Source: Rhodospirillales bacterium (GTDB lineage Bacteria > Pseudomonadota > Alphaproteobacteria > Rhodospirillales > UBA2165). Taken from it: a stretch of DNA of 64,000 bases. Location: NCBI GenBank assembly GCA_965213765.1, contig OZ243926.1:3481627-3545626 (forward strand), given 5' to 3'. Of the stretch, positions 1 to 64,000 are shown in pieces (within the stretch, counting starts at the first letter, position 1; each line of letters opens with the position of its first letter). The notes under the pieces are model-generated. The model was not told the origin of the DNA. It saw only the letters and a program-made list of their open reading frames with translations, and made no database searches. A program made the position numbers and the translations under genes.

Positions 1-1467
1 CCGGTCGACGAGGCTCAGGCGGTTGGTCGAGAAGCTCGCCGGCATGGACATGCCGTAGGAACCGTAGCCGTAAAGCAGCGCCGGCGCCGAACCGTCCAAC
101 GGCGTATCCCTGGCGTGCAGGATGGAGATCGGCACCCGGGCGCCGTCGGGCCGTTCGGCGAATTTGCGCCGGGTCACGTAATCGCCCGCGCTGTGCCCGC
201 TCGGTACCTCCTGCTCCTTCCGAAGCTCGCGGGTGCGTTTCCCCATCCGATAATCGAAGGTCCGCCGCGGCGTGGTCATGGACGAATAGGTGAACCGTAG
301 AATGTCGGTGTTGAATTCATAGCCCGGGATCATGCCCAACTCGTAGGCTTCTTCATCGAAGGCGATGGCGTGTTCGTTACCCGAGGCGAGTTCGCGAATA
401 ACGATCCGAGGCAGGCCGTCGATGCGTTCGTGCCGGACCAGGTAGTTGCCGAATTCCAAGATCGAACGAATGAACCGGCCGGGTTGGTGCGGAACCACAT
501 CGGTCCAGTTCTCCCGCCCCGGCGCGCTCAGCGGCGCTTCGACGATCTTGAAGTCGACGGCATCGTCTGCATTGGTGCGGATGAACAGCTTGTCGCCCAC
601 ATGGGCGATGTCGTATTCGACGTTGGGATCGCGCGGTGCGACGACCACCGGCTCGGCGTCCGGATTGCCGGCGTCAATCAGATACACCTCCGAGGTGGTG
701 TGGTCGTGGGCGGAGATCTCCACGAATTTGCCGCTCTGGCTCTTTCCCGCCGCGACGAAGAAGCCCGGGTCGGTCTCCTCGTAGACCGTGACGTCGTCGC
801 CCGCCTCGGTGCCCACCCGGTGCCGGTTTACCCGGTAGGGGCGGTGGTTGTCGTCGAGGACCGTGTAGTAGAGGGTCTCGCCGTCGTTTCCCCAAACGAT
901 ATTGCCGCTGCAATCGGGAATCCGGTCATTGAGATCATCGCCGGACGCCAGGTCACGGATTTTGACGGTAAAGATCTCCGAGCCCTTGGTGTCGAGAGCA
1001 TAGGCCAGCCGCGCATGGTCCGTGGAATGGCTGCAGCCGCCGACCCGGAAGAAGGATAGGCCTTCGGCTTCCTTGTCGCCGTGAAGCAGCACCTCGCCCT
1101 CTCCCGTGTCGCCGGTGTCTCGGCGGCAGAACAGCGGGTGCTGCCCGCCGGTCTCGTAGCGGCTGAAATACTCGAATTCGCCGTCGGGGGCCGGGACCGA
1201 GGAATCGTCTTCCTTGATCCGTCCCTTCATCTCGTCGAACAACAGCGTCTGAAGATCTTCGGTCTTGGCGAGCAGGGCTTTGGTGTGCGCGTTCTCGGCT
1301 TCCAGATAGGCGCGGATATCCGGGTCCAGCTTGTCCGGATCACGCATCACCTCCTGCCAGTTCTCGTCCTTCAGCCAAGCGTACTCATCGGACCGGGTTC
1401 GGCCGTGGAGGGTGATGGTCGTCGGCTTTTTTGGCGCGGTTGGGGGAGCGGAGACCGCATCGGGCAT
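1..1467 (-). CDS. ptrB: Oligopeptidase B / protease II (S9A prolyl oligopeptidase family), first 489 codons; 3' end outside window
   Basis: Absent from ORF track (no stop in window). Own minus-strand translation from ATG at 1467: MPDAVSAPPTAPKKPTTITLHGRTRSDEYAWLKDENWQEV...LLYGYGSYGMSMPASFSTNRLSLVDR, open to position 1. GGAGAA lies about 8 nt upstream of the ATG. Sequence recalls the PtrB N-terminal propeller plus the start of the catalytic domain. Confidence 0.8.
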   Translation of the reverse strand, partial: MPDAVSAPPTAPKKPTTITLHGRTRSDEYAWLKDENWQEVMRDPDKLDPDIRAYLEAENAHTKALLAKTEDLQTLLFDEMKGRIKEDDSSVPAPDGEFEYFSRYETGGQHPLFCRRDTGDTGEGEVLLHGDKEAEGLSFFRVGGCSHSTDHARLAYALDTKGSEIFTVKIRDLASGDDLNDRIPDCSGNIVWGNDGETLYYTVLDDNHRPYRVNRHRVGTEAGDDVTVYEETDPGFFVAAGKSQSGKFVEISAHDHTTSEVYLIDAGNPDAEPVVVAPRDPNVEYDIAHVGDKLFIRTNADDAVDFKIVEAPLSAPGRENWTDVVPHQPGRFIRSILEFGNYLVRHERIDGLPRIVIRELASGNEHAIAFDEEAYELGMIPGYEFNTDILRFTYSSMTTPRRTFDYRMGKRTRELRKEQEVPSGHSAGDYVTRRKFAERPDGARVPISILHARDTPLDGSAPALLYGYGSYGMSMPASFSTNRLSLVDR

Positions 1468-1471
1468 CTGT

Positions 1472-3793
1472 CTATTCTCCGTCGCCGCCCTCGACCTGTC
1501 CGGAGGAACTGGGGGTCGCGGAGGGCGCGCCGGCGGTCGGGGCCGGTTTTGCCGGTTCCGCCGATTTGGCCTGATTACGCCCGGTTTCCATACGTACCGG
1601 TGCGGCCGGCGCGTTGCCGTCCTTGTCCTCGCCGAAATAGATGGTCTGATGGGGGAAGGGAATCTCGATGCCCAGCTCGTCGAAACGGCGCTTGATCCGG
1701 CGGTTGAACTCGCGGCCCACCGACCATTGCTCGATCGGCATGGTCTTGAACCGGGCCTTGATGACGATGGCCGAGTCGCCAAAGGAATCCAGACCCAGGA
1801 CTTCTAGGGGATCGAGAATTTTGGGACCGAAGTCTTCGTCGGCCCGGATTTCCTCTCCCAATTGTTCCAGCACACCGATTACCTCGTCGACATCCTCGCG
1901 ATAGGAGATGCCCACCTCGAAGACGTAGTAGGACCACTCCTTGGTCATGTTGGTGACCGTGTCGATGGCGCTGAACGGAATGGTGTGGACGTTGCCCGAC
2001 AGGTCCCGCAGCCGGATCGACCGGATGGACATGGCCTCGACCCGTCCCGCCGTTCCGGCGACCCGGGCGACGTCGCCGACCGCGACCGCGTCCTCGAACA
2101 ACAGGAAGGCGCCGGTGATCACGTCCTGGACGAGTTTTTGGGAGCCGAACCCGATCGCCAGGCCCGCGATGCCGGCGCCGGCCAGCAGCGGCCCGATGTT
2201 GACCCCGAGTTCGGCCAGTACCACCAGCACCACCAGAACGGCGATGAAGAAAAACAGGACGTTGCGCAGGAGCGGCAGCAGGGTTCGCGCCCGGTCGCGC
2301 CGGGCGAGCGCTTCCGCGCCTTCCTCCGCTTGGTCGAGGTAACGTTCTATGGCGGCGCCGGCGGCTTCCCAAACCACCAATGCGACTAAGAGGACAATGG
2401 CGATGCTGGCGGCCGCGGATATGATCCGCGACCCGGCCGGGCTTTGCAGCCAGGCGACCACATCGAGGCCCCAGGCCTGGAAGATCACGGTCAGCGCGAT
2501 GATCAGGACGAAGACCCGCAGCACCCGCTCCATGACCGGCAGGTAGCGGTTGGCGCGTTGCTCCAGGCCCGGATAACGAGCCTTTACCTCGTCCTTGATG
2601 GAGAAACCCCGTTGGATCGCCCGGTGAATACCGTGACCGATCAAAATTGCCATCACGATGGCAACCACCGTGATCATGGATGAACTCAGGAAGTTCTCGA
2701 AACCGTCCTCGATCCGGAGAGCCCAGATGCCATAGACTGCGGCGATATAGATGATCGCGAGCGCGTGCCAGATATCGGCAATCCGGTTGCGGAGCGTGGT
2801 CAAGGGGTGGCCGCGCTCGGGCTGCTCGTCGCCTGCGTGGAGGAACTCCGCAAACGGCCGGCGGTTCTGAAGGACGAAGATAATGGCCATGGCGGCGATC
2901 AGCAGGCCAAGAAAAGTAACGGCAAATTGCTGTCCGCCCCCGGGCAGACCCAAGAGCCCCGCGGCAACGATCCCGAAGGAACCATAAACCCAGATGAACG
3001 TAAATCGCCGCACCCAGATATAGAGATAGTTGGAGGTCTCGCCGGAGGCGGGAATGAACCGCAGCCCCTGTACCCGGGGCGCGAGGATCATGCGCGCGAA
3101 GACCATAGCGGCGCCGGCGAGGACGTAGGCGTTGATGACGGTGACGACCACCATGCGCGTGAGATCGGTCGGTTCGGTGATCGGGAGGATGGCGTAACCG
3201 GCAACGGCCGCCGCCGCGACCGGGATCAAGTCGAGCAGCGTGCGGATGGCGAGGAATAGCAGGCGCACGAGCACGGACTCGCTGGATTGCTGTTCGACGG
3301 CTTCCCGCGGCCGGCGCAATGCTCGCCGCGCGACGGTCCCGGCCACGACCGCGGCAACCGCCACCACAATCAACTTCAATATGATCCGCAGCCAACGCTC
3401 CCGGGCTTGGGTATCCGTTACCTGATCCGATAGCCAGTCCATCAGTTTGGGCGCGTCGTCCAGGGCGGTGCCCGCATCGAGAAACGCCTCGCTGGCATCC
3501 TTCGCGCGCTGGGCGAGTGTGCCGATGACCTTGGTGCCGACGGACGAGGCCGGTTTTGGCCCGTCGCCCGCCGACTGTCGGGCGGCGATCAGTGCATTCA
3601 GTTGGTCGATCAGTTTTTGCCGCTCGGCGTCGTTCTCGATGGAATTGAGCAGGGACTCAAACTCCGCTTGGCCGACGGCCGGTGCGGCAGGCGCCTGCTG
3701 CGCTGATGCGGCAGTGGCGCCCGACAGGACGGCCGCCGCGAGGAACAAGGCTGACAGGGGTTTCAGCATCCTGAGGATCGATGTCGAAGCCAT
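1472..3793 (-). CDS. Mechanosensitive ion channel, MscS family (large form with signal peptide and N-terminal periplasmic/TM extension)
   Basis: ORF-track 1472..5092 trimmed to the in-frame ATG at 3793 (MASTSILRMLKPLSALFLAAAVLSGATAASAQ, signal-peptide-like). C-terminal MscS core GPLLAGAGIAGLAIGFGSQKLVQDVITGAFLLFEDAVAVGD. The upstream 430 codons of the track ORF are antisense to the IS. Confidence 0.85.
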   Translation of the reverse strand: MASTSILRMLKPLSALFLAAAVLSGATAASAQQAPAAPAVGQAEFESLLNSIENDAERQKLIDQLNALIAARQSAGDGPKPASSVGTKVIGTLAQRAKDASEAFLDAGTALDDAPKLMDWLSDQVTDTQARERWLRIILKLIVVAVAAVVAGTVARRALRRPREAVEQQSSESVLVRLLFLAIRTLLDLIPVAAAAVAGYAILPITEPTDLTRMVVVTVINAYVLAGAAMVFARMILAPRVQGLRFIPASGETSNYLYIWVRRFTFIWVYGSFGIVAAGLLGLPGGGQQFAVTFLGLLIAAMAIIFVLQNRRPFAEFLHAGDEQPERGHPLTTLRNRIADIWHALAIIYIAAVYGIWALRIEDGFENFLSSSMITVVAIVMAILIGHGIHRAIQRGFSIKDEVKARYPGLEQRANRYLPVMERVLRVFVLIIALTVIFQAWGLDVVAWLQSPAGSRIISAAASIAIVLLVALVVWEAAGAAIERYLDQAEEGAEALARRDRARTLLPLLRNVLFFFIAVLVVLVVLAELGVNIGPLLAGAGIAGLAIGFGSQKLVQDVITGAFLLFEDAVAVGDVARVAGTAGRVEAMSIRSIRLRDLSGNVHTIPFSAIDTVTNMTKEWSYYVFEVGISYREDVDEVIGVLEQLGEEIRADEDFGPKILDPLEVLGLDSFGDSAIVIKARFKTMPIEQWSVGREFNRRIKRRFDELGIEIPFPHQTIYFGEDKDGNAPAAPVRMETGRNQAKSAEPAKPAPTAGAPSATPSSSGQVEGGDGE

Positions 3794-3954
3794 GCGGCGG
3801 AGATTAGCCAGACGCCCCGGAAGAGTCACATGATTTGCAAAATTTGCAACGAGAAGGCGGGTCCAGGGTCTGTACTCAATTAGGGGATTCTCCTTTTTGC
3901 GCCCTCTCCCCCCGTGCAGGGGGCGAGGGGACCCACGGCAAGCTCCCTCTCCCT

Positions 3955-5127
3955 GAGGATTCTTCTGCGAAAAGGGGATTCTCAATGGGTTTGTGATGTG
4001 ATTCAGTGTGGTTATCAACTGTTGGAGGCGTCGATGAGCGGCAAGGGTCAGCTGGGGTTTGCGGAAGCGTTTGTTTCTCCGGGTCTTGGGTCGAACCGGA
4101 AGCTTGATCGTCTGGATGCGTTGATCGACTGGTCTCCGCTGGAGCGCCTGGCGTCGGCGGTCCGCCCGGGGCGCCGGGGCCGTCCGCCCTATGCGCCGCT
4201 GTCGATGTTGAAGGCGCTTTATCTTCAGGTGCTTTACGATCTGTCGGACCCCGGTCTGGAGGAGGCGCTGCTGGACCGTCTGTCGTTCCGGCGCTTCTGC
4301 GGCTTTGCGCTTGACGGGGGCACGCCGGACGAGACCACGATCTGCCGCTTTCGCGGGGATGCGGGCGGGGTTCTGGAGGCGGCCTTCGAGGAGATCAACC
4401 GCCAGTTGGAGGCCGCCGGTCTGATCGTGCGCAAGGGCACGCTGATGGACGCCACGCTGGTGGCCGCGGCCTCGCGCCCGCCGCCCTACAAGGCCGGCGC
4501 GGGTGCCGGGCACGCGGGCGAGCCCGGCGCCGACTGGACCCGCAAGAAGGGGCGCGCCTTCTTCGGCTACAAGGCGCATCTCGGCGTCGACCAGGGGTCG
4601 GGGCTGATCCGGCGGGTGGTGCTGACCTCGGCCAAGACCTCCGAGAGCGAGGTCGCCGACCGGCTGATCTGCGGCGACGAGGCCGCGGTCTATGGCGACA
4701 AGGCCTACGAGCAGGCGGCGAGACGGGCGCGGCTCAAGGCGGCGGGGATCAAGGACCGGATCATGCACCGGCGGCACAAGCACATAGCCGCGCTGCCCCA
4801 TTGGCAGCAGCGCCGCAACGCTCTGATCGCGCGACGGCGCGCCCCGGTCGAGGCCGTGTTCTCCGCCCTCAAGCGCTTCTACGGGCTGCGCCGCGCCAAG
4901 AGCCGGTCCCGGGACAGGAACACGGCCCGCCTCTTCGCCGCCGCCGCCGTCTACAACATGCGCCGGGCCTGCCTGCTCGCCGGGCCGTGAGGGCGCGACG
5001 CGCCCGGAAACCGCAAAACGCACCGCAATCCGGCCCGCAAACGCCGCGGCAAACCCGCCGCCCGGTACCAAAACAGCCCCAACCCCCGACACAAACCCCT
5101 CCTTGCGACTTTCGCAGAAGAATCCTC
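3955..5127 (+). mobile_element. IS5-family insertion sequence, apparently complete (boundaries +/-4 bp)
   Basis: Perfect 18-bp terminal inverted repeats GAGGATTCTTCTGCGAAA (3955-3972) and TTTCGCAGAAGAATCCTC (5110-5127). Complementarity extends to 3951/5131. Encloses a single DDE transposase ORF. No clean direct target duplication is visible. Confidence 0.85.
4034..4990 (+). CDS. IS5-family DDE transposase
   Basis: ORF-track 3914..4990 trimmed to the ATG at 4034 (MSGKGQLGFAEAF...). IS5-group hallmarks GRPPYAPLSMLKALYLQVLYDLSDPGLEEALLDRLSFRRFCGF and C-terminal YGDKAY...R...VE..F..LK. Confidence 0.85.
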   Translation: MSGKGQLGFAEAFVSPGLGSNRKLDRLDALIDWSPLERLASAVRPGRRGRPPYAPLSMLKALYLQVLYDLSDPGLEEALLDRLSFRRFCGFALDGGTPDETTICRFRGDAGGVLEAAFEEINRQLEAAGLIVRKGTLMDATLVAAASRPPPYKAGAGAGHAGEPGADWTRKKGRAFFGYKAHLGVDQGSGLIRRVVLTSAKTSESEVADRLICGDEAAVYGDKAYEQAARRARLKAAGIKDRIMHRRHKHIAALPHWQQRRNALIARRRAPVEAVFSALKRFYGLRRAKSRSRDRNTARLFAAAAVYNMRRACLLAGP

Positions 5128-5283
5128 AGGGTCGGGGTGAGGGTGATATGGAAATTTCCCCCTCACCCAGCGCCGGGTAGGCTCGGCGTTCGCCTCGCCA
5201 ACCCTCCGCATCCCTCTCCCCCTGACGGGGGCGAGGGAACCCGATGCGGCAAGCCTCCTCTCCCCGCTCACCCGCTTGTCGTC

Positions 5284-5333
5284 ATCACCGGGTCGGTCAA
5301 TTCGTCCGAATTGACCTTATTTGACCCGGTGAT
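5284..5333. repeat. Nested palindromic hairpin element inside MITE copy A
   Basis: Outer arms ATCACCGGGTC (5284-5294) and GACCCGGTGAT (5323-5333). Inner arms GGTCAATTCG (5295-5304) and GAATTGACC (5308-5316). Confidence 0.6.
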
Positions 5334-5440
5334 CCACGCCTCGCGGCCGGCGAAGCCGGTCCGGCGGGCCCGGCCATGACGCGATCATTTTATGCCTCAC
5401 CGCCGCAACACCCCTATGGCGGCTCAATCGGGTCCGGACC

Positions 5441-7165
5441 CTAGCCGCTTTGCCGGGTGCTGCTCCGGGAGGCGATGATTTCGTGGAGCATGGCGTAATC
5501 ATCCTCGCGGAACGAATCGAGTGTGGCGGCGCTATCCTCGGCGCTGATGCCGATGGCACGGATAATGATGCCGCCGAGCTGAAGGCTGGCCTCGAGGGTT
5601 TCCGGAACCACGGCGGTTGCGCCCAAATCCTCGAGCTGGCGGACGTGGGTCAGGTCTCGGGCGCGGACATAAATCGCCAGGTCCGGATATGTGGATCGCA
5701 GTTCCCGCACCGCCCGGCTGACATCTTCCCGCTCGTTGATCGTGATGACCACCGCCCGGGCCCGGGCCGCACCCGCCGCGGTGATTACCGAGATTTCGGT
5801 GGCGGCGCCGTAATAGACCTCGGTTCCGTGATGCTGACACTGGGCGACGAGCCGGTAATCCCGGTCGAGGGCAATGTGGGGGGTGTTCGTGGCGTTGAGC
5901 ACCATGGCGACGGTCTGGCCGACCCGCCCGAACCCGATGATGATGATATGGTCTTCCAGCTCGCCGGCGGCCTTGCTGATGTCCGAGGCGGGCGGGATCA
6001 CGCCGGGGGTCATCCATTCGGCATACCTGTCGCCGACATAGGCCATCAGGGGCGTCAGCGCCATGGTGATGGTCACCGCGGCGAACAGTATGGCGCCCAT
6101 CTCGGGCGAGAGGATGCCGGCCGCCATGGCCGCGCCGAATATGACGAAGCCGAACTCCCCGCCCTGGCCAAGGATCAGGCCCACCCGCCCCGAAACTGTG
6201 GTCGACAGGCCAACGGCCCGGCACAGAAGGCCGATGACGATCGACTTCCCGATCAGCAGGCCGGCGACGATGCCGAGGATCGGCAGCCACTCGGCGACGG
6301 CCACCCGGAAATCGACCATCATGCCGACCGACATGAAGAACAGGCCGAGAAACAGCCCGCGAAACGGCCGGATATCGGCCTCGACCTGATGCCGGTACTC
6401 GGTCTCGGCGAGCAACAGTCCGGCGAGGAAGGCGCCCAACGCCATGGAGAGGCCGACCAGGGAGAAGACCCAGCCCGTACCCAGTACGACCAGCAAGGTG
6501 GCGGCAACGAACAGCTCGGTACTGCCGGACGCGGCGATCAGCCGGTAGACCGGCCGCAGCACCAGCCGGCCGGCGACGACGGCGACGACCAGTGCGAGAA
6601 CGGCTTTCAGGCCCGCCTCGCCGATCGCCGTCAGCAGGGAGGAGCCTTGCTCGTTCAGCAGCGGCACCAGGATCAACAACGGCACAATGATCAAATCCTG
6701 GAACAGCAAAACGGCGAAAGACATGGTGCCGTAGGGTGTGGCCCGCTCGCCGCGCTCGGTCAGCAGCTGCAGGACGAACGCGGTCGACGACAAGGCGAGG
6801 CCCGCCCCGATGACGATCGCCGCGTTGACGGAAATCCCGAACGCCAGCGCAGTCCCGAAGATGATGGCGCCGGTGAGCGCGACCTGGGCCGTGCCCAGAC
6901 CGAATACATAATTTCGGAGCTGCTTGAGCCGCCCGAAGGATAATTCAAGGCCGACGGTGAACAGCAGAAATACCACGCCGAACTCGGCCAGCGCCTGGGC
7001 GCCCTCGGCATCGCTGATGAAGCCGAAACCGTGGGGGCCGATGAGAATGCCGGCCGCCAGGTAGCCGATCACCGGGCTGGATTTCAGACGCTTGAGGAGG
7101 GGGACAATGACGATGGCGGCGACCAGAAAGATCAGGACGTCTGCGAGGATCGGCGAGTGATGCAT
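5441..7165 (-). CDS. Monovalent cation:proton antiporter-2 (CPA2) family, KefB/KefC-like K+ efflux protein with C-terminal TrkA-N domain
   Basis: ORF-track 574 aa. Multi-TM Na/H-exchanger region followed by the Rossmann motif HIIIIGFGRVGQTV. The stop TAG is part of the CTAG terminus of MITE copy A. Confidence 0.85.
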   Translation of the reverse strand: MHHSPILADVLIFLVAAIVIVPLLKRLKSSPVIGYLAAGILIGPHGFGFISDAEGAQALAEFGVVFLLFTVGLELSFGRLKQLRNYVFGLGTAQVALTGAIIFGTALAFGISVNAAIVIGAGLALSSTAFVLQLLTERGERATPYGTMSFAVLLFQDLIIVPLLILVPLLNEQGSSLLTAIGEAGLKAVLALVVAVVAGRLVLRPVYRLIAASGSTELFVAATLLVVLGTGWVFSLVGLSMALGAFLAGLLLAETEYRHQVEADIRPFRGLFLGLFFMSVGMMVDFRVAVAEWLPILGIVAGLLIGKSIVIGLLCRAVGLSTTVSGRVGLILGQGGEFGFVIFGAAMAAGILSPEMGAILFAAVTITMALTPLMAYVGDRYAEWMTPGVIPPASDISKAAGELEDHIIIIGFGRVGQTVAMVLNATNTPHIALDRDYRLVAQCQHHGTEVYYGAATEISVITAAGAARARAVVITINEREDVSRAVRELRSTYPDLAIYVRARDLTHVRQLEDLGATAVVPETLEASLQLGGIIIRAIGISAEDSAATLDSFREDDYAMLHEIIASRSSTRQSG

Positions 7166-7166
7166 C

Positions 7167-7607
7167 TCAGGCGGGACCCGTCGTCACGGTTGTTTCTTCG
7201 AGCGCTTCGATAGCCGCATCGACCGCCAGCATGATGGCGCCGTGGCGCGAGGTCGCGGATTTGGCCGGCGCCAGCGCGGCGAGCGCCGCCCACTTGCCCT
7301 CAGGGGGCGGTCCGCCGCCGGCCAGCATGGCGGCCATTTGGTCCCGCAAAGCACCGAGTTCCGTCAGATCGGCCCCGATGACGTGCTCGGCAATCACCGA
7401 CGCGGCCGCCTGACCCAGGGCACAGGCCTTGATTTCCTGCGCATAGTCGGTGACCACGCCTTCCTCGATCCCGAGGTCGACGACGATGCCGCTGCCGCAC
7501 AGCGGTGCGGTTCGGGTGACGCTGACAACGGGGTCTTCCAACCGGCCGATGCGCCCGATATTCCCCGCCAGCCGGAGCACGTCCTTGTTGTAGATTTCGT
7601 CGATCAT
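7167..7607 (-). CDS. Iron-sulfur cluster assembly scaffold, NifU-N/IscU-like
   Basis: ORF-track 146 aa: MIDEIYNKDVLRLAGNIGRIGRL...LCGSGIVVDL...KACALGQAAASV, with the conserved Cys pattern of the alphaproteobacterial NifU-like family. Confidence 0.7.
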   Translation of the reverse strand: MIDEIYNKDVLRLAGNIGRIGRLEDPVVSVTRTAPLCGSGIVVDLGIEEGVVTDYAQEIKACALGQAAASVIAEHVIGADLTELGALRDQMAAMLAGGGPPPEGKWAALAALAPAKSATSRHGAIMLAVDAAIEALEETTVTTGPA

Positions 7608-7733
7608 GTGATCTCCATGACCCCAAAATAGTTCGCATCCTTGGTCCTGCCCAGCCTGGATTGTTCGTCAAAGCGGTTCTCGCCCGGGCCGGTTTGGGAT
7701 AGGGTCCGCGCCGCCACATCAACGGCCTGAACC

Positions 7734-8765
7734 ATGCGTCTCGACGAATTTGATTTTGAGCTGCCCGCCTCGGCAATTGCACAGCGTCCGGTGGAACCGC
7801 GTGATGCCGCGCGGCTGCTGCATGTGTCCGGCGGCTTGACCGATCACCAGGTGAGAGACCTGCCCGGCTTGCTTCGTCCGGGTGACCTGATGGTTTTCAA
7901 CGACACCAAGGTCATTCCCGCCCGGCTGCGGGGATCGCGCGGCGACGCGTCCATCGAAGTCACTCTTCACAAAGAGGAGGGGGAAGGGATTTGGGCGGCT
8001 TTTGCCCGGCCGGCAAAGCGTCTGAGGGAGGGTGATACCATTGCGTTCACCCCCAATCTGCGCGCGGCGGTAACCGCGAAGCGGGATGCCGGCGAGGTGG
8101 TGTTGGATTTCCAAACCACCCGGAACGGCTTGTTTGCCGCCCTCGAGGCGCATGGCCGGATGCCGTTGCCGCCGTATATCAAGCGGGAAAAGACCGGGGA
8201 CGACGGAGACAGGGAGGATTATCAAACCATGTTCGCGGCGCGTGAGGGTGCGGTGGCCACCCCGACCGCCGGACTGCACTTCACACCCGGGCTGATGGAG
8301 CGATTGGCCGATTCGGGCATCGATCACCTGACCCTGACGCTGCACGTAGGCGCCGGTACGTTCCTGCCGGTGAAGGCGGACGACACGGACGGCCACGTCA
8401 TGTATGGGGAGTGGGGCGAGGTGTCGTCGGGCGCGGCCGCGCGGATCAACGGGGTGCGTGCCGCCGCCGGCCGCATCGTCGGGGTGGGCACGACGGTGGT
8501 GCGGCTTTTGGAGAGCGCGGCGGACGGGCAGGGGCGGATTCATCCCTTTGACGGCGAGACGGATTTGTTCATAACCCCCGGATACGAATTCAAAGCCGCC
8601 GATCTGATGCTGACCAACTTTCATCTGCCCAGGTCCACCCTGTTCATGTTGGTGTCCGCCTTCGCCGGAATGGGTCGGATGAAAGACGCGTACGCCCACG
8701 CCATCGCGTCGGGCTACCGGTTCTATTCATACGGCGATTGCTGTCTGTTGGAGCCCCATTCATGA
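7734..8765 (+). CDS. queA: S-adenosylmethionine:tRNA ribosyltransferase-isomerase
   Basis: ORF-track 343 aa: [29 protein letters not shown]...[17 protein letters not shown]. Confidence 0.9.
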
Positions 8766-9889
8766 CCGGTATCGGGTTCGAACGGTTGGCGGGCGACGGC
8801 GAGGCGCGCCGGGGACGATTGACCACCGCGCATGGCGGTGTCGAGACACCGGCCTTCATGCCGGTGGGCACGGCGGCGACGGTCAAGGCGATGACGCCCG
8901 AGGCGGTGGCGGCGACCGGCGCCCGGATTATTCTCGGCAACACTTATCACCTGATGCTGCGTCCCGGCGCCGAGCTGATCGGTGATTTGGGCGGCCTGCA
9001 TGAGTTCATGAACTGGCCGGGTCCGATCCTGACGGATTCCGGCGGCTTTCAAGTGATGTCGCTGGCCAAACTCCGCACCATGTCCGAAGACGGCGTCGAG
9101 TTCCAATCCCACATCGATGGCGGCCGCCACATGTTGAGCCCGGAGCGCTCGGTCGAAATCCAGCATCGGCTTGATGCCGATATCACCATGGTGCTCGACG
9201 AGTGCGTTGCCCTGCCGGCGTCGGATCAGGACATCCTGGCCTCGGTCGGCCTGTCGGAACGGTGGGCGGCCCGTTGCAAGGAGGCGTTCGTCGAGCGGGA
9301 CGGTTACGGGCTGTTCGGTATCGTCCAGGGCGGGATTAACCCGGACCTGCGGCTCAAGTCCGCCGCCGGCTTGGTGAATATCGGGTTCGATGGATATGCC
9401 CTCGGCGGTCTTGCCGTTGGAGAGGGGCAGGAGGCCATGTTCGCCACGCTTGATGTCACCGTACCGGCGTTACCCGGGGACCGTCCCCGTTACCTGATGG
9501 GGGTCGGTAAGCCCGACGATATCGTCGGCGCGGTTCTCCGCGGCATCGACATGTTCGACTGCGTGCTGCCCACCCGTTCGGGGCGTACCGGTCAGGCGTT
9601 CACCCGCCGGGGCGAGGTCAATATCCGCAATGCCCGTCATGCCAAGGACCCGCGCCCGCTGGATGAAGCGTGCCGATGCCCGGCATGCACGGACCATTCC
9701 CGGGCGTACCTGCATCATCTGGTCAAATCGGGCGAGATTCTTGGCGCCATGCTGATGACCTGGCACAACATCCAATACTATCAAGACCTGATGGCCGGGC
9801 TTCGAGACGCGATCGAAGCCGGCACGCTGCAAGCCTTTGCCGACGATTTCGGCAATGCCCGCGCGCTCGGCGACGTGGAGCCGCTCTAG
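8762..9889 (+). CDS. tgt: Queuine tRNA-ribosyltransferase (tRNA-guanine transglycosylase)
   Basis: ORF-track 8738..9889. Preferred ATG at 8762 forms an ATGA overlap with the queA stop. Motifs [10 protein letters not shown] and GGLAVGE, plus Zn site [17 protein letters not shown]. Confidence 0.9.
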
Positions 9890-10380
9890 GCGGACGCCGC
9901 TTCGGTCTTCTCCCGCTGCCGGATGATCCACCAGACAATCACCGCGCCGGCCAGTTTGCTCAGCGTCTGGATCAGCACCGCAAAGGGCGAGCCGAACCCG
10001 GCCATGTAGAGAAACACCGCGCTATCGACCGGGGTGGCGACGATGCTGGAGAGCAGGATCCGCTGGGACAGGGTCCGGCCGGTGAAACTGTAGATGGCCC
10101 AGTCGATGAATTCGGCGACCAGGAAGGCCGCGACGCTGGCCATGGCGATCTGGGGGCTGGCCATGAAGAAGCTGATGGCGCCGCCGACAAGCATGGCGAT
10201 GATGACCCAGTGCCCGATTTCCCGCTGGGCGAAATCCCGGGAGACGAATATGAACCCGACGATCAAGGAAACCGGCGGCCATGCCGCGCCGTTCGGCAGG
10301 ATGATGGGATCGACCACGGAGAACGCCCAGTTCACGGCGACGATCAACGCGATGTAAATACCGGTCTGAAGACATTTCAT
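9886..10380 (-). CDS. VUT/YhhQ-family (DUF165) putative queuosine-precursor transporter
   Basis: ORF-track 9886..10416; start ambiguous, ATG at 10380 (MKCLQTGIY...) preferred. Polytopic membrane protein with [11 protein letters not shown]...[13 protein letters not shown]. Converges on tgt and shares the CTAG stop. Confidence 0.65.
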
Positions 10381-10544
10381 TCTTAAGCCCAACTCCTGAC
10401 GTCCGGCGAATGCCACGGGCGGCTAAATAGCACACCGGTGTGTATTGTCGAGCCTACAAAGACATTGATTTTCCCCGCGTCCCGACCATAGTGCGGCCAC
10501 GCCTTATCCAAGGTTCAACTCTTTCCGGTCGCTCGTTCGCCTTC

Positions 10545-11522
10545 ATGATCATTGCACTGCAAATCATCGGTGGATTCCTGCTGTTGCTGGGCGGGGCCCA
10601 GGTCATGGTCCGCGGCGCCGTCGCGCTGGCGCGGCGGTTCGGCATATCGACATTGGTTATCGGTATGACCGTTGTGGCCTTCGGGACCTCGGCGCCCGAG
10701 CTGCTGGTGTCTCTGAACGCGGCGCTGTCGGGTGCGCCGGGGTTGGCCGTCGGTAATGTGGTCGGTTCGAACATCGCGAATATTCTGCTGGTTCTCGGTG
10801 CGGCGGGCATGGTGGCGCCCATCGCCTGCGCGTCCACCGAGCTTCGCCGGGACGGAATCATATTGCTGGCCGGCACGCTGATTTTCTCGGCGCTTTCATT
10901 TCGCGGCGTGGTCGACGTCTGGTCGGGTGCCGTCCTGCTGATCGCCTTCTCCTATTTCCTCTGGAACTCCTACAAGCGTGAGGCCGCCGGTGAGGGCGGT
11001 GCCGCCGCCGGCATGGTCGAGGACGTCGAGAATTCGGCGATGCCGCCGGCAAATCTGCTTGTCGCGGTCCTGATGTTCCTTGCCGGTCTCGCGGCCCTGC
11101 TCGTCGGATCCGAGTTGGTGGTGCGTGGCGGCGTGGCGGCGGCCCGCCTGTTCGGCGTGAGTGAAGCGGTGATCGGGTTGACGGTGGTGGCCCTCGGCAC
11201 CTCGCTGCCCGAACTCGCCGTGTCGGTGGTTGCCGCCTATCGCGGCCACACGGATGTGGCGCTCGGCAATGTGGTTGGCAGCAACCTGTTCAATATTCTG
11301 GGGGTCATCGGCGTTGTCGCCGTGGTCACGCCGGTCACGGTCGAGGCCCGGGTGGTCAATTTCGACCTCTGGATCATGATCGGGGCGACGCTGCTGCTTC
11401 TGCCGTTCATAATGGGTGGCCTGCGTCAAATCGGCCGGGCGCCGGCGCTGGCCTTCCTGATCATGTATATCGCTTATATCGGCGCCATCGGCCTCGGCGT
11501 CGATCGTGTTATTCCTGCCTGA
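10545..11522 (+). CDS. Ca2+/Na+ antiporter, CaCA family (YrbG-like)
   Basis: ORF-track 10440..11522 trimmed to the ATG at 10545 (MIIALQIIGG...). Duplicated alpha-repeat motifs GTSAPELLVS and GTSLPELAVS. Confidence 0.85.
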   Translation: MIIALQIIGGFLLLLGGAQVMVRGAVALARRFGISTLVIGMTVVAFGTSAPELLVSLNAALSGAPGLAVGNVVGSNIANILLVLGAAGMVAPIACASTELRRDGIILLAGTLIFSALSFRGVVDVWSGAVLLIAFSYFLWNSYKREAAGEGGAAAGMVEDVENSAMPPANLLVAVLMFLAGLAALLVGSELVVRGGVAAARLFGVSEAVIGLTVVALGTSLPELAVSVVAAYRGHTDVALGNVVGSNLFNILGVIGVVAVVTPVTVEARVVNFDLWIMIGATLLLLPFIMGGLRQIGRAPALAFLIMYIAYIGAIGLGVDRVIPA

Positions 11523-11576
11523 TCTTCCAGGGACCGACTTCCTTGCGCAGCGGCACGGGACTTTTATGCTGCACCC

Positions 11577-12347
11577 ATGACCAATGAACCTTCCGGTACC
11601 GTCCTGATTACCGGCGCCGCCCGGCGCATCGGCAAGGCTATTGTCGACGCGCTGGCCGAGGATGGCTGGCGAATCGCGCTCCATTATGGCGGCTCGGCCG
11701 GCGAGGCCGAGGCCGGGGCAGCCGATCTCCGGGCGCGGGGCGCCGAGGTAACCCTCTACGGGGCCGACCTCCGCGACGAGGCCCAGGTCCGGGGATTGAT
11801 CCCACGGGTCGTCGACGAGATGGGCACTGTCGACTGTCTGGTCAATAACGCCTCGGTGTTTGAGCGCGACTCTCTCGGTGATGCTGCCCGGGAAAGCTGG
11901 GATGCGCACATGGAGGTCAATCTGCGGGCGCCATTCGTTCTCACGCAAGCCTTCGCGGGCCAGTACCGGGGCGAAAACGGTAATATTATCAATATTCTAG
12001 ACCAACGGGTGTGGAACCTGACGCCGCATTTTTCATCCTACACCTTGAGTAAGGCCGGTCTCTGGACCCTGACCCGGACCACCGCGCTGGCGCTGGCGCC
12101 CGCCATCCGCGTCAATGCGGTTGGACCGGGCCCGACCCTGCCTTCGCCGCGGCAGTCGGAAGATAGGTTTCGGGTACAGTGGGAGCGTACCCCTCTGGGC
12201 CGGCCGGTCGGCTCACAGGAAATTGCCTCGGCGGTGCGCTTTATCCTTGCGACGCCGTCGATGACCGGGCAAATGATTGCTCTCGACTCCGGACAGCATC
12301 TCGGCTGGGCTCCCCCGGCCGCCGATGCCGGTGACGAAGACGAATAG
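11577..12347 (+). CDS. Short-chain dehydrogenase/reductase (pteridine-reductase-like, adjacent to folB)
   Basis: ORF-track 256 aa. TGAARRIG cofactor motif and YTLSKAG catalytic Y-x3-K. Confidence 0.8.
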   Translation: MTNEPSGTVLITGAARRIGKAIVDALAEDGWRIALHYGGSAGEAEAGAADLRARGAEVTLYGADLRDEAQVRGLIPRVVDEMGTVDCLVNNASVFERDSLGDAARESWDAHMEVNLRAPFVLTQAFAGQYRGENGNIINILDQRVWNLTPHFSSYTLSKAGLWTLTRTTALALAPAIRVNAVGPGPTLPSPRQSEDRFRVQWERTPLGRPVGSQEIASAVRFILATPSMTGQMIALDSGQHLGWAPPAADAGDEDE

Positions 12348-12373
12348 ACCAATCGGGACGGGCCGATCCGACC

Positions 12374-12790
12374 ATGCCGCCATCTGATTCAAATGTGGTT
12401 CATGCCTTCCGGATTGCCGATGCCAAGACGTCGGTCCGGCATGTATTTATCCGCGACCTTACGCTGACCTGCTTCATCGGCGTCCATAAGCACGAACGCA
12501 AACAGAGCCAGCGCGTGCGGATCAATCTCGATCTGGCGGTGCAAGAGGGTGTCGCCGCGATCGACGACAGACTGGAGCATGTGGTGTGCTACGAGGACGT
12601 GGCGGACGGCATTCGGGCGCTGGTCGCGGACGGCCATGTCAGCCTGGTTGAGACATTGGCCGAACGGATCGCCGACATGTGCCTCTCCGATGAGCGGGTC
12701 ACCGTCGCCCGGGTCCGGATCGAAAAGCTCGACGTGTTCGAGGACGCTACAAGCGCCGGCGTGGAGATCGAGCGGTCCCGCATTTCCTGA
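12374..12790 (+). CDS. folB: Dihydroneopterin aldolase
   Basis: ORF-track 138 aa: FIRDLTLTCFIGVHKHERKQSQRVRINLDL...LVETLAERIA. Confidence 0.8.
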   Translation: MPPSDSNVVHAFRIADAKTSVRHVFIRDLTLTCFIGVHKHERKQSQRVRINLDLAVQEGVAAIDDRLEHVVCYEDVADGIRALVADGHVSLVETLAERIADMCLSDERVTVARVRIEKLDVFEDATSAGVEIERSRIS

Positions 12791-13215
12791 GCCGCTTCTT
12801 CGGCAACGGGGCGCAACCCATTGCGATTATGACATTTTATGGACGAAAGGGGCGCAAGTTGTGCACAGGATGCAGGGCTTTCGGGTTTGATCCCTGTGTT
12901 GCGGCGATGCCCTTTATATGACAGGGGTATGAATTAATTTTATTAAAAAATCGATTAATATCAAATAGTTAAAAAACTGCACCAATCATGTGCATTTTGT
13001 GCCGGCGACAAAAAAGCCAAGCTGCGGCGGGCAGTCGCACTGTTTTCAACAAGCTTATTCACAGCGTTGGCGGATATAATTCGACCAGAGCAAATCCCGA
13101 GTGGATGGACTCATCCGTGACGACGCATTTGCGGCAGAATATACTGATAGAGCGTTTCACGTTTCAGAAAAGACATGAACCGCTCTAGGGCCACGCCGAG
13201 GGTGTACGCGAAAGC

Positions 13216-15147
13216 ATGTCTAAGGACGGCAACGAGATCGTCGGACCGCGCCGGATAGAATACCGGCTCAAGACCGAGCCGAAAGCGGACGCGTCTGCGC
13301 CCAAGGGTGCCGAAATCATCAAGTCCTGTCTGCCCAAAGCACCGGCCACGCCCGGTGTTTACCGGATGATCAACGAGGCCGGCGATGTCCTCTACGTCGG
13401 CAAGGCGAAAAACATCCGCAAGCGGGTGACCAGCTACGCCAACCCAAATCGCCAATCTCCGCGCATCCGGCGCATGGTCGCCCAGACCCGGTCCATGGAG
13501 TTCGTCTCCACACACACCGAGGCCGAGGCGCTGCTGCTCGAAGCCGACCTGATCAAAAAGCTAACGCCGCGCTACAACATCCTGCTGCGCGACGACAAGT
13601 CCTTCCCGTTGATTCTCATCACCTCCGACCACGCCTTCCCACAGGTGCTGAAGCATCGCGGGGCGCGCAAGCGGGAAGGCGAATATTTCGGGCCCTTTGC
13701 CTCGGCCGGTGCGGTCAATCAGTCTCTGCACGTCATGCAGCGGGCCTTTTTACTCCGCACCTGCACGGATTCGGTTTTTGCGGCACGCACCCGGCCCTGC
13801 CTGCTGCATCAGATCAAACGTTGCGCGGCGCCTTGCGTCGGCCGAATCAGCGAGAGCGAGTACGGCGACCTGGTGGCCCAGGCGCGCGATTTTCTCACCG
13901 GCAAGTCGGCGGAAATTCAGCGCGAGCTGTCCCGCCGGATGCAGGCGGCGAGCGACGCTCAGGCGTACGAGAAGGCGGCGGAAATCCGGGACCGGATCAA
14001 GGCCATGACAAGCGTGCAGGCACGCCAGGATATCAGCGCCCAGGGCCTGGAAGACGCCGACGTCATCGCCCTCCATCACGCGGGCGGACAGAGCTGCATC
14101 CAGGTGTTTTTCGTCCGGGGCGGGTACAACTTCGGCAACCGCGCCTACTATCCGTCCCATGGCAACGAGGCGACCAAGGACCAGATCCTCGAAGCTTTTG
14201 TGGGGCAGTTCTACACCAACAAGGAGCCGCCCCGGCTGCTCCTGCTCAGTGATCAGGTGACCGAGCCGACCCTTTTGGCGGCTGCATTGACCGAAAAGGC
14301 CGGCCGCAAGGTGCGGCTGCAGGTACCCAAGCGCGGCGACAAGTTGGGCTTGATCACCTTCGCCCTCGAAAACGCCGAACGGGCGCTCGGCCGGCGTCTC
14401 AGCGAAAGCGCGACCCAGCGGGAGCTGCTCGACGGCGTGGCCGCGTTGTTCGAGTTGGACAATCGCCCCGAACGCATCGAGGTGTACGACAACAGCCATA
14501 TCTCCGGCACCAAACCGGTCGGCGGGATGATCGTCAGTGGACCCGATGGGTTCATGAAGAACGCCTATCGAAAGTTCAACATCCGCTCGGCGGGGCCCGA
14601 CGCCGAGGCGGGCGACGACTACGCCATGATGCGCGAAGTGCTGACCCGGCGTTTTGCCCGGGCGTTGAAGGAGGATCCGGATCGGGCTGAGGGGCAATGG
14701 CCGGACTTGGTGCTGCTCGACGGCGGTGCCGGACACCTGAGTGCCGCCAGGGAGGTGTTCGATGAGCTCGGCGTCAACGATGTCGCGCTGGCCGCGATCG
14801 CCAAGGGCCCGGACCGCAATGCCGGGCGCGAGCGGATTTTCATCCCCGGGCGCCGGCCCTTTCGCTTGGACAATCGCGACCCGGTCCTCTATTTTCTCCA
14901 ACGTCTCCGGGACGAAGCGCACCGGTTTGCCATTGGCAGCCACCGGGCACGGCGTTCCCGGGATATCGAACGATCGCCCTTGGACGAAATCGAGGGTATC
15001 GGCGGCGTCCGGAAGAAGTCCCTGCTGCATCATTTCGGGTCCGCGAAAGCGGTTTCCCAGGCGGGGCTGGCCGATCTGGAGGCGGTCGAGGGAATAAGCA
15101 AAGCGATGGCGGCCAAAATTTATGGCTGGTTCCACGCCGAGGACTGA
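13216..15147 (+). CDS. uvrC: Excinuclease ABC subunit C
   Basis: ORF-track 643 aa. GIY-YIG motif PGVYRMINEAGDVLYVGKAKNIRKRV, UvrBC-interaction region and C-terminal HhH. Confidence 0.95.
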   Translation: MSKDGNEIVGPRRIEYRLKTEPKADASAPKGAEIIKSCLPKAPATPGVYRMINEAGDVLYVGKAKNIRKRVTSYANPNRQSPRIRRMVAQTRSMEFVSTHTEAEALLLEADLIKKLTPRYNILLRDDKSFPLILITSDHAFPQVLKHRGARKREGEYFGPFASAGAVNQSLHVMQRAFLLRTCTDSVFAARTRPCLLHQIKRCAAPCVGRISESEYGDLVAQARDFLTGKSAEIQRELSRRMQAASDAQAYEKAAEIRDRIKAMTSVQARQDISAQGLEDADVIALHHAGGQSCIQVFFVRGGYNFGNRAYYPSHGNEATKDQILEAFVGQFYTNKEPPRLLLLSDQVTEPTLLAAALTEKAGRKVRLQVPKRGDKLGLITFALENAERALGRRLSESATQRELLDGVAALFELDNRPERIEVYDNSHISGTKPVGGMIVSGPDGFMKNAYRKFNIRSAGPDAEAGDDYAMMREVLTRRFARALKEDPDRAEGQWPDLVLLDGGAGHLSAAREVFDELGVNDVALAAIAKGPDRNAGRERIFIPGRRPFRLDNRDPVLYFLQRLRDEAHRFAIGSHRARRSRDIERSPLDEIEGIGGVRKKSLLHHFGSAKAVSQAGLADLEAVEGISKAMAAKIYGWFHAED

Positions 15148-15183
15148 CGAGACCGGGCATCCCGGCGAGGGGAAGTAGGTCCG

Positions 15184-15780
15184 ATGCTGACACAGTTGCC
15201 GAACATGCTGACCATGTCGCGGATTGCCGCGATCCCGGTCCTGGTGGCGAGTTTCTATCTGGACTCGCCCTTCGGCAATTGGCTCGGGCTGGCAATTCTG
15301 GCACTCGCCGGCGTCACCGATTTCTTCGACGGATACGCCGCCCGCGCGCTCAGGCAGCAATCCCTGTTCGGAAAATTCCTCGATCCCGTCGCCGACAAGC
15401 TGCTGGTCTCGGCGCTGTTGCTGATGCTGGTCTGGTCCGAGCGGGTCGATGGACTGGCGGTGCTGCCGGCGGTTGTCATCCTCTGCCGGGAAATTCTGGT
15501 GTCCGGGCTGCGGGAGTTTTTGGCTGGTGTCCGGGCCGGCCTGCCGGTGAGCAAGCTGGCCCGCTGGAAGACAACCTTGCAGATTGTGGCCCTCGGCTTC
15601 CTGATCGTCGGCCCCGCGGGCCCCGATTTCGGCCCGTTCTCGACCACTCAAATTGGTGAAATCGGCCTGTGGCTCGCGGCGTTGCTGACCTTGGTAACCG
15701 GCTACGACTACTTGAGGGCGGGGTTTCGCCACATCGAGGCGGCGGACGACGAACAAACCGCGGCCAAGGATGCGGGCTGA
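15184..15780 (+). CDS. pgsA: CDP-diacylglycerol--glycerol-3-phosphate 3-phosphatidyltransferase
   Basis: ORF-track 198 aa. CDP-alcohol phosphatidyltransferase motif DFFDGYAARALRQQSLFGKFLDPVADK. Confidence 0.9.
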   Translation: MLTQLPNMLTMSRIAAIPVLVASFYLDSPFGNWLGLAILALAGVTDFFDGYAARALRQQSLFGKFLDPVADKLLVSALLLMLVWSERVDGLAVLPAVVILCREILVSGLREFLAGVRAGLPVSKLARWKTTLQIVALGFLIVGPAGPDFGPFSTTQIGEIGLWLAALLTLVTGYDYLRAGFRHIEAADDEQTAAKDAG

Positions 15781-15791
15781 GAGACCGGTTC

Positions 15792-16295
15792 ATGCGGATA
15801 TTCGGCATAATCGGTTGGAGCGGCAGCGGCAAGACGACGTTGGTGGAGAAACTGTTGCCCGAACTGATCGGCCGGGGAAACAGCGTTTCGACCCTGAAGC
15901 ACGCGCACACCCGGTTCGATATCGACCGTCCGGGCAAGGACACCTTCCGTCACCGCGAGGCGGGGGCGACCGAGGTGATGATCGGCACGTCGAGCCGTTG
16001 GGCGTTGATGCACGAGCTTCGCGGCGAGGAAGAACCAACCCTTGATGAATTGGTGGCGATGATGACCCCCGTCGATCTGCTGATCGTCGAAGGGTTCAAG
16101 TACAATCCCCACCCCAAAATCGAGGTCCACCGGCCGAGCGTGGGCAAGCCGATGATCCAAGGCGAAGACCCCTACATCGTCGCGATTGCCAGCGACGAAC
16201 GCCTGAAGGCCGCCACGGTGCCGGTGCTGGACATTAACGATGCCGAGGCAGTTGCCGGATTTATCATCGAGCATTGCCGCCTGAAGGCCGCCTGA
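15792..16295 (+). CDS. mobB: Molybdopterin-guanine dinucleotide biosynthesis adaptor protein MobB
   Basis: ORF-track 15669..16295 trimmed to the ATG at 15792 (MRIFGIIGWSGSGKTTLVEKL, P-loop). Confidence 0.85.
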   Translation: MRIFGIIGWSGSGKTTLVEKLLPELIGRGNSVSTLKHAHTRFDIDRPGKDTFRHREAGATEVMIGTSSRWALMHELRGEEEPTLDELVAMMTPVDLLIVEGFKYNPHPKIEVHRPSVGKPMIQGEDPYIVAIASDERLKAATVPVLDINDAEAVAGFIIEHCRLKAA

Positions 16296-16302
16296 GGACG
16301 GC

Positions 16303-17574
16303 ATGAAGTCGCCCACCTTCAACGATTGTTTTGCGACATCGGGCGCCCGGATGACCGTTGCCGAGGCGCTTGCCCGGTTCTCCGGGAAGTTGGTGCCGAC
16401 GGTGGGGACGGAGGAGGTGGCAACCCGGGCCGCGGCCCGCCGGCTGCTCGCCGAGGACGTCATTTCGGCGCGCCAAATTCCGCCCCGCAACAATGCCGCC
16501 GTCGACGGATTTGCCGTATATTTTGACGACCTCGATCCGGACGCTCCAACGACGCTCGGCATCGACGGCACCGCCGCCGCCGGCCATCCGTTGGGCCGAT
16601 CCGCCAAACGGGGCAACGCCTACAAGATTTTTACCGGCGCGCAGGTGCCGGACGGCGCCGATACCATCTTCATGGTCGAGGATTGTGAAGTCTCCGGTGA
16701 CCTCGTGACGCTTCCCGATGGGATCGGACGCGGGGCCAATCTGCGCCTTGCCGGCGAAGATGTGCAGGCGGGCGATGTGGTGATGCGTCAGGGTACGCTG
16801 CTGCGGCCCCAGGAAATCGGCATGGCGGCGTCCTTGGGGCTGGAACGGCTGCCGGTCTACCGCCGTCTCAGGGTGGCCGTGTTCTCAACCGGGGATGAAG
16901 TGCGGGATCCGGGTGAGACGCTGGATGACGGCAGCATCTACGACATCAACCGATACACCCTGTTGAGCCTGCTGGACGGATTGGGTTGTGCGCCGACCGA
17001 CCTTGGAATTTTCAAGGATGAAGCGGACGTGATTCGCCGGGGTCTTGCCGATGCCGCCGCGGATCATGATGTGGTGATTACCTCCGGCGGGGTGTCCATG
17101 GGCGAAGAAGACCATATCCGCGGTGCGGTCGAAGATCTGGGCAGCCTGTTTTTCTGGAATCTCGCCATCAAACCCGGCCGGCCCATCGCACTCGGCTGCA
17201 TCCCGGGCGGTGGCGGCGAGGTGCCGTTTATAGGACTTCCAGGCAATCCGGTGGCGAGCATGGTTACGTTCATGCAGATCGCCCGCCCGATCCTGTTGCG
17301 CCTCGCCGGGGCCGAAAATCTCGCGGCGGCATCCTATCGGGTACCCTCCGCCTTTGACTTCAAGAAGAAGTCCGGGCGCCGGGAGTGGCTTCGGGCCCGG
17401 CTGGAGGCGCAGGCCGACGGTACGCTGGCGGCGGTCAAATTTGCGCAAGAAGGGTCGGGAATTTTGACATCCATGGTTCAATCTGATGGGTTGGTGGTGC
17501 TCGACGAGGCCTGCGAGGCGGTGCAGGCCGGCGAGCTTGTCGAATTCGTTCCGTTCAACGAGGTGCTGCGGTGA
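16303..17574 (+). CDS. moeA: Molybdopterin molybdotransferase
   Basis: ORF-track 423 aa. MoeA N-terminal, MoCF-binding (STGDEV...SGGVSMGEED) and C-terminal domains. Confidence 0.9.
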   Translation: MKSPTFNDCFATSGARMTVAEALARFSGKLVPTVGTEEVATRAAARRLLAEDVISARQIPPRNNAAVDGFAVYFDDLDPDAPTTLGIDGTAAAGHPLGRSAKRGNAYKIFTGAQVPDGADTIFMVEDCEVSGDLVTLPDGIGRGANLRLAGEDVQAGDVVMRQGTLLRPQEIGMAASLGLERLPVYRRLRVAVFSTGDEVRDPGETLDDGSIYDINRYTLLSLLDGLGCAPTDLGIFKDEADVIRRGLADAAADHDVVITSGGVSMGEEDHIRGAVEDLGSLFFWNLAIKPGRPIALGCIPGGGGEVPFIGLPGNPVASMVTFMQIARPILLRLAGAENLAAASYRVPSAFDFKKKSGRREWLRARLEAQADGTLAAVKFAQEGSGILTSMVQSDGLVVLDEACEAVQAGELVEFVPFNEVLR

Positions 17575-17822
17575 AATTGGTGTATTTCGCCTGGATGAAG
17601 GAAAAGGCGGGCATCAGCGAGGAGACCGTGAACCCGCCGGCCACCGTGACCGATCTCGGCCAGCTCGTTGAATGGCTGAAGGCGAGGGGCGAGCCCTACA
17701 CCAGCATGTTCCAAAACATGGCCGCGATCCGCGCGGCAATCAATTACGAGTACGTGAAAATCGACGCGGTGGTCGGCCCGGACGACGAGGTCGCCTTCTT
17801 TCCGCCGGTAACCGGGGGCTAG
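17571..17822 (+). CDS. moaD: Molybdopterin synthase sulfur-carrier subunit
   Basis: ORF-track 83 aa ending FFPPVTGG (C-terminal Gly-Gly). GTGA overlap with the moeA stop. Confidence 0.85.
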   Translation: MKLVYFAWMKEKAGISEETVNPPATVTDLGQLVEWLKARGEPYTSMFQNMAAIRAAINYEYVKIDAVVGPDDEVAFFPPVTGG

Positions 17823-17826
17823 CAAC

Positions 17827-18303
17827 ATGATCCGGGTGCAGGCCGACGACTTCGATCCGGCAGCCGAGCTTGAAGCGCTCACCAGGGGCAACGCCGGGAT
17901 CGGGGGCGTGTGCTCGTTCATTGGGCTGGTGCGGGACATCGCCGACGGCGAACGGATCGGGGCCATGACCCTCGATCACTATCCCGAGATGACCCGCCGC
18001 CGGCTGGAAGAGATCGAAGCGGAGGCCATGCGCCGCTGGTCCCTTGAAGGCTGCACGATAATTCACCGTCACGGCCGGTTGGTGCCGGGCGACCGGATCG
18101 TCTTCGTGGCTACCGCTTCGGCCCATCGTCAGGCGGCCTTCGAGAGCGCCGCATTTCTCATGGACTGGCTGAAGACAAAAGCGCCGTTCTGGAAGCTCGA
18201 GGAAACCGGCGACGGCGAGCGCTGGGTCGCCGCCCGCCAATCCGACGATGAAGCCGCCGCCCGGTGGACAGATGATCCGGCTGTCCGCTCGGAGCGCAAT
18301 TAG
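17827..18303 (+). CDS. moaE: Molybdopterin synthase catalytic subunit
   Basis: ORF-track 158 aa: ...HYPEMT...IIHRHGRLVPGDRIVFVATASAHRQAAFES...FWK.E. Confidence 0.9.
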   Translation: MIRVQADDFDPAAELEALTRGNAGIGGVCSFIGLVRDIADGERIGAMTLDHYPEMTRRRLEEIEAEAMRRWSLEGCTIIHRHGRLVPGDRIVFVATASAHRQAAFESAAFLMDWLKTKAPFWKLEETGDGERWVAARQSDDEAAARWTDDPAVRSERN

Positions 18304-18498
18304 CCCCCTACCGCGCCGGGGCGCGCGGCATCTCGTCCGCCGGCACGGCTGTCGTTGCCTGGTCTTCCCCCGGCGTTTGTCGTCTTTGACGATACCTGCC
18401 GGTTCGGCATGGAGATTGTTCCTGCCCGAGGTGTGGACTGTGACGGCAAGTTGATGCAACGCTGAGCGCCTGATTGCCACTGTCCAAAGGACCATCAA

Positions 18499-19314
18499 AT
18501 GACCAAGCGGCGTAAAGAGCCGGTTAAGGCCTACCGGAACGAGCGGTTTCTCAATAGCCCCGATGCCCGTTCACTGCGTATCCAAGCCGAGTACCTGGAA
18601 CCGGAAGCCCGCTTCCACCATTACGACGTGAAGGACACGATCGTGTTCTTCGGCTCGGCTCGAACCCTCTCCCGGCGGCGGGCCCGCGCCCAACTCCGGG
18701 CGGCCCGTGCCGGGGGCGGCGACGTGGCTGCCGCCGAACGGGATTTGAAGATGTCCCGCTATTACGAGGAGGCCCGGGAGCTTTCCCGCCGGCTGACCAC
18801 GTGGTCAAAGGAATTGGACGCCGACGGCCGGCGGTTTGTGGTCTGCACCGGCGGCGGCCCGGGAATCATGGAAGCGGCGAACCGGGGGGCGTCCGAGGCC
18901 AAGGGCCTGAATATCGGGCTCAATATTTCATTGCCATTTGAGCAGCACGAGAACCCGTACATTACCAATCATCTGGGGTTCGAGTTTCACTACTTCTTCA
19001 TGCGCAAGTTTTGGTTCATCTACCTCGCCAAGGCCCTGATAATCTTTCCGGGCGGGTTCGGGACGTTCGATGAGTTGTTCGAGGTGCTGACCCTCAATCA
19101 AACCGGCAAGCTCACCAAACCGGTGGCCGTGGTCCTTTATGGAAACGACTATTGGGACAAGGTGATCAACCTGGAGGCGCTGGCCGAGTTCGGCACCATC
19201 AGCCCTTCCGATTTGAAGGCGGTTCGGCGCTCCGACACGGTCGACGATGCGTTTGCCTATATCACCAGGGATTTAAGCCGCCGGGCGCTGAAATCACCGG
19301 GCGGCGTGCTCTAG
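18499..19314 (+). CDS. LOG-family (TIGR00730-type) nucleotide phosphoribohydrolase
   Basis: ORF-track 271 aa. Motifs GGGPGIMEAANRGA and PGGFGTFDELFE. Confidence 0.8.
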   Translation: MTKRRKEPVKAYRNERFLNSPDARSLRIQAEYLEPEARFHHYDVKDTIVFFGSARTLSRRRARAQLRAARAGGGDVAAAERDLKMSRYYEEARELSRRLTTWSKELDADGRRFVVCTGGGPGIMEAANRGASEAKGLNIGLNISLPFEQHENPYITNHLGFEFHYFFMRKFWFIYLAKALIIFPGGFGTFDELFEVLTLNQTGKLTKPVAVVLYGNDYWDKVINLEALAEFGTISPSDLKAVRRSDTVDDAFAYITRDLSRRALKSPGGVL

Positions 19315-20174
19315 AAGTCGCCGCCGCCGGAGAAAAACCCGGCGATCGGCCGCATCAGCCAGACCTCGGTATTCACCGGCAGTTTGTCGCGGCGCACGTC
19401 GATGGAACTGGCGCCGAGAAGCCTGACGGCGTAGCGGTCCTTGACCCGTTCGGCGAACTCCATGGCCAGACCCATGCTGAAGAAGTGCATGGGGACGATC
19501 ACCCTCGGCTTGAGTTCACCCAAGTTGTGGAGAATTTCCTCGATGCTCTGCGTGACCCGTCGATCGACCGGCATCAGGACCACGTCGATGCGGCCCATCG
19601 CCTGAAGCTGCCCGGCATTCAGCGCGTGCCGCATATGGCCCATGTGGGCGATGCAGAGTCCCCCCATTTGGAAGACGAAGATCGAGCTGTCATTGGTCGC
19701 GCGACCGCTGAAATCGGAGATATTGGTCGGGATGTTGTAGACCCGGACATCCTTCAACCGGATGTCGTGGCGCGGCAGGCCGGTACCGGTGTCCCAGCCG
19801 CGGAGCACGTGCTTCACGCCCGGGTCGACATTGTAGGAGGAGTGGTTGCCGCGATTGATATTCATGGTCGCGATATCGGGCGGGGTGCGCGGCGGGTAAT
19901 TGTCGTTGTAGTCGGTAACGGCCCGGACGCCCCGGGGCGAGCGGAGATCGAACGATGCGTGTCCGATATAGGTTAGCCGCACTTGGTTGGCCGTTACGTC
20001 GGCGGGCCTAAAACCAGCCTGATGAAGCAGGGGATGGGCGTTGTGAACAAAGCCGACGCCGCAAGGGAACTTGGGCTGCGGCTTTTGAACAAGTTGCTGA
20101 CCGTTTGCCGAACCTCCCGCCAGAACGGCGGCTCCGACGATTGTGGCGAATATGAACGAACCGGCGCGTATCAT
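19311..20174 (-). CDS. Secreted MBL-fold metallo-hydrolase
   Basis: ORF-track 287 aa. N-terminal signal-like MIRAGSFIFATIVGAAVLAGGSANG. LTYIGHASFDL and later H/D-rich segments resemble MBL-fold proteins. Shares the CTAG stop with the LOG gene. Confidence 0.65.
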   Translation of the reverse strand: MIRAGSFIFATIVGAAVLAGGSANGQQLVQKPQPKFPCGVGFVHNAHPLLHQAGFRPADVTANQVRLTYIGHASFDLRSPRGVRAVTDYNDNYPPRTPPDIATMNINRGNHSSYNVDPGVKHVLRGWDTGTGLPRHDIRLKDVRVYNIPTNISDFSGRATNDSSIFVFQMGGLCIAHMGHMRHALNAGQLQAMGRIDVVLMPVDRRVTQSIEEILHNLGELKPRVIVPMHFFSMGLAMEFAERVKDRYAVRLLGASSIDVRRDKLPVNTEVWLMRPIAGFFSGGGDF

Positions 20175-20185
20175 GATATTCCCCT

Positions 20186-20239
20186 TTTCAGCCCCATTTC
20201 AGCCCCATTTCAGCCCCATTTCAGCCCCATTTCAGCCCA
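20186..20239. repeat. Tandem repeat, 11-bp unit TTTCAGCCCCA, four perfect units plus one 10-bp partial unit
   Basis: Read directly: units at 20186, 20197, 20208 and 20219 (perfect) and 20230 (TTTCAGCCCA). The array ends 12 bp upstream of the MBL-hydrolase ATG (20174, minus strand). Confidence 0.95.
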
Positions 20240-20266
20240 TGGCCTGATATTCAGGTTTAACAGCCA

Positions 20267-20605
20267 TCAAATCACGATTCCGTCGATGGTGACACGGGAA
20301 TCGGGATCGTCGATATCGATGATCCAGATGTCGGGGTCAAAATCGGCTTGTTTTTCAAGGATTTCAGGGAGGTCCTCATTCTCGGCAAGCCGGCGCTCCG
20401 ACCATTCGAGGGCGCCGTCGAGATTGCGCACCTCGCTAAGGATGCTCGGGCGTCCCTCCCGCCGGTCGATGACGATCAACAGCGCGCCTGCGTCGCCGTC
20501 GCCGCTGCGCCGGACCACGGCGCTGATGTTCTGCCGGTCGAAATGGCGGATCAGCGCTTGGACCCGAATCCGCGACTTGAGGCGATCGGTTTCCCAGCCG
20601 CTCAA
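20267..20605 (-). CDS. DUF1491-family protein (alphaproteobacterial, unknown function)
   Basis: ORF-track 112 aa: RLKSRIRVQALIRHF...AGALLIVID...FDPDIWIIDIDD, which resembles my recollection of DUF1491 family sequences. Confidence 0.55.
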   Translation of the reverse strand: MSGWETDRLKSRIRVQALIRHFDRQNISAVVRRSGDGDAGALLIVIDRREGRPSILSEVRNLDGALEWSERRLAENEDLPEILEKQADFDPDIWIIDIDDPDSRVTIDGIVI

Positions 20606-20608
20606 GAC

Positions 20609-21511
20609 CTAGGCGGCCGACGCCGCGTCAACATCGGACTTGCCGACGAGCTTGTCGTAATCGGCCATCAGGGTCTGGGTGATCTCGCCAACGGCAAAGG
20701 TTTGATCATCGATGGCGCCGACGGGCGTCACCTCGGCGGCGGTGCCGGTCACGAACACCTGTTCGGCGGCGCCGATTTCCTCCGGCATGATACGCCGCTC
20801 GATGATTTCATAGCCCCGTTTCTCCGCCAGTTCGATGACCGAGCGGCGGGTGATGCCGTCGAGGAAACAGTCCGGCGTCGGCGTATGGATTTTGCCGTCC
20901 TCCATGACGAAGAAGATGTTGGCGCCGGTGCATTCGGCGACCCGGCCCTGCCAATCGAGCATCAGGGCGTCATCGTAGCCTTCGGCTTCGGCAGCGTGCT
21001 TCGACATGGTGCATATCATGTAGAGCCCGGCCGCCTTGGCGTGCACCGGGGCCGTATCGGGCGCCGGACGCCGCCATTCGGTGGTCTTCAGCCGGATACC
21101 CTTCATCCGCGCCTCGGGCGAGAAATAGGATGGCCAGTCCCACACCGCGATCGCCAAGTGGATTTTGGTGGTCTGCGCCGAAACACCCATCATCTCACTG
21201 CCGCGCCACGCAACCGGCCGCACGTAGCCCTCGACGATATTATTGGCCTCGCAACACCGGATGCAGGCAGCGTTGATTTCTTCGGCCGAGTACGGGATCT
21301 CAAAACCCAGTATGCGGCCTGAACGAATCAGCCGTTCCGTATGCTCGGTGAGTTTGAAAATTTTGCCGCCGTAAACCCGGTCTCCCTCGAAGACGCAGGA
21401 GGCGTAATGAAGGGCGTGTGAGAGGATGTGGAGATTGGCGCTTCGCCATTCCACCATTTCGCCGTCGTACCAGATGAGGCCGTCGCGGTCGTCAAACGTA
21501 GAGCCAGCCAT
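20609..21511 (-). CDS. ilvE: Branched-chain amino acid aminotransferase
   Basis: ORF-track 300 aa. Class IV aminotransferase: HYASCVFEGDRVY...KAAGLYMICTMSKH...GTAAEVTPV. Confidence 0.9.
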   Translation of the reverse strand: MAGSTFDDRDGLIWYDGEMVEWRSANLHILSHALHYASCVFEGDRVYGGKIFKLTEHTERLIRSGRILGFEIPYSAEEINAACIRCCEANNIVEGYVRPVAWRGSEMMGVSAQTTKIHLAIAVWDWPSYFSPEARMKGIRLKTTEWRRPAPDTAPVHAKAAGLYMICTMSKHAAEAEGYDDALMLDWQGRVAECTGANIFFVMEDGKIHTPTPDCFLDGITRRSVIELAEKRGYEIIERRIMPEEIGAAEQVFVTGTAAEVTPVGAIDDQTFAVGEITQTLMADYDKLVGKSDVDAASAA

Positions 21512-21576
21512 GAAATTATCTTTCTAAGTCAACTTAATCGCAGAAATCATATTGCGTTTTTTAACAATCCCTGGCA

Positions 21577-21601
21577 TATATGTCAATAACACTGACATAT
21601 A
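21577..21601. promoter_or_regulatory. Candidate MarR operator: inverted repeat TATATGTCA-N7-TGACATATA
   Basis: Perfect 9-bp arms at 21577-21585 and 21593-21601 in the AT-rich ilvE/marR divergent intergenic region, about 42 bp upstream of the MarR ATG. Confidence 0.4.
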
Positions 21602-21642
21602 ATTTCGGCTTTGATTTAACCGGACGGTTTCATAGGCGCCCC

Positions 21643-22128
21643 ATGGATACTCCGCTCACCGATCAACCGGACGACGCCGCGCCCAATGCCGAGGAGGAAT
21701 TGCGGGCGGGTATGGAGCACCTGTTCTTCGCCTACCGCGATTTCATCGCCCAGCCGGACCGGATCCTGACCGAGTACGGTTTCGGGCGTGCCCATCACCG
21801 GGTCATTTTCTTCGTCGGCCGGTACCCGGGCATGGCGGTGCGCCAACTCCTGGATATTCTCCAGATCACCAAACAGAGCTTGTCGCGGGTACTAAGTCAG
21901 CTGATTCGGGAAGGATATGTGGAACAGCGCCAGGGTGAGACCGACCGCCGGCAACGCCGTCTTTATCTGACCAGGCAAGGGACCGAACTCGAGCGCCGCC
22001 TGTCGGAGGATCAGCGCCGGCGTTTCGCCCGCGCCTACGGCACCGCGGGACCGGAGGCGGTTCGGGGGTTTCGCACCGTTCTCGACCTGATGATCTCCGG
22101 GCCGCCGAAGGGAGGCGGCGGAGGCTAG
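21643..22128 (+). CDS. MarR-family transcriptional regulator
   Basis: ORF-track 21580..22128 trimmed to the ATG at 21643. Winged-helix segment LLDILQITKQSLSRVLSQLIREGYVEQRQGETDRRQRRLYLT. Confidence 0.8.
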   Translation: MDTPLTDQPDDAAPNAEEELRAGMEHLFFAYRDFIAQPDRILTEYGFGRAHHRVIFFVGRYPGMAVRQLLDILQITKQSLSRVLSQLIREGYVEQRQGETDRRQRRLYLTRQGTELERRLSEDQRRRFARAYGTAGPEAVRGFRTVLDLMISGPPKGGGGG

Positions 22129-22349
22129 ATGGGCGCTCCTTTTCTCCGGGTTCTCCATGTCGACGTCGGGGTGCTGTTCGTTCCGCTGTTGGCCGCCGGG
22201 TTGGCATCCGGCAATTGGATATTTGGCCCAAAGTCCGGCGCTCTCAATCTTCCGCGCAAGGTTTCCCGAACCTGCGATACCGCGGGTCTCTATGCCAAAC
22301 TGAGAGACCATCTTTGAGTCCCGTCAACGGGGATGATCTATAGTGAGCC

Positions 22350-23033
22350 ATGGGCCTCGACAGTAATCATATTTTGGTCGTCGACGACGACAACCGGCTG
22401 CGGGAATTGCTTCACCAATACCTGAGTGATGCGGGGTTCCGCGTGACGGCGGCCGAAAGTGCCGAAGACGCCCGGCACAAGATGGAAAGCCTCGCCTTCG
22501 ATCTTGTTGTGCTCGATTGGATGATGCCCGGCGAGGACGGGGTCGAATTTGCCGCTTCCTTGCGCGAACTGGGACGCACGCCGATCCTGATGTTGACGGC
22601 GCGTGGAGAGGCGGATGACCGGATTGCCGGTCTCGAAGCGGGGGTCGATGACTATCTCGCCAAACCCTTCGAGCCGCGGGAACTGGTGCTGAGAATCGAA
22701 AGCATCCTGCGCCGCTTTCCCGCCGATACCGAGGTGCCGACGGAAACCCGGATGGGCGCTGTGGTGTTCGATCATCGCCGCGAGGAACTTCGGCGTGGCA
22801 CATCGACGATCCGTCTTACGGCCTCGGAGGGCAGGCTGCTCAAAGCCCTGGCGGAGAATCCGGGGTCCGTCTTCAGCCGGGCCGAACTGGCCAAACGATT
22901 CACCCCGGGCGGCGGCGACCGGGCCATCGACGTCCAGGTCAATCGGCTGAGACGTAAAATCGAGCCGGAGCCGCGGACCCCAAGGTATCTTCAAACCGTT
23001 CGCGGAAAAGGGTATGTTTTGCGCCCCGATTGA
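22350..23033 (+). CDS. OmpR-family two-component response regulator
   Basis: ORF-track 227 aa. Receiver HILVVDDD...VVLDWMMPGEDG...YLAKPF. Winged helix YLQTVRGKGYVL. Confidence 0.9.
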   Translation: MGLDSNHILVVDDDNRLRELLHQYLSDAGFRVTAAESAEDARHKMESLAFDLVVLDWMMPGEDGVEFAASLRELGRTPILMLTARGEADDRIAGLEAGVDDYLAKPFEPRELVLRIESILRRFPADTEVPTETRMGAVVFDHRREELRRGTSTIRLTASEGRLLKALAENPGSVFSRAELAKRFTPGGGDRAIDVQVNRLRRKIEPEPRTPRYLQTVRGKGYVLRPD

Positions 23034-23060
23034 AGCGGTGACGCTTAGGAGAGGCCAAAC

Positions 23061-24368
23061 GTGATCAAGCGGTTTCTGCCTCGAAGCCTGCTCGGCAGAT
23101 CGGTGCTCATCATCGTGACGCCCCTGATTTTGCTGCAGGTCGTTTCGGCGGCGGTATTCTGGGAGAACCACTGGGACAAGGTGAGCGTGCGCCTTGCGCG
23201 CAACCTTGCCGGCGATATCAGCGCGCTGATTTTGCTGCTGCGGGAACGGGATCAACCGCCCGGTCGAAACAACACCGTCGGCATGGCAGCCCGAACCATG
23301 GGCCTGAACATCAACATGCGGCCTGGCGAAATTCTCGCCAATGCTCCGGCCAAAGTATCAAGCGGCTTTATCGAAAGCGTGTTGTTCGAGGCTTTGGATG
23401 AGGTGGTGAAGAAGCCGTTCGTCATCGACATGGAAGCCGTTGACCGCCATGTGCTGGTTTCCATACAACTCCAGGACGGGATTCTGGACATCGTCGCCAG
23501 CCGCAAGCGGCTGTTTAGCTCGACCACTTATGTGTTCGTCCTGTGGATGGTGGGCACGTCGCTGATCCTGTTCGCCGTCGCCATCATCTTTATGCGCAAT
23601 CAGGTGCGGCCGATCCGGCGTCTGGCGACGGCCGCGGATAGCTTCGGCAAGGGCCGGGACGCCCCAAATTTCAAGCCCGAGGGCGCTGCCGAGGTGCGGC
23701 GGGCGGCGTCGGCGTTCCTCGCCATGCGGGACCGGATTCAGCGCAATATCGCGCAGCGGACGGACATGTTGTCCGGCGTATCACACGATCTCCGGACGCC
23801 GTTGACACGGATGAAACTGCAATTGGCGATGCTCAAGGACAGCCAGGCGGCGGCGGACCTCAAGGAGGACGTCGCCGAGATGGAGCATATGCTGGAGGGT
23901 TACCTTGCCTTTGCCCGCGGCGAGGGTGACGAAGCCCCGGAACTTACCGACATCGGCGGCATGCTCGACGATGTGGTCGGGCAATCCCGGCGCAAAGGCG
24001 CCGCCGTCGACCTCCATACCGAGGGCGATATACAGGTCGCGGTGCGGCCGAATGCGTTCAAGCGCTGCGTCACCAACCTGGTCGAAAACGCCGGACGCTA
24101 CGGAGAGCACGTCTCGGTGCGGGCGGGCCAGCGCGGCGAGACCATAGAGATCACCATCGACGATGACGGTCCCGGCATTCCCGAGGATCAGCGGGGCGAC
24201 GCGTTCAAGCCGTTCTTCCGGCTCGATAATTCGCGGAACACCGGTACGGGCGGCGTCGGGTTGGGGTTGTCGATCGCCCGGGATGTGATCCGAGGGCACG
24301 GCGGTGATATCGATCTCGATCAATCGCCCTCGGGCGGTCTGCGCGCCCGGGTTATTCTGCCGATCTAG
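23061..24368 (+). CDS. EnvZ-like sensor histidine kinase (2 TM, HAMP, HisKA, HATPase)
   Basis: ORF-track 435 aa, GTG start. H-box SGVSHDLRTPLTRM, N-box NLVENAGRYG, G-boxes DDDGPGIP and GTGGVGLGLSIA. Confidence 0.85.
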   Translation: MIKRFLPRSLLGRSVLIIVTPLILLQVVSAAVFWENHWDKVSVRLARNLAGDISALILLLRERDQPPGRNNTVGMAARTMGLNINMRPGEILANAPAKVSSGFIESVLFEALDEVVKKPFVIDMEAVDRHVLVSIQLQDGILDIVASRKRLFSSTTYVFVLWMVGTSLILFAVAIIFMRNQVRPIRRLATAADSFGKGRDAPNFKPEGAAEVRRAASAFLAMRDRIQRNIAQRTDMLSGVSHDLRTPLTRMKLQLAMLKDSQAAADLKEDVAEMEHMLEGYLAFARGEGDEAPELTDIGGMLDDVVGQSRRKGAAVDLHTEGDIQVAVRPNAFKRCVTNLVENAGRYGEHVSVRAGQRGETIEITIDDDGPGIPEDQRGDAFKPFFRLDNSRNTGTGGVGLGLSIARDVIRGHGGDIDLDQSPSGGLRARVILPI

Positions 24369-24413
24369 AGCAGTTTCCGGCCAAATTGAACCGTTTGACC
24401 GGAAACTGCTCTA
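24366..24413. repeat. TAGAGC...GCTCTA palindromic element (copy P1), in terminator position between convergent genes
   Basis: TAGAGCAGTTTCCGG-N18-CCGGAAACTGCTCTA, 15-bp perfect arms. The first TAG is the envZ-like stop codon. Near-identical arms recur at 46568-46612. Confidence 0.7.
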
Positions 24414-24423
24414 AATTCTCAAG

Positions 24424-24762
24424 TCAGAAGAGTCGGCCTCCGAGCGGGACCTCATGGTCGGCGCCGATCAGCACCACTTCGCCCTCTTCGTCCGGAACCC
24501 CCAGGACCAGGCATTGCGACATCATCGGCCCGATCTGCTTGGGCGGAAAGTTGATCACCGCCAGGACCATTCGCCCGATCAGCTTCCCGGGCTCGTAATA
24601 CTTGGTGATCTGCGCCGACGATTTCCGGGTGCCGATCTCGGGACCGAAATCGAGCTCCAGAATGATGGCCGGTTTGCGCGCCTCGGGGAACGGCTGAGCG
24701 TCAATCACCTTGCCGACGCGGATATCGACTTTCAGGAAATCGTCGTAGGTAATATCGGACAT
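24424..24762 (-). CDS. csaA: tRNA-binding chaperone CsaA (EMAP/Myf-like OB fold)
   Basis: ORF-track 24424..24852 trimmed to the ATG at 24762 (MSDITYDDFLKVDIRVGKVIDAQPFPEARKPA...). Confidence 0.8.
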   Translation of the reverse strand: MSDITYDDFLKVDIRVGKVIDAQPFPEARKPAIILELDFGPEIGTRKSSAQITKYYEPGKLIGRMVLAVINFPPKQIGPMMSQCLVLGVPDEEGEVVLIGADHEVPLGGRLF

Positions 24763-24775
24763 GCCGCCGGCGCGC

Positions 24776-25393
24776 TCAGGTCTCCTGGGCGGCGTTGGTG
24801 CGCGGCCGCCGGAACGGTCCCTTTTCGAGCATGCCGGCCCACTGGCCGGCACGCCGGAGATTCTTGTCCAGCGCCGCCATGGTCGGTGCGAGATCGTCCG
24901 TCTCGTCGGTCACCCAGATTCGCGCTGTCGCCAAGTAGACCCCGATCAGCCCATTGATCTTGAGCCGGCCGAGGCGGCCTCCCGTATTCACCGGCGCCGC
25001 ATCGAGGGCCATCCGCATAGAGCCTGCGAGGCCGCAGGCGCCCGCCAGCGTTGCCTTGGGGTCAATGTCGACGGTACCGCGCAGCATCGAGAGAATGGCC
25101 GCCTTGTTGGGTTGCAGCGCATCGAACCGGGCCATCAGAAGCTCGAAGAGCCGGTCGCGAACCGTCTCCTCGGGGTCCGGCTTCCCCGCCGATTTGACCA
25201 TGGCCTCGTCGATCATCGAATTAATTCCGCCGAGAATTGCCGATTTCGACCGGAATTCCTTGGTGAGGGTGTCCATCTTGACATTGGCTTCCCCGGCAAT
25301 GTCGTCCATGCCGACGTCCCGCCACGGCGTGTCCGCCGCCAGCTTGAGCGCCGCCGTGATGATCCTGTTTCGGGGTGACGGCCGTTTCGCCAT
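24776..25393 (-). CDS. TetR/AcrR-family transcriptional regulator
   Basis: ORF-track 24776..25453 trimmed to the ATG at 25393. N-terminal HTH-like RNRIITAALKLAADTPWRDVGMDDIAGEANV. Confidence 0.6.
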   Translation of the reverse strand: MAKRPSPRNRIITAALKLAADTPWRDVGMDDIAGEANVKMDTLTKEFRSKSAILGGINSMIDEAMVKSAGKPDPEETVRDRLFELLMARFDALQPNKAAILSMLRGTVDIDPKATLAGACGLAGSMRMALDAAPVNTGGRLGRLKINGLIGVYLATARIWVTDETDDLAPTMAALDKNLRRAGQWAGMLEKGPFRRPRTNAAQET

Positions 25394-25583
25394 TTTTCCG
25401 AACCCTGGTGCTGTTTCGACGACCCACTCTATCGCGTATTCCGGGGGGCACAAAGCATTCCCATGCCGGCATCGGTTGGACGCGCGGATTGCCTCAATTT
25501 CCTATTGGGGTTGGCGGCGGAACGGCGATATGATCCCCGACTTGAGGAGGAGGCGGGCCCGTTTGACGGTCCGGTATCAGGTC

Positions 25584-26435
25584 ATGACGCGTGATCGCCG
25601 ATCCCTGCTGAATACTGACCGCGCCACCGCGCCGCTGGAACGCGAAGAGGAGCGCCGCCTCGCACGCTTGGCCGGCGAGGGGGATTCGGATGCCATCGAC
25701 CGGCTGATTACCAGCCATGTCCGGTTCGTCGCCAAGATCGCCGCCAACTACCGGCAATCCGGGGTTCCCATGTCCGATCTGGTGCAGGAGGGCATGGTCG
25801 GCCTGATCCAGGCGGTGAAACGGTTCAACCCCGACAAGGACGTCCGGCTTTCGACTTACGCGGCGTGGTGGATCCGCGCCGCTATCCAGGATCACGTGGT
25901 GCGTTCCTGGTCGCTGGTGCGGCTCGGCACAAGCTCAGCCCAAAAGTCGCTTTTCTTGAACCTGCGCCGCATGACTTCGGATCTGATTGACGGTGCTGAC
26001 GCCCTCGGTGAGGACATCGTGAACAGGCTCGCCGAACGCTTCGAGACCACCGCCGCCGAGGTGCGCGGGCTTGCCCGCCGGGTCGCCCAGCGGGATCAGT
26101 CGCTTGATGGCAGGACTGGTGACGAGACCGGACGGTCGTGGCTCGACGCGCTGGTGTCTCCCGAGGCATCGGCCGAAGACCGGCTGGCCGAGGAGGGCGA
26201 TGCGAAGACGCTCAACGATTTGTTGGCCAAGGCGCTTGAAATGCTGCCCGACCGGGAGCGGTTCATTATCCGCCGCCGCTACCTGGACGAGGCGCGCCAC
26301 ACCCTTGCCGCGCTGGGCAAGGAACTGAACCTCTCCAAGGACAGGGTCCGGCAATTGGAGGCCAAGGGTTTGGAGATGCTGCGCGAGTTTCTGGAACCGG
26401 CCATCGCCGAGGCCAACGTCCGGCTCCCCAAATAA
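25584..26435 (+). CDS. rpoH: RNA polymerase sigma-32 (heat-shock sigma factor)
   Basis: Tail of ORF-track 24954..26435. ATG at 25584 (alternative ATG at 25530). Region 2 DLVQEGMVGLIQAVKRFNP...STYAAWWIRAAI. RpoH-box-like QKSLFLNLRR. Confidence 0.85.
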   Translation: MTRDRRSLLNTDRATAPLEREEERRLARLAGEGDSDAIDRLITSHVRFVAKIAANYRQSGVPMSDLVQEGMVGLIQAVKRFNPDKDVRLSTYAAWWIRAAIQDHVVRSWSLVRLGTSSAQKSLFLNLRRMTSDLIDGADALGEDIVNRLAERFETTAAEVRGLARRVAQRDQSLDGRTGDETGRSWLDALVSPEASAEDRLAEEGDAKTLNDLLAKALEMLPDRERFIIRRRYLDEARHTLAALGKELNLSKDRVRQLEAKGLEMLREFLEPAIAEANVRLPK

Positions 26436-26438
26436 CGT

Positions 26439-27236
26439 TTACCCGGCCAGTTCCCGGGAGCGTTCCGTCGCCCGCCGGATCGCTTCGGTGAGCAGCGGCT
26501 GCATGCCGTCATCGGCCATCAGGGCGCCGAGGGCCGCTTCGGTGGTGCCGCCCGGGCTGGTCACGTTCTCGCGCAGGGTCGCCGCCGGGGTGTCCGTCCG
26601 GTGCAGCATTTCGCCCGCCCCGGCTACCGTCGCCCGGGCGAGCTGCTGCGCCAAATCACCCGGGAGGCCGGCCGCCACGCCCGCCTCGGCCAGGCATTCG
26701 GCGAGCAGGAAGATATAGGCGGGTCCGCTGCCGGAGACGGCGGTCACCGGATCCAGGAGTGACTCGTCTTCGACCCAGGCCACCTCGCCGACGGCGGACA
26801 TGAGCCGTCCGGCCGTCTCGCGCGCCATGGCCGATGTCCGTTCGTTGGCGCAGAGCACCGAGATGCCGCGCCCGATGGCGGCCGGGGTGTTGGGCATGGC
26901 CCGGATAACCGCCGGCGATCCGCCGATCAGGCCGCTCAGTTTGCCAATCGTCGTCCCCGCAACGATGGAGAGCGTGGCGGCGTCGGCGGCGAGGTTCGAG
27001 AACGCCGGTACCACGTCTTCGATTCCCTGTGGTTTCACCGCGATGATGATCATGTCGGGCTTGAACGCAGCGGGTATTTCCTTGGCCGAGCCGACGATAT
27101 CCGGCCCAAGCGCGGCGGCCGCCGGCGCCGGCGCCGGGTCGACGCCGACGACATCACCCGAACTCACACCGGTATCGAGCCAGCCGGCCAGGAGCGCGCC
27201 GCCCATGTTCCCACAGCCGACGAGTATGAGTTTCAT
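26439..27236 (-). CDS. proC: Pyrroline-5-carboxylate reductase
   Basis: ORF-track 265 aa: MKLILVGCGNMGGALLAGW...VIRAMPNTPAAIG...SPGGTT. Confidence 0.9.
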   Translation of the reverse strand: MKLILVGCGNMGGALLAGWLDTGVSSGDVVGVDPAPAPAAAALGPDIVGSAKEIPAAFKPDMIIIAVKPQGIEDVVPAFSNLAADAATLSIVAGTTIGKLSGLIGGSPAVIRAMPNTPAAIGRGISVLCANERTSAMARETAGRLMSAVGEVAWVEDESLLDPVTAVSGSGPAYIFLLAECLAEAGVAAGLPGDLAQQLARATVAGAGEMLHRTDTPAATLRENVTSPGGTTEAALGALMADDGMQPLLTEAIRRATERSRELAG

Positions 27237-27263
27237 GGCTTCATGGTTCCCGGGAGGCGCCGC

Positions 27264-27764
27264 CTAGGCTTCTCCCATGGGCTCGATCATCGAAGCCTCG
27301 ATGGCTTCGTCGGCCGGCTTGCCGCCCCAGATGACGTACTGGAAGGCGGGATAGAACCGCTCGCACTCGAAGACCGCCACGTCGAGCAGATCCTCAATCT
27401 GCTGTGAGGAAATGCTGGTGCCCCGGAGCAGCACCGCATGCCGGTACATGGGCATGCCCTCGTTGTTCCAAAGTCCGAAATGTCCCAACCAAAGGCGATC
27501 GTTGACCAGGGCCAGGAGCCGGTGAACCGAAGACTTGCGCGCCTCGGGCACCCGCATATCAAAGGCACAGGTGAAGTGGATGGCGTCGATTTCGGGCGAC
27601 CAGGCGAGATGGACGCCGTAGTCGCACCATTTGCCGCGGTGCTCGGCCGACACTTCGTCATCGCAGCTGCGATCAAAACGCCAGTTTTGCTCCTGCATCA
27701 CGTACTCGACGACATCCAGCGGATGAGAAGAGTATGTGGTTGTCTGTAGATCCAAATGTGCCAT
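27264..27764 (-). CDS. YbjN-domain protein
   Basis: ORF-track 27264..27827 trimmed to the ATG at 27764 (MAHLDLQTTTYSSHPLDVVEYVM...). Sits immediately upstream of proC. Confidence 0.65.
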   Translation of the reverse strand: MAHLDLQTTTYSSHPLDVVEYVMQEQNWRFDRSCDDEVSAEHRGKWCDYGVHLAWSPEIDAIHFTCAFDMRVPEARKSSVHRLLALVNDRLWLGHFGLWNNEGMPMYRHAVLLRGTSISSQQIEDLLDVAVFECERFYPAFQYVIWGGKPADEAIEASMIEPMGEA

Positions 27765-27986
27765 GGCGGAAGCCTTCCGGAAGCGGTGGCGCCTGCTGTT
27801 TCGAAGGACAGGTGAAACAGCCCCCATATATATGGTTAATACCTATATATAGGGGATGTGTGGCATCTCTCCTACAAGGGCTAGCCTGCCAGAAGGAATT
27901 GCGGCGCGCAACAAGAACCTCCGCGGGAGGCGCGGAAATCTGTGGATAATTGAAGCGGCGGACGATCCGGGCGCCTGTCCGGCCGG

Positions 27987-28415
27987 TTATTTCCCGGCGG
28001 TCGAGGTCTTCCGTTTGGCGGTGGTTTTGCGGGTCCGGCCCCCGGGTTTCGTGGCGGGTTTGGCGGCGGATTTCGTGGTTGTTTTTGAAGCCGATTTCGC
28101 GGCTGGTTTGGCTGCCGTCTTCGTCCCCGTTTTCACGGACCCGCGTTTGGCCGCCGGTTTCGCTGTCGGCTTTGTGGCCCCCGCTTCCAGTTCGGCGACA
28201 CGCTTTTCCAACTTTTCCTGTTCAGCCCGGGCCTTGGATGCCATGGCCTTGACCGCGTCGAATTCGTCCCGCGTGACAAGGTTCAGTTCAGACAGCACCG
28301 CTTCAATTCTCTGTCGAACCACGGTTTCCACTTCACCCCGGATGCCGGCCACGGTCCCCGCCGCGCCGCTTGCCACTCGGGCGAGATCGTCGAGAAGTTT
28401 GTTGCGACTCTGCAT
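27987..28415 (-). CDS. ubiK: UbiK/YqiC (BMFP) family accessory factor with Lys/Ala/Thr-rich C-terminal tail
   Basis: ORF-track 142 aa. N-terminal LLDDLARVASGAAGTVAGIRGEVETVVRQRIEAVLSELNLVTRDEFDAVKAMASKAR. C-terminal 60 aa are AKPAAK/TKT repeats. Confidence 0.65.
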   Translation of the reverse strand: MQSRNKLLDDLARVASGAAGTVAGIRGEVETVVRQRIEAVLSELNLVTRDEFDAVKAMASKARAEQEKLEKRVAELEAGATKPTAKPAAKRGSVKTGTKTAAKPAAKSASKTTTKSAAKPATKPGGRTRKTTAKRKTSTAGK

Positions 28416-28557
28416 GTCCGTCGCTCTCCGTCTTGTCTATCTGCTTGCCTGCCAGGCCATTATGCGGACTTTGGCCCGCCCGGCAATAGAACCCCCCGCA
28501 CGGATTCCCGCCCGGCGTCTTGCGGCCAAATTGCGGGCGACCTATAACGCGCTTCAC

Positions 28558-29559
28558 ATGTCCGATTCTTCGCCTACCTATCTTGTCACCGGCGGCGCCG
28601 GGTTCATTGGCTCCAATCTGGTTGCGGCGCTTGCCGAGCGGCAGGCGCGGATCGTTGTTTGCGATTACGACGATGACGCCGGCCAGCGGCGCAACCTCGC
28701 CAAGCGCGCGCTCGCGGACTGGGTCACGCCACCGAATCTGTTCGCGTATCTGCGCGACCAGGGGAATTCAATCGACGGCGTATTTCACCTGGGCGCCGTT
28801 TCGTCGACCGTCACCACCGATTGGGAGTTGGTCGTGCACCAGAACTACGGTGTCTCGCTCCGGCTTTGGGATTGGTGCGCCGGCAAAAGGATCCCGCTGA
28901 TCTACGCCTCGTCGGCGGCGACCTATGGCGGCGGCGAAGCCGGGTTCGATGATGACGGAAGCGCCGAGGGCCTCGCCAAGCTGACGCCGCTCAACCCCTA
29001 TGGCTGGAGCAAGCACATATTCGACCGCAAGGTGGCGGAGATGGTCGGCAACGGAGAGCCCGCACCGCGCCAATGGGCAGGGCTCAAGTTCTTCAATGTC
29101 TACGGACCCAATGAGTACCACAAGGGCGGCCAGCGCAGCGTCGTGCCCCAGATCTATGAGCAGATCGCTGACGGCGGGCCGGCGCGGCTGTTCAAGTCGC
29201 ACCACCCGGACTATGCCGACGGCGGACAGCTCCGGGACTTCATCTGGGTCGAGGACTGTGTCGACGTGATGCTTTGGCTGCTGGATCATCCGGCGGTCAG
29301 CGGCCTGTTCAATTGCGGCACCGGCCGGGCCAGGAGTTTCGAGGACCTCGCCGTCGCCGTTTTTAAGGCGTTGGGAAAGAACGCCGATATCGAGTACGTG
29401 CCGACGCCCGAGAATATCCGGGACAAGTACCAGTATTTCACCGAGGCACGGATGGAGCGTCTGTTGGCCGCGGGCTATGACAAGACGTTCACGGCGCTTG
29501 AGGACGGTGTCCGGCAGTACGTGCGGGATTACCTGATTCAAGACGATTCGTTCAAATAA
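28558..29559 (+). CDS. hldD: ADP-L-glycero-D-manno-heptose 6-epimerase
   Basis: ORF-track 27856..29559 trimmed to the ATG at 28558 (MSDSSPTYLVTGGAGFIGSNL...). Motifs YGWSK and FFNVYGPNEYHKG. The upstream part of the track ORF is antisense to ubiK. Confidence 0.85.
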   Translation: MSDSSPTYLVTGGAGFIGSNLVAALAERQARIVVCDYDDDAGQRRNLAKRALADWVTPPNLFAYLRDQGNSIDGVFHLGAVSSTVTTDWELVVHQNYGVSLRLWDWCAGKRIPLIYASSAATYGGGEAGFDDDGSAEGLAKLTPLNPYGWSKHIFDRKVAEMVGNGEPAPRQWAGLKFFNVYGPNEYHKGGQRSVVPQIYEQIADGGPARLFKSHHPDYADGGQLRDFIWVEDCVDVMLWLLDHPAVSGLFNCGTGRARSFEDLAVAVFKALGKNADIEYVPTPENIRDKYQYFTEARMERLLAAGYDKTFTALEDGVRQYVRDYLIQDDSFK

Positions 29560-29601
29560 ACCTGATTTGGCTTAGGTCCTTCACCGGCCTGGAACCCCTG
29601 C

Positions 29602-30408
29602 ATGCTTGCCATTCCGTTTCCCTCCATTGACCCTGTGATCGTCGACTTCGAGCCGCTCATCGGTCTGCCGCTGGCCATCCGTTGGTATTCGGTCATGTGG
29701 CTCGGCGGGTGTGTGCTTGCCTGGCTCTATGTCCGCAAGTTCATTGCCCGGCCGCCTCACGCCATGAGCGGTCAGGATGCGTCCGATTTTCTGTTCTGGG
29801 CCATTCTGGCGACCGTAATCGGCGGACGGTTCGGCTATGTCGGGTTCTACATGCCCGGGCTGATGCTCGATAACCCGCTCAACCTGTTTGCCGTTTGGCG
29901 AGGCGGCATGTCGTTCCACGGCGGCCTGATCGGCGTCATCGTGGCCATGATTCTGTTCGCCCGGAAGCGCAACCTGGATTTGTGGGCGATGAGCGACGCG
30001 ATCGCCTGCGCCGCGCCGATCGGCCTGTTTCTGGTCCGCATCGCCAATTTCATCAACGGCGAGCTCTATGGACGGGTGACCGACGTGCCGTGGGGCATGG
30101 TGTTTCCCGCCGGTGACGATCTGCCGCGCCATCCGAGCCAGCTTTACGAAGCCGCGCTCGAGGGGCTGGTGCTATTCCTGATCCTGTTCGTGGCCTCGCG
30201 TTCCGAACGCATCCGGATGAAAACCGGCATGCTGGCCGGCATCTTCTTCATCGGCTATGCCGCGGCCCGCGGCCTGGTCGAACTGGTCCGCCAGCCCGAC
30301 GCCCATCTCGGTCTCCTGTTGGGTGGTGCGACAATGGGCCAGCTTCTCTCCATCCCTGTGTTATTGTTGGGCCTGTATCTGGTGATTCGCGCTCAAAGGG
30401 CTGCGTGA
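29602..30408 (+). CDS. lgt: Prolipoprotein diacylglyceryl transferase
   Basis: ORF-track 268 aa: GGMSFHGGLIG...RIANFINGELYGR...HPSQLYEA. Confidence 0.9.
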   Translation: MLAIPFPSIDPVIVDFEPLIGLPLAIRWYSVMWLGGCVLAWLYVRKFIARPPHAMSGQDASDFLFWAILATVIGGRFGYVGFYMPGLMLDNPLNLFAVWRGGMSFHGGLIGVIVAMILFARKRNLDLWAMSDAIACAAPIGLFLVRIANFINGELYGRVTDVPWGMVFPAGDDLPRHPSQLYEAALEGLVLFLILFVASRSERIRMKTGMLAGIFFIGYAAARGLVELVRQPDAHLGLLLGGATMGQLLSIPVLLLGLYLVIRAQRAA

Positions 30409-31493
30409 CAAATCTCAACCGCATTCTCCGCGAACTGATTGAGCGAGACGGGCCGATCACCGTGGCCGAGTACATGGAACTCGCCCTCTCGCACCCCGAA
30501 CACGGCTATTACACGACGCGGGAACCCTTTGGCGCATCGGGCGATTTCACCACCGCTCCGGAAGTCAGTCAGATGTTCGGGGAACTGATCGGAGTGTGGC
30601 TGGGGGTGGCGTGGCGGAACATGGGGCGGCCCGATACCGTCCATTTGATCGAGCTGGGCCCCGGCCGCGGCACCTTGATGAGAGACGTCCTGCGGGCGGC
30701 AGAGGGCGTATCGGGTTTTTGCGAAGCGATTTCCGTGACGCTCGTGGAAATCAGCGACCGGCTGATCGAGGCGCAGCAGGAGACCTTGCGCGGCGCGGAG
30801 ATTTCGATCCAATGGCAGCCTGCTCCCGATCCGCTGCCGGTTGGACCCTGCCTGGTCGTCGCCAACGAATTTGTCGATGCGCTCCCGGTCTCGCAGTTCG
30901 TCAGGGCGGAAAACGAATGGCGGGAGCGTCTGGTGGGGTTGGAAGATGACCGGCTGACATTTGCGGTCTCCGAACATGGGACGGACCACGCGGATGCCGT
31001 TGCCCAGGATCTGAGCGCGAGCCCCGGCGATATCGTTGAACGGAGAGCGCAGGCGGAAACACTGGTCCGTGACATCTCTTCCCATCTCTCGGCCCACGGC
31101 GGCGGCGCCCTGTTGATCGATTATGGGCATCGCCTGAGCGGGATTGGCGATACCCTGCAGGCGGTGCGGTCCCACGCGTACCACCCGCCTCTCGATGCGC
31201 CCGGCACCGCTGATCTCACCGCCCATGTGGACTTCGGGGCGCTGGCGCGGGCCGGCCGTGAAGGCGGCGCGCAAATTCACGGTCCGGTGACCCAGCGGTC
31301 GTTCCTCACCGAACTCGGCATTCTTCATCGCTACCGGTCCCTGGTGGAGAATGCCGACGACGCCCAAAAGCGTTCGCTCGATTCGGCGCTTGGCCGCCTC
31401 ATCGGCGTCAACGATATGGGCAGCCTGTTTAAAGTGCTGGCCCTCGCCGCGCCGGGACTGCAAATTGAGGCCGGTTTCGATGGGATCAAGTGA
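30405..31493 (+). CDS. Class I SAM-dependent methyltransferase, MidA/NDUFAF7 (DUF185) family
   Basis: ORF-track 362 aa, GTGA overlap with the lgt stop. GDFTTAPEVSQMFGELIG...ELGPGRGTLM. Confidence 0.8.
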   Translation: MTNLNRILRELIERDGPITVAEYMELALSHPEHGYYTTREPFGASGDFTTAPEVSQMFGELIGVWLGVAWRNMGRPDTVHLIELGPGRGTLMRDVLRAAEGVSGFCEAISVTLVEISDRLIEAQQETLRGAEISIQWQPAPDPLPVGPCLVVANEFVDALPVSQFVRAENEWRERLVGLEDDRLTFAVSEHGTDHADAVAQDLSASPGDIVERRAQAETLVRDISSHLSAHGGGALLIDYGHRLSGIGDTLQAVRSHAYHPPLDAPGTADLTAHVDFGALARAGREGGAQIHGPVTQRSFLTELGILHRYRSLVENADDAQKRSLDSALGRLIGVNDMGSLFKVLALAAPGLQIEAGFDGIK

Positions 31494-31514
31494 AGCCGGG
31501 AGCGCTCCGCCGGG

Positions 31515-32282
31515 ATGATTACATTTGCCGCCCTCAATAGTCTGACCAATATCCGTCATGCGTTCTTCACCAAGCTCGGCGGCGTCAGCACGGGCGTCTA
31601 TGATTCTCTCAATTGCGGCTACGGCTCGGGCGATGCGCCGGAGAACGTCGCCCGCAACCGGCGGATCGCGCTGCAACGTCTCGGCGTGACGGACTGGCCG
31701 CTGGTGACGGCTTACCAGGAACACACCGCCGATGTGGTTACCGTCGCGGAACCCTGGGCGCATGACGATGCGCCGGTTGCCGACGGTCTGGTCACCGACC
31801 GTCCGGGATTGATTCTCGGCATTCTGTCGGCCGATTGCGCGCCGGTGATGCTGGCCGACCCCGATGCCGGGGTGGTTGGCGCGGCCCATGCGGGCTGGCG
31901 GGGAGCGCGGGCGGGCATTCTCGAGGCGACCATGGCCGCCATGTCCGGCCTTGGCGCCGATCCGGCGAATACCATTGCGGCCATCGGCCCGTGCATTGCC
32001 CAGCGCTCCTACGAGGTCACCGATGGGTTTGCCGGTCCGATCCTCGAAGAAGACGAGCGCAATGCCGATCTGTTCGCGCCCGGCCGTCGCGATGGTCATC
32101 CCATGTTCGATCTGCCCGGATATGTGGGCCGGCGGCTCAACGACATGAAACTGCGGCATGTGGTCCGTTCGCCCTGCGATACCTGCCGGGAGAGCGATCG
32201 GTTCTTCAGCTACCGCCGGTCGGTTCTCAATGACGAGCCGGATTACGGGCGCGGCCTCTCCGTGGTTACTCTCCACGAATAG
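31515..32282 (+). CDS. pgeF: Peptidoglycan editing factor PgeF (YfiH/DUF152, laccase-domain protein)
   Basis: ORF-track 255 aa: LSADCAPVMLAD...GAAHAGWRG...CTC....FFSYRR. Confidence 0.85.
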   Translation: MITFAALNSLTNIRHAFFTKLGGVSTGVYDSLNCGYGSGDAPENVARNRRIALQRLGVTDWPLVTAYQEHTADVVTVAEPWAHDDAPVADGLVTDRPGLILGILSADCAPVMLADPDAGVVGAAHAGWRGARAGILEATMAAMSGLGADPANTIAAIGPCIAQRSYEVTDGFAGPILEEDERNADLFAPGRRDGHPMFDLPGYVGRRLNDMKLRHVVRSPCDTCRESDRFFSYRRSVLNDEPDYGRGLSVVTLHE

Positions 32283-32357
32283 GCGACACACTGGCGTCAC
32301 CCATGCCCTATATGGTTATGCTCCTGATGTTCGTGTTGTTGGTCATGTTGGTTTTCT

Positions 32358-33251
32358 GTGCGGCATAGCTCGATCCTGGTTTCCATTGCGGCGCTCGGTG
32401 CACTGGCCGCTTGCGGTCCCGTTCCGCGGCCGTTCGCCCATCAGGGCGCGCCGGAGCGCTCAAATCCGCTGATCGAGGTGCCGGCCGGCCTTGCCGTGCG
32501 GGTCGATCCGCCGAGCGGATTGAAGCCCGGCCTGGCGCGGATTGCCGCCGGAGAAATCGCCGCGCGATTGGAAAAGGCCGAAGTGCCCGCGACAACCGAG
32601 CCGGCGTTTTCAGCCAGTCTCGTACTGACCGGCATGGCGCTGCCGCCGGCCGAGGCCGAGACCCATCTGGCGGGGAAAATCCGTTGGCGGCTGACCGCGC
32701 CGTCGGGCGACGTGGTGTCCGAGTTCGTTCAGCTTGTCCTCGGCAGCCGCCAAGGCTGGGAGGAGGGAGACCCCGCTCTCGCCGAGGTTATTGGATCGGG
32801 AGCCGTCGGCCCGATTCTGGGTTCCATCGGCAGTGCCGGGCCGGCCGCCGCCGGGACGCCCGCGGCGCTCCGCCGCGTTCGGGTTAGCGGGGTATCCGGC
32901 GCGCCGGGAGACGGTGATACGGCCCTTGCCGACGCTGTCCGCCGGGCGCTGCTTCGCAAGGGCGCCGGCATCGTCGGCGCGGGAGGCGAATCGGACTACC
33001 AAATTGTCGGAAAAGTGGATCTGACCCCGCCCTCCGGCGGCCGCCAGGAAATCACCATCCGGTGGGTCGTCAGCGGCGCGGACGGCTCGGAGTTGGGCGA
33101 CGTCGTACAGCGAAACGCCATCCGGGCCGGTGCCCTCGACCGGCCGTGGGGGGCCGTCGCCGGGGTTATCGCGACCGCCGCCGGTCCCGGTATCATCGAG
33201 GTCATGGACAAGGCCGAGGCGGCTAAATCAGCGGCACGGCCGGGCCGGTGA
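32358..33251 (+). CDS. Hypothetical lipoprotein
   Basis: ORF-track 297 aa, GTG start. Lipobox-like SIAALGALAAC. Ala/Gly-rich, no family recognised. Confidence 0.5.
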   Translation: MRHSSILVSIAALGALAACGPVPRPFAHQGAPERSNPLIEVPAGLAVRVDPPSGLKPGLARIAAGEIAARLEKAEVPATTEPAFSASLVLTGMALPPAEAETHLAGKIRWRLTAPSGDVVSEFVQLVLGSRQGWEEGDPALAEVIGSGAVGPILGSIGSAGPAAAGTPAALRRVRVSGVSGAPGDGDTALADAVRRALLRKGAGIVGAGGESDYQIVGKVDLTPPSGGRQEITIRWVVSGADGSELGDVVQRNAIRAGALDRPWGAVAGVIATAAGPGIIEVMDKAEAAKSAARPGR

Positions 33252-33395
33252 GTGATCCGCGAAAGCGGCCCGGGATTCTCGTTTACAGACTCATGACACG
33301 CTGATACATAGATCGCGCTCGAAAGCGGTGCCGCGGATCTCTGGGGGGAGGTCTCCATTGAGCGCACCGTCTGCCGACTCGGGGGTCCGCCAGGG

Positions 33396-34328
33396 ATGAA
33401 AATCCTCACCTGCAACAGCAACCGTCCTCTTGCCGAAGCCATATCCGCCTGCCTGAATCTGCCGCTGACCAAGGCCAGCATCCGGCGCTTTTCGGATATG
33501 GAGGTCTTCGTCGAGATCAACGAGAACGTTCGCGGCGAGGACGTCTTCGTCATTCAGTCGACCTCTTATCCGGCCAACGACAATCTGATGGAGCTGTTGG
33601 TTACCCTGGACGCGCTCCGGCGCGGATCGGCCCGGCGCGTAACGGCGGTGGTGCCTTATTTCGGCTATGCCCGCCAGGACCGGAAATCGAGCCCCCGTTC
33701 GCCGATCTCGGCCAAGCTGGTGGCCAACCTGATCACCATCGCCGGTGCCGACCGGCTGCTGACCCTCGATCTTCATGCCGGCCAAATCCAGGGCTTCTTC
33801 GATATTCCCGTCGACAATCTTTATGCCGAGCCGGTGTTTACCAAGGACATTCGCGACCGGTTCGACAACAACCACACCATGGTGGTATCGCCCGATGTCG
33901 GCGGTGTGGTCCGGGCGCGGGCCATTGCCAAGCGCATCGACGCCGATCTGGCGATCATCGACAAGCGGCGCGAGCGGGCCGGCGAATCCGAGGTGGTGAA
34001 CATTATCGGCGACGTGAAGGACCGGCGCTGCATTTTGATCGACGATATCGTCGATTCGGCGGGCACTCTGTGCAACGCGGCTCAGGCGCTCAAGGACGCG
34101 GGCGCGGACTCGGTCACTGCCTACGTGACCCACGGCGTGTTGTCCGGCGGGGCAGTGGCGCGGGTTTCGTCTTCGCCGATGGAGACCCTGGTGAGCACCG
34201 ACAGCATCATGGCGACCGAGGCCGTGCGGGTTGCGCACAACATCAGCCAGCTGACAATTGCACCGCTGATGGCCGAGGCGATCCGGCGGATTTCGGACGA
34301 GCATTCGGTCTCCTCGCTATTTGACTAA
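33396..34328 (+). CDS. prs: Ribose-phosphate pyrophosphokinase
   Basis: ORF-track 310 aa: [11 protein letters not shown] and [11 protein letters not shown]...DDIVDSAGT. Confidence 0.95.
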
Positions 34329-34363
34329 TCCCCGTTAAACCACTAAAACGCGGCACTTTCCCG

Positions 34364-34389
34364 GCGGCGGCACCCCTGGAGGCCGCCGC
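34364..34389 (+). terminator. Possible prs terminator/attenuator hairpin
   Basis: GCGGCGGC (34364-34371), 10-nt loop, GCCGCCGC (34382-34389), followed by ATTTGATT. The T-tract is weak. Confidence 0.3.
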
Positions 34390-34411
34390 ATTTGATTGAG
34401 GAGCACGACAC

Positions 34412-35104
34412 ATGGCTGACGTTTCGACGTTAAATGCCGAACAGCGTGACCGGGCCGGCAAGGGGGTGGCACGGGCGCATCGGCGCGAGGGCCGCATTCC
34501 GGCGGTCATTTACGGCAACAAGATGGAACCGGTGATGATTTCCATGGATGGGCGGGAGCTTTCGAAGCAGCTCTCCCAGACCGGATTCTTCACCCGGGTT
34601 TTCGAGATCAAGGTGAACGGCGAGAGCCACGAGGTGCTGGCCCGTGACCTCCAGGTCGACCCCGTGACCGACCGTCCCCTTCACGTGGATTTCCTGCGCT
34701 TCGGCGCCGATACCAAGATCGCGGTGGAAGTGCCCTGCGCCTTTCTCAACGAGGACGATTCACCGGGCCTCAGGCGAGGCGGCGTGCTGAACATCGTCCG
34801 CCGCGAGGTTGAATTGCTGTGCTCGCCGCTGAACATTCCGCAGGAACTGACATTCGACCTCACCGGTCTCGACATCGGTGATTCGATCCACATCAGGGAC
34901 ATCGAGATGCCCGACGGTGTGACCCCGACGGTGACCGACCGTGACTTCACGGTGGCCACCATCGCCGCCCCGACCATCCAGGTCGAGGAAGAGCCCGAAG
35001 AGGATGAAGAAGGCCTCGAGGGTGAAGAGGGCGAAGAGGGCGTCGAAGGCGAAGAGGGCGAGGAGAGCGGCGGCGAAGAAGAGTCGGACGGCGGCGAAGA
35101 GTAA
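34412..35104 (+). CDS. rplY: 50S ribosomal protein L25/general stress protein Ctc, with acidic Glu/Gly-rich C-terminal tail
   Basis: ORF-track 230 aa: R...GKG.ARAHRREGRIPAVIYG...HEVLARDLQVDPV....LHVDF. Confidence 0.9.
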   Translation: MADVSTLNAEQRDRAGKGVARAHRREGRIPAVIYGNKMEPVMISMDGRELSKQLSQTGFFTRVFEIKVNGESHEVLARDLQVDPVTDRPLHVDFLRFGADTKIAVEVPCAFLNEDDSPGLRRGGVLNIVRREVELLCSPLNIPQELTFDLTGLDIGDSIHIRDIEMPDGVTPTVTDRDFTVATIAAPTIQVEEEPEEDEEGLEGEEGEEGVEGEEGEESGGEEESDGGEE

Positions 35105-35163
35105 TTTGAAGCCTGATCCGGCGTTTTTCTGGCGCCCGCCAGCGCGGGCCGCGGGAGGCAGCC

Positions 35164-35784
35164 ATGCTGCTCTTGGTCGGTCTCGGCAATCCCGGGACCA
35201 AGTACGAGAACAACCGGCACAATGTCGGTTTCATGGCCGTGGACGCGCTGCACGACCGCTACGGCAAGGGTCCTTATCGCTCAAAATTCGGCGGCCATCT
35301 GGCCGAGGCCGAGATCGGCGGCGAGAAAGTCCATCTGTTCAAGCCGGCCACCTACATGAACGCATCGGGCCGGGCGGTGCGCGGCGTCACCCGGTTCTTC
35401 AAGATCAAGAACAAGGACGTGACGGTGCTCTACGACGAACTCGACCTGGTTTCGGGAAAGATCAGGGTCAAGCGGGGCGGCGGCGCGGCCGGTCACAATG
35501 GCATCAGGAGCATCAGCGCCAATATCGGTCCGGAGTTCAGGCGGGTGCGGATCGGGATCGGCCACCCCGGCGACAAGGACCGGGTGACCGGCCATGTGCT
35601 GGGGAACTTCACTAAGGCCGACCGGGGCTGGCTGAACGACATGCTGATGGCCATCGTCCAGGCGGCGCCGGTGCTGGTGGAGGGCGATGACGCGCGCTTT
35701 ATGTCCGACGTGGCGCTGATCACCAATCCGACAAAGGAAAAATCGAAACCCGACAACGAAAAGATGGCAAAGGAAAAAGACTAG
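35164..35784 (+). CDS. pth: Peptidyl-tRNA hydrolase
   Basis: ORF-track 206 aa: MLLLVGLGNPGTKYENNRHNVGF...GGAAGHNGIRS. Confidence 0.9.
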   Translation: MLLLVGLGNPGTKYENNRHNVGFMAVDALHDRYGKGPYRSKFGGHLAEAEIGGEKVHLFKPATYMNASGRAVRGVTRFFKIKNKDVTVLYDELDLVSGKIRVKRGGGAAGHNGIRSISANIGPEFRRVRIGIGHPGDKDRVTGHVLGNFTKADRGWLNDMLMAIVQAAPVLVEGDDARFMSDVALITNPTKEKSKPDNEKMAKEKD

Positions 35785-36882
35785 ATGGGTTTCACCTGCG
35801 GCATCGTCGGCCTGCCCAATGTCGGCAAGTCGACCCTGTTTAACGCCCTCACCGCCACCGCGCACGCCGAGACGGCCAACTATCCGTTTTGCACCATCGA
35901 GCCCAATTCGGGCCGGGTGAACGTGCCCGACCCGCGCCTCGACCGGATTGCCGAAACCGCCGCCGCGGAGAGGGTGGTGCCTACCCAGCTGGAGTTCGTC
36001 GATATCGCCGGCCTGGTCGAAGGCGCCTCCGAGGGCGAGGGGCTCGGCAACCAGTTCCTCGGCAACATCCGGGAAGTGGACGCCATCCTCCATGTGGTCC
36101 GGTGCTTCGCCGACGATGACATCTCGCACGTTTCCGGCGATATCGATCCCTTGGGCGACATCGAGACGGTGGAAACGGAGTTGATGCTGTCCGATCTGGA
36201 AAGCCTGGAACGCCGCCGCGAGCCGCTGGTCAAGAAATCCCGGGGACCGGACAAGGAGGCCAAGGCGCAGCTCGAACTGGTCGATCGGACGCTCGACCTA
36301 TTGCGCGGCGGCAAGCCGGCACGCGCGCTTCAAGTGGGAGAAAACGAAGCCAAGGCATTCCGGATGCTGCAGCTCTTGACCTCGAAACCGGTGCTCTACG
36401 TCTGCAATGTCGAAGAGGATGCCGCGGCCGGGGGGAACGGCTATTCGGCCAAGGTCGCCGGGCACGCCGCCACAATCGGCGCCGGTACGGTCGTCATTTC
36501 GGCCAAGATCGAGGCTGACGTGTCGCAATTGGCCGGGGACGAGAAGCGGGAGTTTCTGGAAGCCATCGGCCTGGAGGAGACCGGCCTCGCCCGGCTCATC
36601 CGGGCGGGCTACGAATTGCTGGGCCTGATTACCTTTTTCACCGCCGGGCCCAACGAGGCCCGCGCCTGGACCGTGACCGCCGGTACCCGCGCCCGGGACG
36701 CGGCGGGCGCCGTTCACACCGATTTCGCCCGCGGCTTCATCGCCGCCGAGACCATCGATCTGGACGACTATTTGTCGCTCGGCGGCGAGCAGCCGGCCAA
36801 GGATGCGGGCAAAATGCGTCAGGAGGGCCGCGACTATATCGTCGAGGACGCCGACATCATCCTGTTCCGGTTTAACGTCTAA
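35785..36882 (+). CDS. ychF: Redox-regulated ATPase YchF
   Basis: ORF-track 365 aa: GIVGLPNVGKSTLFNALT...FVDIAGLV.GAS.GEGLGN. Confidence 0.95.
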   Translation: MGFTCGIVGLPNVGKSTLFNALTATAHAETANYPFCTIEPNSGRVNVPDPRLDRIAETAAAERVVPTQLEFVDIAGLVEGASEGEGLGNQFLGNIREVDAILHVVRCFADDDISHVSGDIDPLGDIETVETELMLSDLESLERRREPLVKKSRGPDKEAKAQLELVDRTLDLLRGGKPARALQVGENEAKAFRMLQLLTSKPVLYVCNVEEDAAAGGNGYSAKVAGHAATIGAGTVVISAKIEADVSQLAGDEKREFLEAIGLEETGLARLIRAGYELLGLITFFTAGPNEARAWTVTAGTRARDAAGAVHTDFARGFIAAETIDLDDYLSLGGEQPAKDAGKMRQEGRDYIVEDADIILFRFNV

Positions 36883-37511
36883 ATCACGTGGGTCCAGATT
36901 ATCCCGGCGGCGAGCGCCACCAGGATCAGCCCGGTGATCACTGAAATCCCCTTGGCGACCGACGGTGCCGCCAGCCAGCGGCGCATCCGCTCGGCGGCGG
37001 CCACCAGCGCCGTCTGCCAGACGATGTTGGCGGCGATGTAGGCGGCGCCGAGGACCGCGAGCTGGGCCGCTATATTGCCCTTCTCGACCACCACGAAGCC
37101 CGGCATCAGGGCCAGGAACAGCAGGATGACCTTGGGGTTGAAGACATTGCTCATCAGCGCGTCCCGCCACGCCTTGTGGATGCCGACCGGGGGACCGTCG
37201 CCGGTCAGCCCCAATCCGCTGCCGCCGGCACGCAGGGCCTGGTAACCAAGGAACGCGATGTAGGCGGCGCCGGCGATGGCGACGCCTTTGAACAGCACCG
37301 GCGAGGCGGCGACGATGACCGATAGCCCCGCCGCCGCGGCGACCGTGTGGATGGCGAGGCCGAGCTGGACGCCGGCCATGGTGGCCATGCCGATCCGCCC
37401 GCCGGACGTCATGGTGTAGCGGATGATCAGCACCGTGTCGGGCCCCGGCGAGATGACGATGGCCGAGGCGGTGATGAGAAACGCGATCAAAATGGCGGGA
37501 TCGACAGGCAT
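36879..37511 (-). CDS. LysE-family amino-acid exporter
   Basis: ORF-track 36879..37580 trimmed to the ATG at 37511 (MPVDPAILIAFLITASAIVISPGPDT...NPKVILLF). Confidence 0.8.
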   Translation of the reverse strand: MPVDPAILIAFLITASAIVISPGPDTVLIIRYTMTSGGRIGMATMAGVQLGLAIHTVAAAAGLSVIVAASPVLFKGVAIAGAAYIAFLGYQALRAGGSGLGLTGDGPPVGIHKAWRDALMSNVFNPKVILLFLALMPGFVVVEKGNIAAQLAVLGAAYIAANIVWQTALVAAAERMRRWLAAPSVAKGISVITGLILVALAAGIIWTHVI

Positions 37512-37603
37512 GATCCCGCCAGTAGGCGGCGGTTTGGGTTTAGTCAAGCGCCTGCGGGGGGTAACATGATCCCCAACCAACGTGCCGAGCAGGGAGAACC
37601 GAC

Positions 37604-38743
37604 ATGGCCGCCAGAAACAAACCCCCGTACCGTGCCGATCATGTGGGATCGCTGCTGCGCCCCGATGCGCTGTTGATCTCGCGCAACAAGTGGCACGATG
37701 GGGAAATCAGCCTCGACCTGCTGCGCGAACACGAAGACGCCTGCATCAAGGAAGCGGTCAAGTTGCAGGAGGATGTGGGTTTGACGGCCGTCACCGACGG
37801 CGAGTACCGGCGTGCCAGCTTCCACGTCGATTTCATCCAGAAGGTCATCAACATCGACGCGCCGTGGGATTTCGAACGGGCGGTGTCGGTCTCCGATGAA
37901 AACAAGGAGCATGAAGCCAGGGATGAAGCCAAGGCGACCCCCTTCGTGCCCAAGGTGGTCGGCAAGATGGCGCTGCCCGAGGGCGGCATCGAGGTGGAAA
38001 ATTACAAGTTCACCTCGTCGCTCACCGATCATCCGGTGAAGGTCACCCTGCCGTCGCCGACGATGACCCATTTCCGGGGCGGCCGCGATGCCATCGACAA
38101 GGAGGCCTATCCCGAGCTCGGCACCTTCTTCGCCGACCTTTCCAGGCTTTACCGCGAGGAGTTGGCGCTCCTGGCCGAAGCCGGCTGCCGCTACGTCCAG
38201 TTCGACGACACCAATCTGGCTTTTCTCTGCGATGAGAAAATGCGACGGGGTGCGATCGACCGGGGCGAGGATCCGGACGAATTGCCGGCGACCTATGCGG
38301 CGCTGATCAATGATTCCATCCGCGACCGCCATCCCGACATGGCTGTCTGCATCCACCTCTGCCGGGGGAACGCCAAGAGCCAGTGGTTCGCCTCCGGCGG
38401 CTACGAACCGGTGGCCGAGAAGATGTTCAATCTCACCGACGTGGACGGATTTTTCCTCGAGTATGACGATGAGCGCTCGGGCGGCTTCGAGCCGCTGCGC
38501 TTCGTGCCCGAGGGCAAGCAGGTGGTGCTTGGCCTGGTGACCACCAAACGCTCGGATTTGGAGAGCAAGGACGAGTTGAAGGCGCGGATCGAGGAGGCGT
38601 CCAAATACGTCGATGCCGATCAGCTTTGCCTCAGCCCCCAGTGCGGGTTTTCCTCCAACGCCGTCGGCAATCTGGTGACGGTCAATGACGAAATCGCCAA
38701 GTTCCGGCTGATCATCGAGACCGCGGAGGAGGTCTGGGGCTGA
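37604..38743 (+). CDS. Single-domain MetE-like protein (cobalamin-independent methionine synthase II family), paralog a
   Basis: ORF-track 379 aa: YRADHVGSLLRP...VTDGEYRR. Putative Zn ligands IHLCRGN, LEYDDE, SPQCGFSS. Lacks the N-terminal half of canonical two-domain MetE. Confidence 0.8.
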   Translation: MAARNKPPYRADHVGSLLRPDALLISRNKWHDGEISLDLLREHEDACIKEAVKLQEDVGLTAVTDGEYRRASFHVDFIQKVINIDAPWDFERAVSVSDENKEHEARDEAKATPFVPKVVGKMALPEGGIEVENYKFTSSLTDHPVKVTLPSPTMTHFRGGRDAIDKEAYPELGTFFADLSRLYREELALLAEAGCRYVQFDDTNLAFLCDEKMRRGAIDRGEDPDELPATYAALINDSIRDRHPDMAVCIHLCRGNAKSQWFASGGYEPVAEKMFNLTDVDGFFLEYDDERSGGFEPLRFVPEGKQVVLGLVTTKRSDLESKDELKARIEEASKYVDADQLCLSPQCGFSSNAVGNLVTVNDEIAKFRLIIETAEEVWG

Positions 38744-38745
38744 AT

Positions 38746-38955
38746 CACCCTCACCCCAACCCTCTCTTCAAGGGAGAGGGATGCGAGCCGAATCCCGTCG
38801 CCCCCTTCAGGGGGAGAGGGTTAGGGTGAGGGGGGCCTCCGTGTCCGCCCGGTCTCCAGAGGAAACCGGATTCGCATGGCGGTTCCGCGACGCCGAAGCG
38901 GCCTTTGGCTGCGAAGGCCGGAAGGGGGGGGGAGCCGGAGCGGCGCGCTTCGACA
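38746..38955. repeat. GAGGG-hairpin mosaic intergenic repeat (element D)
   Basis: CCCTCACCCCAACCCTCTC...GGGGAGAGGGTTAGGGTGAGGGG long hairpin, plus module CGCCGAAGCGGCCTTTGGCTGCGAAGGCCGGAAGGGGGG. Both are shared (second module inverted) with 61868-62030. Fills the gap between convergent genes. Confidence 0.6.
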
Positions 38956-40311
38956 CTAGGCGGCTAACGTCAGCCCCTTCAAAATCTTTCGACCCGAGCG
39001 GGCGAGGAGGGCCTTCTTCTCCTCGAGCCTGCGGTATTTGAGCTTGCCGTTCGCCTTCATCACCCGGCCGGCGACGAGGACCGTGTCGACGTTGGAGCCG
39101 TTGGCGTGGAAGACAACGCTCTCGACCGGGTCATGCACCGGGAACATGTTCAGATCGTTGCCGTTGATCAAAATAATGTCGGCCTGCTTGCCGGGTTTGA
39201 GCGAGCCGACCCGCTTGTCGATGCCCAGCGACTTGGCCGCATCGATGGTCGCCCAGCGGAGCGCCTCGATCGGCTTGATGGAGAGGGTCTGCGCCGGCGC
39301 CTTGGTGCGCTTGGCGGTCGCCCGGTTGTCGATGTTGCGCTGGCTTTGCAGCGTCATTCGCATGACGGTGAACATGTCGCCGGAGATGTTGCTCTCCACA
39401 TCGACGCCCACCGAGAGCAGCCCGCCGTAGTCGCGCACCCGCCCGGTGAGCGGCGCGCCGTGGCCCATCTGCAGTTCGACCTCGGGCGTCACGGTGACCG
39501 ATGCGCCGGTATCCAGGATCAGTTTGAGCTCGGCGTCGGACAGGTAAACCCCGTGAACCAGGTTGTGCCGCTTGTCCAGAAGTCCCGCCTTGGCGAGCTT
39601 CCCGTACCCGTCCTTGTTCATCCGGTTCGGTGCGCCCCAGACATGGGCGCTGACCAGCAGGTTGAACTCCTTGGCGAGCTCGAAGTCATGCTTGGTCACT
39701 TCCCAGGTGGAAAAATCGGGGCCGAGCACCGCCATCCCCAAGGTGATCAGCTGATCGTCCGAGGCGAAGGGGCCTTTCCGCAAGCGCTCGATCTCGGATC
39801 GGGGGTGCGGGATATGGGTATATGGCGTCTGGTTCTTCTCGGCGTCCGGCTTGGGCGAGCCATGACCGAACACCGCCCGGATGCCTGATTCCCGCAAGCC
39901 CTCGATGGCCGCGTCGGTGTGCCCGGGGGTGGCGTTGTTGTGGCACCAATCGAAGATGGTCGTCGCGCCGTTGCCGATCTGATTGAGCGCCCCCACCAGA
40001 TTGCCGAGATAGGTGTCGTTGGCGGTGTAGCGGGGCGCGATGGCGGCGTGCATATGATGGAGGTATTCAGGGATCGACCAGTTGCCGGCAACCCCCCGGA
40101 TGCCCGTCTGCCAGGTATGCAGGTGCGCGTTGACGAAGCCCGGCATGGCGATCATGCCTGCGGCATCGATGACCTTGGCTCCGGGCGACCGGACGGTCCC
40201 GCCGATCTTCTCGATCTTGTCGCCGTTGATCAGGATATCGCCCTTGGCGAGGTTGTTGATGCCGCGGTCCATGGAAATGACGGCCGCACCCTTGATCAAC
40301 GTCTTGGACAT
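38956..40311 (-). CDS. Amidohydrolase-superfamily enzyme (TRZ/ATZ / nucleobase-deaminase-like)
   Basis: ORF-track 451 aa: MPGFVNAHLHTWQT (metal-binding HxH), later HGV and D motifs. Confidence 0.8.
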   Translation of the reverse strand: MSKTLIKGAAVISMDRGINNLAKGDILINGDKIEKIGGTVRSPGAKVIDAAGMIAMPGFVNAHLHTWQTGIRGVAGNWSIPEYLHHMHAAIAPRYTANDTYLGNLVGALNQIGNGATTIFDWCHNNATPGHTDAAIEGLRESGIRAVFGHGSPKPDAEKNQTPYTHIPHPRSEIERLRKGPFASDDQLITLGMAVLGPDFSTWEVTKHDFELAKEFNLLVSAHVWGAPNRMNKDGYGKLAKAGLLDKRHNLVHGVYLSDAELKLILDTGASVTVTPEVELQMGHGAPLTGRVRDYGGLLSVGVDVESNISGDMFTVMRMTLQSQRNIDNRATAKRTKAPAQTLSIKPIEALRWATIDAAKSLGIDKRVGSLKPGKQADIILINGNDLNMFPVHDPVESVVFHANGSNVDTVLVAGRVMKANGKLKYRRLEEKKALLARSGRKILKGLTLAA

Positions 40312-40435
40312 AACCCGGCGCTCCCTGAAATTCGTTGGTTATCATCTAGGATTGATGTTGGCGGCAGCGTTGGGCTACCCTTGCAGCCAACAAATCACGC
40401 GCCCGCAGGGAGGGCAAGTACGAAGGGAGAACGTC

Positions 40436-40918
40436 ATGCCGGACTCGGTCTTGAATCTGAATTTCCTGTCCCACGGGACACTCGAATCCCGCGATCTGGA
40501 TAAGATCCGTGAGTTTTACGAGAAGTTCCTGGGGCTCGAGGTGATCCGGACCAGCAACATTTCGCTGCTCATCAGGCTGGGCGGACCCAACACCATTGCC
40601 GTCGTCCAAAACGCCAAGAAGCCGGACATGCCGTTCCTCAATCACAACGGCCTCGACGTGGAGACCCGGGAAGAGGTGGATGCGGCCTATGAGTTGACGG
40701 TCCGGCATCAGGAGGAGTGGGGCATTTCACAGCTCCGCAAGCCCAGGCTGCAGCACGGCACCTACTCGTTCTTCTTCAAGGACATGGACGACAATTGGTG
40801 GGAAATCCTCACCAATCCCAAGGATGGGTACTCCTGGCTGTTCGAGAAGGGTGATCAGAAAGGCCGCGGCCATCTGGACGACGAATTCGACCGCCCGGGA
40901 ATGAGCGCCGCCGAGTAG
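40436..40918 (+). CDS. VOC (glyoxalase/dioxygenase) family protein
   Basis: ORF-track 40082..40918 trimmed to the ATG at 40436 (MPDSVLNLNFLSHGTLESRDLDKIREFYEKFLGLEV...SFFFKDMDDNWWEI). GGGAGAA lies upstream. Confidence 0.55.
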   Translation: MPDSVLNLNFLSHGTLESRDLDKIREFYEKFLGLEVIRTSNISLLIRLGGPNTIAVVQNAKKPDMPFLNHNGLDVETREEVDAAYELTVRHQEEWGISQLRKPRLQHGTYSFFFKDMDDNWWEILTNPKDGYSWLFEKGDQKGRGHLDDEFDRPGMSAAE

Positions 40919-40921
40919 CCG

Positions 40922-42889
40922 TCAGAGCCAGACCGTCGACAGGATCGGGAACATGATCAGGATGATGGTGACGAACAACATCATGATCACGTAGGGGAAG
41001 GCGCCGGCGAAGATCTGATTGAGCGTCACCGTCGCGTCTTCGATGGTACTTCGCACCACATAGACGGCGATACCGAAGGGCGGCGTCAGCAATCCCATCT
41101 CGACCGCGATCACGGTGACGATCCCGAACCAAATCAGGTCGCCGCCGAAGGCGCTGACGATGGGCAGCACGATGGGCAGCAGGATCAGCATCATCGAGAT
41201 GGAATCCAGGAACATCCCGAAAATGATCACCAGGATCACGTAAAGGACGAGGAACCCGGCGAATCCGAGATTTGCCCCGCCGATGATCTCGCCGAGGGAC
41301 TGGGGAAAGCCGCTGAGCGCCAGCATCCGGCCATAGATGTTGGCCGCCAGGATCAGGAACAGAACGCTGACCGTGGTGTGGCCGGTCTCGACCAGCACGT
41401 TCCAAAGCTTCCGCCAGGTGAGCCGGCGCTTGAGCAGCGAAATCACCAGCGCGCCGGCGGCGCCGACGGCGCCGGCCTCCACCGGCGTGAAAAGTCCGCC
41501 ATAGATGCCGCCCATGACGACGACGACCAGCAGCAGGATGGGCAGGATTTTCCAGAATGCGGTGGCGACGCTCTCGCCCTCTTCATCGTCGTCGTCCCTC
41601 GGCCGGCCGACGAAATCGGGGAAGAAGTGGGCCATGCCGACGATCGAAACCGCCATCACCAGCGCCAGGATGATGCCGGGGATGATGGCGGCCAGGAACA
41701 GCAACCCGACCGACTGCTCGGCAACAAAGGAATATACGATCAGCAGCAGGCTCGGCGGGATCAGCATCCCCAGCACCGACGACCCCGCCACCGTGCCTAC
41801 GGCGAATTTCCGGGTGTAGCCGTGCGCCACCATGTGGGGTGTGGCGACCTTGGTGAACACGGCCGCCGAGGCGATGGAGGAGCCGGTAATGGCCGCGAAA
41901 ATGGCGTTGGCGAATACCGTCGCGACACCAAGGCCGCCCTTGACCTTTCTGAGCAGCCACCGGGCGACGTCGAAGGTGTCCTTGCCGATATCGGATTCGC
42001 TGATCACCAGGCCCATGAGCACGAACAGCGGCACCACGCCGAGGAAGAAGTTCCTCAGGAATTCGTTGGAGGCCAGCTTGACCGTGTTGATGGCGACGTT
42101 GGGGCCGCCCAACATGACCCAGATGCCGAAGAAGCCGAGGATGATCAAGGCAATGCCGATATGGATGCCCGTGACGATCAGGACCAGCATGCCGACGATG
42201 GAAACGGCGCCGACGGTAACCTTGTCGAAGTCGGCTTCGAACATCCCCGCAATGGCGGCGATGACCGCGACGACGATCAGCAGGTGAAGCCAACCGATTT
42301 TTTCGTCCGGTTGTTCGGCGCGGTGCCTGCGATAGGCGGCGACGGCATCCGACAGGTGTTCGAGCGTCAGCACAAAATACTTGATGGCGACCATGATGGC
42401 GCCGATGAGAATGATCAGCCTGAGCGGCCAGACCAGGATGGTGAATTCGTTCTCGACGCCGAATTTCAGGCTCGGCCAGACCTCTTCCAGCTTATCGACC
42501 GTGCCGAAGGCGATTAGGCCGAAGACGAACACCCCGGCCGCCGAAAAGACGGTGTGAAAGAGAGCGCCGACCACCGGACGCTTCTCGGCCAGCGGGTCGA
42601 TGTACATCTCGGCGCGTGCAAACCGTCCCACATGCAGCGAGTGGGCGAGTTGCAGGAACACGGAGCCGATAAGCGTGTAGGCGACCAGTTCCGCGACCCC
42701 CCGGATCGGGGCGTTAAACCAGCCGCGCGCGATGACGTCGGCGCAGATGAGGAACATGATGCCGAACACCCAGATGGTGCCGGCACTGTTCATCCATGAG
42801 GCGATAAAGGTGACGAGATTGGCGAGGGGCCGGAGAAACCCCGGCGCCCCGCCGATCTCGGTCGTGATGGGACTCGGCGAGTCCGCCAA
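40922..42889 (-). CDS. TRAP transporter fused small/large permease (DctQ-DctM fusion)
   Basis: ORF-track 655 aa. N-terminal 4-TM DctQ-like region followed by a long DctM-like polytopic region. Confidence 0.9.
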   Translation of the reverse strand: MADSPSPITTEIGGAPGFLRPLANLVTFIASWMNSAGTIWVFGIMFLICADVIARGWFNAPIRGVAELVAYTLIGSVFLQLAHSLHVGRFARAEMYIDPLAEKRPVVGALFHTVFSAAGVFVFGLIAFGTVDKLEEVWPSLKFGVENEFTILVWPLRLIILIGAIMVAIKYFVLTLEHLSDAVAAYRRHRAEQPDEKIGWLHLLIVVAVIAAIAGMFEADFDKVTVGAVSIVGMLVLIVTGIHIGIALIILGFFGIWVMLGGPNVAINTVKLASNEFLRNFFLGVVPLFVLMGLVISESDIGKDTFDVARWLLRKVKGGLGVATVFANAIFAAITGSSIASAAVFTKVATPHMVAHGYTRKFAVGTVAGSSVLGMLIPPSLLLIVYSFVAEQSVGLLFLAAIIPGIILALVMAVSIVGMAHFFPDFVGRPRDDDDEEGESVATAFWKILPILLLVVVVMGGIYGGLFTPVEAGAVGAAGALVISLLKRRLTWRKLWNVLVETGHTTVSVLFLILAANIYGRMLALSGFPQSLGEIIGGANLGFAGFLVLYVILVIIFGMFLDSISMMLILLPIVLPIVSAFGGDLIWFGIVTVIAVEMGLLTPPFGIAVYVVRSTIEDATVTLNQIFAGAFPYVIMMLFVTIILIMFPILSTVWL

Positions 42890-42891
42890 GC

Positions 42892-43965
42892 CTACTTATC
42901 CCAGTCGCGCAGCGGTTTGACGCCTGCCTTGCGAACGCCGTCCATGTAGGCCTTGAGGACGGTTTTTGCGGGAAGGCCCTTGGCCTCCTGCGCCTTCACC
43001 CAGTCGCCGGCGAGGTCGGGAATCATGTTGGCCCATTTCTTTTGCTCTTCCATGGGCAGCTCGGAGACCTTGGCACCCGCCTCGGGCAGCAGCTTTTTGA
43101 AGCTGGCGTTGTGGAATCCGGCGGTCCGTTTGGCGACCAGTTCGCCGTAGCCCTTGCCGATGTCGTGGAACATCTCCTTCATTTCCTTCGGCAGGCCGTC
43201 ATAGGTGTTCTTGTTCATGGTCAGGGCGCCGGTCATTCCGCCGCCGAGACCGACCTTGATGATATAGGGAGCCGCCTCATGCAGTTTGAAGGGAAAAATA
43301 CCGGTGCCGGGTACGATGGCGCCGTCGGTGACGCCCGTCTTGATGCCGTTGTAGTAGACCGGCAGGCCGCCGTTGACGCCGATGGCGCCGGTGCCCTTGA
43401 GCCACGCCGCCGACGCGCCGGGGGCGTAGAACTTCTTGCCCTTCAGATCGGCGACCGACTTGATCGGGGTTTTCGAAATCAGGACATAGGAGTCGATGGC
43501 CTGCGGGCCGAGATAGACCTGGTTGTTCTTGATGAACGCATCCCGCATCGCCGGAATGTTGGTGTGCATGTCGTCTTGGATGCTGGCGGCGAGTTCCACA
43601 TCGTCGGTCACGAAGGGGATCGAGAAGGTGACGTTCTGCAGCGGCAGCTTGTTGGGCTCCCACAGCGTGCCGACCCAGCCGATATCGCCGAGGCCGTCGC
43701 CGATGCCCTCGAGGGTGTTCTTGAAATTATAGAGCGCGCCGGCATAGGCTTCGGTCCACTTGATGGTGTGGCCGAGCGCCTTGGCCCGCTTGGCCGACTC
43801 CGGGACCACGAAGTCCTGGAGGGTCTTGACCCACGGCACCACGGGGGGGTGCGAAGAGCTGGCCGTGAGTTTGAATTCTTTGGCATTAGATTGACCCGTG
43901 ACCGCAAGCGTCGTGAACGCGGCGGCGGCAACACCAAGGGCCAATCCCTTGAAGGATTTGGGCAT
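42892..43965 (-). CDS. TRAP transporter substrate-binding protein (DctP-type) with signal peptide
   Basis: ORF-track 357 aa: MPKSFKGLALGVAAAAFTTLAVTGQSNA. Ends 2 bp upstream of the permease gene. Confidence 0.85.
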   Translation of the reverse strand: MPKSFKGLALGVAAAAFTTLAVTGQSNAKEFKLTASSSHPPVVPWVKTLQDFVVPESAKRAKALGHTIKWTEAYAGALYNFKNTLEGIGDGLGDIGWVGTLWEPNKLPLQNVTFSIPFVTDDVELAASIQDDMHTNIPAMRDAFIKNNQVYLGPQAIDSYVLISKTPIKSVADLKGKKFYAPGASAAWLKGTGAIGVNGGLPVYYNGIKTGVTDGAIVPGTGIFPFKLHEAAPYIIKVGLGGGMTGALTMNKNTYDGLPKEMKEMFHDIGKGYGELVAKRTAGFHNASFKKLLPEAGAKVSELPMEEQKKWANMIPDLAGDWVKAQEAKGLPAKTVLKAYMDGVRKAGVKPLRDWDK

Positions 43966-44040
43966 TGAGTCTCTCCCTGTTCGTCCAGCAACTCGGTTAT
44001 CGACCGTGCCGCCGGCTGGACACTGCGGAAAACCGGCACG

Positions 44041-44088
44041 GCAATCGATTGCAGGGCGGATTGTCTGTCAGATCATTTCGATTTTCAA
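44041..44088 (-). promoter_or_regulatory. Candidate sigma70-type promoter plus 12-bp perfect palindrome upstream of TRAP genes
   Basis: Minus strand: TTGAAA (44088-44083), 17-nt spacer, GACAAT (44065-44060), then GCAATCGATTGC (44041-44052). Lies 76-123 nt upstream of the dctP-like ATG. Confidence 0.35.
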
Positions 44089-44150
44089 TAACATTCGTGC
44101 CGGGACAATATCCCCCGGCCGCGTTTGGATGAGGATGTGGGGGACATCGC

Positions 44151-44399
44151 TCAGCCGATCGCTTCGATAGCGTCAAAATGGCCGGCAGGGCCGGTGAATA
44201 AATAACCGAAACCGTCGTTCTCGCCGTGGGGAATGCCGGGGACGGCGACCATATCGCCCGGCAATCGGCTGCCATGATGGAGGTTTATGGTTTGGCCTCC
44301 GAGATTACCGTCGCGCAGGCCGGTGCCCATTCCACGCAGGAAATCGGCCGCAATTCCTTTGACCGGGCTTTTGACCGGCCTTTTGACAGGCGTGTTCAA
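44151..44399 (-). CDS. Hypothetical small protein (possible cupin-motif remnant); coding status uncertain
   Basis: ORF-track 82 aa, TTG start in a TTGA overlap with the upstream dehydrogenase stop. N-terminus PVKR/PVKS/PVKG is encoded by a 12-bp x3 tandem repeat. GDMVAVPGIPHGEN resembles cupin motif 2. Third-position GC is lower than in neighbouring genes. Confidence 0.25.
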   Translation of the reverse strand: MNTPVKRPVKSPVKGIAADFLRGMGTGLRDGNLGGQTINLHHGSRLPGDMVAVPGIPHGENDGFGYLFTGPAGHFDAIEAIG

Positions 44400-45274
44400 C
44401 GGGTTTTCTTCCAGTACCGGTAGGCGGCGGTGAAATCCTGATCCGCGCCCTCCGCCGCAAGGGCGTCCCGCCAGAGAGTCTGGATGAGAGTTGCGACGGG
44501 CGCGTCGACCCCGATCTGTTTGGCGAGGTCCCCGGCGATACCCACATCCTTGGCCATCAGGGACAGGCCGAACCCGGTTGCGAACGTTCCGGGCAGCACG
44601 TGATCCTTGATCGGGTGTTCGGTGTTGAAGTTTCGGCCGCTGGAGACGTTGATGATGTCGATCATGGTGGCCGGATCGAGGCCGAACTTCCCGCCCACCA
44701 GCATGGCTTCGGCGGCGGCGGTGAATCCGGCAGCGGCGACGTAGTTGTTCAGCGCCTTCATGGCGTGGCCGCTGCCCAGCGGGCCGGTGCGGAACAAATT
44801 CCCGCCCATGGCCTCCAGGACCGGCGTCGCTCTTCCGATGGCATCCTCGTTCTCGCCGCCGATCATGATGGTGAGCGTGCCGGCCTCGGCGCCGGATACG
44901 CCGCCCGACACCGGGGCGTCGATCAGAACGATGTCATGGGCCGCCAGTTCGGCACCCAGCTCCCGGGTGCCGACGGGCTCGGATGAGCTCATGTCCACCA
45001 CCACGGTGCCCGGCCTGAGATGGCCGGCCAGTCCGCCGTCCATTTCCATCAGGACCGCGCGAACGTCCGCTCCGGTGGGCAGCATGGTGACGATAATCTC
45101 GCGTTCCCCGCCGACCTCGCCGATATTGGCGGCGGCGGCGGCGCCGTGCTCGTCGACAAACGAAGCCGCCCGCGCCGCATCCAGGTCGAACACGGTGACC
45201 GCGTGACCTGCCTTGGCCACGTGGGCGGCCATGGGCCGGCCCATATTACCAATGCCGATAAACCCGACCTTCAA
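44396..45274 (-). CDS. NAD(P)-dependent oxidoreductase, 3-hydroxyisobutyrate dehydrogenase family
   Basis: ORF-track 292 aa: MKVGFIGIGNMGRPMAAHVAKAGH...GSGHAMKALNN. Confidence 0.85.
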   Translation of the reverse strand: MKVGFIGIGNMGRPMAAHVAKAGHAVTVFDLDAARAASFVDEHGAAAAANIGEVGGEREIIVTMLPTGADVRAVLMEMDGGLAGHLRPGTVVVDMSSSEPVGTRELGAELAAHDIVLIDAPVSGGVSGAEAGTLTIMIGGENEDAIGRATPVLEAMGGNLFRTGPLGSGHAMKALNNYVAAAGFTAAAEAMLVGGKFGLDPATMIDIINVSSGRNFNTEHPIKDHVLPGTFATGFGLSLMAKDVGIAGDLAKQIGVDAPVATLIQTLWRDALAAEGADQDFTAAYRYWKKTR

Positions 45275-45297
45275 GGGATCATTCTCCGCGTGGCGAT

Positions 45298-46431
45298 CTA
45301 GACCCCGCCCCAGATCTCGTTGGCGGTGGTGACCACCAGCTCCAGCTTCCGGCGCTGGTCATCCATGGTGATCTTGTTGCCTTCCTCGGTGGATGAGAAT
45401 CCGCACTGGGGCGCGATGCCCAGCTGATCGATGTCGGCGTACCTGGCCGCTTCGTCGAAATTCCGTTTGAGGCCGTCCACGGGTTCGAGCTCCGGCGTCT
45501 TGGTGGTGATGAAGCCGGGCAGCACCCGCTTATCGCCTTTGGGCAGCAGGCGGAGCGGCTCCAGCCCGCCGGCGCGGTCGGAGTCGTATTCCATGAAGAA
45601 GACGTCGGCGTCCGTTTTGTTGAAGATGGCGTCCGCCGCCGGATCGTAGGCGCCCTCGGCGACCCAGGTGGATTGGAAATTGCCGCGGCAGAGATGCATG
45701 CCGATGGTCATGTCGTCGGGCCGGTCCTTGATCGCCTCGTGCATCATCCGGGCGTACATTTCGATCAGTTCATCCGGATCCTCGCCGCCGGCCTCTTTTT
45801 CCGCCCGGATCTTCGGATCGCACAGATAGGCGAAGAAGATGTCGTCCATCTGCAGATAGCGGCATCCGGCTTGGTAGAAGGCGTCCACCGCCTGGGCGTA
45901 CGTCTTGGCGATGTCGGCGAACAAGACGTCCCGGTCCGCATATTCGGGCGGCTGGATATCCGATTTGAGCAATCGGAAATGACAGGCGCTGGGGCCGGGG
46001 ATGGAGATTTTCGGCGTCTTCGCCGCCACCGAGGCCAGGTAGGTGAAATGCCCGATCATCGGATGATCGGCGGGGAACGACAGCGGTCCCGAGATCACCG
46101 GGACAACCGCCAAGGCAAAGGTGCCGACGGCCCCCTCCGAGGAACGTTCCGCCAGATCGAGCCCATTGAGCCCGGCCATGAAATCGTAATGCCAGTAGGC
46201 GCGCCGGAACTCGCCGTCGGTGACCACCGGCAGGCCGAGTTCCTCCTGGAGCTTGACCGCCTCGATAATTTCGGCGTCCTCGGCTTCCTTGAGGTCGGCG
46301 GGTGTTTCGCCCTGGCCGAACCGGGCCAGCGCTCCTTGTTCAAACAGTTGCTCCCGCGCCCGCCTGACCCGTTCCGGCCGAAGCAGGCTGCCCACGTGAT
46401 CGGCCCGCGGCCGGATTTTCCCGTTCGTCAT
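45298..46431 (-). CDS. Single-domain MetE-like protein, paralog b
   Basis: ORF-track 45298..47463 trimmed to the ATG at 46431 (MTNGKIRPRADHVGSLLRP...). MHLCRGN, MEYDSD, APQCGFSS. The upstream part of the track ORF is antisense to the neighbouring gene. Confidence 0.8.
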   Translation of the reverse strand: MTNGKIRPRADHVGSLLRPERVRRAREQLFEQGALARFGQGETPADLKEAEDAEIIEAVKLQEELGLPVVTDGEFRRAYWHYDFMAGLNGLDLAERSSEGAVGTFALAVVPVISGPLSFPADHPMIGHFTYLASVAAKTPKISIPGPSACHFRLLKSDIQPPEYADRDVLFADIAKTYAQAVDAFYQAGCRYLQMDDIFFAYLCDPKIRAEKEAGGEDPDELIEMYARMMHEAIKDRPDDMTIGMHLCRGNFQSTWVAEGAYDPAADAIFNKTDADVFFMEYDSDRAGGLEPLRLLPKGDKRVLPGFITTKTPELEPVDGLKRNFDEAARYADIDQLGIAPQCGFSSTEEGNKITMDDQRRKLELVVTTANEIWGGV

Positions 46432-46567
46432 GTTGCGTGCCCCCTGGTGATTGGCGAATTTCAGTATAGGAACGCGCCCGCCGCCGCCAAACAGGTTTTG
46501 ATGTCCGGGATTGGGACGGTGCCCACGGCCCGTGCGATCCCGGTTTTCGCCTGGGTTCGGTGTGCCG

Positions 46568-46612
46568 GAGCAGTTTCCGGTCAAATGGATCAATCGGGCC
46601 GGAAACTGCTCT
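46568..46612. repeat. TAGAGC-type palindromic element (copy P2) in divergent promoter region
   Basis: GGAGCAGTTTCCGG-N17-CCGGAAACTGCTCT. Arms are identical to copy P1 (24366-24413) except at the outermost bases. Confidence 0.65.
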
Positions 46613-46653
46613 GGCATCGCCGCAACAATCACGTTTCGAACAGGGACTTCACT

Positions 46654-47835
46654 ATGCTCACCGCCACCAAAGGCATCGTCATGCCCACCACCGTCATCGG
46701 CTCCCTGCCGCGGCCGGGCTGGTTTACCGAAAACCTGGCAGGGCGGACGTTTCTTCACGCCATGCTCGATAGCCGGTTCCGCGAACAGTACACGGACGCG
46801 GTTTCGGTCTATTTGCGGGAACAGGAGACGGCGGGACTCGATATCTGCACCGATGGTGACGCGCATTACGACGAGGAGGTCGGCGGCCAAAGCTGGACCA
46901 GCTATCCGCTCTACCACATGGACGGGTTCGACCGGCAAAACCCGGCGCCGGCCATCATGAAGACCGGCGGCGTCGGCTTCCCCATGGGCCACATCCTCCA
47001 CGACTACCTCGAAGCCCGGATCATGCCCAAGCTGGTGGGGCCGGTAGGGCGCGGCGATCTGCAATACACCGCCATGTGGAAGACGGCCCAGCGCTTGACC
47101 GGCAAGCCGGTGAAGTTCGGCACCATCACCCCGGAGCTGTTGGCGGCGGCGGTCGACGACGAATATTACCCGGACCCGGTCGAGCGCATTCACGCGCTGA
47201 GCGCGGCGATGAACGAAGAGCTGACCGAACTGGCGGACGCCGGCTGTCCGGTGATCCAGATGGAAGAACCGCAAATCCACATGATCCCGTCCTGGGGCAA
47301 GGTGTTCGGCAAACTGGACATGGCGGAGATGGTCGAGGTGTTCAACAACACCGTGAGGGGCCTCCGCGACAAGGCCGAAGTGTGGTGCCACACCTGTTGG
47401 GGCAACCCGTCGCAGCAGCGGATGTTCAAGGAAATCCAGAGCTACGCGCCGGCCCTCGAACATCTCAACCGTGTGGATGCGGATGTGATCACCTTCGAGT
47501 CATGCTCCTCGGGGCGCATGGACCTGGAGGCCATCGGCCGGCACATCACCGAAAAGAAAGTCGCCATCGGGGTCATCGATCACCATTCCCTTCAGGTGGA
47601 GAAGCCCGAGGACGTGGCCGACCCTATTCGCGAGGCGCTTCGGCATATTCCCGCCGAACGCCTTGTGATCGCGTCGGACTGCGGCATGGGCCGGGAAGGG
47701 ATGGCGCGGCGCCACGCGCGCTACAAGATGGTCTCCCTGGTACTCGGCACCAACATCGTGAAGAAGGAACTCGGCCTGCCGGAGGCTGACTGCCTCGCCG
47801 CCGACGGCCGTTATTCGCTGGTCAAGACGGAATAG
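46654..47835 (+). CDS. MetE-like / CIMS-like (beta-alpha)8 protein, divergent paralog c
   Basis: ORF-track 45673..47835 trimmed to the ATG at 46654 (MLTATKGIVMPTTVIGSLPRPGWF...). CHTCWGN, TFESCSSG, ASDCGMG. Confidence 0.75.
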   Translation: MLTATKGIVMPTTVIGSLPRPGWFTENLAGRTFLHAMLDSRFREQYTDAVSVYLREQETAGLDICTDGDAHYDEEVGGQSWTSYPLYHMDGFDRQNPAPAIMKTGGVGFPMGHILHDYLEARIMPKLVGPVGRGDLQYTAMWKTAQRLTGKPVKFGTITPELLAAAVDDEYYPDPVERIHALSAAMNEELTELADAGCPVIQMEEPQIHMIPSWGKVFGKLDMAEMVEVFNNTVRGLRDKAEVWCHTCWGNPSQQRMFKEIQSYAPALEHLNRVDADVITFESCSSGRMDLEAIGRHITEKKVAIGVIDHHSLQVEKPEDVADPIREALRHIPAERLVIASDCGMGREGMARRHARYKMVSLVLGTNIVKKELGLPEADCLAADGRYSLVKTE

Positions 47836-47932
47836 CGCCGCGACGTTGTTCATGCGGGCCGTCGCGGTTAATCTGCCGGGAGGACGGCTCTTTCGAACGC
47901 GACAAATGAACCCGGTAAAGGGGGGCGGGAAC

Positions 47933-48790
47933 ATGCTGGACGAGGCCCAAGGCTATACCACCCAGGACATGGAGTATCTGCGGTTCGGCGACCGCGGGAT
48001 CGGTCTCAGATTATTCACACCCGTTGGGACGGGCCCCTTTCCCCTGGTCGTCGATGTTCATGGCGGGGCCTGGAACATGAGCGATTTCAACAGCTGCCGG
48101 GAGCGGGACGAGGTGCTGGCCGGCGCCGGTCTCGCCGTGGCGGCCATCGATTTCCGCCATGGACCGGACAAGTACCCCTCGTCCCTGGCCGATATCAACT
48201 ACGCGATCCGCTGGCTGAAATCGAAGGCGGCGGAATTCGACATCGATGCCGGACGGGTCGGGATTTCCGGTCAGTCGAGCGGCGGACATCTCGCCATGTT
48301 GGCCGCCATGCGGCCCGCCGATCCCCGCTATGCCGGGCTTCCCGTCGAGAGCGCCTCCCCGGAGATCGATGCGGCCGTCTCCTGCGCCGGCCTGTCGTGG
48401 CCGGTGATCAACCCCCTGTCCCGATACCGGCATGCCGTCCGGACCCGGGAAAGCGGCGAAAATGCGGACTGGGTCGGAAAGCTGCCGGAGCTTCACCACA
48501 TTTATTGGGGGACCGAAGAGGTGATGGAGGAAGGCAACCCGATGCTCGCCCTGGAGCGCGGCGAGAACGTTGAGACGCCGCCCGCCCTTTGGGTTCAAGG
48601 GCGGCCGGATATCGTTCACGACTACCGGGACCTGTCATCCGGCGCCACGGTGAACGAGCCGGAACGGTTTGCCGCGAACTACCGCGCTGCGGGGGGCGAG
48701 ATCGAGGTCGTATACGTCGAGCAGGCGCACCGCGGAACCGAAGTGTCCTGGAATCCGCTGGCCGCGTTCTTTCTCAAGCACCTTGGGTGA
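47933..48790 (+). CDS. Alpha/beta hydrolase (esterase/lipase-like)
   Basis: ORF-track 47846..48790 trimmed to the ATG at 47933 (AAAGGGGGG upstream). Oxyanion VHGGAW and nucleophile elbow GQSSGGHLA. Confidence 0.8.
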   Translation: MLDEAQGYTTQDMEYLRFGDRGIGLRLFTPVGTGPFPLVVDVHGGAWNMSDFNSCRERDEVLAGAGLAVAAIDFRHGPDKYPSSLADINYAIRWLKSKAAEFDIDAGRVGISGQSSGGHLAMLAAMRPADPRYAGLPVESASPEIDAAVSCAGLSWPVINPLSRYRHAVRTRESGENADWVGKLPELHHIYWGTEEVMEEGNPMLALERGENVETPPALWVQGRPDIVHDYRDLSSGATVNEPERFAANYRAAGGEIEVVYVEQAHRGTEVSWNPLAAFFLKHLG

Positions 48791-48836
48791 GCACCGTGGT
48801 ATTGAACCGGTCGCTTGAGCGCATGGGCTCGACGAG

Positions 48837-49979
48837 ATGGTGAAGGGTCCGTTCCGCGCCGATCACGTCGGGAGCCTGCTGCGCCCGCCGGAGCTTCTTG
48901 AGGCCCGCGAGCAATTCAAGAACGGAGAGATGGATGCCGGCGCCCTTCGCGAGGTCGAGGACCGGCTGATCCGCCGTGCGGTAAAGTTGGAGGAAGAGAC
49001 CGGCATCCAGCCGGTGACCGACGGCGATTACCGCCGCGATTCGTGGTCCAACGATTTCCTGGATGCCATCGAAGGCGTGAAGAGCGCCTCGCCGCCGGCC
49101 AAGCGCTCCGACGATCACCACACGACGGAGGTCGGCGGCGTCGTGAAGACCTTCAAGCTGCCCGCGCCGACCACGCACGGCAGGCTGGGCTGGCCGGCGG
49201 GCGGCATTCAGCGCCGTTCGTTCAACTTCCTCAAGGGCGAAACCTCCCGCACGCCCAAGGTCACCATGCCGTCGGTGAGCATGCTGCATTTTCGGGGCGG
49301 CCGCGGCGGCGTTTCCGAGGATGCCTATCCGGACATGGAGGAGTTTTTCAAGGATGCCTCCGGGATTTGGCGCGCGGAAATTCTCGACCTCGCGGCGCAA
49401 GGCTGCCGCTACGTGCAGCTTGACGACACCAATCTTGCTTACCTCTGCGACGAGCGGCTGCGGGAAAACGTGCGCGAGCTGGGCGAGGACCCGGATGATC
49501 TCCCCCATCTCTACGCCCGGCTGATCAACGATGCCATCGCCGGCCGGCCGGAGGATATGGCCGTTGCCATTCACCTTTGCCGGGGCAACTCCTTCAGCCG
49601 GGGCCACGCCGAAGGCGGATACGAACATGTGGCCGAAGCCATCTTCAACGAGGTCAAGGTGGACGGGTTCTTCCTCGAATATGACGACGAGCGCTCGGGC
49701 GGGTTCGAGCCGTTGCGCTTCGTTCCCAAAGGATCAGGCGGGCCCAGGATCGTCCTCGGCATCGTCACGTCCAAGTTCGGCGAGTTGGAGGACAAGGATG
49801 GCCTCAAACGCCGCCTCGACGAAGCCGCCCGATACATGCCCCCGGAACAGATGTGCCTCTCCCCTCAATGCGGGTTTGCCAGCCACACCGGCGGCAACCT
49901 GCTGAGCGAGGAACAGCAATGGGCCAAGCTCCGCCATTGCGTCGAGGTGGCCGAAGAGGTTTGGGGCACCGCGATTTAA
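48837..49979 (+). CDS. Single-domain MetE-like protein, paralog d
   Basis: ORF-track 380 aa: FRADHVGSLLRP...VTDGDYRR, IHLCRGN, LEYDDE, SPQCGFAS. Shares the 22-aa block DGFFLEYDDERSGGFEPLRFVP with paralog a. Confidence 0.8.
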   Translation: MVKGPFRADHVGSLLRPPELLEAREQFKNGEMDAGALREVEDRLIRRAVKLEEETGIQPVTDGDYRRDSWSNDFLDAIEGVKSASPPAKRSDDHHTTEVGGVVKTFKLPAPTTHGRLGWPAGGIQRRSFNFLKGETSRTPKVTMPSVSMLHFRGGRGGVSEDAYPDMEEFFKDASGIWRAEILDLAAQGCRYVQLDDTNLAYLCDERLRENVRELGEDPDDLPHLYARLINDAIAGRPEDMAVAIHLCRGNSFSRGHAEGGYEHVAEAIFNEVKVDGFFLEYDDERSGGFEPLRFVPKGSGGPRIVLGIVTSKFGELEDKDGLKRRLDEAARYMPPEQMCLSPQCGFASHTGGNLLSEEQQWAKLRHCVEVAEEVWGTAI

Positions 49980-50057
49980 GCTTTTTCCCGATTTGATTGC
50001 CGGGCCGGCAGCACCCGCTCAAATCGGTAAGCTGGAAAAAATGTCTGGAGGGCCAAC

Positions 50058-50678
50058 ATGGAGTTCTTCGCCTGGGGGGTGAACCATTCGGGAGTCGCCG
50101 GCAAGCGCTCGGCGATTATTCGGCAACACTGGGACTTCATCGACCGCTACAAGGACAGGCTGATCGCGCGGGGACCGGTGCTCGATCCGCGCGACCCGTC
50201 GCGGGTCACCGGCTCCATCCATATCGCGGAGCTCGATGACTGGCAGGAGGCCAAGCGCTTCGTCTACGAGGAGCCGTTCCACAAAGCCGGTTTGTTCGAA
50301 AACGTGCTCATCCGGCGTTTCGAGCTGGAACTCGGCCGCACTCAGTTTGAATTCGAGAGCGCGGGCGATCTGCCCCGTTTCTTCATCTATTGTTCCCGGG
50401 CCCGCGGCAACGAGACCGGCCCGGAGCGGGTGGCCGATGAATACGACGCCTATTGCGCCGGGTTCGACGCCAATTTCCTGTGCCGCGGCGCGCTGGTCGA
50501 CGACCGGGGCGGCCGGGCCGGCAGCATTTATTTGATGGAGATGGCCGACACGGACGCCGCCGCCGAATTCCTGGCGGGTGAGCCCTACCTCAAGGCCGGG
50601 CTCTACGGCGACGTGCAGGTCCATCGGTGGACTCCGGGCGGACCCGAAAACCTCAACCGACGCGGCGAGCTTGCCTGA
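50058..50678 (+). CDS. Tandem (double) YciI-like domain protein
   Basis: ORF-track 206 aa. Two about 100-aa halves end ...EEPFHKAGLFENVLIRRFE and ...GEPYLKAGLYGDVQVHRW. Confidence 0.6.
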   Translation: MEFFAWGVNHSGVAGKRSAIIRQHWDFIDRYKDRLIARGPVLDPRDPSRVTGSIHIAELDDWQEAKRFVYEEPFHKAGLFENVLIRRFELELGRTQFEFESAGDLPRFFIYCSRARGNETGPERVADEYDAYCAGFDANFLCRGALVDDRGGRAGSIYLMEMADTDAAAEFLAGEPYLKAGLYGDVQVHRWTPGGPENLNRRGELA

Positions 50679-50707
50679 GGGCCCGTCACCCCGATAACCT
50701 GCCCCCC

Positions 50708-52003
50708 ATGCCGCCGCCGCTCGTCGACCTGCCCGCCGGATTTCCGCCTCTCGATGTCAGGGTCTGCACGCCCGAGCGGCGCGAGCCCGGCTACATGATT
50801 CTCTCTCTCGGCAGGGGCACCCGCGCCGTCCAGCAGAGATCCGACTTCGAAGCCCTGGTAGCCATCGATCGGGAGGGCCGCCCGGTTTGGTGCTGGCAGT
50901 CGGCCTCGTCGGTCATGGATGTGAAGCGCACGCCCCGCAATACGTTGCTGGTGGTAACCACGGACGGCTGCATCCAGGAGATCGACGCGGGCGGGGCGAC
51001 GTTGCGAAAGTGGAGCACGCCGGGTGCGTCGCCCAGCCTGGCGGGTAATGAAATCCCGGTCGACACCCTCTATTTCCATCATGCGGTTCGCGAGTTGCCC
51101 AACGGAAATCTGGCGGCGCTCTCAATTTCCACCGGCGAGTTCGATGACTACCCCCTCAGCTTGATGGACCCCGGTGCCGGCCGGGGAAAACGCAAACTGG
51201 TGGCCGATGTGCTGGTCGAATTTACCCCTGAAGGCGATGTCGTCCACGCCCACGATTTTTTCGACATTCTCGATTCGCACCGGACCGCCTACGGACTCGA
51301 TACCCCGTTCTGGACCATTTGCGGCGTGGTGCCCGACGGCGCCGATCTGACCCATGCCAACGGTCTCGTCCACGACCCCGTCGACGACAGCTTCATCACC
51401 ACCGTCCGCCACCAGGATTGTGTGATCAAGATCGACCGGGCGACCGGCGCGCTGAAATGGATCCTGGGCACGCCGGAGGGCTGGACCGGGGACTGGGCGG
51501 ACAAGGTGCTCAAGCCGGTGGGCGAAACGTCGTGGCACTGGCATTCCCACGATCCGAGCATCATGGCCGACGGCTCGATCCTGCTGTTCGACAACGGTGA
51601 CAGCGGCGCCTTTCCGCCGGCGCCGCCCCTCAACCTCGATGACTGCGTTTCACGCGCCATCGCCTACCGCGTGGACGAGGCGGCGGGCACGGTGGAGCAG
51701 GTGTGGTCTTTCGGCGGTCCGGAACACGGGACGCCGTACTCCATGTATATCAGCGGCGCCCACGAACTGCCGGCGACCGGCAATGTCTTCGTTACCTTCG
51801 GCGGTATCATCCTGAACCGCGACGGTGAGCGGGTCCACCTGCCGCCGGCGGGCCACGGCTCGGCGGAAGTCTATGAGGTCACCCGCGCGGACGATTCGGA
51901 AATTCTGTTCCACGCCGAGATCAGCAACCGCCACACCGACGCGGAGGTCGGCTGGGGGATCTTCCGCGCCGAATGGGTGCCGGACGACTTCTTCGGCGGC
52001 TAG
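50708..52003 (+). CDS. Arylsulfotransferase (ASST)-like beta-propeller protein, no signal peptide
   Basis: ORF-track 50627..52003 trimmed to the ATG at 50708. FHHAVRELPNGN, LTHANGLVHDP and HWHSHDPS segments recall ASST-family proteins. The stop TAG lies within the CTAG terminus of MITE copy C. Confidence 0.55.
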   Translation: MPPPLVDLPAGFPPLDVRVCTPERREPGYMILSLGRGTRAVQQRSDFEALVAIDREGRPVWCWQSASSVMDVKRTPRNTLLVVTTDGCIQEIDAGGATLRKWSTPGASPSLAGNEIPVDTLYFHHAVRELPNGNLAALSISTGEFDDYPLSLMDPGAGRGKRKLVADVLVEFTPEGDVVHAHDFFDILDSHRTAYGLDTPFWTICGVVPDGADLTHANGLVHDPVDDSFITTVRHQDCVIKIDRATGALKWILGTPEGWTGDWADKVLKPVGETSWHWHSHDPSIMADGSILLFDNGDSGAFPPAPPLNLDDCVSRAIAYRVDEAAGTVEQVWSFGGPEHGTPYSMYISGAHELPATGNVFVTFGGIILNRDGERVHLPPAGHGSAEVYEVTRADDSEILFHAEISNRHTDAEVGWGIFRAEWVPDDFFGG

Positions 52004-52145
52004 GGTCGGGACTCAATTGAGCCGCCATTCGATTGTTGCGGCGATGAAGACGGCGCGGCACAGGGTCCCTCGCCCCCGTCAGGGGGAGAGAGGCAGGGTG
52101 AGAGCGCGCAAAAAGGAGACTCCCCTAATGGAATCCGTACCCTAG
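52000..52145. repeat. MITE-like repeat, copy C (minimal 146-bp form, inverted relative to A and B)
   Basis: Bounded by CTAG at both ends. Ends CTAGGGTCGGGACTCAATTGAGCCGCCAT and TCCCCTAATGGAATCCGTACCCTAG form imperfect terminal inverted repeats. Core hairpin CCCTCGCCCCCGTCAGGGGGAGAG. Confidence 0.7.
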
Positions 52146-52206
52146 AGCCGATCATGGTTTGTCGGAATCGCTTTGCGATGCCGACAATCCATGTGAATCG
52201 GCTCTA
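52143..52206. repeat. TAGAGC...GCTCTA palindromic element (copy H1)
   Basis: TAGAGCCGATCATGGTTTGTCGG...CCGACAATCCATGTGAATCGGCTCTA. Its first TAG is shared with the terminal CTAG of MITE copy C. Confidence 0.6.
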
Positions 52207-52217
52207 CACTATTAAAA

Positions 52218-52282
52218 TAGATCGGATTCACATGTTTTGACAAAACCGCGCCGTGGTTCCGTCAAAACATGACCCGATCTAG
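52218..52282. repeat. Palindromic element (copy H2), same family as H1 in opposite orientation
   Basis: TAGATCGGATTCACATGTTTTGAC-N19-GTCAAAACATGACCCGATCTAG. Each arm matches the opposite arm of H1. Confidence 0.6.
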
Positions 52283-52336
52283 GGGCCGTCATCCTCCGCT
52301 TGTCCCGGCCCCTCCGGTCTGACAGAACCGTCGGCG

Positions 52337-53224
52337 ATGAAATTACTGCTCAACAACGGCTATTTGATGATCGTGATCACCGCGATCACCTGGTCGGGCA
52401 ATGCCATCGTCGCCCGCGCCGTCCACGAGGTGGTGCCGCCCATCGGCCTGTCGTTCTGGCGCTGGGCGGCCACGGTGCCCGTCTTCCTGCTCCTCGCCTG
52501 GCCCCATTTGAAACGGGATATCCCGGAAGCCGCCGCCAACTGGAAAATCCTCGTGGTGCTGAGCGTGCTGTCGGTGAGCATCTACAATTCGTTCATCTAC
52601 ATCGCCCTCAATTCGACGACGGCGACCAACTCGTTCCTGATCAACACGTCGCGCCCCGTGATCATCGTGATCCTGTCGCTGATAATCCTGCGGCTGGCGG
52701 TCACCGGCCGGCAGGTCGCCGGACTGGCGCTCGGCCTGATCGGCACGGCGGTGATCGTGTCCCGGGGCGATCTCGGCGTCGTTGCGGCGCTGGATTTCGT
52801 ACCCGGTGATCTGTGGGTCTTGGCGGCGACCCTATCCTGGGCGCTGTACACGGTCTATCTCGGCAAGCGCCCCAAGGTCCATCTCGCCAGCTTCATGTTC
52901 CTGACCGCGGTCATCGGCCTCGCCGTGCTGGCGCCGTTCTATTGGTGGGAGCATGTCTATGTCCGTCCCGTGCCCCTGGCCCCCGAAACCTTCTTCGCGG
53001 TGGCCTATCTCTCTATCGTCGCCTCGGTGATCGCCTATATGGCCTATAACCGGGCGGTCGAAATCCTGGGCCCCAACGTGGCCGGCCTGACGTCCTATTT
53101 TGTGCCGGTGTTCGGCGTCACCCTGGCGATCCTGCTGTTGGGCGAGAGCTTTCGGCTGTTCCACGCCATCGGCATCGCGCTGCTGCTCAGCGGCGTCTAT
53201 CTGGCGACCAAGGCCAAGGGATAG
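52337..53224 (+). CDS. DMT-superfamily (EamA) transporter
   Basis: ORF-track 295 aa, 10-TM pattern with two EamA-like halves. Confidence 0.85.
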   Translation: MKLLLNNGYLMIVITAITWSGNAIVARAVHEVVPPIGLSFWRWAATVPVFLLLAWPHLKRDIPEAAANWKILVVLSVLSVSIYNSFIYIALNSTTATNSFLINTSRPVIIVILSLIILRLAVTGRQVAGLALGLIGTAVIVSRGDLGVVAALDFVPGDLWVLAATLSWALYTVYLGKRPKVHLASFMFLTAVIGLAVLAPFYWWEHVYVRPVPLAPETFFAVAYLSIVASVIAYMAYNRAVEILGPNVAGLTSYFVPVFGVTLAILLLGESFRLFHAIGIALLLSGVYLATKAKG

Positions 53225-53236
53225 TATAAGCCGGAT

Positions 53237-54028
53237 ATGTCAAATTCTTCCGGCGATCTGATCCTCACCGAGCGCGACGGCGCCATCGCCACCGTCATCC
53301 TCAACCGCGCGGAAAAGTTCAACGCCTTGAACAAGGAGATGTGGGCGGGCGTCGGCGAGGCCTTCCGGGCCCTTGACGGCGACGAGGGTATCCGCTGCGT
53401 CATCCTCCGGGGCGCCGGCGAGAAGGCCATGGGACCGGGCGCCGATATCGCCGAGTTTTCCGAGGCGCGCGGCAACTCGGAACAGGCGGCGGATTACGGC
53501 GGGCTGATGCACACGGCCATGCACGCGATCCGCGACTGCCGTCATCCGACGGTGGCGCAGATCCACGGGCTGTGCGTCGGCGGCGCGCTTGAACTGGCTT
53601 TGTCGTGCGATATCCGCATCTGCGGCGAAGGCTCCCGGTTCGGCATTCCCGTCAACCGGCTGGGTCTGGTGATGGCCTATCCGGAGATCGAGGCGCTGGT
53701 CGGCTTGGTCGGCCGCTCGGCGGCGCTGGAAATACTCTATGAGGGCCGGGTGTTCGATGCCGCCGAAGCCAAGGACAAAGGCCTGGTGAACCGGGTGGTT
53801 GCCGATGACCGGGTCGCCGGCGAGGCCCGGGCCGCCGCCGAGCGCATCGCCGAGGGCGCGCCCCTGGTCAACCGCTGGCACAAGAAATTCGTCGGCCGCA
53901 TCCTCGCCGGCGGCGAATTGTCGGCGGAAGAAGCGGCCGAGGGTTTCGCCTGCTTCGATACCGAGGATTTCAAAGAGGGTGTCCGCGCCTTCCTCGCCAA
54001 GGACAAACCGGACTTCAAGGGCGAGTAG
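53237..54028 (+). CDS. Enoyl-CoA hydratase/isomerase family protein
   Basis: ORF-track 263 aa: NRAEKFNAL...LRGAGEKA...GPGADI...G.CVGGALELAL.CD. Confidence 0.85.
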   Translation: MSNSSGDLILTERDGAIATVILNRAEKFNALNKEMWAGVGEAFRALDGDEGIRCVILRGAGEKAMGPGADIAEFSEARGNSEQAADYGGLMHTAMHAIRDCRHPTVAQIHGLCVGGALELALSCDIRICGEGSRFGIPVNRLGLVMAYPEIEALVGLVGRSAALEILYEGRVFDAAEAKDKGLVNRVVADDRVAGEARAAAERIAEGAPLVNRWHKKFVGRILAGGELSAEEAAEGFACFDTEDFKEGVRAFLAKDKPDFKGE

Positions 54029-54029
54029 C

Positions 54030-55238
54030 ATGGGCGGCCTGCTGGACGGTATCCGGGTGATCGAACTCAGCCACGTGATGGCCGCCCCCACCTGCGGGCT
54101 GCATCTCTCCGACATGGGCGCCGACGTGATCAAGGTCGAGCGGTTGCCGGGCGGCGACAACGTCCGCCGGAACGGGCCGTTCGTCGACGGCGAGTCCGCC
54201 GGGTTCGCGATGATGAACCGCGGCAAGCGGGGCGTGGCGCTGGATCTCCGCTCCGGCGACGGCCGCGCGGTCCTGCGGCGGCTGGCGGACCGGGCGGATG
54301 TGTTTATCGAAAACTACCGCCGGGGCGCCATGGAGCATTACGGCGTCGGCTGGGAGAGTGTCCGCGGGACCAACCCCCGGCTGGTCTACTGCACCGTCTC
54401 CGGTTACGGCGCGACCGGACCGCTGGCCGGGCAGGGCGGTTTCGATCTGGTGGCGCAGGGGATGAGCGGACTGATGAGCATCACCGGCGAAGGTCCGGGC
54501 CGGCCGCCGGTCAAGGTCGGCGCGCCGGTGACCGACATCACCGCCGGGACGCTGGCCGCCATGGGGATCCTCGGCGCGCTGGTCGCCCGCGGGCGCACCG
54601 GCGAAGGGCAGTATGTGGACACGTCGCTCTACGAGGCCGGGATCATGCACACCTATTGGCAGTCGGCGATCTACCTCAATTCCGGTGAGGTGCCGATGGC
54701 GATGGGGTCGGCCCATCCGATGATGGCGCCCTATCAGGCGTTCCCCACCGCCGACGGATGGATCAATGTGGGAAGCGCCAACCAGGGTCTGTGGCTCAAG
54801 CTGATCGGGCTCTTGGGCGCGCCGGAACTGGCGGACGACGACCGGTTCGCCGAACCGCCGCAGCGGATCGAAAACCTGGATCGGCTGGTGGGGGTGCTGA
54901 CCCCTCTGTTTCAGGCCAAATCCACCGCCGAGTGGCAGGCGCTGCTTGACGGGGCGGGCATTCCCGCCGGGCCGGTCTACGATGTCGCGCAGATGGCGGC
55001 CGATCCGCAGACCCAAGCCCGCGACATGATCCGCGAGACCGAGACCCATGAGGGCTCGGCCATGCGGGTGCTGGGTCATCCGGTGAAGTACTCCGCCGCC
55101 GAAACCCCGGTGCGGCTGCCCGGCCCGGCCCTCGGCGAGCACAACCGCGAGGTGCTTCTCGAGTTCGGCTATGACGACGCTGAAATCAATGCCTTTGAGG
55201 AATCCGGTGCTATCGGCGGCTCCGGCGGCACGGACTAG
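54030..55238 (+). CDS. Class III CoA-transferase (CaiB/BaiF family)
   Basis: Tail of ORF-track 53799..55238, ATG at 54030 (MGGLLDGIRVIELSHVMAAPTCGLHLSDMGADVIKVE...GFDLVAQGMSGLMS). The stop TAG lies within the CTAG terminus of MITE copy B. Confidence 0.85.
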   Translation: MGGLLDGIRVIELSHVMAAPTCGLHLSDMGADVIKVERLPGGDNVRRNGPFVDGESAGFAMMNRGKRGVALDLRSGDGRAVLRRLADRADVFIENYRRGAMEHYGVGWESVRGTNPRLVYCTVSGYGATGPLAGQGGFDLVAQGMSGLMSITGEGPGRPPVKVGAPVTDITAGTLAAMGILGALVARGRTGEGQYVDTSLYEAGIMHTYWQSAIYLNSGEVPMAMGSAHPMMAPYQAFPTADGWINVGSANQGLWLKLIGLLGAPELADDDRFAEPPQRIENLDRLVGVLTPLFQAKSTAEWQALLDGAGIPAGPVYDVAQMAADPQTQARDMIRETETHEGSAMRVLGHPVKYSAAETPVRLPGPALGEHNREVLLEFGYDDAEINAFEESGAIGGSGGTD

Positions 55239-55692
55239 GGTCTGTACTCAATTAGGGGATTTTCCTTTTTGCGTCCTCTCACCCTGCCCCTCTCCCCCAA
55301 GGAAGGGGGCGAGGGAACCCACCGAAACTCCCTCTCCCTCCGGGAGAGGGCCGGGGTGAGGGTGGGAGTGAGCGTGAGGGTGATATGGAAATTCCCCCTC
55401 ACCCAGCTACGGCTATGGCTCGCAGGCTCGCCAAGCCTCCGCATCCCTCTCCCCCTGACGGGGGCGAGGGAACTTAATCCGGCAACGCGGCTACTCCCTC
55501 TCCCTCTCTGAGGGAGAGGGTCGGGGTGAGGGTGATATGGAAATTCCCCCTCACCCAGCTCCGGGTAGGCTTGGCGTTCGCCTCGCCAACCCTCCGCATC
55601 CCTCTCCCCCTGACGGGGGCGAGGGACCTTGCGCCGCGCTGTCCTCATCGCCGCGACACTCATATGGCGGCTCAATCGGGTCCGAACCTTAG
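55235..55692. repeat. MITE-like repeat, copy B (458 bp, with tandemly duplicated internal module)
   Basis: Starts CTAGGGTCTGTACTCAATTAGGGGA and ends ATGGCGGCTCAATCGGGTCCGAACCTTAG. Internal about 135-150-bp module present twice (55327-55472 and 55493-55627). Confidence 0.75.
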
Positions 55693-55747
55693 CGGGCGCG
55701 GATATACGCCGGATCCGGACTGTCGTCGGATCCCGGTTTAGCCCTGT

Positions 55748-56329
55748 TTACCCGGGCGCGTCCTTGCCGGCGGTGAACGTAAAGCCGGTCTTCTCGAACT
55801 CGGCGGTGAGCCCCGGTTGGATCGCCTCGATCTGCTCCCGCGCCTTGACCGCAAAGTCGATGTCGTTGAGATCGTGGACTCCGCCGGAGATGATCACCTG
55901 CAGAATACCTTCCTCGTCCGAAATATTACGGAACCCCCGGCAGACGCCCGGCGGCACCGAAATGGTGTCGTAGAGGCCGAGTTCCACCCGTTCGGCGCCG
56001 TCGTCGTTCCAATAGACCTCGAAGCGTCCCTTCATCACGGTGAAGGTCTCGTAGGTCCGGAGATGGGCGTGCAGCGACGGGCCGGTGCCGGGCGGGCAGA
56101 TCGCGTGGGTCATGGTGATGCCGCCGGCGCCGGTGATCGGCGCGGACGCATTGATCGGCGTATCCAGGCCTTCATCCAGGCCGATGACGCTCATCAGCTT
56201 CCGCGACCAGACGATGTCGGCGGCCTCGACGGGAATGCCGGTGTTCTTCTGGGCCTCCAGGGGCTCCAGTTCGTCGAACCGGGCGACCCGCTCCCGCATC
56301 TCGGTGCCCGTAATCTCGATGGTGCGCAT
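55748..56329 (-). CDS. Cupin-domain protein
   Basis: ORF-track 55748..56452 trimmed to the ATG at 56329 (GGGGAAAGAG upstream). PGTGPSLHAHLRTYETFTVMKG and YDTISVPPGVCRGFRN look like cupin motifs 1 and 2. Confidence 0.7.
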   Translation of the reverse strand: MRTIEITGTEMRERVARFDELEPLEAQKNTGIPVEAADIVWSRKLMSVIGLDEGLDTPINASAPITGAGGITMTHAICPPGTGPSLHAHLRTYETFTVMKGRFEVYWNDDGAERVELGLYDTISVPPGVCRGFRNISDEEGILQVIISGGVHDLNDIDFAVKAREQIEAIQPGLTAEFEKTGFTFTAGKDAPG

Positions 56330-56418
56330 CTCTTTCCCCTCCGGTGAGTGCTGCCGACCGGAAGGGTGCCGTGATCCCGGCAAGAGATCAACAGTGTCGG
56401 ATCGTGGTAAGCTCCAGG

Positions 56419-56715
56419 ATGACCGAAACCGGCCAGGCCAGGATGCCGGCACTCCCCGACGGGCTCACGCGGTACCACAAGACCCCGGTGTTCACGGCCG
56501 GCAGCGTGCCGGACGGCATCACCGGCGATCACAGCACCAAGCCCGGCGTCTGGGCTCTCATCCAAGTGGTCCGCGGGTCGCTCCGCTACGAGATCATCGA
56601 ACGGGGCGAAGTGTATGCGCTGACCCCTGACCGGCCGGGCGTGGCCGAGCCGGAGGTGACCCACAAGGTCACGCCCGATGGCGAGGCCGAGTTTTTCATC
56701 GAGTTCTGGCGGTAG
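56419..56715 (+). CDS. DUF1971-domain protein (TehB C-terminal-like)
   Basis: ORF-track 56344..56715, ATG at 56419 preferred: LPDGLTRYHKTPVFTAGSVPDGITGDHSTKPGVWALIQVVRGSLRY...FFIEF. Confidence 0.6.
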   Translation: MTETGQARMPALPDGLTRYHKTPVFTAGSVPDGITGDHSTKPGVWALIQVVRGSLRYEIIERGEVYALTPDRPGVAEPEVTHKVTPDGEAEFFIEFWR

Positions 56716-56727
56716 GCGCCGGCCGGA

Positions 56728-57453
56728 TCAGGCCGCCTGCGGGCCCTGGTCTTCCTTCTTCGGCCCGGACAGCTTGGCCTTGAGGCGCGAGAGGTCGAAC
56801 TTGATGTGCGCCCAAGTGATCATCGGCAGGGCGGCCAGCAAATCCCAGACCGCATCCCAGCCGCCGCGCAGCACGACGGGGAACATGATCCACGGCGCGG
56901 CGGTGATGATCTGGATATGTTCCCGGGTGTGGAGCCGGTCGCGGTTCCGCAGCACCTTCTCCGCGTTCTTCGGGAACGACCAGTCGCAGCGGTAGATCAC
57001 CTTTCCGTCCGGGTTGATCACATAGATCATGTTGGGCAGGGTGCCGTACTGGTGGTGCATGGTCCCCTGAAGATCGTCGACCAGGACGGTGCGCGGGTCC
57101 TTGTAGATTTCCATCATCTCGGTCGCCAGTTTGAGCTTCTGCTCGTCCGATTCGTGCGGGCCGAGGCGCGAGCCCGGATGGGCCTCGCGGACATAGACCA
57201 GCAAAAACTCCACATCCGGGTACTTGTCCTTGAGCCTGGCGAAGCCCTTGACGTTCTTCACGTACATGGAGCAGGTGATGGAGCCGGTCTCCAGGACCAC
57301 CCACTTGCCCTTGTAGTCGTCCAGGCTCACTTCCCGGCCTTCCGGGGTGCGGACGGTGAAATTGCCGGCGGGTTCGCCGGCCTTGGGTCCGTTGAACGAG
57401 CTCAAATCGTACTCGGACATCTTGTAGCGTTTGTAATTGTACGTCGTGGGCAT
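56728..57453 (-). CDS. Thioredoxin-fold, iodothyronine-deiodinase-like protein (Cys-type) with hydrophobic C-terminal segment
   Basis: ORF-track 56728..57492 trimmed to the ATG at 57453. ETGSITCSMY and LLVYVREAHPG resemble the deiodinase-family GS.T(U/C)P and EAHP signatures. Confidence 0.55.
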   Translation of the reverse strand: MPTTYNYKRYKMSEYDLSSFNGPKAGEPAGNFTVRTPEGREVSLDDYKGKWVVLETGSITCSMYVKNVKGFARLKDKYPDVEFLLVYVREAHPGSRLGPHESDEQKLKLATEMMEIYKDPRTVLVDDLQGTMHHQYGTLPNMIYVINPDGKVIYRCDWSFPKNAEKVLRNRDRLHTREHIQIITAAPWIMFPVVLRGGWDAVWDLLAALPMITWAHIKFDLSRLKAKLSGPKKEDQGPQAA

Positions 57454-57593
57454 AAATGCCTCCGTCGAAATTCCGCAACGCGGGAGCCGCAAAATCGGCG
57501 CACTATCTGGACCGTCTTATATAAGAGTGCGCCGACATCGCCAAGTCAAAGGCCGGTGAGGGCAGTGCGTTCACCGGGGTATGACCGGCCATA

Positions 57594-58232
57594 TCAAGAT
57601 TTATGCTCCATGAAATCCGCCATCGCATCGATGGCTTGCGTCCAGTTCTGTTCCGTCGTCCGGCCCGACATCTTGCGCGGCTCGAAGGAGTGATCGCCGT
57701 CCTCCAGCCACACCACCTCGCAGGCGTCCGACAAGGGGTAGCCCGGTACCTCGTCGCGGGTGCCGAAGGGATCGCGGGTGCCCTGCAAAATCAGCGTGGG
57801 GGTGAGGAGGGTATCGACGCTCCGGAAGCGGGCGGCTTCCGGCTTGCCGGGCCCGTGGAAGGGAAAGCCCAGGCAGATCAGCCCGGCCACCGGATCCCCG
57901 GAACTTTCGGCCTGGTCGGCGGCGTAGCTCGCCACCCGTCCGCCCATGGACTTGCCGCCGATAAACAGGTTTTCAGGCCCGAAATGATTGACCACCTCCA
58001 TCCAAGTGTCGAGCAGCACGTCGGCCCGGTCGGGCGGGCGGCGGGTGCCGTCGGCCCGCATCTTCCGCATGTAGGGAAACTCGAACCGGGCGACCCGGAT
58101 GCCGCGGGCGCCCAGGCTCTCGGCGAAATGGTCCATGAAGCCGGAGTTCATGCCGATCCCCGCCCCGTGGGCGAACGCGAAGGTGTGGTCGGCGCCGTCG
58201 GGGCCGTCGAAATGGAGCGGCGGGAGGGGCAT
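57594..58232 (-). CDS. Alpha/beta-fold hydrolase (COG3571-like)
   Basis: ORF-track 212 aa: FAHGAGIGMNS...GGKSMGGRVAS...GDHSF. Confidence 0.75.
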   Translation of the reverse strand: MPLPPLHFDGPDGADHTFAFAHGAGIGMNSGFMDHFAESLGARGIRVARFEFPYMRKMRADGTRRPPDRADVLLDTWMEVVNHFGPENLFIGGKSMGGRVASYAADQAESSGDPVAGLICLGFPFHGPGKPEAARFRSVDTLLTPTLILQGTRDPFGTRDEVPGYPLSDACEVVWLEDGDHSFEPRKMSGRTTEQNWTQAIDAMADFMEHKS

Positions 58233-58235
58233 CGA

Positions 58236-59084
58236 TCAGTAGGGCGTACCGTGTCCGCCGAAGGTCACCCGGGTCAGCTCCCGGTATTCCGGAAAGAAAT
58301 CGTCCACCGCGGCGTGCTGGGTCGCCGAATTGTCCCAGACCGCGAGGGTGCCTACCCGCCACTTGTGGCGGTACTGAAACTCGGGCCGCGCCGGGAGGGC
58401 CAGCAGGAAGTTCAGGATGCCCTGGCTTTCCAGCCGGGGAATGCCGACGATGTGGCTGGCGAAGGCCGAATTCGCATTGATGATCTTCTTGCCGGTCCGC
58501 GGATGGGTGCGGATGAGGGGCTGGGCGATGGGCGGGTTGGCGGTCTTGTGTTCGATGTAATGCTCGCCGCCCCGCTGAAATATTCCCTGCCGGCCGGAGA
58601 GCGCCATGTCCCAGCTGTGCACCACCTTCAGGTCTTCCAGGTAGACCTTCATCTTGTCCGACAGCGAGTCATAGGCCGCGGTCATGCTGGTCCACACGGT
58701 GTCGCCCCTGCCCTTGGGGATCACGCGGGAATAGAGGCTGGTGCCGCCCGGCGGCTCCGCGGCCCAGGTCAGGTCCGCATGCCATTTCGCGGTGCCCGTC
58801 GGCGGCGTGTTCTCGTCGTTGATGACGATCTCGATTTCCGGGTCGTCGTCCAGGTGGTCGAAAAAGATGTCGGACGGCAGGAGGGGTCCGAATATACGGG
58901 TCGCTTCCTTCTGGTTGTCCGGGGTCAGATTTTGCTCGGGGAAGAAAATGACCTGATGGTCGTCGAGGGCCCGGCGGAGCCCGTCCTTTTCGCCGTCGGA
59001 TATCTCCGCCGTCAGATCGACATTGTGGATGACCGCGCCCAGGCGCGCGCCGACGGTCTCGATCTCCAGCCTGGAATTTCTAAT
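58236..59084 (-). CDS. TauD/TfdA-family Fe(II)/2-oxoglutarate dioxygenase; no canonical start codon, ATT start proposed
   Basis: ORF-track lists only 58236..58724, but the frame stays open upstream to a TAA near 59143 and reads RLEIETVGARLGAVIHNVDL...AKWHADLTW without any ATG/GTG/TTG. ATT at 59084 is preceded by GGGAGAGG, with 4 nt between them. 282 aa fits the family size. Confidence 0.7.
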   Translation of the reverse strand: MRNSRLEIETVGARLGAVIHNVDLTAEISDGEKDGLRRALDDHQVIFFPEQNLTPDNQKEATRIFGPLLPSDIFFDHLDDDPEIEIVINDENTPPTGTAKWHADLTWAAEPPGGTSLYSRVIPKGRGDTVWTSMTAAYDSLSDKMKVYLEDLKVVHSWDMALSGRQGIFQRGGEHYIEHKTANPPIAQPLIRTHPRTGKKIINANSAFASHIVGIPRLESQGILNFLLALPARPEFQYRHKWRVGTLAVWDNSATQHAAVDDFFPEYRELTRVTFGGHGTPY

Positions 59085-59197
59085 CTGACCTCTCCCGGAA
59101 TATTCGACCGGGAGTATAGACCAACGCGGCGGGCGAATACCGCAATTCGTTTACGGCGCGGCCTCTCTCGCCTACGCTGAGGCCGAAGGAGAGCCCC

Positions 59198-59956
59198 ATG
59201 AGCGAGCCCATCTGGAACCAGTTCCTCACCGAGCGGGACAAACAGGTCTTTGCCGCCGCCGGCTACGGCACCCGGGCCGGCTACGGCGACAAGCCGGCGT
59301 TGATCGTCATCGACGTCAATTACAATTTCTGCGGCGACAAGCGGGAGCCGATCCTGGAGAGCATCAAGCGCTACCGCAACTCCTGCGGCGAGGATGCGTG
59401 GGATGCGCTGCCGGTGATCGCCAAGCTGATCGGGACCTTCCGGGCCAGGGAGATGCCGGTGATCTACTCCACCGGCGACGGCCGGCCGGACGGCTGGGAC
59501 AGCGGCGGCTGGGCATGGAAGAACAACCGGAGCAGCGAGGATCTGGCGCCGCCGCCGGAACGCCACAGCAACCGGGACGGCAACGACATCATGGACGGGA
59601 TTGCGCCGGGGCCCCGGGACATCGTCATCCGCAAGGGGAAACCCAGCGTGTTCTACGGTACCCAGCTCATGGGCTTCCTGAACGATCTCGGCGCCGACTC
59701 GTTGATCGTCACCGGCACCACCACGTCGGGCTGCGTGCGGGCCACCGTATTGGACGCCTTCAGCCTCAATCTCCGCACCATCATCGTCGCCGATGCCTGT
59801 TTCGACCGCTCGCAGGCCTCTCACGCCATCAATCTCTGCGACATGAACGCCAAATATTCGGACGTGGTGATGGCGGAAGAGGTTTTGGAGCATGTCGGCG
59901 CCATGACGCCGGTCTCATACAACTTGCCCTCGGGCGAGACCCTGAACAGCCGCTGA
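59198..59956 (+). CDS. Isochorismatase-family cysteine hydrolase
   Basis: ORF-track 252 aa: PALIVIDVNYNF...K...FYGT.L...L...G.DSLIVTGTTTSGCVRATV. Confidence 0.8.
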   Translation: MSEPIWNQFLTERDKQVFAAAGYGTRAGYGDKPALIVIDVNYNFCGDKREPILESIKRYRNSCGEDAWDALPVIAKLIGTFRAREMPVIYSTGDGRPDGWDSGGWAWKNNRSSEDLAPPPERHSNRDGNDIMDGIAPGPRDIVIRKGKPSVFYGTQLMGFLNDLGADSLIVTGTTTSGCVRATVLDAFSLNLRTIIVADACFDRSQASHAINLCDMNAKYSDVVMAEEVLEHVGAMTPVSYNLPSGETLNSR

Positions 59957-59958
59957 CC

Positions 59959-60795
59959 ATGACCGGCCCGATCCGCATCGCCTACGGCGACACACCGACC
60001 AGCTACGGCGAGCTGTCGATCCCCGGCGGAACGGGACCGTTCCCCGTGGTGATGATGCTGCATGGCGGGTGCTGGCTCGCCTCCCGCGGCGCCATGGAGG
60101 ATTACCGCCGGATGGCCGCGGCGCTTCGCGGCGACGGCATCGCGACGTGGAACGTGGAGTACAGCCGGGTCGGCCATGATCATGGCGGCTGGCCCGGGAC
60201 CTTTCGCGATCTGGGCGGCGCGCTGGATTATGTGGCGGTGCTCGCCGGGGCGCACCCCATCGACCTCGCCCGCGTGGTCATCCTGGGCCATTCGTCGGGC
60301 GGGCACTTCGGCGCCTGGCTGGCGGCACGGCCCAAACTGCCGGACGGCAGCGACATCAAAGGCGCGCCGAAGGTGGCGCCGGCCGGCGCGGTGATCAACG
60401 ATGCCTTCATCGATCCCCGGGTGATCGACTCGAGGGGCGTCGACGGGGAGCTTTATTGCGGCGAGCCGATCATCGAGCGGCTGATCGGCGGGGATCCTTC
60501 GGAAAAGACGGACAGGATGCGGGAGATATCGCCCCTGGAGTGGCTGCCCTGGGGCATGCCGCAGGCCTACGTGGTGAGTTCCGGGCGCTATCCGGTGACC
60601 CCGTATCGGGCGCTGGCCCAAGGCCGGACAACCCTGGAGATGCCCGACTATCCGGCACTGGCGCGGGCCTCCGGCGACCCGATCGAGGTCGAAATCGTCG
60701 AGGATGCCGACCATTTCGACTTCATTCACGAACCCGGCACCGAGGGCTTCAAGGCGGTGCGCCGGGCAGTGGTGAAGATGGTCGGCCGGATTTAA
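59959..60795 (+). CDS. Alpha/beta hydrolase (esterase-like)
   Basis: Tail of ORF-track 59398..60795, ATG at 59959 (MTGPIRIAYG...). MLHGGCW and GHSSGGHFG. Confidence 0.75.
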   Translation: MTGPIRIAYGDTPTSYGELSIPGGTGPFPVVMMLHGGCWLASRGAMEDYRRMAAALRGDGIATWNVEYSRVGHDHGGWPGTFRDLGGALDYVAVLAGAHPIDLARVVILGHSSGGHFGAWLAARPKLPDGSDIKGAPKVAPAGAVINDAFIDPRVIDSRGVDGELYCGEPIIERLIGGDPSEKTDRMREISPLEWLPWGMPQAYVVSSGRYPVTPYRALAQGRTTLEMPDYPALARASGDPIEVEIVEDADHFDFIHEPGTEGFKAVRRAVVKMVGRI

Positions 60796-60813
60796 ACCAA
60801 GGGAGAGGCAGTC

Positions 60814-61230
60814 ATGGAGAAAACCTATCAAGGGGCCTGTCATTGCGGACGGGTCCGGTTCGAGCTCACCGCCGACATCGATCACGTGCGGGTCTGCGAT
60901 TGCTCCATCTGCCGCAAGCGGGGCGCGCTGATCCACCGGGTGCCGGAGGACGCGGTCAAGCTGTTGACGCCGCTCGGCGACATGACCCCCTATGAATGGG
61001 GTTCCGGGACCGCCAAGGATTATTTCTGCCCCACCTGCGGCATCCTGCCGTTTCGCCGCCCGAGCATGCCCACCCGGGAAGAACTGGACGAGGGCAAGGC
61101 GCCGTTTACGGGCTGGGCGGTCAATGTCCGCTGCCTGGACGGGTTCGATATATTCGAAGCCGAAGAGCGCCGCATCTATCGAATGGATACGGATGTGGCC
61201 GATATCCTGCCGGAGTCGCGAGACCTTTAG
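60814..61230 (+). CDS. GFA (glutathione-dependent formaldehyde-activating / CENP-V) family protein
   Basis: ORF-track 138 aa. Cys pattern CHCGRVRF...CDCSICRKRG...FCPTCG. Confidence 0.8.
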   Translation: MEKTYQGACHCGRVRFELTADIDHVRVCDCSICRKRGALIHRVPEDAVKLLTPLGDMTPYEWGSGTAKDYFCPTCGILPFRRPSMPTREELDEGKAPFTGWAVNVRCLDGFDIFEAEERRIYRMDTDVADILPESRDL

Positions 61231-61387
61231 ACGGCCGGGATCGGTTCCCAATCATCGAAATTCGGACGTCACGGTGTTGTGGCAATTTCCAACCAATGGG
61301 TTGAGTATTTGTATTGACTCCGCCGCCGATGAATGTTCCTGTTTTGTTCAAGCTAATGAACGTGTAACCAGCCATCAGGAGGAATAA

Positions 61388-61867
61388 ATGGCCGACAGCT
61401 ACGTCAATGAGGGCATGACCGCCGTGACGCCCTATCTGTACATGGAAAAGGCGGCCGAGGCGATCGGCTTCTATGTCGAGAACTTCGGCGCCGAAGAGGT
61501 GATGCGCATGGACGGGCCCGGCGGCGTGATCATGCACGCCGAGATCGCCATCGGCGGCGCGCGCATCATGCTGGGCGACGCCAATCCCGACTGGGGCACC
61601 GCGAGTCCGAAGAGCCTCGAGGGCAGGTCGTCCTCGACGTTCATTTACGTGCCCGATGTGGATGCCACCATGAAGAAGGCGGAGAGCAACGGCGCCACCG
61701 TCGTCGAAGGTCCCCAGGACATGTTTTGGGGGGACCGCCTCGGCCGGATCATCGATCCGTTCGGTCACATGTGGGGCATTGCCACCCATGTGGAGGACGT
61801 CTCGCCCGGAGAGATGCGGAACCGCACCGAGGCCTTCATGAAGGAAATGGCCGGGGCGGGCGGTTAG
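61388..61867 (+). CDS. VOC-family protein, PhnB-like
   Basis: ORF-track 159 aa: TPYLYMEKAAEAIGFYVENFGAEE...HAEIAIGGARIMLGD...FWGDRLGRIIDPFGHMW. Confidence 0.8.
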   Translation: MADSYVNEGMTAVTPYLYMEKAAEAIGFYVENFGAEEVMRMDGPGGVIMHAEIAIGGARIMLGDANPDWGTASPKSLEGRSSSTFIYVPDVDATMKKAESNGATVVEGPQDMFWGDRLGRIIDPFGHMWGIATHVEDVSPGEMRNRTEAFMKEMAGAGG

Positions 61868-62030
61868 GCAACAATGTTTTCCCTCACCCCAACCCTCTCA
61901 AGGAGGGAGAGGGATAGGGTGAGGGGGATTGTCAATTCACTCCCACCCCATTCTCTCATTGGCCCTCCCCCCTTCCAGCCTTCGTAGCCGAAGGCTGCTT
62001 CGGCGGACCGGGCCAAGGGGGAGGGAGCAA
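61868..62030. repeat. GAGGG-hairpin mosaic intergenic repeat (element E)
   Basis: CCCTCACCCCAACCCTCTCAAGGAGGGAGAGGGATAGGGTGAGGG hairpin, plus CCTTCCAGCCTTCGTAGCCGAAGGCTGCTTCGGCG module (inverted copy of the module in element D). Confidence 0.55.
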
Positions 62031-62894
62031 TTACGCCGCCTTCTCCTCGAAATATTCCTGCGTGCCCCGGTGGAGGACCGTGTCCGTGTCTTCCACCGCC
62101 GGCGGCGTCAGTTCGGCGGCGGTTTCCAGGCGCTCGTACAGCGGCGCGAAGTCCTGGTAGCACTCGTCGAGCAACGCCTCGAAACTGTCGATGACGAAGT
62201 AGGTCTGCTGATAATCGTCGATCCTGTAATCGGTGCGCATGACGCGCTCGGCGTCGAAGGCAATGCGGTTGGGGGACGGGTCATCGAGCGCGAAAACGCT
62301 CTCGCCCTTGGATGATACGATGCCGGCACCGTAGATGCGCAGGCTTTCATCTCCGTCCCGCGGGGCCTTCATCAGGCCGAACTCCACCGTGTACCAGTAA
62401 AGCCGCGCCAGATGATCGAGGGCGCCGAACTCGAGGGAGCGCAAGCCCCCCTCGCCATAGGCCGCCATGAAATCGGCGAACACCGGATGGGTGAGCATGG
62501 GCACATGGCCGAAGACATCGTGGAAGATGTCGGGCTCTTCGAGGTAGTCCATCTCCTCGGGCTTGCGGATGAAACGCCCGGCCGGGAAGCGGCGTTCGGC
62601 CAGCATCCGGAAAAACGCCGCATCGGGCACCAGGTCGGGCACCGCCTCGACCGTCCAGCCGGTAAGCCCATGGAGCTTTTCGTTGAGGCGCCGGAAATCG
62701 GGGATACCGCCCTCGCCGAGATCCAGCTTGGTCAGACCGTCCATAAACGCATCCGCCGCGCGTCCGGGCAGCATCTCCGCCTGGCGGCGGTACAGCCGCC
62801 GCCACATCCGGTGCTCGGCATCGGTATACCGCTCCCAATCCTGGGGAATGGTGTAGTCCCGATCGAGATCGGTGGTGTGTTTCGGCGATCCCAT
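62031..62894 (-). CDS. phhA: Phenylalanine 4-monooxygenase
   Basis: ORF-track 287 aa: EPDIFHDVFGHVPMLTHPVFADFM...YWYTVEFGL. Confidence 0.9.
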   Translation of the reverse strand: MGSPKHTTDLDRDYTIPQDWERYTDAEHRMWRRLYRRQAEMLPGRAADAFMDGLTKLDLGEGGIPDFRRLNEKLHGLTGWTVEAVPDLVPDAAFFRMLAERRFPAGRFIRKPEEMDYLEEPDIFHDVFGHVPMLTHPVFADFMAAYGEGGLRSLEFGALDHLARLYWYTVEFGLMKAPRDGDESLRIYGAGIVSSKGESVFALDDPSPNRIAFDAERVMRTDYRIDDYQQTYFVIDSFEALLDECYQDFAPLYERLETAAELTPPAVEDTDTVLHRGTQEYFEEKAA

Positions 62895-63043
62895 TGAGCT
62901 GTCTCCCGCGTTCGATCCGTTGGGTCACTTTCGGCCAGGATACGGAAGAACCACGGTCAGGTGTGACCTATTATAGACTATATATCGATTAATTGTGTCA
63001 TAAATTTATTTATAATTACATAATTCGACGATAATATGACCTC

Positions 63044-63514
63044 ATGGACCTTTCCGCCACCGACTTGAAGATCATCGACGTGCTCCAGACCGACGGACGG
63101 ATCAGCAATGTGGACCTCGCCGAACGGGTGGGCATGTCGCCATCCCCCTGCCTTCGCCGGGTCAAGGCGCTGCGGGACGCGGGCGTGATTTCGGGATATG
63201 CGGGTCTGGTGGACCGGCGGGCCATCGGCCTCGGGGTGCGGGCGGCCTGCCACGTGAAGCTCCGCGACCACGCCGAAGACAAGGTCAACGCGTTCGTCGC
63301 CGACGTGATGGCCATGGAGGAGGTGACGGCCTTCTTCTCGCTCACCGGCAAGTCCGATTTCCTGCTGATGGTGATGGCGACCGACCTCGACGCCTACGGC
63401 CGTTTCGCCACCCATCGTCTGTTGCGTCTCCCCAACGTGCAGGAGGTGGAATCGTCACTGGTGCTCGAAACCTACAAGAACTCGACGGCGCTGCCGCTTT
63501 CCCACCTCAAATAG
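63044..63514 (+). CDS. Lrp/AsnC-family transcriptional regulator (divergent from phhA)
   Basis: ORF-track 156 aa: DLKIIDVLQTDGRISNVDLAERVGMSPSPCLRRVKAL. Confidence 0.85.
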   Translation: MDLSATDLKIIDVLQTDGRISNVDLAERVGMSPSPCLRRVKALRDAGVISGYAGLVDRRAIGLGVRAACHVKLRDHAEDKVNAFVADVMAMEEVTAFFSLTGKSDFLLMVMATDLDAYGRFATHRLLRLPNVQEVESSLVLETYKNSTALPLSHLK

Positions 63515-63586
63515 CCGCGGCGCGCTTGCCCGTCCGGCCGGGCTCCCCGATACTTCCGAAAACCTTTACCCAGGGGAGGAAGCCCG

Positions 63587-64000
63587 ATGTCCGACCGTTA
63601 TCCCGCCATGCCGCCGCGCGACCCCAATCCGCCCTACAAGCGGATCGCCACCGAGGAGGCGTGGCTGCCCCCCGATATGATGCGGATGTATCTGAAGGAA
63701 CTCGATGATAAGAGCATCGACGACCCCGGCTTCCATAGCCTGTGGGGTTTCTTCGCCGGCTCGACCCCGAAGGCCAAGGATCACTCCCGGCGCATCCAGA
63801 GCCTGGGCGAAGAGCGCATTTCCGACATGGACAGCTCCGGCATCGACATCGCGGTGGTGTCGTTGACCGCGCCCGGTGTGCAGTTGTTCGACCCGGCGAC
63901 CGCCAGCGCCCTGGCGATCAGCGCAAACGACCAGCTGGCCGAGGGCATCGCCCAACATCCCGGCCGCTATGTCGGCCTCGCCGCGTTCAGTCCGCTGGAC
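63587..64000 (+). CDS. Amidohydrolase-2 (ACMSD/LigW-like decarboxylase) family protein, N-terminal 138 codons; continues beyond window
   Basis: Not in ORF track (no stop). Own translation from ATG at 63587 (AGGGGAGGA upstream): MSDRYPAMPPRDPNPPYKRIATEEAWLPPDMM...SGIDIAVVSLTAPGVQ. Confidence 0.6.
   Translation, partial: MSDRYPAMPPRDPNPPYKRIATEEAWLPPDMMRMYLKELDDKSIDDPGFHSLWGFFAGSTPKAKDHSRRIQSLGEERISDMDSSGIDIAVVSLTAPGVQLFDPATASALAISANDQLAEGIAQHPGRYVGLAAFSPLD

Follow-up and report, generated by a model that had tools for sequence, protein, structure and literature searches.

Four single-domain MetE-like proteins from two families beside a TRAP importer in a marine Rhodospirillales chromosome

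On the chromosome of a marine member of the Rhodospirillales, four half-size relatives of methionine synthase adjoin an importer for organic acids. Which reaction do these proteins (a–d, in their order along the DNA) catalyze, and is that reaction tied to what is imported? A sequence-only reading of this DNA, a stretch of 64,000 nucleotides (the window), had proposed a single uptake-plus-transfer pathway; here we consider the families of the four proteins, their active-site residues, and their genome neighborhoods in relatives.

Gene layout and family assignment

ORF calls place the four MetE-like genes, with their translations, where the earlier reading had placed them (Table 1), and the neighbors that it had named (amidohydrolase, VOC, fused DctQM, DctP, HIBADH-like, esterase, double-YciI, and ASST-like proteins) are borne out, as is the 222-bp length of the divergent region between b and c. 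Its ‘small ORF’ (43997–44275) has no family match and lies in noncoding DNA that the sister species has conserved as well. Alignment with the conspecific strain L096 (∼98% nucleotide identity) indicates 47933 as the most likely start of the esterase; the most likely start of the ASST-like protein is 50708, and this protein has no evident signal peptide when its N-terminus is inspected by eye. The importer is of the TRAP type, that is, DctP matches PF03480, and DctQ (PF04290) and DctM (PF06808) are fused in one 655-aa protein; the best PDB matches of DctP are weak (5I5P, E = 3e-15). The HIBADH-like protein falls below all NCBIfam equivalog cutoffs, and the LysE/RhtB-type exporter matches an NCBIfam homoserine/threonine efflux subfamily below its cutoff. 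Both a and the c family have amino-acid exporters beside them (LysE, EamA); an EamA gene is found near c in eight loci, that of the window among them, and in four (L003, L023, L025, L026) it is directly downstream of c.

Table 1. Features of the locus (positions counted from the first nucleotide of the window).
Feature	Coordinates	Strand	Evidence or remark
LysE/RhtB-type amino-acid exporter	36879..37511	-	divergent from paralog a; Pfam LysE E 2.5e-28
paralog a, YxjG/YxjH-1YPX family	37604..38743	+	monocistronic; PF01717, NF005085, 1YPX
amidohydrolase, PRK08204 subfamily, TRZ/ATZ-deaminase superfamily	38956..40311	-	NF006056 550 bits vs cutoff 391
VOC/glyoxalase-fold protein	40436..40918	+	PF00903 E 3.4e-7
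fused TRAP membrane subunit DctQ-DctM	40922..42889	-	PF04290 + PF06808
TRAP solute-binding protein DctP	42892..43965	-	PF03480
noncoding dctP upstream region	43966..44395		holds supposed ‘small ORF’; no family match
HIBADH-family beta-hydroxyacid dehydrogenase	44396..45274	-	PF03446 + PF14833; 23 bp downstream of b
paralog b, YxjG/YxjH-1YPX family	45298..46431	-	NF005085 410 bits
divergent promoter region	46432..46653		between b and c
paralog c, distinct MetE-like clade	46654..47835	+	PF01717 E 3.6e-26
alpha/beta-hydrolase esterase, BD-FAE / hormone-sensitive-lipase-like	47933..48790	+	PF20434 E 4.6e-24, PF07859
paralog d, YxjG/YxjH-1YPX family	48837..49979	+	NF005085 422 bits
tandem double YciI-domain protein	50058..50678	+	PF03795, two stretches
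ASST-like beta-propeller protein	50708..52003	+	PF05935 E 4e-62
∼100-nt dispersed repeat copy	51999..52145		right edge of cluster; self-BLAST
EamA-family transporter	52337..53224	+	PF00892

The locus had been said to have no regulator, and we find no transcription-factor domain among the genes scanned (36.8–57.5 kb). Rfam has no match anywhere in the window, even with E-values up to 5 around the four genes; thus, there is no SAM or B12 riboswitch, nor any match for S-box or T-box methionine-responsive control as in Firmicutes YxjG/YxjH. The divergent region contains an inverted repeat and a predicted sigma70-like site for b (46490–46463). A 46-nt palindromic insertion in the same region (46565–46614) is not a conserved operator; it is a mobile repeat that is absent from the sister species and has a second copy at 24361–24411.

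All four proteins (377–393 aa) exceed the gathering cutoff of 21 bits for PF01717, Meth_synt_2 (a, 64; b, 59; c, 93; d, 32 bits), and the N-terminal Meth_synt_1 domain is significant in none (c alone has a sub-threshold match, 17.9 vs 27 bits), so they are single-domain proteins, as had been claimed. With the MetE model TIGR01371 (cutoff 930), a–c score 31–72 bits and d has no listed match. With NF005085 (PRK06520; cutoff 313 bits), a, b, and d score 413, 410, and 422 bits; c, at 36 bits, does not belong to the YxjG/YxjH-1YPX family. The description ‘four paralogs’ thus holds for four single-domain MetE-like genes but not for one paralog set: a, b, and d share 43–53% mutual identity and are 19–21% identical to c. 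By these assignments two biochemically uncharacterized families are present, a/b/d and c; no demonstrated reaction for any enzyme of either family was found in the searchable literature.

We assign a, b, and d as three ancient paralogs of the YxjG/YxjH-1YPX family. In a neighbor-joining tree they group with Listeria and Klebsiella YxjG/YxjH-type representatives (bootstrap 100), and the closer relatives of each are orthologs elsewhere, not the local paralogs; a matches PDB 1YPX with E = 4.7e-85. Paralogs a and d agree in every residue of a 22-aa block, DGFFLEYDDERSGGFEPLRFVP, whose 66 nt differ at 7 synonymous sites, and over the full genes different codons are used at 42–44% of identical residues. 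Synonymous change greatly exceeds nonsynonymous change in conserved blocks.

Paralog c falls in a clade of its own (bootstrap 100), tightly conserved and slowly evolving, that is sister to MesD plus EaCoMT (bootstrap 82). Its family occupies >565 genome loci, the best 80 of which have 68–95% identity; the range is 68–83% among Alpha- and Gammaproteobacterial MAGs. The protein falls below every NCBIfam cutoff, including that of the methionine-synthase model NF006589 (PRK09121), which we take to be the MesD model (127 bits vs cutoff 392), and it carries extra conserved loops. Its match to the MesD structure 3RPD has E = 3e-25, and 3RPD is also the top Foldseek match. Because MesX (DUF1852) is absent from both the window and 83 c-family loci (tblastn with an Acinetobacter MesX as query), c is not MesD. 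None of a–d is placed within the characterized methionine-synthase clades (MetE, MesD), and none is an EaCoMT by NCBIfam scores and the tree.

Zinc ligands and substrate-binding positions

The His-x-Cys / Glu / Cys motifs quoted in the sequence-only reading are present in a–d and line up, column by column, with the Zn ligands of MetE (E. coli), MesD (an Acinetobacter), and EaCoMT (Xanthobacter); they are invariant in 20 c-family sequences. In the multiple alignment each of the four also keeps the serine and the pair of carboxylates by which MetE and MesD bind homocysteine at its carboxyl and amino groups (residue roles from PMC7857596). In the coenzyme M-using EaCoMT, Asn and Arg occupy two of these positions; this pair is found in none of a–d, all of which retain Ser and an acidic residue. 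The predicted activity is probably the movement of methyl groups onto homocysteine-like thiols. The equivalent of Glu484 is Asp in c and d, and that of Asp599 is Glu in c; given these swaps, the thiol substrate may differ from homocysteine.

Strain variation and genome neighborhoods in relatives

The island as a whole is intact only in the 95%-identical sister species (L004). In strain L096 both c and the HIBADH gene are cleanly lost: the deletion of c leaves its last 39 nt, and the HIBADH gene is replaced by a repeat element of the family found at the right edge of the cluster; the VOC gene is 99% conserved in this strain. In the sister species, genes for a gentisate-dioxygenase-like protein and an LLM (luciferase-like monooxygenase) lie between dctP and the HIBADH gene, and their junction falls in the dctP upstream region, which is conserved there as intergenic DNA. 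The DctP of the sister species has only 62% identity to that of the window, with flanks that are ∼91–93% identical in nucleotides; the other island proteins are 87–95% identical. Rather than one fixed pathway, the cluster is a mosaic that varies from strain to strain.

Such losses in single lineages (of HIBADH and c in L096, of the GDO-like and LLM genes in the window), with dispersed repeats and palindromic insertions at the junctions, might also mean that the cluster is decaying, in a lineage that is host-associated or streamlining, and that what remains does not encode a working system. We consider this highly improbable, given that the reading frames of the window are all intact with high GC3, that all the proteins but DctP keep 87–95% identity to the sister species, and that synonymous change is far above nonsynonymous change in conserved blocks.

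A smaller unit is conserved. The amidohydrolase, the last gene of the TRAP module, follows DctP-DctQM in nine of the nine related metagenome loci that extend far enough and also in L007; directly upstream of DctP-DctQM-amidohydrolase, c is found in several lineages (L007, L034, L103, L105, L106). The conserved module is DctP-DctQM-amidohydrolase only, and c joins it in some lineages. These operons uphold the uptake link of the pathway proposed earlier but not one conserved 14-kb pathway. In four of five unrelated contexts, the gene directly upstream of the ASST-like ortholog is MetE-like (L118, L120) or encodes a Rieske/VanA_C oxygenase (L117, L121).

We propose, tentatively, that a–d are TIM-barrel, Zn-dependent homocysteine-type S-methyltransferases within an accessory, strain-variable set that is predicted to demethylate imported carboxylates. 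Zn would activate a thiol, either homocysteine or an amino-acid thiol much like it, for attack on a methyl donor; no N-terminal domain of the MetE type would bind this donor. The genes for a–d appear to be gathered beside the TRAP importer-amidohydrolase module and putative phenolic-type processing genes (esterase, YciI, ASST-like, VOC), to which the sister species would add a ring-cleavage enzyme (gentisate-dioxygenase-like) and a flavin monooxygenase; this gathering suggests an accessory methyl-stripping set, and not one obligatory linear pathway. The imported compounds would be methylated carboxylates, probably aromatic or heterocyclic ones, and the methyl groups stripped from them would enter the methionine/C1 pool. 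That the substrates are probably aromatic is suggested by weak family matches and by neighbors in other genomes, namely the BD-FAE type of the esterase, the MetE-like or VanA-type genes upstream of ASST-like orthologs, and the gentisate-dioxygenase-like and LLM genes of the sister species. Against the proposal count the restriction of the whole island to one near relative and the loss of c and HIBADH within the species.

Other neighborhoods are those of methionine and C1 metabolism, and they count in favor of the proposal, as do the amino-acid exporters beside a and the c family. In L006, the a ortholog (72% identity) is in a C51-MTHFR-a operon and formate-THF ligase follows c; in L013, the order is c-b-C51-MTHFR-like, with a b ortholog of 61% identity; an MTHFR-like gene is immediately upstream of c in L010, L023, and L027; and MetK is beside c in L034. 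The c-MTHFR association is found in only ∼5 of 80 loci, and no MTHFR, FTHFS, MetK, or C51 is found in the window. In relatives, c and a/b-type genes share operons with genes of the MTHFR type, MetK, and formate-THF ligase, and this weakens the earlier premise that proteins without the N-terminal domain are unlikely to use methyl-folate canonically. The operons of a/b-type and c genes with MTHFR-type genes parallel the Lactobacillus metE-metF operon (PMC6004538). The neighbors of c in many MAGs read, in translation, as NadE, CysS, and DAHP-synthase-like proteins. Orthologs of d (67–73%) are abundant and solitary among housekeeping genes; those of b (58–68%) are found on plasmids of Rhodovulum, Roseinatronobacter, and Hyphomicrobiales and are solitary on Rhodobacterales plasmids. 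Neither has a transporter or catabolic context elsewhere; such bare contexts fit plain methionine synthesis equally well.

These contexts, the retained homocysteine-binding positions, and the very high conservation of c are the case for redundant B12-independent methionine synthases that use CH3-THF or another endogenous donor; the position beside TRAP and hydrolase genes would then be functionally meaningless. This is, in our view, rather unlikely: there is no riboswitch or other Rfam match near any of the four genes; several independent lineages have c in one operon with the TRAP-amidohydrolase module; MetE-like genes repeatedly adjoin ASST-like genes; an essential biosynthetic step is not usually encoded four times within 12 kb, with one of the copies (c) missing from a conspecific strain; and the characterized core synthases do not use CH3-THF (PMC7857596).

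The MTHFR-like neighbors also bear on an improbable alternative modeled on ligM-metF-ligH, that is, that c, and perhaps the MetE-like genes adjoining ASST-like genes, encode demethylases that transfer methyl groups from an activated aryl methyl ether, sulfonium, or N-methyl heterocycle to tetrahydrofolate, with an S6MTHFR-type enzyme and formate-THF ligase oxidizing the CH3-THF. The S6MTHFR type oxidizes CH3-THF downstream of demethylases, and demethylases that depend on THF are described as having type 4 MTHFRs for partners (PMC11868366). The S6MTHFR-like gene directly upstream of c (Alpha- and Gammaproteobacterial MAGs; E = 2e-43 to S6MTHFR, 7XG9), the c-FTHFS pair in L006, and the interchange of a VanA-type demethylase-family oxygenase with a MetE-like gene upstream of ASST-like genes fit this idea. 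However, the retained Ser and acidic residues favor an amino-acid thiol as substrate, the folate-binding N-domain is absent, and the association is infrequent in relatives and missing here. Further, the neighboring MTHFR keeps only one of three S6MTHFR signature residues (Leu48 and Pro268 are replaced by His and Ala), which leaves the direction of this enzyme uncertain, and a MetE-fold demethylase was not found in the searchable literature.

Comparison with known systems

The nearest known system for a, b, and d is the YxjG/YxjH type (1YPX, Listeria; NF005085 / NF004875): the three align end to end with 1YPX and have the Zn and homocysteine-binding positions in common with it. The Firmicute genes have a Met T-box or S-box and adjoin luxS (e.g., YxjH is under Met-T-box control and cotranscribed with luxS; PMC6004538), whereas a, b, and d have no riboswitch and are three diverged paralogs in one locus, beside transport and hydrolase genes. 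Canonical MetE (EC 2.1.1.14; TIGR01371 / NF003556) has a homologous catalytic barrel and an identical Zn-ligand pattern, but it consists of two barrels (∼750 aa); a–d lack the Meth_synt_1 barrel and are 19–26% identical to it.

MesD (Price et al. 2021, PMC7857596) resembles c in its single barrel, Zn ligands, and Ser/acidic/acidic substrate positions and is the closest solved structure, yet the identity is ∼29%, MesX is missing, and c has the E-to-D / D-to-E swap. EaCoMT (Xanthobacter Py2 Xaut_4865) is about equally close to c (29–32%), with the same fold and Zn site and, in common with c, a small insertion after the DG motif. HIBADH-like genes are linked to c in two different gene arrangements, and the two are lost together in L096. 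The enzymes might thus be EaCoMT-like alkyl (non-methyl) transferases or thioether lyases in the catabolism of an imported acid, adding a thiol to an epoxide or other electrophile or cleaving the adduct, with the HIBADH-like enzyme oxidizing the hydroxy-thioether. This is quite improbable, since c has Ser and Asp in place of the Asn and Arg of EaCoMT, the annotated genes of the window include none related to coenzyme M, alkene monooxygenase, or epoxides, and the C1-metabolism neighbors in relatives indicate methyl chemistry.

The LigM-S6MTHFR-LigH system of Sphingobium SYK-6 (PMC11868366) has the same set of partners as c in relatives (an S6MTHFR-like gene and formate-THF ligase), an association absent from this window; LigM has the GcvT fold, whereas c has the MetE fold. 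For the role that we tentatively propose, methyl stripping from imported compounds, BHMT/Bmt and MmuM are functional analogues only, and we make no claim of membership. They belong to Pfam S-methyl_trans, a family unrelated to Meth_synt_2. In these enzymes, Zn-thiolate methylation of homocysteine from exogenous methylated compounds links demethylation to methionine synthesis (PMC12366255).

Two families of half-size MetE relatives

The cluster is located in a chromosomal, GC-rich (~63%) window whose closest public relatives are Rhodospirillales MAGs; the housekeeping genes prs, L25, pth, and ychF are directly to the left of the cluster. The four MetE-like genes described in the sequence-only reading (a–d; see the table) are found at the same coordinates and encode proteins of 377–393 aa. 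As claimed, these are single-domain proteins, that is, all four match Pfam Meth_synt_2 and in none is the N-terminal MetE domain significant; the quoted His-x-Cys, Glu, and Cys motifs are correct in each. The 222-bp divergent spacer and the neighbors also agree with that reading (PRK08204-type amidohydrolase, VOC protein, fused DctQM, DctP, HIBADH-family dehydrogenase, BD-FAE/alpha-beta hydrolase, double-YciI protein, and ASST-like beta-propeller protein), as does the lack of a regulator, with none of the genes scanned at 36.8–57.5 kb encoding a transcription-factor domain. The proposed small ORF does not hold up as a gene: it has no family match and sits in dctP-upstream DNA that is kept as non-coding in the sister species.

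The four proteins had been treated as one set of paralogs; this is correct for a, b, and d, but c belongs to a separate family (19–21% identical to the others). NCBIfam NF005085 recognizes a, b, and d at 410–422 bits (cutoff 313), and the Listeria structure 1YPX aligns with a from end to end. In contrast, c does not reach the cutoff of any NCBIfam methionine-synthase model; the closest solved structure is that of Shewanella MesD (3RPD; E 3e-25), and c is ~30% identical to the epoxyalkane:CoM transferases (EaCoMT) of Xanthobacter and Nocardioides plasmids. In a neighbor-joining tree with E. coli MetE, Acinetobacter MesD, Xanthobacter EaCoMT, and Listeria and Klebsiella YxjG-like proteins as references, a, b, and d are all located within the YxjG/1YPX clade (bootstrap 100). 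The c proteins form a clade of their own (bootstrap 100), whose sister group is MesD plus EaCoMT (bootstrap 82). Assignment of c as the MesD of a MesD/MesX pair is rejected, because no MesX is found in the window or in 83 c-family loci. In Lactobacillus, a methionine T-box controls the YxjH family, which shares a transcript with luxS and is induced when methionine is limiting (PMC6004538).

The paralogs are old: in the tree, each of a, b, and d groups with its own orthologs in other genomes (72%, 58–68%, and 69–73% identity, respectively). The 22-aa block identical between a and d, with DNA differing at 7 of 66 nt, was rightly read as the trace of an old duplication: each protein is nearer to orthologs elsewhere in the tree, and different codons at 42–44% of the identical residues also support old age.

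The c clade forms a single compact cluster (identity is at least 76% for the best 120 database matches). A genome scan places c relatives at no fewer than 565 loci in species-representative genomes, the best 80 of which (68–95% identity) are all from uncultured Alpha-, Beta-, and Gammaproteobacterial MAGs. In a library clustered at 50%, c has 64% identity to the best full-length representative, and the following full-length ones are at 49, 45, 42, and 36%. Orthologs of d are likewise abundant (67–73% identity).

The Zn ligands are at homologous positions, that is, His-x-Cys, Glu, and Cys share alignment columns with MetE, MesD, and EaCoMT, and they are invariant across 20 c-family sequences. 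In MetE, Ser433, Glu484, and Asp599 bind the carboxyl and amino groups of homocysteine (Price et al., PMC7857596). The corresponding residues are Ser, Glu, and Asp in a and b, Ser, Asp, and Asp in d, and Ser, Asp, and Glu in c; thus, judged from these positions, all four proteins appear to be built for, and are predicted to hold, an amino-acid thiol, and the geometry of the thiol site may be different in c. EaCoMT has Asn, Arg, and Asp; EaCoMT-like alkyl transfer, for which the kinship of c would speak and these residues would not, is highly doubtful. The ColabFold model of c is poor overall (pLDDT 56), with the N-terminal 125 residues unreliable (shallow alignment of close relatives), and confident over the ligand-bearing strands, with 3RPD and then MetE structures as the top Foldseek matches; the model can be relied on only for the fold assignment and for the position of these strands. 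Conserved loops specific to the c clade span residues ~70–125.

Features of the window and of loci in relatives (L-numbers)
Feature	Locus	Coordinates
MetE-like gene a	window	37604-38743 (+)
MetE-like gene b	window	45298-46431 (-)
MetE-like gene c	window	46654-47835 (+)
MetE-like gene d	window	48837-49979 (+)
DctP	window	42892-43965
DctP	L004	4098-5171
Interval for the loss of HIBADH in L096	window	44148-45220
Deletion of c in L096	window	46624-47796
Palindrome, two copies	window	46565-46614 (222-bp spacer); 24361-24411
Dispersed ~100-nt repeat	window	3865-3912; 5128-5240; 5395-5445; 51999-52145; 55235-55693
IS-type DDE transposase (DDE_Tnp_1 + DUF772), flanked by dispersed repeat	window	3914-4990
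Enoyl-CoA hydratase and family III (CaiB-type) CoA-transferase, after EamA gene	window	53237-55238
Cupin protein and iodothyronine-deiodinase/AhpC-like thioredoxin-fold protein	window	55748-57492
Biopterin-dependent aromatic amino-acid hydroxylase	window	62031-62894
MTHFR-like genes adjoining c family	L027	9027-9968
	L023	9029-9814
	L010	3167-4018
	L013	14250-15212
C51 family (~490 aa)	L034	1501-2976
	L006	16294-17709
	L010	1623-3089
	L013	12723-14207
Two MetE-like genes flanking TonB-dependent receptor	L001	6244-11185
Second c copy and three more distant MetE-like genes	L013	15209-18830

Genome neighborhoods and strain variation

The sequence-only reading envisaged a single conserved TRAP-centered pathway. 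The link between c and the TRAP module (DctP, fused DctQM, and the amidohydrolase) does recur; however, the whole arrangement is found only in L004 (the sister species, a Rhodospirillales MAG), and orthologs of d and b are solitary, the former among SMC, MutY, and ATP-synthase genes and the latter on Rhodovulum and Roseinatronobacter plasmids. In all nine related loci that reach far enough downstream, DctQM and the PRK08204 amidohydrolase come after the DctP ortholog (66–84%); c is directly upstream of the module in L007, L034, L103, L105, and L106, and an a/b/d-type gene adjoins c in six loci. LysE- and EamA-type exporters (amino-acid or metabolite) are found beside a and many of the c genes. 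Plain redundant methionine synthesis, with the context coincidental, is the main rival to the reading that we favor (vide infra); the solitary orthologs and homocysteine-type residues would suit it, the recurrent TRAP link would not, and we regard it as rather unlikely.

In L004, the island proteins are mostly 87–95% and the DNA ~91–93% identical to those of the window; between dctP and HIBADH, L004 has two extra genes, for a gentisate-1,2-dioxygenase-like bicupin and a luciferase-like monooxygenase. The DctP proteins are only 62% identical vs 88–95% for the flanking genes; their ends are conserved and the middle has diverged, which suggests that the ligand-binding part was swapped by allelic replacement. 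L096 (LXNI01000317.1; a metagenome contig from the same species, ~98% nucleotide identity) has the gene order of the window without c, which is cleanly deleted (its last 39 nt remain), and without HIBADH, in whose place is a dispersed repeat; nothing else is lost at the cluster locus, and this joint loss hints that c and HIBADH may work together. Copies of the same ~100-nt repeat lie on either side of the IS transposase and at the right-hand edge of the cluster, and the repeat is tandemly reiterated at 55.2–55.7 kb.

A 46-nt near-perfect palindrome (CCGGAGCAGTTTCCGG...CCGGAAACTGCTCTGG) was considered as the operator of the divergent spacer and rejected: the spacer of L004 does not contain it and a second copy is found at 24.4 kb; this identifies the palindrome as a small REP/MITE-like mobile insertion. 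Riboswitch or other RNA control of the cluster is also rejected. At gathering thresholds, the window as a whole has no Rfam match; SAM and cobalamin riboswitches are therefore absent. With the limit relaxed to E 5, 36.8–52.4 kb gives only three matches, all to eukaryotic miRNA/snoRNA and at chance level.

Several further associations were observed. The enoyl-CoA hydratase and CoA-transferase genes that come after EamA are kept beside the cluster in L004 and L096, and the Roseinatronobacter plasmid has a similar CoA-transferase/hydratase pair ~6–8 kb upstream of its solitary b ortholog, beside a TRAP system. To the right of the cluster, the cupin, deiodinase/AhpC-like, and biopterin-hydroxylase genes may belong to a broader theme of aromatic or halogenated compounds. 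In L001 (a Woeseiaceae MAG), the MetE-like genes beside the TonB receptor are 77% and 43% identical to c; a SnoaL-like gene follows this set and a GcvT-family gene is 7 kb away. L013 (Hyphomicrobiaceae) has seven MetE-like genes in ~14 kb; the second c copy and its distant relatives are on the same contig as c-b-C51-MTHFR-like (see below).

C1 and possible aromatic contexts in relatives

An MTHFR-like gene is immediately upstream of c in L010, L023, and L027; the gene order is c-b-C51-MTHFR-like in L013, and L006 has a C51-MTHFR-a operon, with formate-THF ligase after c. The MTHFR-like neighbor of c matches the Sphingobium SYK-6 MTHFR (7XG9) at E 2e-43 vs 2e-6 for ordinary MTHFRs. The 'type 4' enzyme represented by 7XG9 oxidizes CH3-THF; in the ligM-metF-ligH operon, it is described as partnering THF-dependent demethylases (PMC11868366). 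Of its three signature residues, the neighbor of c has Arg78 alone (Leu48 is His and Pro268 is Ala), so the direction in which the neighbor works is uncertain. A role for c as a THF-directed demethylase would fit a CH3-THF-oxidizing partner; given these substitutions and the homocysteine-type residues of c, we consider it very improbable.

The C51 proteins (59–64% conserved; no match in Pfam, NCBIfam, or PDB) always adjoin c or a/b-type MetE-like genes and MTHFR-type genes; in L034, MetK and C51 are divergent from c-DctP-DctQM. By eye, they contain a 'VFDAGMGDG' motif like motif I of SAM methyltransferases.

Orthologs of the ASST-like protein (56–66%), which has no evident N-terminal signal peptide, are found in five unrelated contexts. 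Directly before the ortholog is a MetE-like gene of a third kind in L118 and L120, and a VOC gene with a Rieske/VanA_C oxygenase in L117 and L121 (a luciferase-like monooxygenase is nearby); therefore, the MetE-like gene and the VanA-family oxygenase share one position. The VanA family includes vanillate O-demethylase.

The PDB matches of DctP (E 1e-15 at best) are too weak to assign the TRAP ligand; the nearest structures are presumably aromatic-acid binders, for which a literature search by PDB code gave no confirmation. Homarine, trigonelline, or picolinate as the substrate was suggested by the N-heterocycle-type amidohydrolase, a maleate-isomerase-family neighbor in L007, and the gentisate-like dioxygenase; it finds no support, since the homarine pathway as published (homABCDER) relies on unrelated enzymes and has no MetE-like gene.

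Candidate reactions and relation to known families

What the comparisons demonstrate is the fold, the conserved Zn ligands and substrate positions, the placement in families, the variation between strains, and the gene associations. The reaction and substrate that we infer for a–d, tentatively and at somewhat below an even chance, are as follows: the Zn enzymes would S-methylate homocysteine or a close analogue using a methyl donor other than the canonical methyl-folate-triglutamate, and at this locus the reaction would be recruited to strip methyls from imported, probably aromatic or heterocyclic, carboxylates. A broader proposal, which we judge decidedly unlikely, is that the c clade, together with the MetE-like genes that immediately precede ASST-like genes, constitutes a new class of corrinoid-independent MetE-fold demethylases. 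These would transfer methyls from imported methoxylated or methylated aromatic or heterocyclic acids to homocysteine or tetrahydrofolate; in this way, they would stand in for the Rieske VanA-type or GcvT-fold LigM-type demethylases and, in relatives, would feed an S6MTHFR-type (SYK-6-like) CH3-THF oxidase and formate-THF ligase. Searchable literature yielded neither a biochemical characterization of the YxjG/1YPX-type (a/b/d) or c families nor a MetE-fold demethylase (including O-demethylases).

The cluster is a real and reasonably interesting grouping of uncharacterized MetE-superfamily enzymes, and the comparative contexts provide testable partners: the TRAP-amidohydrolase module, the S6MTHFR-type oxidase, formate-THF ligase, the 490-aa protein without known domains, and the ASST-like proteins. 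If methyl harvesting from environmental compounds is true, it would add a route from the demethylation of dissolved organic matter to methionine and C1 metabolism and correct a widespread annotation: environmental genomes abound in half-size MetE relatives, for which automatic annotation routinely gives methyl-folate methionine synthase. To our knowledge, only a few of their families (MesA–D and EaCoMT) have experimental support; the locus joins two further families beyond these.

Follow-up and report, generated by a model that had tools for sequence, protein, structure and literature searches.

The window analysed here, a stretch of 64,000 nucleotides from the genome of a Rhodospirillales bacterium, contains three genes whose TAG stop codon is at the same time the edge of a short repeated element, which raises the question of what these elements are, where they came from and why they lie so exactly at the ends of genes. 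An initial annotation of this DNA had described them as a CTAG-bounded, MITE-like family, mobilised in trans and funnelled towards gene ends by the scarcity of CTAG. Below, the three elements are called MITE A, MITE B and MITE C, and their two end types A-end and B-end.

Structure of the three elements

A consensus of the terminal inverted repeat (TIR), TAGGGTCYGKACYCRATTRRG, has exactly six matches with up to three mismatches in the 64-kb window, at 3864, 5443 (minus strand), 52001, 52144 (minus strand), 55236 and 55691 (minus strand), and these are the six ends of the three elements, against a chance expectation of 0.01 matches in shuffled sequences. The proposal that three related elements with matching ends are present is thus borne out, together with its details: the A-end and B-end types are 16/22 identical when read directly from the sequence, and the terminal tetranucleotides are, in window order, CCAG, CTAG, CTAG, CTAG, CTAG and TTAG, as had been stated. 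What has to be redrawn are the limits (given as 3863-5444, 52000-52145 and 55235-55692), as the first base of the element proper is the G within CTAG; the TA is the target duplication, and the outer C or G belongs to the host. MITE A accordingly occupies 3866-5441 on the plus strand (A-end at 3866, B-end at 5441), and the TA that flanks its A-end has decayed to CA. MITE B lies at 55238-55689, also on the plus strand (452 bp; A-end at 55238, B-end at 55689), and MITE C at 52003-52142 on the minus strand (140 bp), with its B-end (IRR-derived) at 52003 and its A-end (IRL-derived) at 52142. The target duplication of MITE C consists of a gene-proximal TA at 52001-52002 and a distal TA at 52143-52144, the latter being common to adjoining small palindromic elements. 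These are two units of another family (52145-52279; AGCCGATCATG...CATGTGAATCGGCT and ATCGGATTCACATG...CATGACCCGAT), which are (C)TAG-bounded too and are missing from the empty site of MITE C in the related locus L142, described below. The two halves of this palindromic pair were also found separately, in loci L008 and L009.

The interiors of the elements are non-coding and share a core hairpin, CTCTCCCCCTGACGGGGGCGAGGG, which occurs without mismatch at 5214, 52067 (minus strand), 55447 and 55602, i.e. in all three elements as previously noticed, where none would be expected by chance; a variant is found at 3906 and a one-mismatch copy at 38795, outside any element. MITE C carries this hairpin once, in its centre (52067-52090), and the interior of MITE B is made up of hairpin modules and an internal duplication of about 152 bp. 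Such GC-rich modules also stand alone in the window (38744-38836 and 61881-61929), are present in the corresponding spacer of relatives that do not carry MITE B (L142 and L143), and have matches in intergenic regions of Azospirillum, Sphingomonas and enterobacterial plasmids. They are repeats in their own right, which are also found alone elsewhere in the genome.

MITE A was rightly treated as one element, and its length is due solely to an unrelated insertion sequence (IS) of about 1.18 kb (approximately 3954-5128, plus strand; TIR TGAGGATTCTTCTGCGAAA; transposase ORF 3914-4990) that was inserted into one of its hairpin modules. This resident IS belongs to a different subgroup of the IS5 family, and its transposase matches model NF033581 with 258 bits and contains the domains DUF772 and DDE_Tnp_1. 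The view that the resident IS5-family copy is not the mobiliser is upheld by this difference in transposase model (NF033581 vs NF033580 for the IS described below) and by its different TIRs. In a contig of the LXNI01 assembly (L113) that is 98% identical to positions 2926-13174 of the window, MITE A is uninterrupted, measures 442 bp and lacks the resident IS; the comparison does not define the target duplication of that IS, both sequences having extra deletions in the hairpin.

Further copies and movement as a unit

Copies of the same family exist beyond the window, so that the lack of further copies, which the annotation had named as a ground for rejection, does not apply. A pattern of the B-end, written without the CTAG, matched 15 loci spread over five MAGs of uncultured Rhodospirillales, and the equivalent pattern of the A-end matched at least 120 metagenome loci, with 17 of the A-end loci listed lying on contigs of the LXNI01 assembly. 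Across loci the MITEs are non-coding and range from 103 to 452 bp. A 141-bp architecture, composed of an A-end, one hairpin and a B-end, is shared by MITE C, L019 and L050 at 82-90% identity and with unrelated flanks, and a longer type of 273-328 bp is present at five loci (L048, L060, L123, L136 and L092). In the shortest copy, of 103 bp (L002), the hairpin is absent, and the ortholog of MITE B in L141 is a version of about 255 bp. Because identical small, non-coding architectures recur at unrelated loci, the MITE is concluded to have moved as a small unit.

The question of whether each copy could instead be a full-length IS that decayed where it stood, and never travelled as a small MITE, bears directly on this reading. 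The interiors do vary between copies and are composed of hairpin modules that are also found alone, and solo B-ends exist (L005/L011, L012 and L015), as independent decay would predict. Against it stand the 141-bp architecture at three unrelated loci, the 273-328-bp type at five, and the fact that shared breakpoints and shared foreign filler are not expected from separate deletions, so that independent decay of each copy is considered very unlikely.

Origin from an IS5-family insertion sequence

The first indication of the origin of the family comes from the B-end. In a blastn search of MITE C against plasmids a single match was obtained, on pCB82_1 of Bradyrhizobium sp. CB82 (83% over 55 nt, covering the B-end), and this match lies in a truncated IS5 transposase gene, at its 3' end; the encoded protein ends in ...RYDKLARNFLAGAFIAAAAIWWLN, with the stop codon inside the inverted repeat. 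The reverse complement of the B-end translates to LIAATLIWRLN followed by a stop, which corresponds to the final 11 codons of the transposase gene. In at least 32 metagenome matches an A-end and a B-end lie 842-849 bp apart and enclose orfA and orfB, defining a parent IS of about 845 bp in which a frameshift at AAAAGGGGGG links the two ORFs. The fused transposase matches NCBIfam model NF033580 (transpos_IS5_3) with 299 bits, contains DUF4096 and DDE_Tnp_1/_1_2 domains, and falls in tblastn searches among elements of the IS427/ISMpo7 type. Within the plasmid collection, its nearest copy is on pDSHI04 of Dinoroseobacter shibae (74% amino acid identity), with ends that read C-TA-GGGTCCGTACTCAATTAG...GAGTCTGGACCC-TA-G.

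The TIRs of the MITEs are homologous to both ends of this autonomous IS427-type element; some 38 bp of its left end survive as the A-end, and some 50 bp of its right end as the B-end. Judged from these sequence comparisons, it is very probable that the MITE family consists of internal-deletion derivatives of an 842-849-bp, CTAG-targeting IS5-family element of the IS427/IS711 type, presumably mobilised in trans. The earlier suggestion of a non-autonomous element mobilised in trans is in line with the homology of the ends to the ~845-bp IS and with the recurrence of the same deletion derivatives at unrelated loci. A full-length parent was encountered neither in the 64-kb window nor among the 17 LXNI01 loci listed. 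The copies in the window are old, as seen from their divergence, from the decay of their ends and from their presence in the 98% identical relative as well, and they are probably no longer mobile.

A different ancestry would be an IS630/Tc1-mariner-derived MITE, or a REP/BIME element that owes its mobility to a RAYT transposase. Duplication of TA within CTAG is typical of the IS630 family, IS630 itself having a preference for CTAG, and is as such compatible with that origin; the interior hairpins look REP-like, and they have matches in intergenic sequence from enterobacteria, Azospirillum and Sphingomonas. Both ends align, in contrast, with the IS whose transposase is recognised by the IS5-family model, the DDE transposase of the elements that share these TIRs is of the IS5 family, and the B-end encodes the C-terminus typical of an IS5-family parent. 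REP elements have no TIRs or target duplications, whereas the whole unit described here has 22-bp TIRs and a TA duplication, so it does not belong to the RAYT-associated class, although its interior hairpin modules alone may be of the REP/BIME kind. An IS630 or REP/BIME ancestry of the family is therefore regarded as exceedingly improbable.

Target site and empty sites

The four bases that precede the A-end pattern are CTAG in 107/119 and TTAG in 6 of the matches listed, counted without dereplication. In several full-length copies the left flank is CTAG and the right flank CTAA, and a Paracoccus relative is flanked by C-TA...TA-A; such pairs fit a TA duplication in CTAA and not a 4-bp duplication, the two being indistinguishable where both flanks read CTAG. 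IS termini of the form GGG...CCC with duplication of TA within YTAR fit these flank pairs and match what has been published for IS711, an element of 842 bp with two ORFs that duplicates the TA of YTAR (PMC2266754). Of the proposal that CTAG is both targeted and duplicated, the target is consequently retained, and duplication of the TA, rather than of all four bases, is the simplest explanation.

Empty sites, proposed earlier as a check on the insertion, were not present among the loci first collected, and two further candidates were rejected: at L139, which carries an ASST ortholog (90% amino acid identity), synteny is lost immediately behind the stop codon, where no more than possible remnants of TIRs are seen, and at L140 the C-terminus is different and there is no CTAG. 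For MITE C, an empty site is provided by L142, where the gene order ASST-EamA-ECH-CoA-transferase is conserved (CoA-transferase 95% identical) and a single CTAG is found (...ttcttcggcggCTAGgggtcctcatcc; in a wider reading ...ttcttcggcggCTAGgggtcctcatcctccgc). The filled site of the window and of its 98% identical relative L141 reads ...cggcggCTAG, MITE C, CTAG, the two small palindromic units and CTAGgggccgtcatcctccgc, so that an arrangement of CTAG-MITE C-CTAG-small elements-CTAG is opposed to one CTAG in L142. For MITE A, the empty site is L145 (KefB 92% identical), which has a single (C/T)TAG stop (...gacggtTAGcccgttgcaaaacatgtgactcttccgg) and in which the TAG of kefB is followed directly by the sequence found beyond the far end of MITE A in the window. 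At both loci the CTAG or TAG is thus present when empty and duplicated when filled, in agreement with a TA duplication within YTAR/CTAG, and the annotation's further ground for rejection, an empty site in which CTAG is missing or unduplicated, does not apply either. The insertion of MITE B could not be reconstructed, as its relatives without the element (L142 and L143) have no TIRs, a different gene end and an unrelated spacer.

CTAG scarcity and the association with stop codons

In three cases the TAG of the terminal CTAG had been identified as the stop codon of the flanking gene, and this is confirmed by the ORFs and by domain matches showing that the genes are real. The arylsulfotransferase (ASST) gene (50627-52003, plus strand, 458 aa) ends in a TAG formed by the TA at 52001-52002 and the G at 52003; in the kefB-like gene (5441-7165, minus strand, 574 aa, Na_H_Exchanger and TrkA_N domains), the stop at 5441-5443 is formed by the TA duplication and the terminal base of MITE A; and in a family III CoA-transferase gene on the plus strand, the stop at 55236-55238 consists of TA and the first G of MITE B. 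A look-up of the exact protein of one window gene returned no entry. In relatives without MITE B (L142 and L143) the CoA-transferase gene ends with TGA, 2-4 codons earlier, and its last codons differ from those in the window, which makes it possible that MITE B is now supplying the stop.

Similar arrangements are common across the family. At least one end lies on a gene stop in 17/23 complete MITEs, and in L123 and the 103-bp copy of L002 both ends are stops of convergent genes. Among B-ends found by pattern, 10/18 coincide with the stop codon of an ORF that is 80 codons or longer and four more are in frame with a mutated stop, and among further B-ends found by nhmmer 3/6 are exact stops; after dereplication and a codon-position GC filter, 7/23 A-ends and 11/22 B-ends lie on gene stops. 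In L006, in L012 and in the orthologs L009 and L015, which together make up three independent sites, the stop codon is mutated to CAG or TCG, and the ORF runs nine more codons in frame to a TAG within the TIR, giving a TIR-encoded protein tail that ends in ...GPDSIEPP. The first sample, collected through the B-end, showed a gene frame aligned with the junction at 12/14 informative sites, A-ends on stops in 1/10 cases and far more decayed distal A-ends. A polarity between B-end and A-end, as an oriented mechanism would produce, was discarded, since the sample found through the A-end gave 5 vs 5 and the overall count of 14 vs 7 is not significant.

The availability of CTAG is a major component of this pattern. 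The genome has 64% GC, and the window contains 20 CTAG sites where 214 are expected, a depletion of about 10-fold; over 330 kb (the window and related loci), 125 free CTAG sites, defined as those outside elements and away from locus ends, compare with 1118 expected. By inspection, 11/15 of the window sites that are not repeat-associated are gene stops, and a strict classifier places 48 of the 125 free sites on stops (38%), 16 within genes and 61 elsewhere. The idea that CTAG is mostly available where a TAG stop follows a C thus holds for the depletion and for the window, and "mostly" is not sustained under the strict classifier. The share of MITEs that touch a stop exceeds that of free CTAG sites (17/23 vs 48/125, p 0.002; p 0.011 against the non-intragenic sites), which corresponds to a 3.6-4.5-fold enrichment relative to the free sites that remain. 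The association is thus accounted for in large part by target availability, though perhaps not entirely; the residual enrichment is attributed mainly to selection against other insertions, to false negatives of the classifier and to CTAGs that belong to other repeat families.

From these observations a simple sequence of events can be proposed. The transposase of a full-length copy would act in trans on the derivatives by recognising their ~22-bp TIRs, and insertion would take place at the TA of a (C/T)TA(G/A) site and duplicate this TA. As the inverted repeat starts with G, each inward-facing junction reads TAG, and insertion into a TAG or TAA stop always rebuilds a TAG from the host TA and the first base of the repeat, leaving the gene intact. 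Insertions within genes would presumably be purged by selection, and this purging, combined with the scarcity of CTAG and its occurrence where C precedes a TAG stop, would leave most surviving copies exactly at gene ends.

A possible role for the copies at gene ends

It is conceivable that the elements are retained at gene ends for what they do there, and that they are domesticated gene-end modules in which the copy is selected for the stop codon, a short C-terminal extension or a hairpin at the RNA 3' end. The excess of MITEs on stops relative to free CTAG sites, the frame alignment and the stronger decay of distal A-ends in the set found through the B-end, the read-through tails at three independent sites and the last codons of the gene at MITE B, which differ from those of relatives without the element, would all be compatible with domestication. 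The excess may equally stem from selection against other insertions and from the CTAGs of other repeats, the orientation bias is gone in the set found through the A-end, and relatives at 87-95% protein identity lack the element. As for an RNA function, it had been suggested that the hairpins might act as terminators or RNA stabilisers, and this finds no backing: a terminator scan gave no sense-strand terminator-like site at MITE C or MITE B, Rfam returned nothing relevant at gathering and E-value thresholds, and MITE C folds only marginally better than its shuffles (z = -1.5), so that the elements qualify neither as intrinsic terminators nor as Rfam RNAs. On this evidence, domestication is judged quite unlikely. 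The related claim that insertion at stops is favoured beyond CTAG availability, with the gene-proximal end being selected for the stop, the 9-residue tail (GPDSIEPP) or a 3'-UTR hairpin, is unlikely; if true, uncultured Rhodospirillales would possess a family of "gene-end cassettes" derived from an IS.

Relation to known elements and significance

The preferred reading, namely trans-mobilised deletion derivatives of an IS427/IS711-type element, places the family close to systems that have already been described. IS711/IS6501 of Brucella and IS427 of Agrobacterium resemble the parent in size, in their imperfect inverted repeats of about 20 bp and in their two frameshifted, overlapping ORFs; small palindromic repeats are associated with IS711 as well (Bru-RS1/2), and IS427-annotated transposases are among the tblastn matches. 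The window differs from these systems in holding non-coding derivatives only and no such IS, and the target is stricter than YTAR, with C as the first base in 107/119 of the matches listed. In Pseudomonas syringae, MITEPsy1 is a small MITE derived from the IS5-family ISPsy2; its insertions at CTAG or YTAA are accompanied by a duplication, and its mobilisation has been demonstrated experimentally (PMC3189936). The likeness to MITEPsy1 lies in the small size, the IS5-family derivation and insertion at CTAG or YTAA with duplication; MITEPsy1 differs in its length of 100 nt, its unrelated TIRs, the reported 4-nt duplication and the lack of a mosaic hairpin interior, and an association with stop codons is not reported for it. 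The variable mosaic of GC-rich hairpin modules, which also occur alone in intergenic DNA, recalls BIME and RIME elements, but BIME and REP elements have no TIRs or TA duplication, and the units described here end in TIRs that stem from an IS and are flanked by a duplicated TA. No earlier report of CTAG-targeting MITEs concentrated on stop codons was found in the literature searched, which does not prove that none exists.

The parent is an ordinary IS427/IS711-type element, CTAG-targeting MITEs of the IS5 family are already known, and the accumulation on stops is a direct consequence of a target specificity and a CTAG depletion that are both known. No new mechanism is revealed. The family illustrates clearly that the final position of mobile DNA depends jointly on the site preferred by a transposase and on the oligonucleotide bias of the host genome: where CTAG is 10-fold depleted, a CTAG-seeking element is steered onto stop codons, and because its own first base rebuilds the stop, such insertions are nearly harmless. 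In MAGs of this lineage, such knowledge is of practical value for annotating C-terminal extensions, breaks in the assembly and the ends of genes, and it also bears on the dating of insertions and the interpretation of synteny breaks. The main interest of the family rests in its clean empty sites, its self-rebuilding stop codon and the occasional protein tails encoded by its TIRs.

CTAG rarity and gene stop codons

The tetranucleotide CTAG is depleted approximately 10-fold both in the whole window, where it occurs 20 times against 214 expected, and in 330 kb of related loci, in which 125 free sites (i.e. outside elements and away from locus ends) were counted against 1118 expected, while all other 4-bp palindromes, save TTAA and TATA, are much commoner. 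At positions 9886 and 19311 of the window a single CTAG provides the overlapping stops of two convergent genes, being TAG on each strand, and in two of the related loci (L123; L002, at 1960-2062) such a site is occupied by a MITE, with both convergent genes retaining their stops.

The stop codon at the junction with the B-end, the right end of the MITE, is mutated to TCG or CAG in L006, L009, L012 and L015, and in these loci the host ORF extends nine codons into the TIR up to an in-frame TAG, resulting in a C-terminal tail whose last residues are ...GPDSIEPP*. In L008, which is orthologous to L009 and L015, a TAA stop is retained.

Resident insertion sequence and other repeats

An IS5-family insertion sequence of a subgroup differing from that of the MITE parent (3954-5128; NF033581; TIR TGAGGATTCTTCTGCGAAA) is located in a hairpin module of MITE A (3866-5441), and its absence from a 98% identical contig (L113) indicates that this insertion is recent. 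Hairpin modules, with the arrangement CCCTCACCC...CCCTCTC...GGGAGAGGG...GGGTGAGGG, are also present at 38744-38836 and 61881-61929, in both cases immediately 3' of genes and not within TIR-bounded elements, and similar modules have matches in the intergenic regions of plasmids from E. coli, Enterobacter, Klebsiella, Azospirillum and Sphingomonas.

The window further contains a tandem array of about five copies of an 11-bp unit, CCCCATTTCAG (20181-20238), as well as paralogous stretches at 37700-38514 and 48978-49732 that are 72-87% identical and spaced by 11,218 bp, with paralogous stretches in inverted orientation at 45536-45661 / 46178-46287 too. At least one gene of these stretches (ORF 48837-49979) has a counterpart in relatives, for which only a faint Meth_synt_2 (MetE-like) match was obtained.

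Additional palindromic families and a synteny limit

Directly adjoining MITE C (52003-52142) are two small palindromic units (52145-52279) of another repeat family, each bounded by (C)TAG; neither is present in the empty site of the syntenic relative L142, and the halves of the pair are found apart from each other in other Rhodospirillales MAGs (L008, L009). These units look like additional miniature elements targeting CTAG. A third palindromic family, CTAGAGCAGTTTCCGG...CCGGAAACTGCTCTA, is present at 24365-24413 and 46568-46612, the start of one of these copies coinciding with the stop (CTAG) that closes an ORF of 439 codons, and also at L002 4809-4849 and L048 391-428, where in each locus a copy touches a MITE end and the CTAG is common to both repeats.

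When L139 (5290-5430), a relative whose arylsulfotransferase (ASST) is 90% identical to that of the window, is compared with the window at 52000, synteny is found to extend exactly as far as the stop codon of the ASST gene (CTAG). Beyond this stop L139 has two stretches beginning TAGGGT..., which may be decayed TIR remnants, and the element may thus mark a rearrangement breakpoint.
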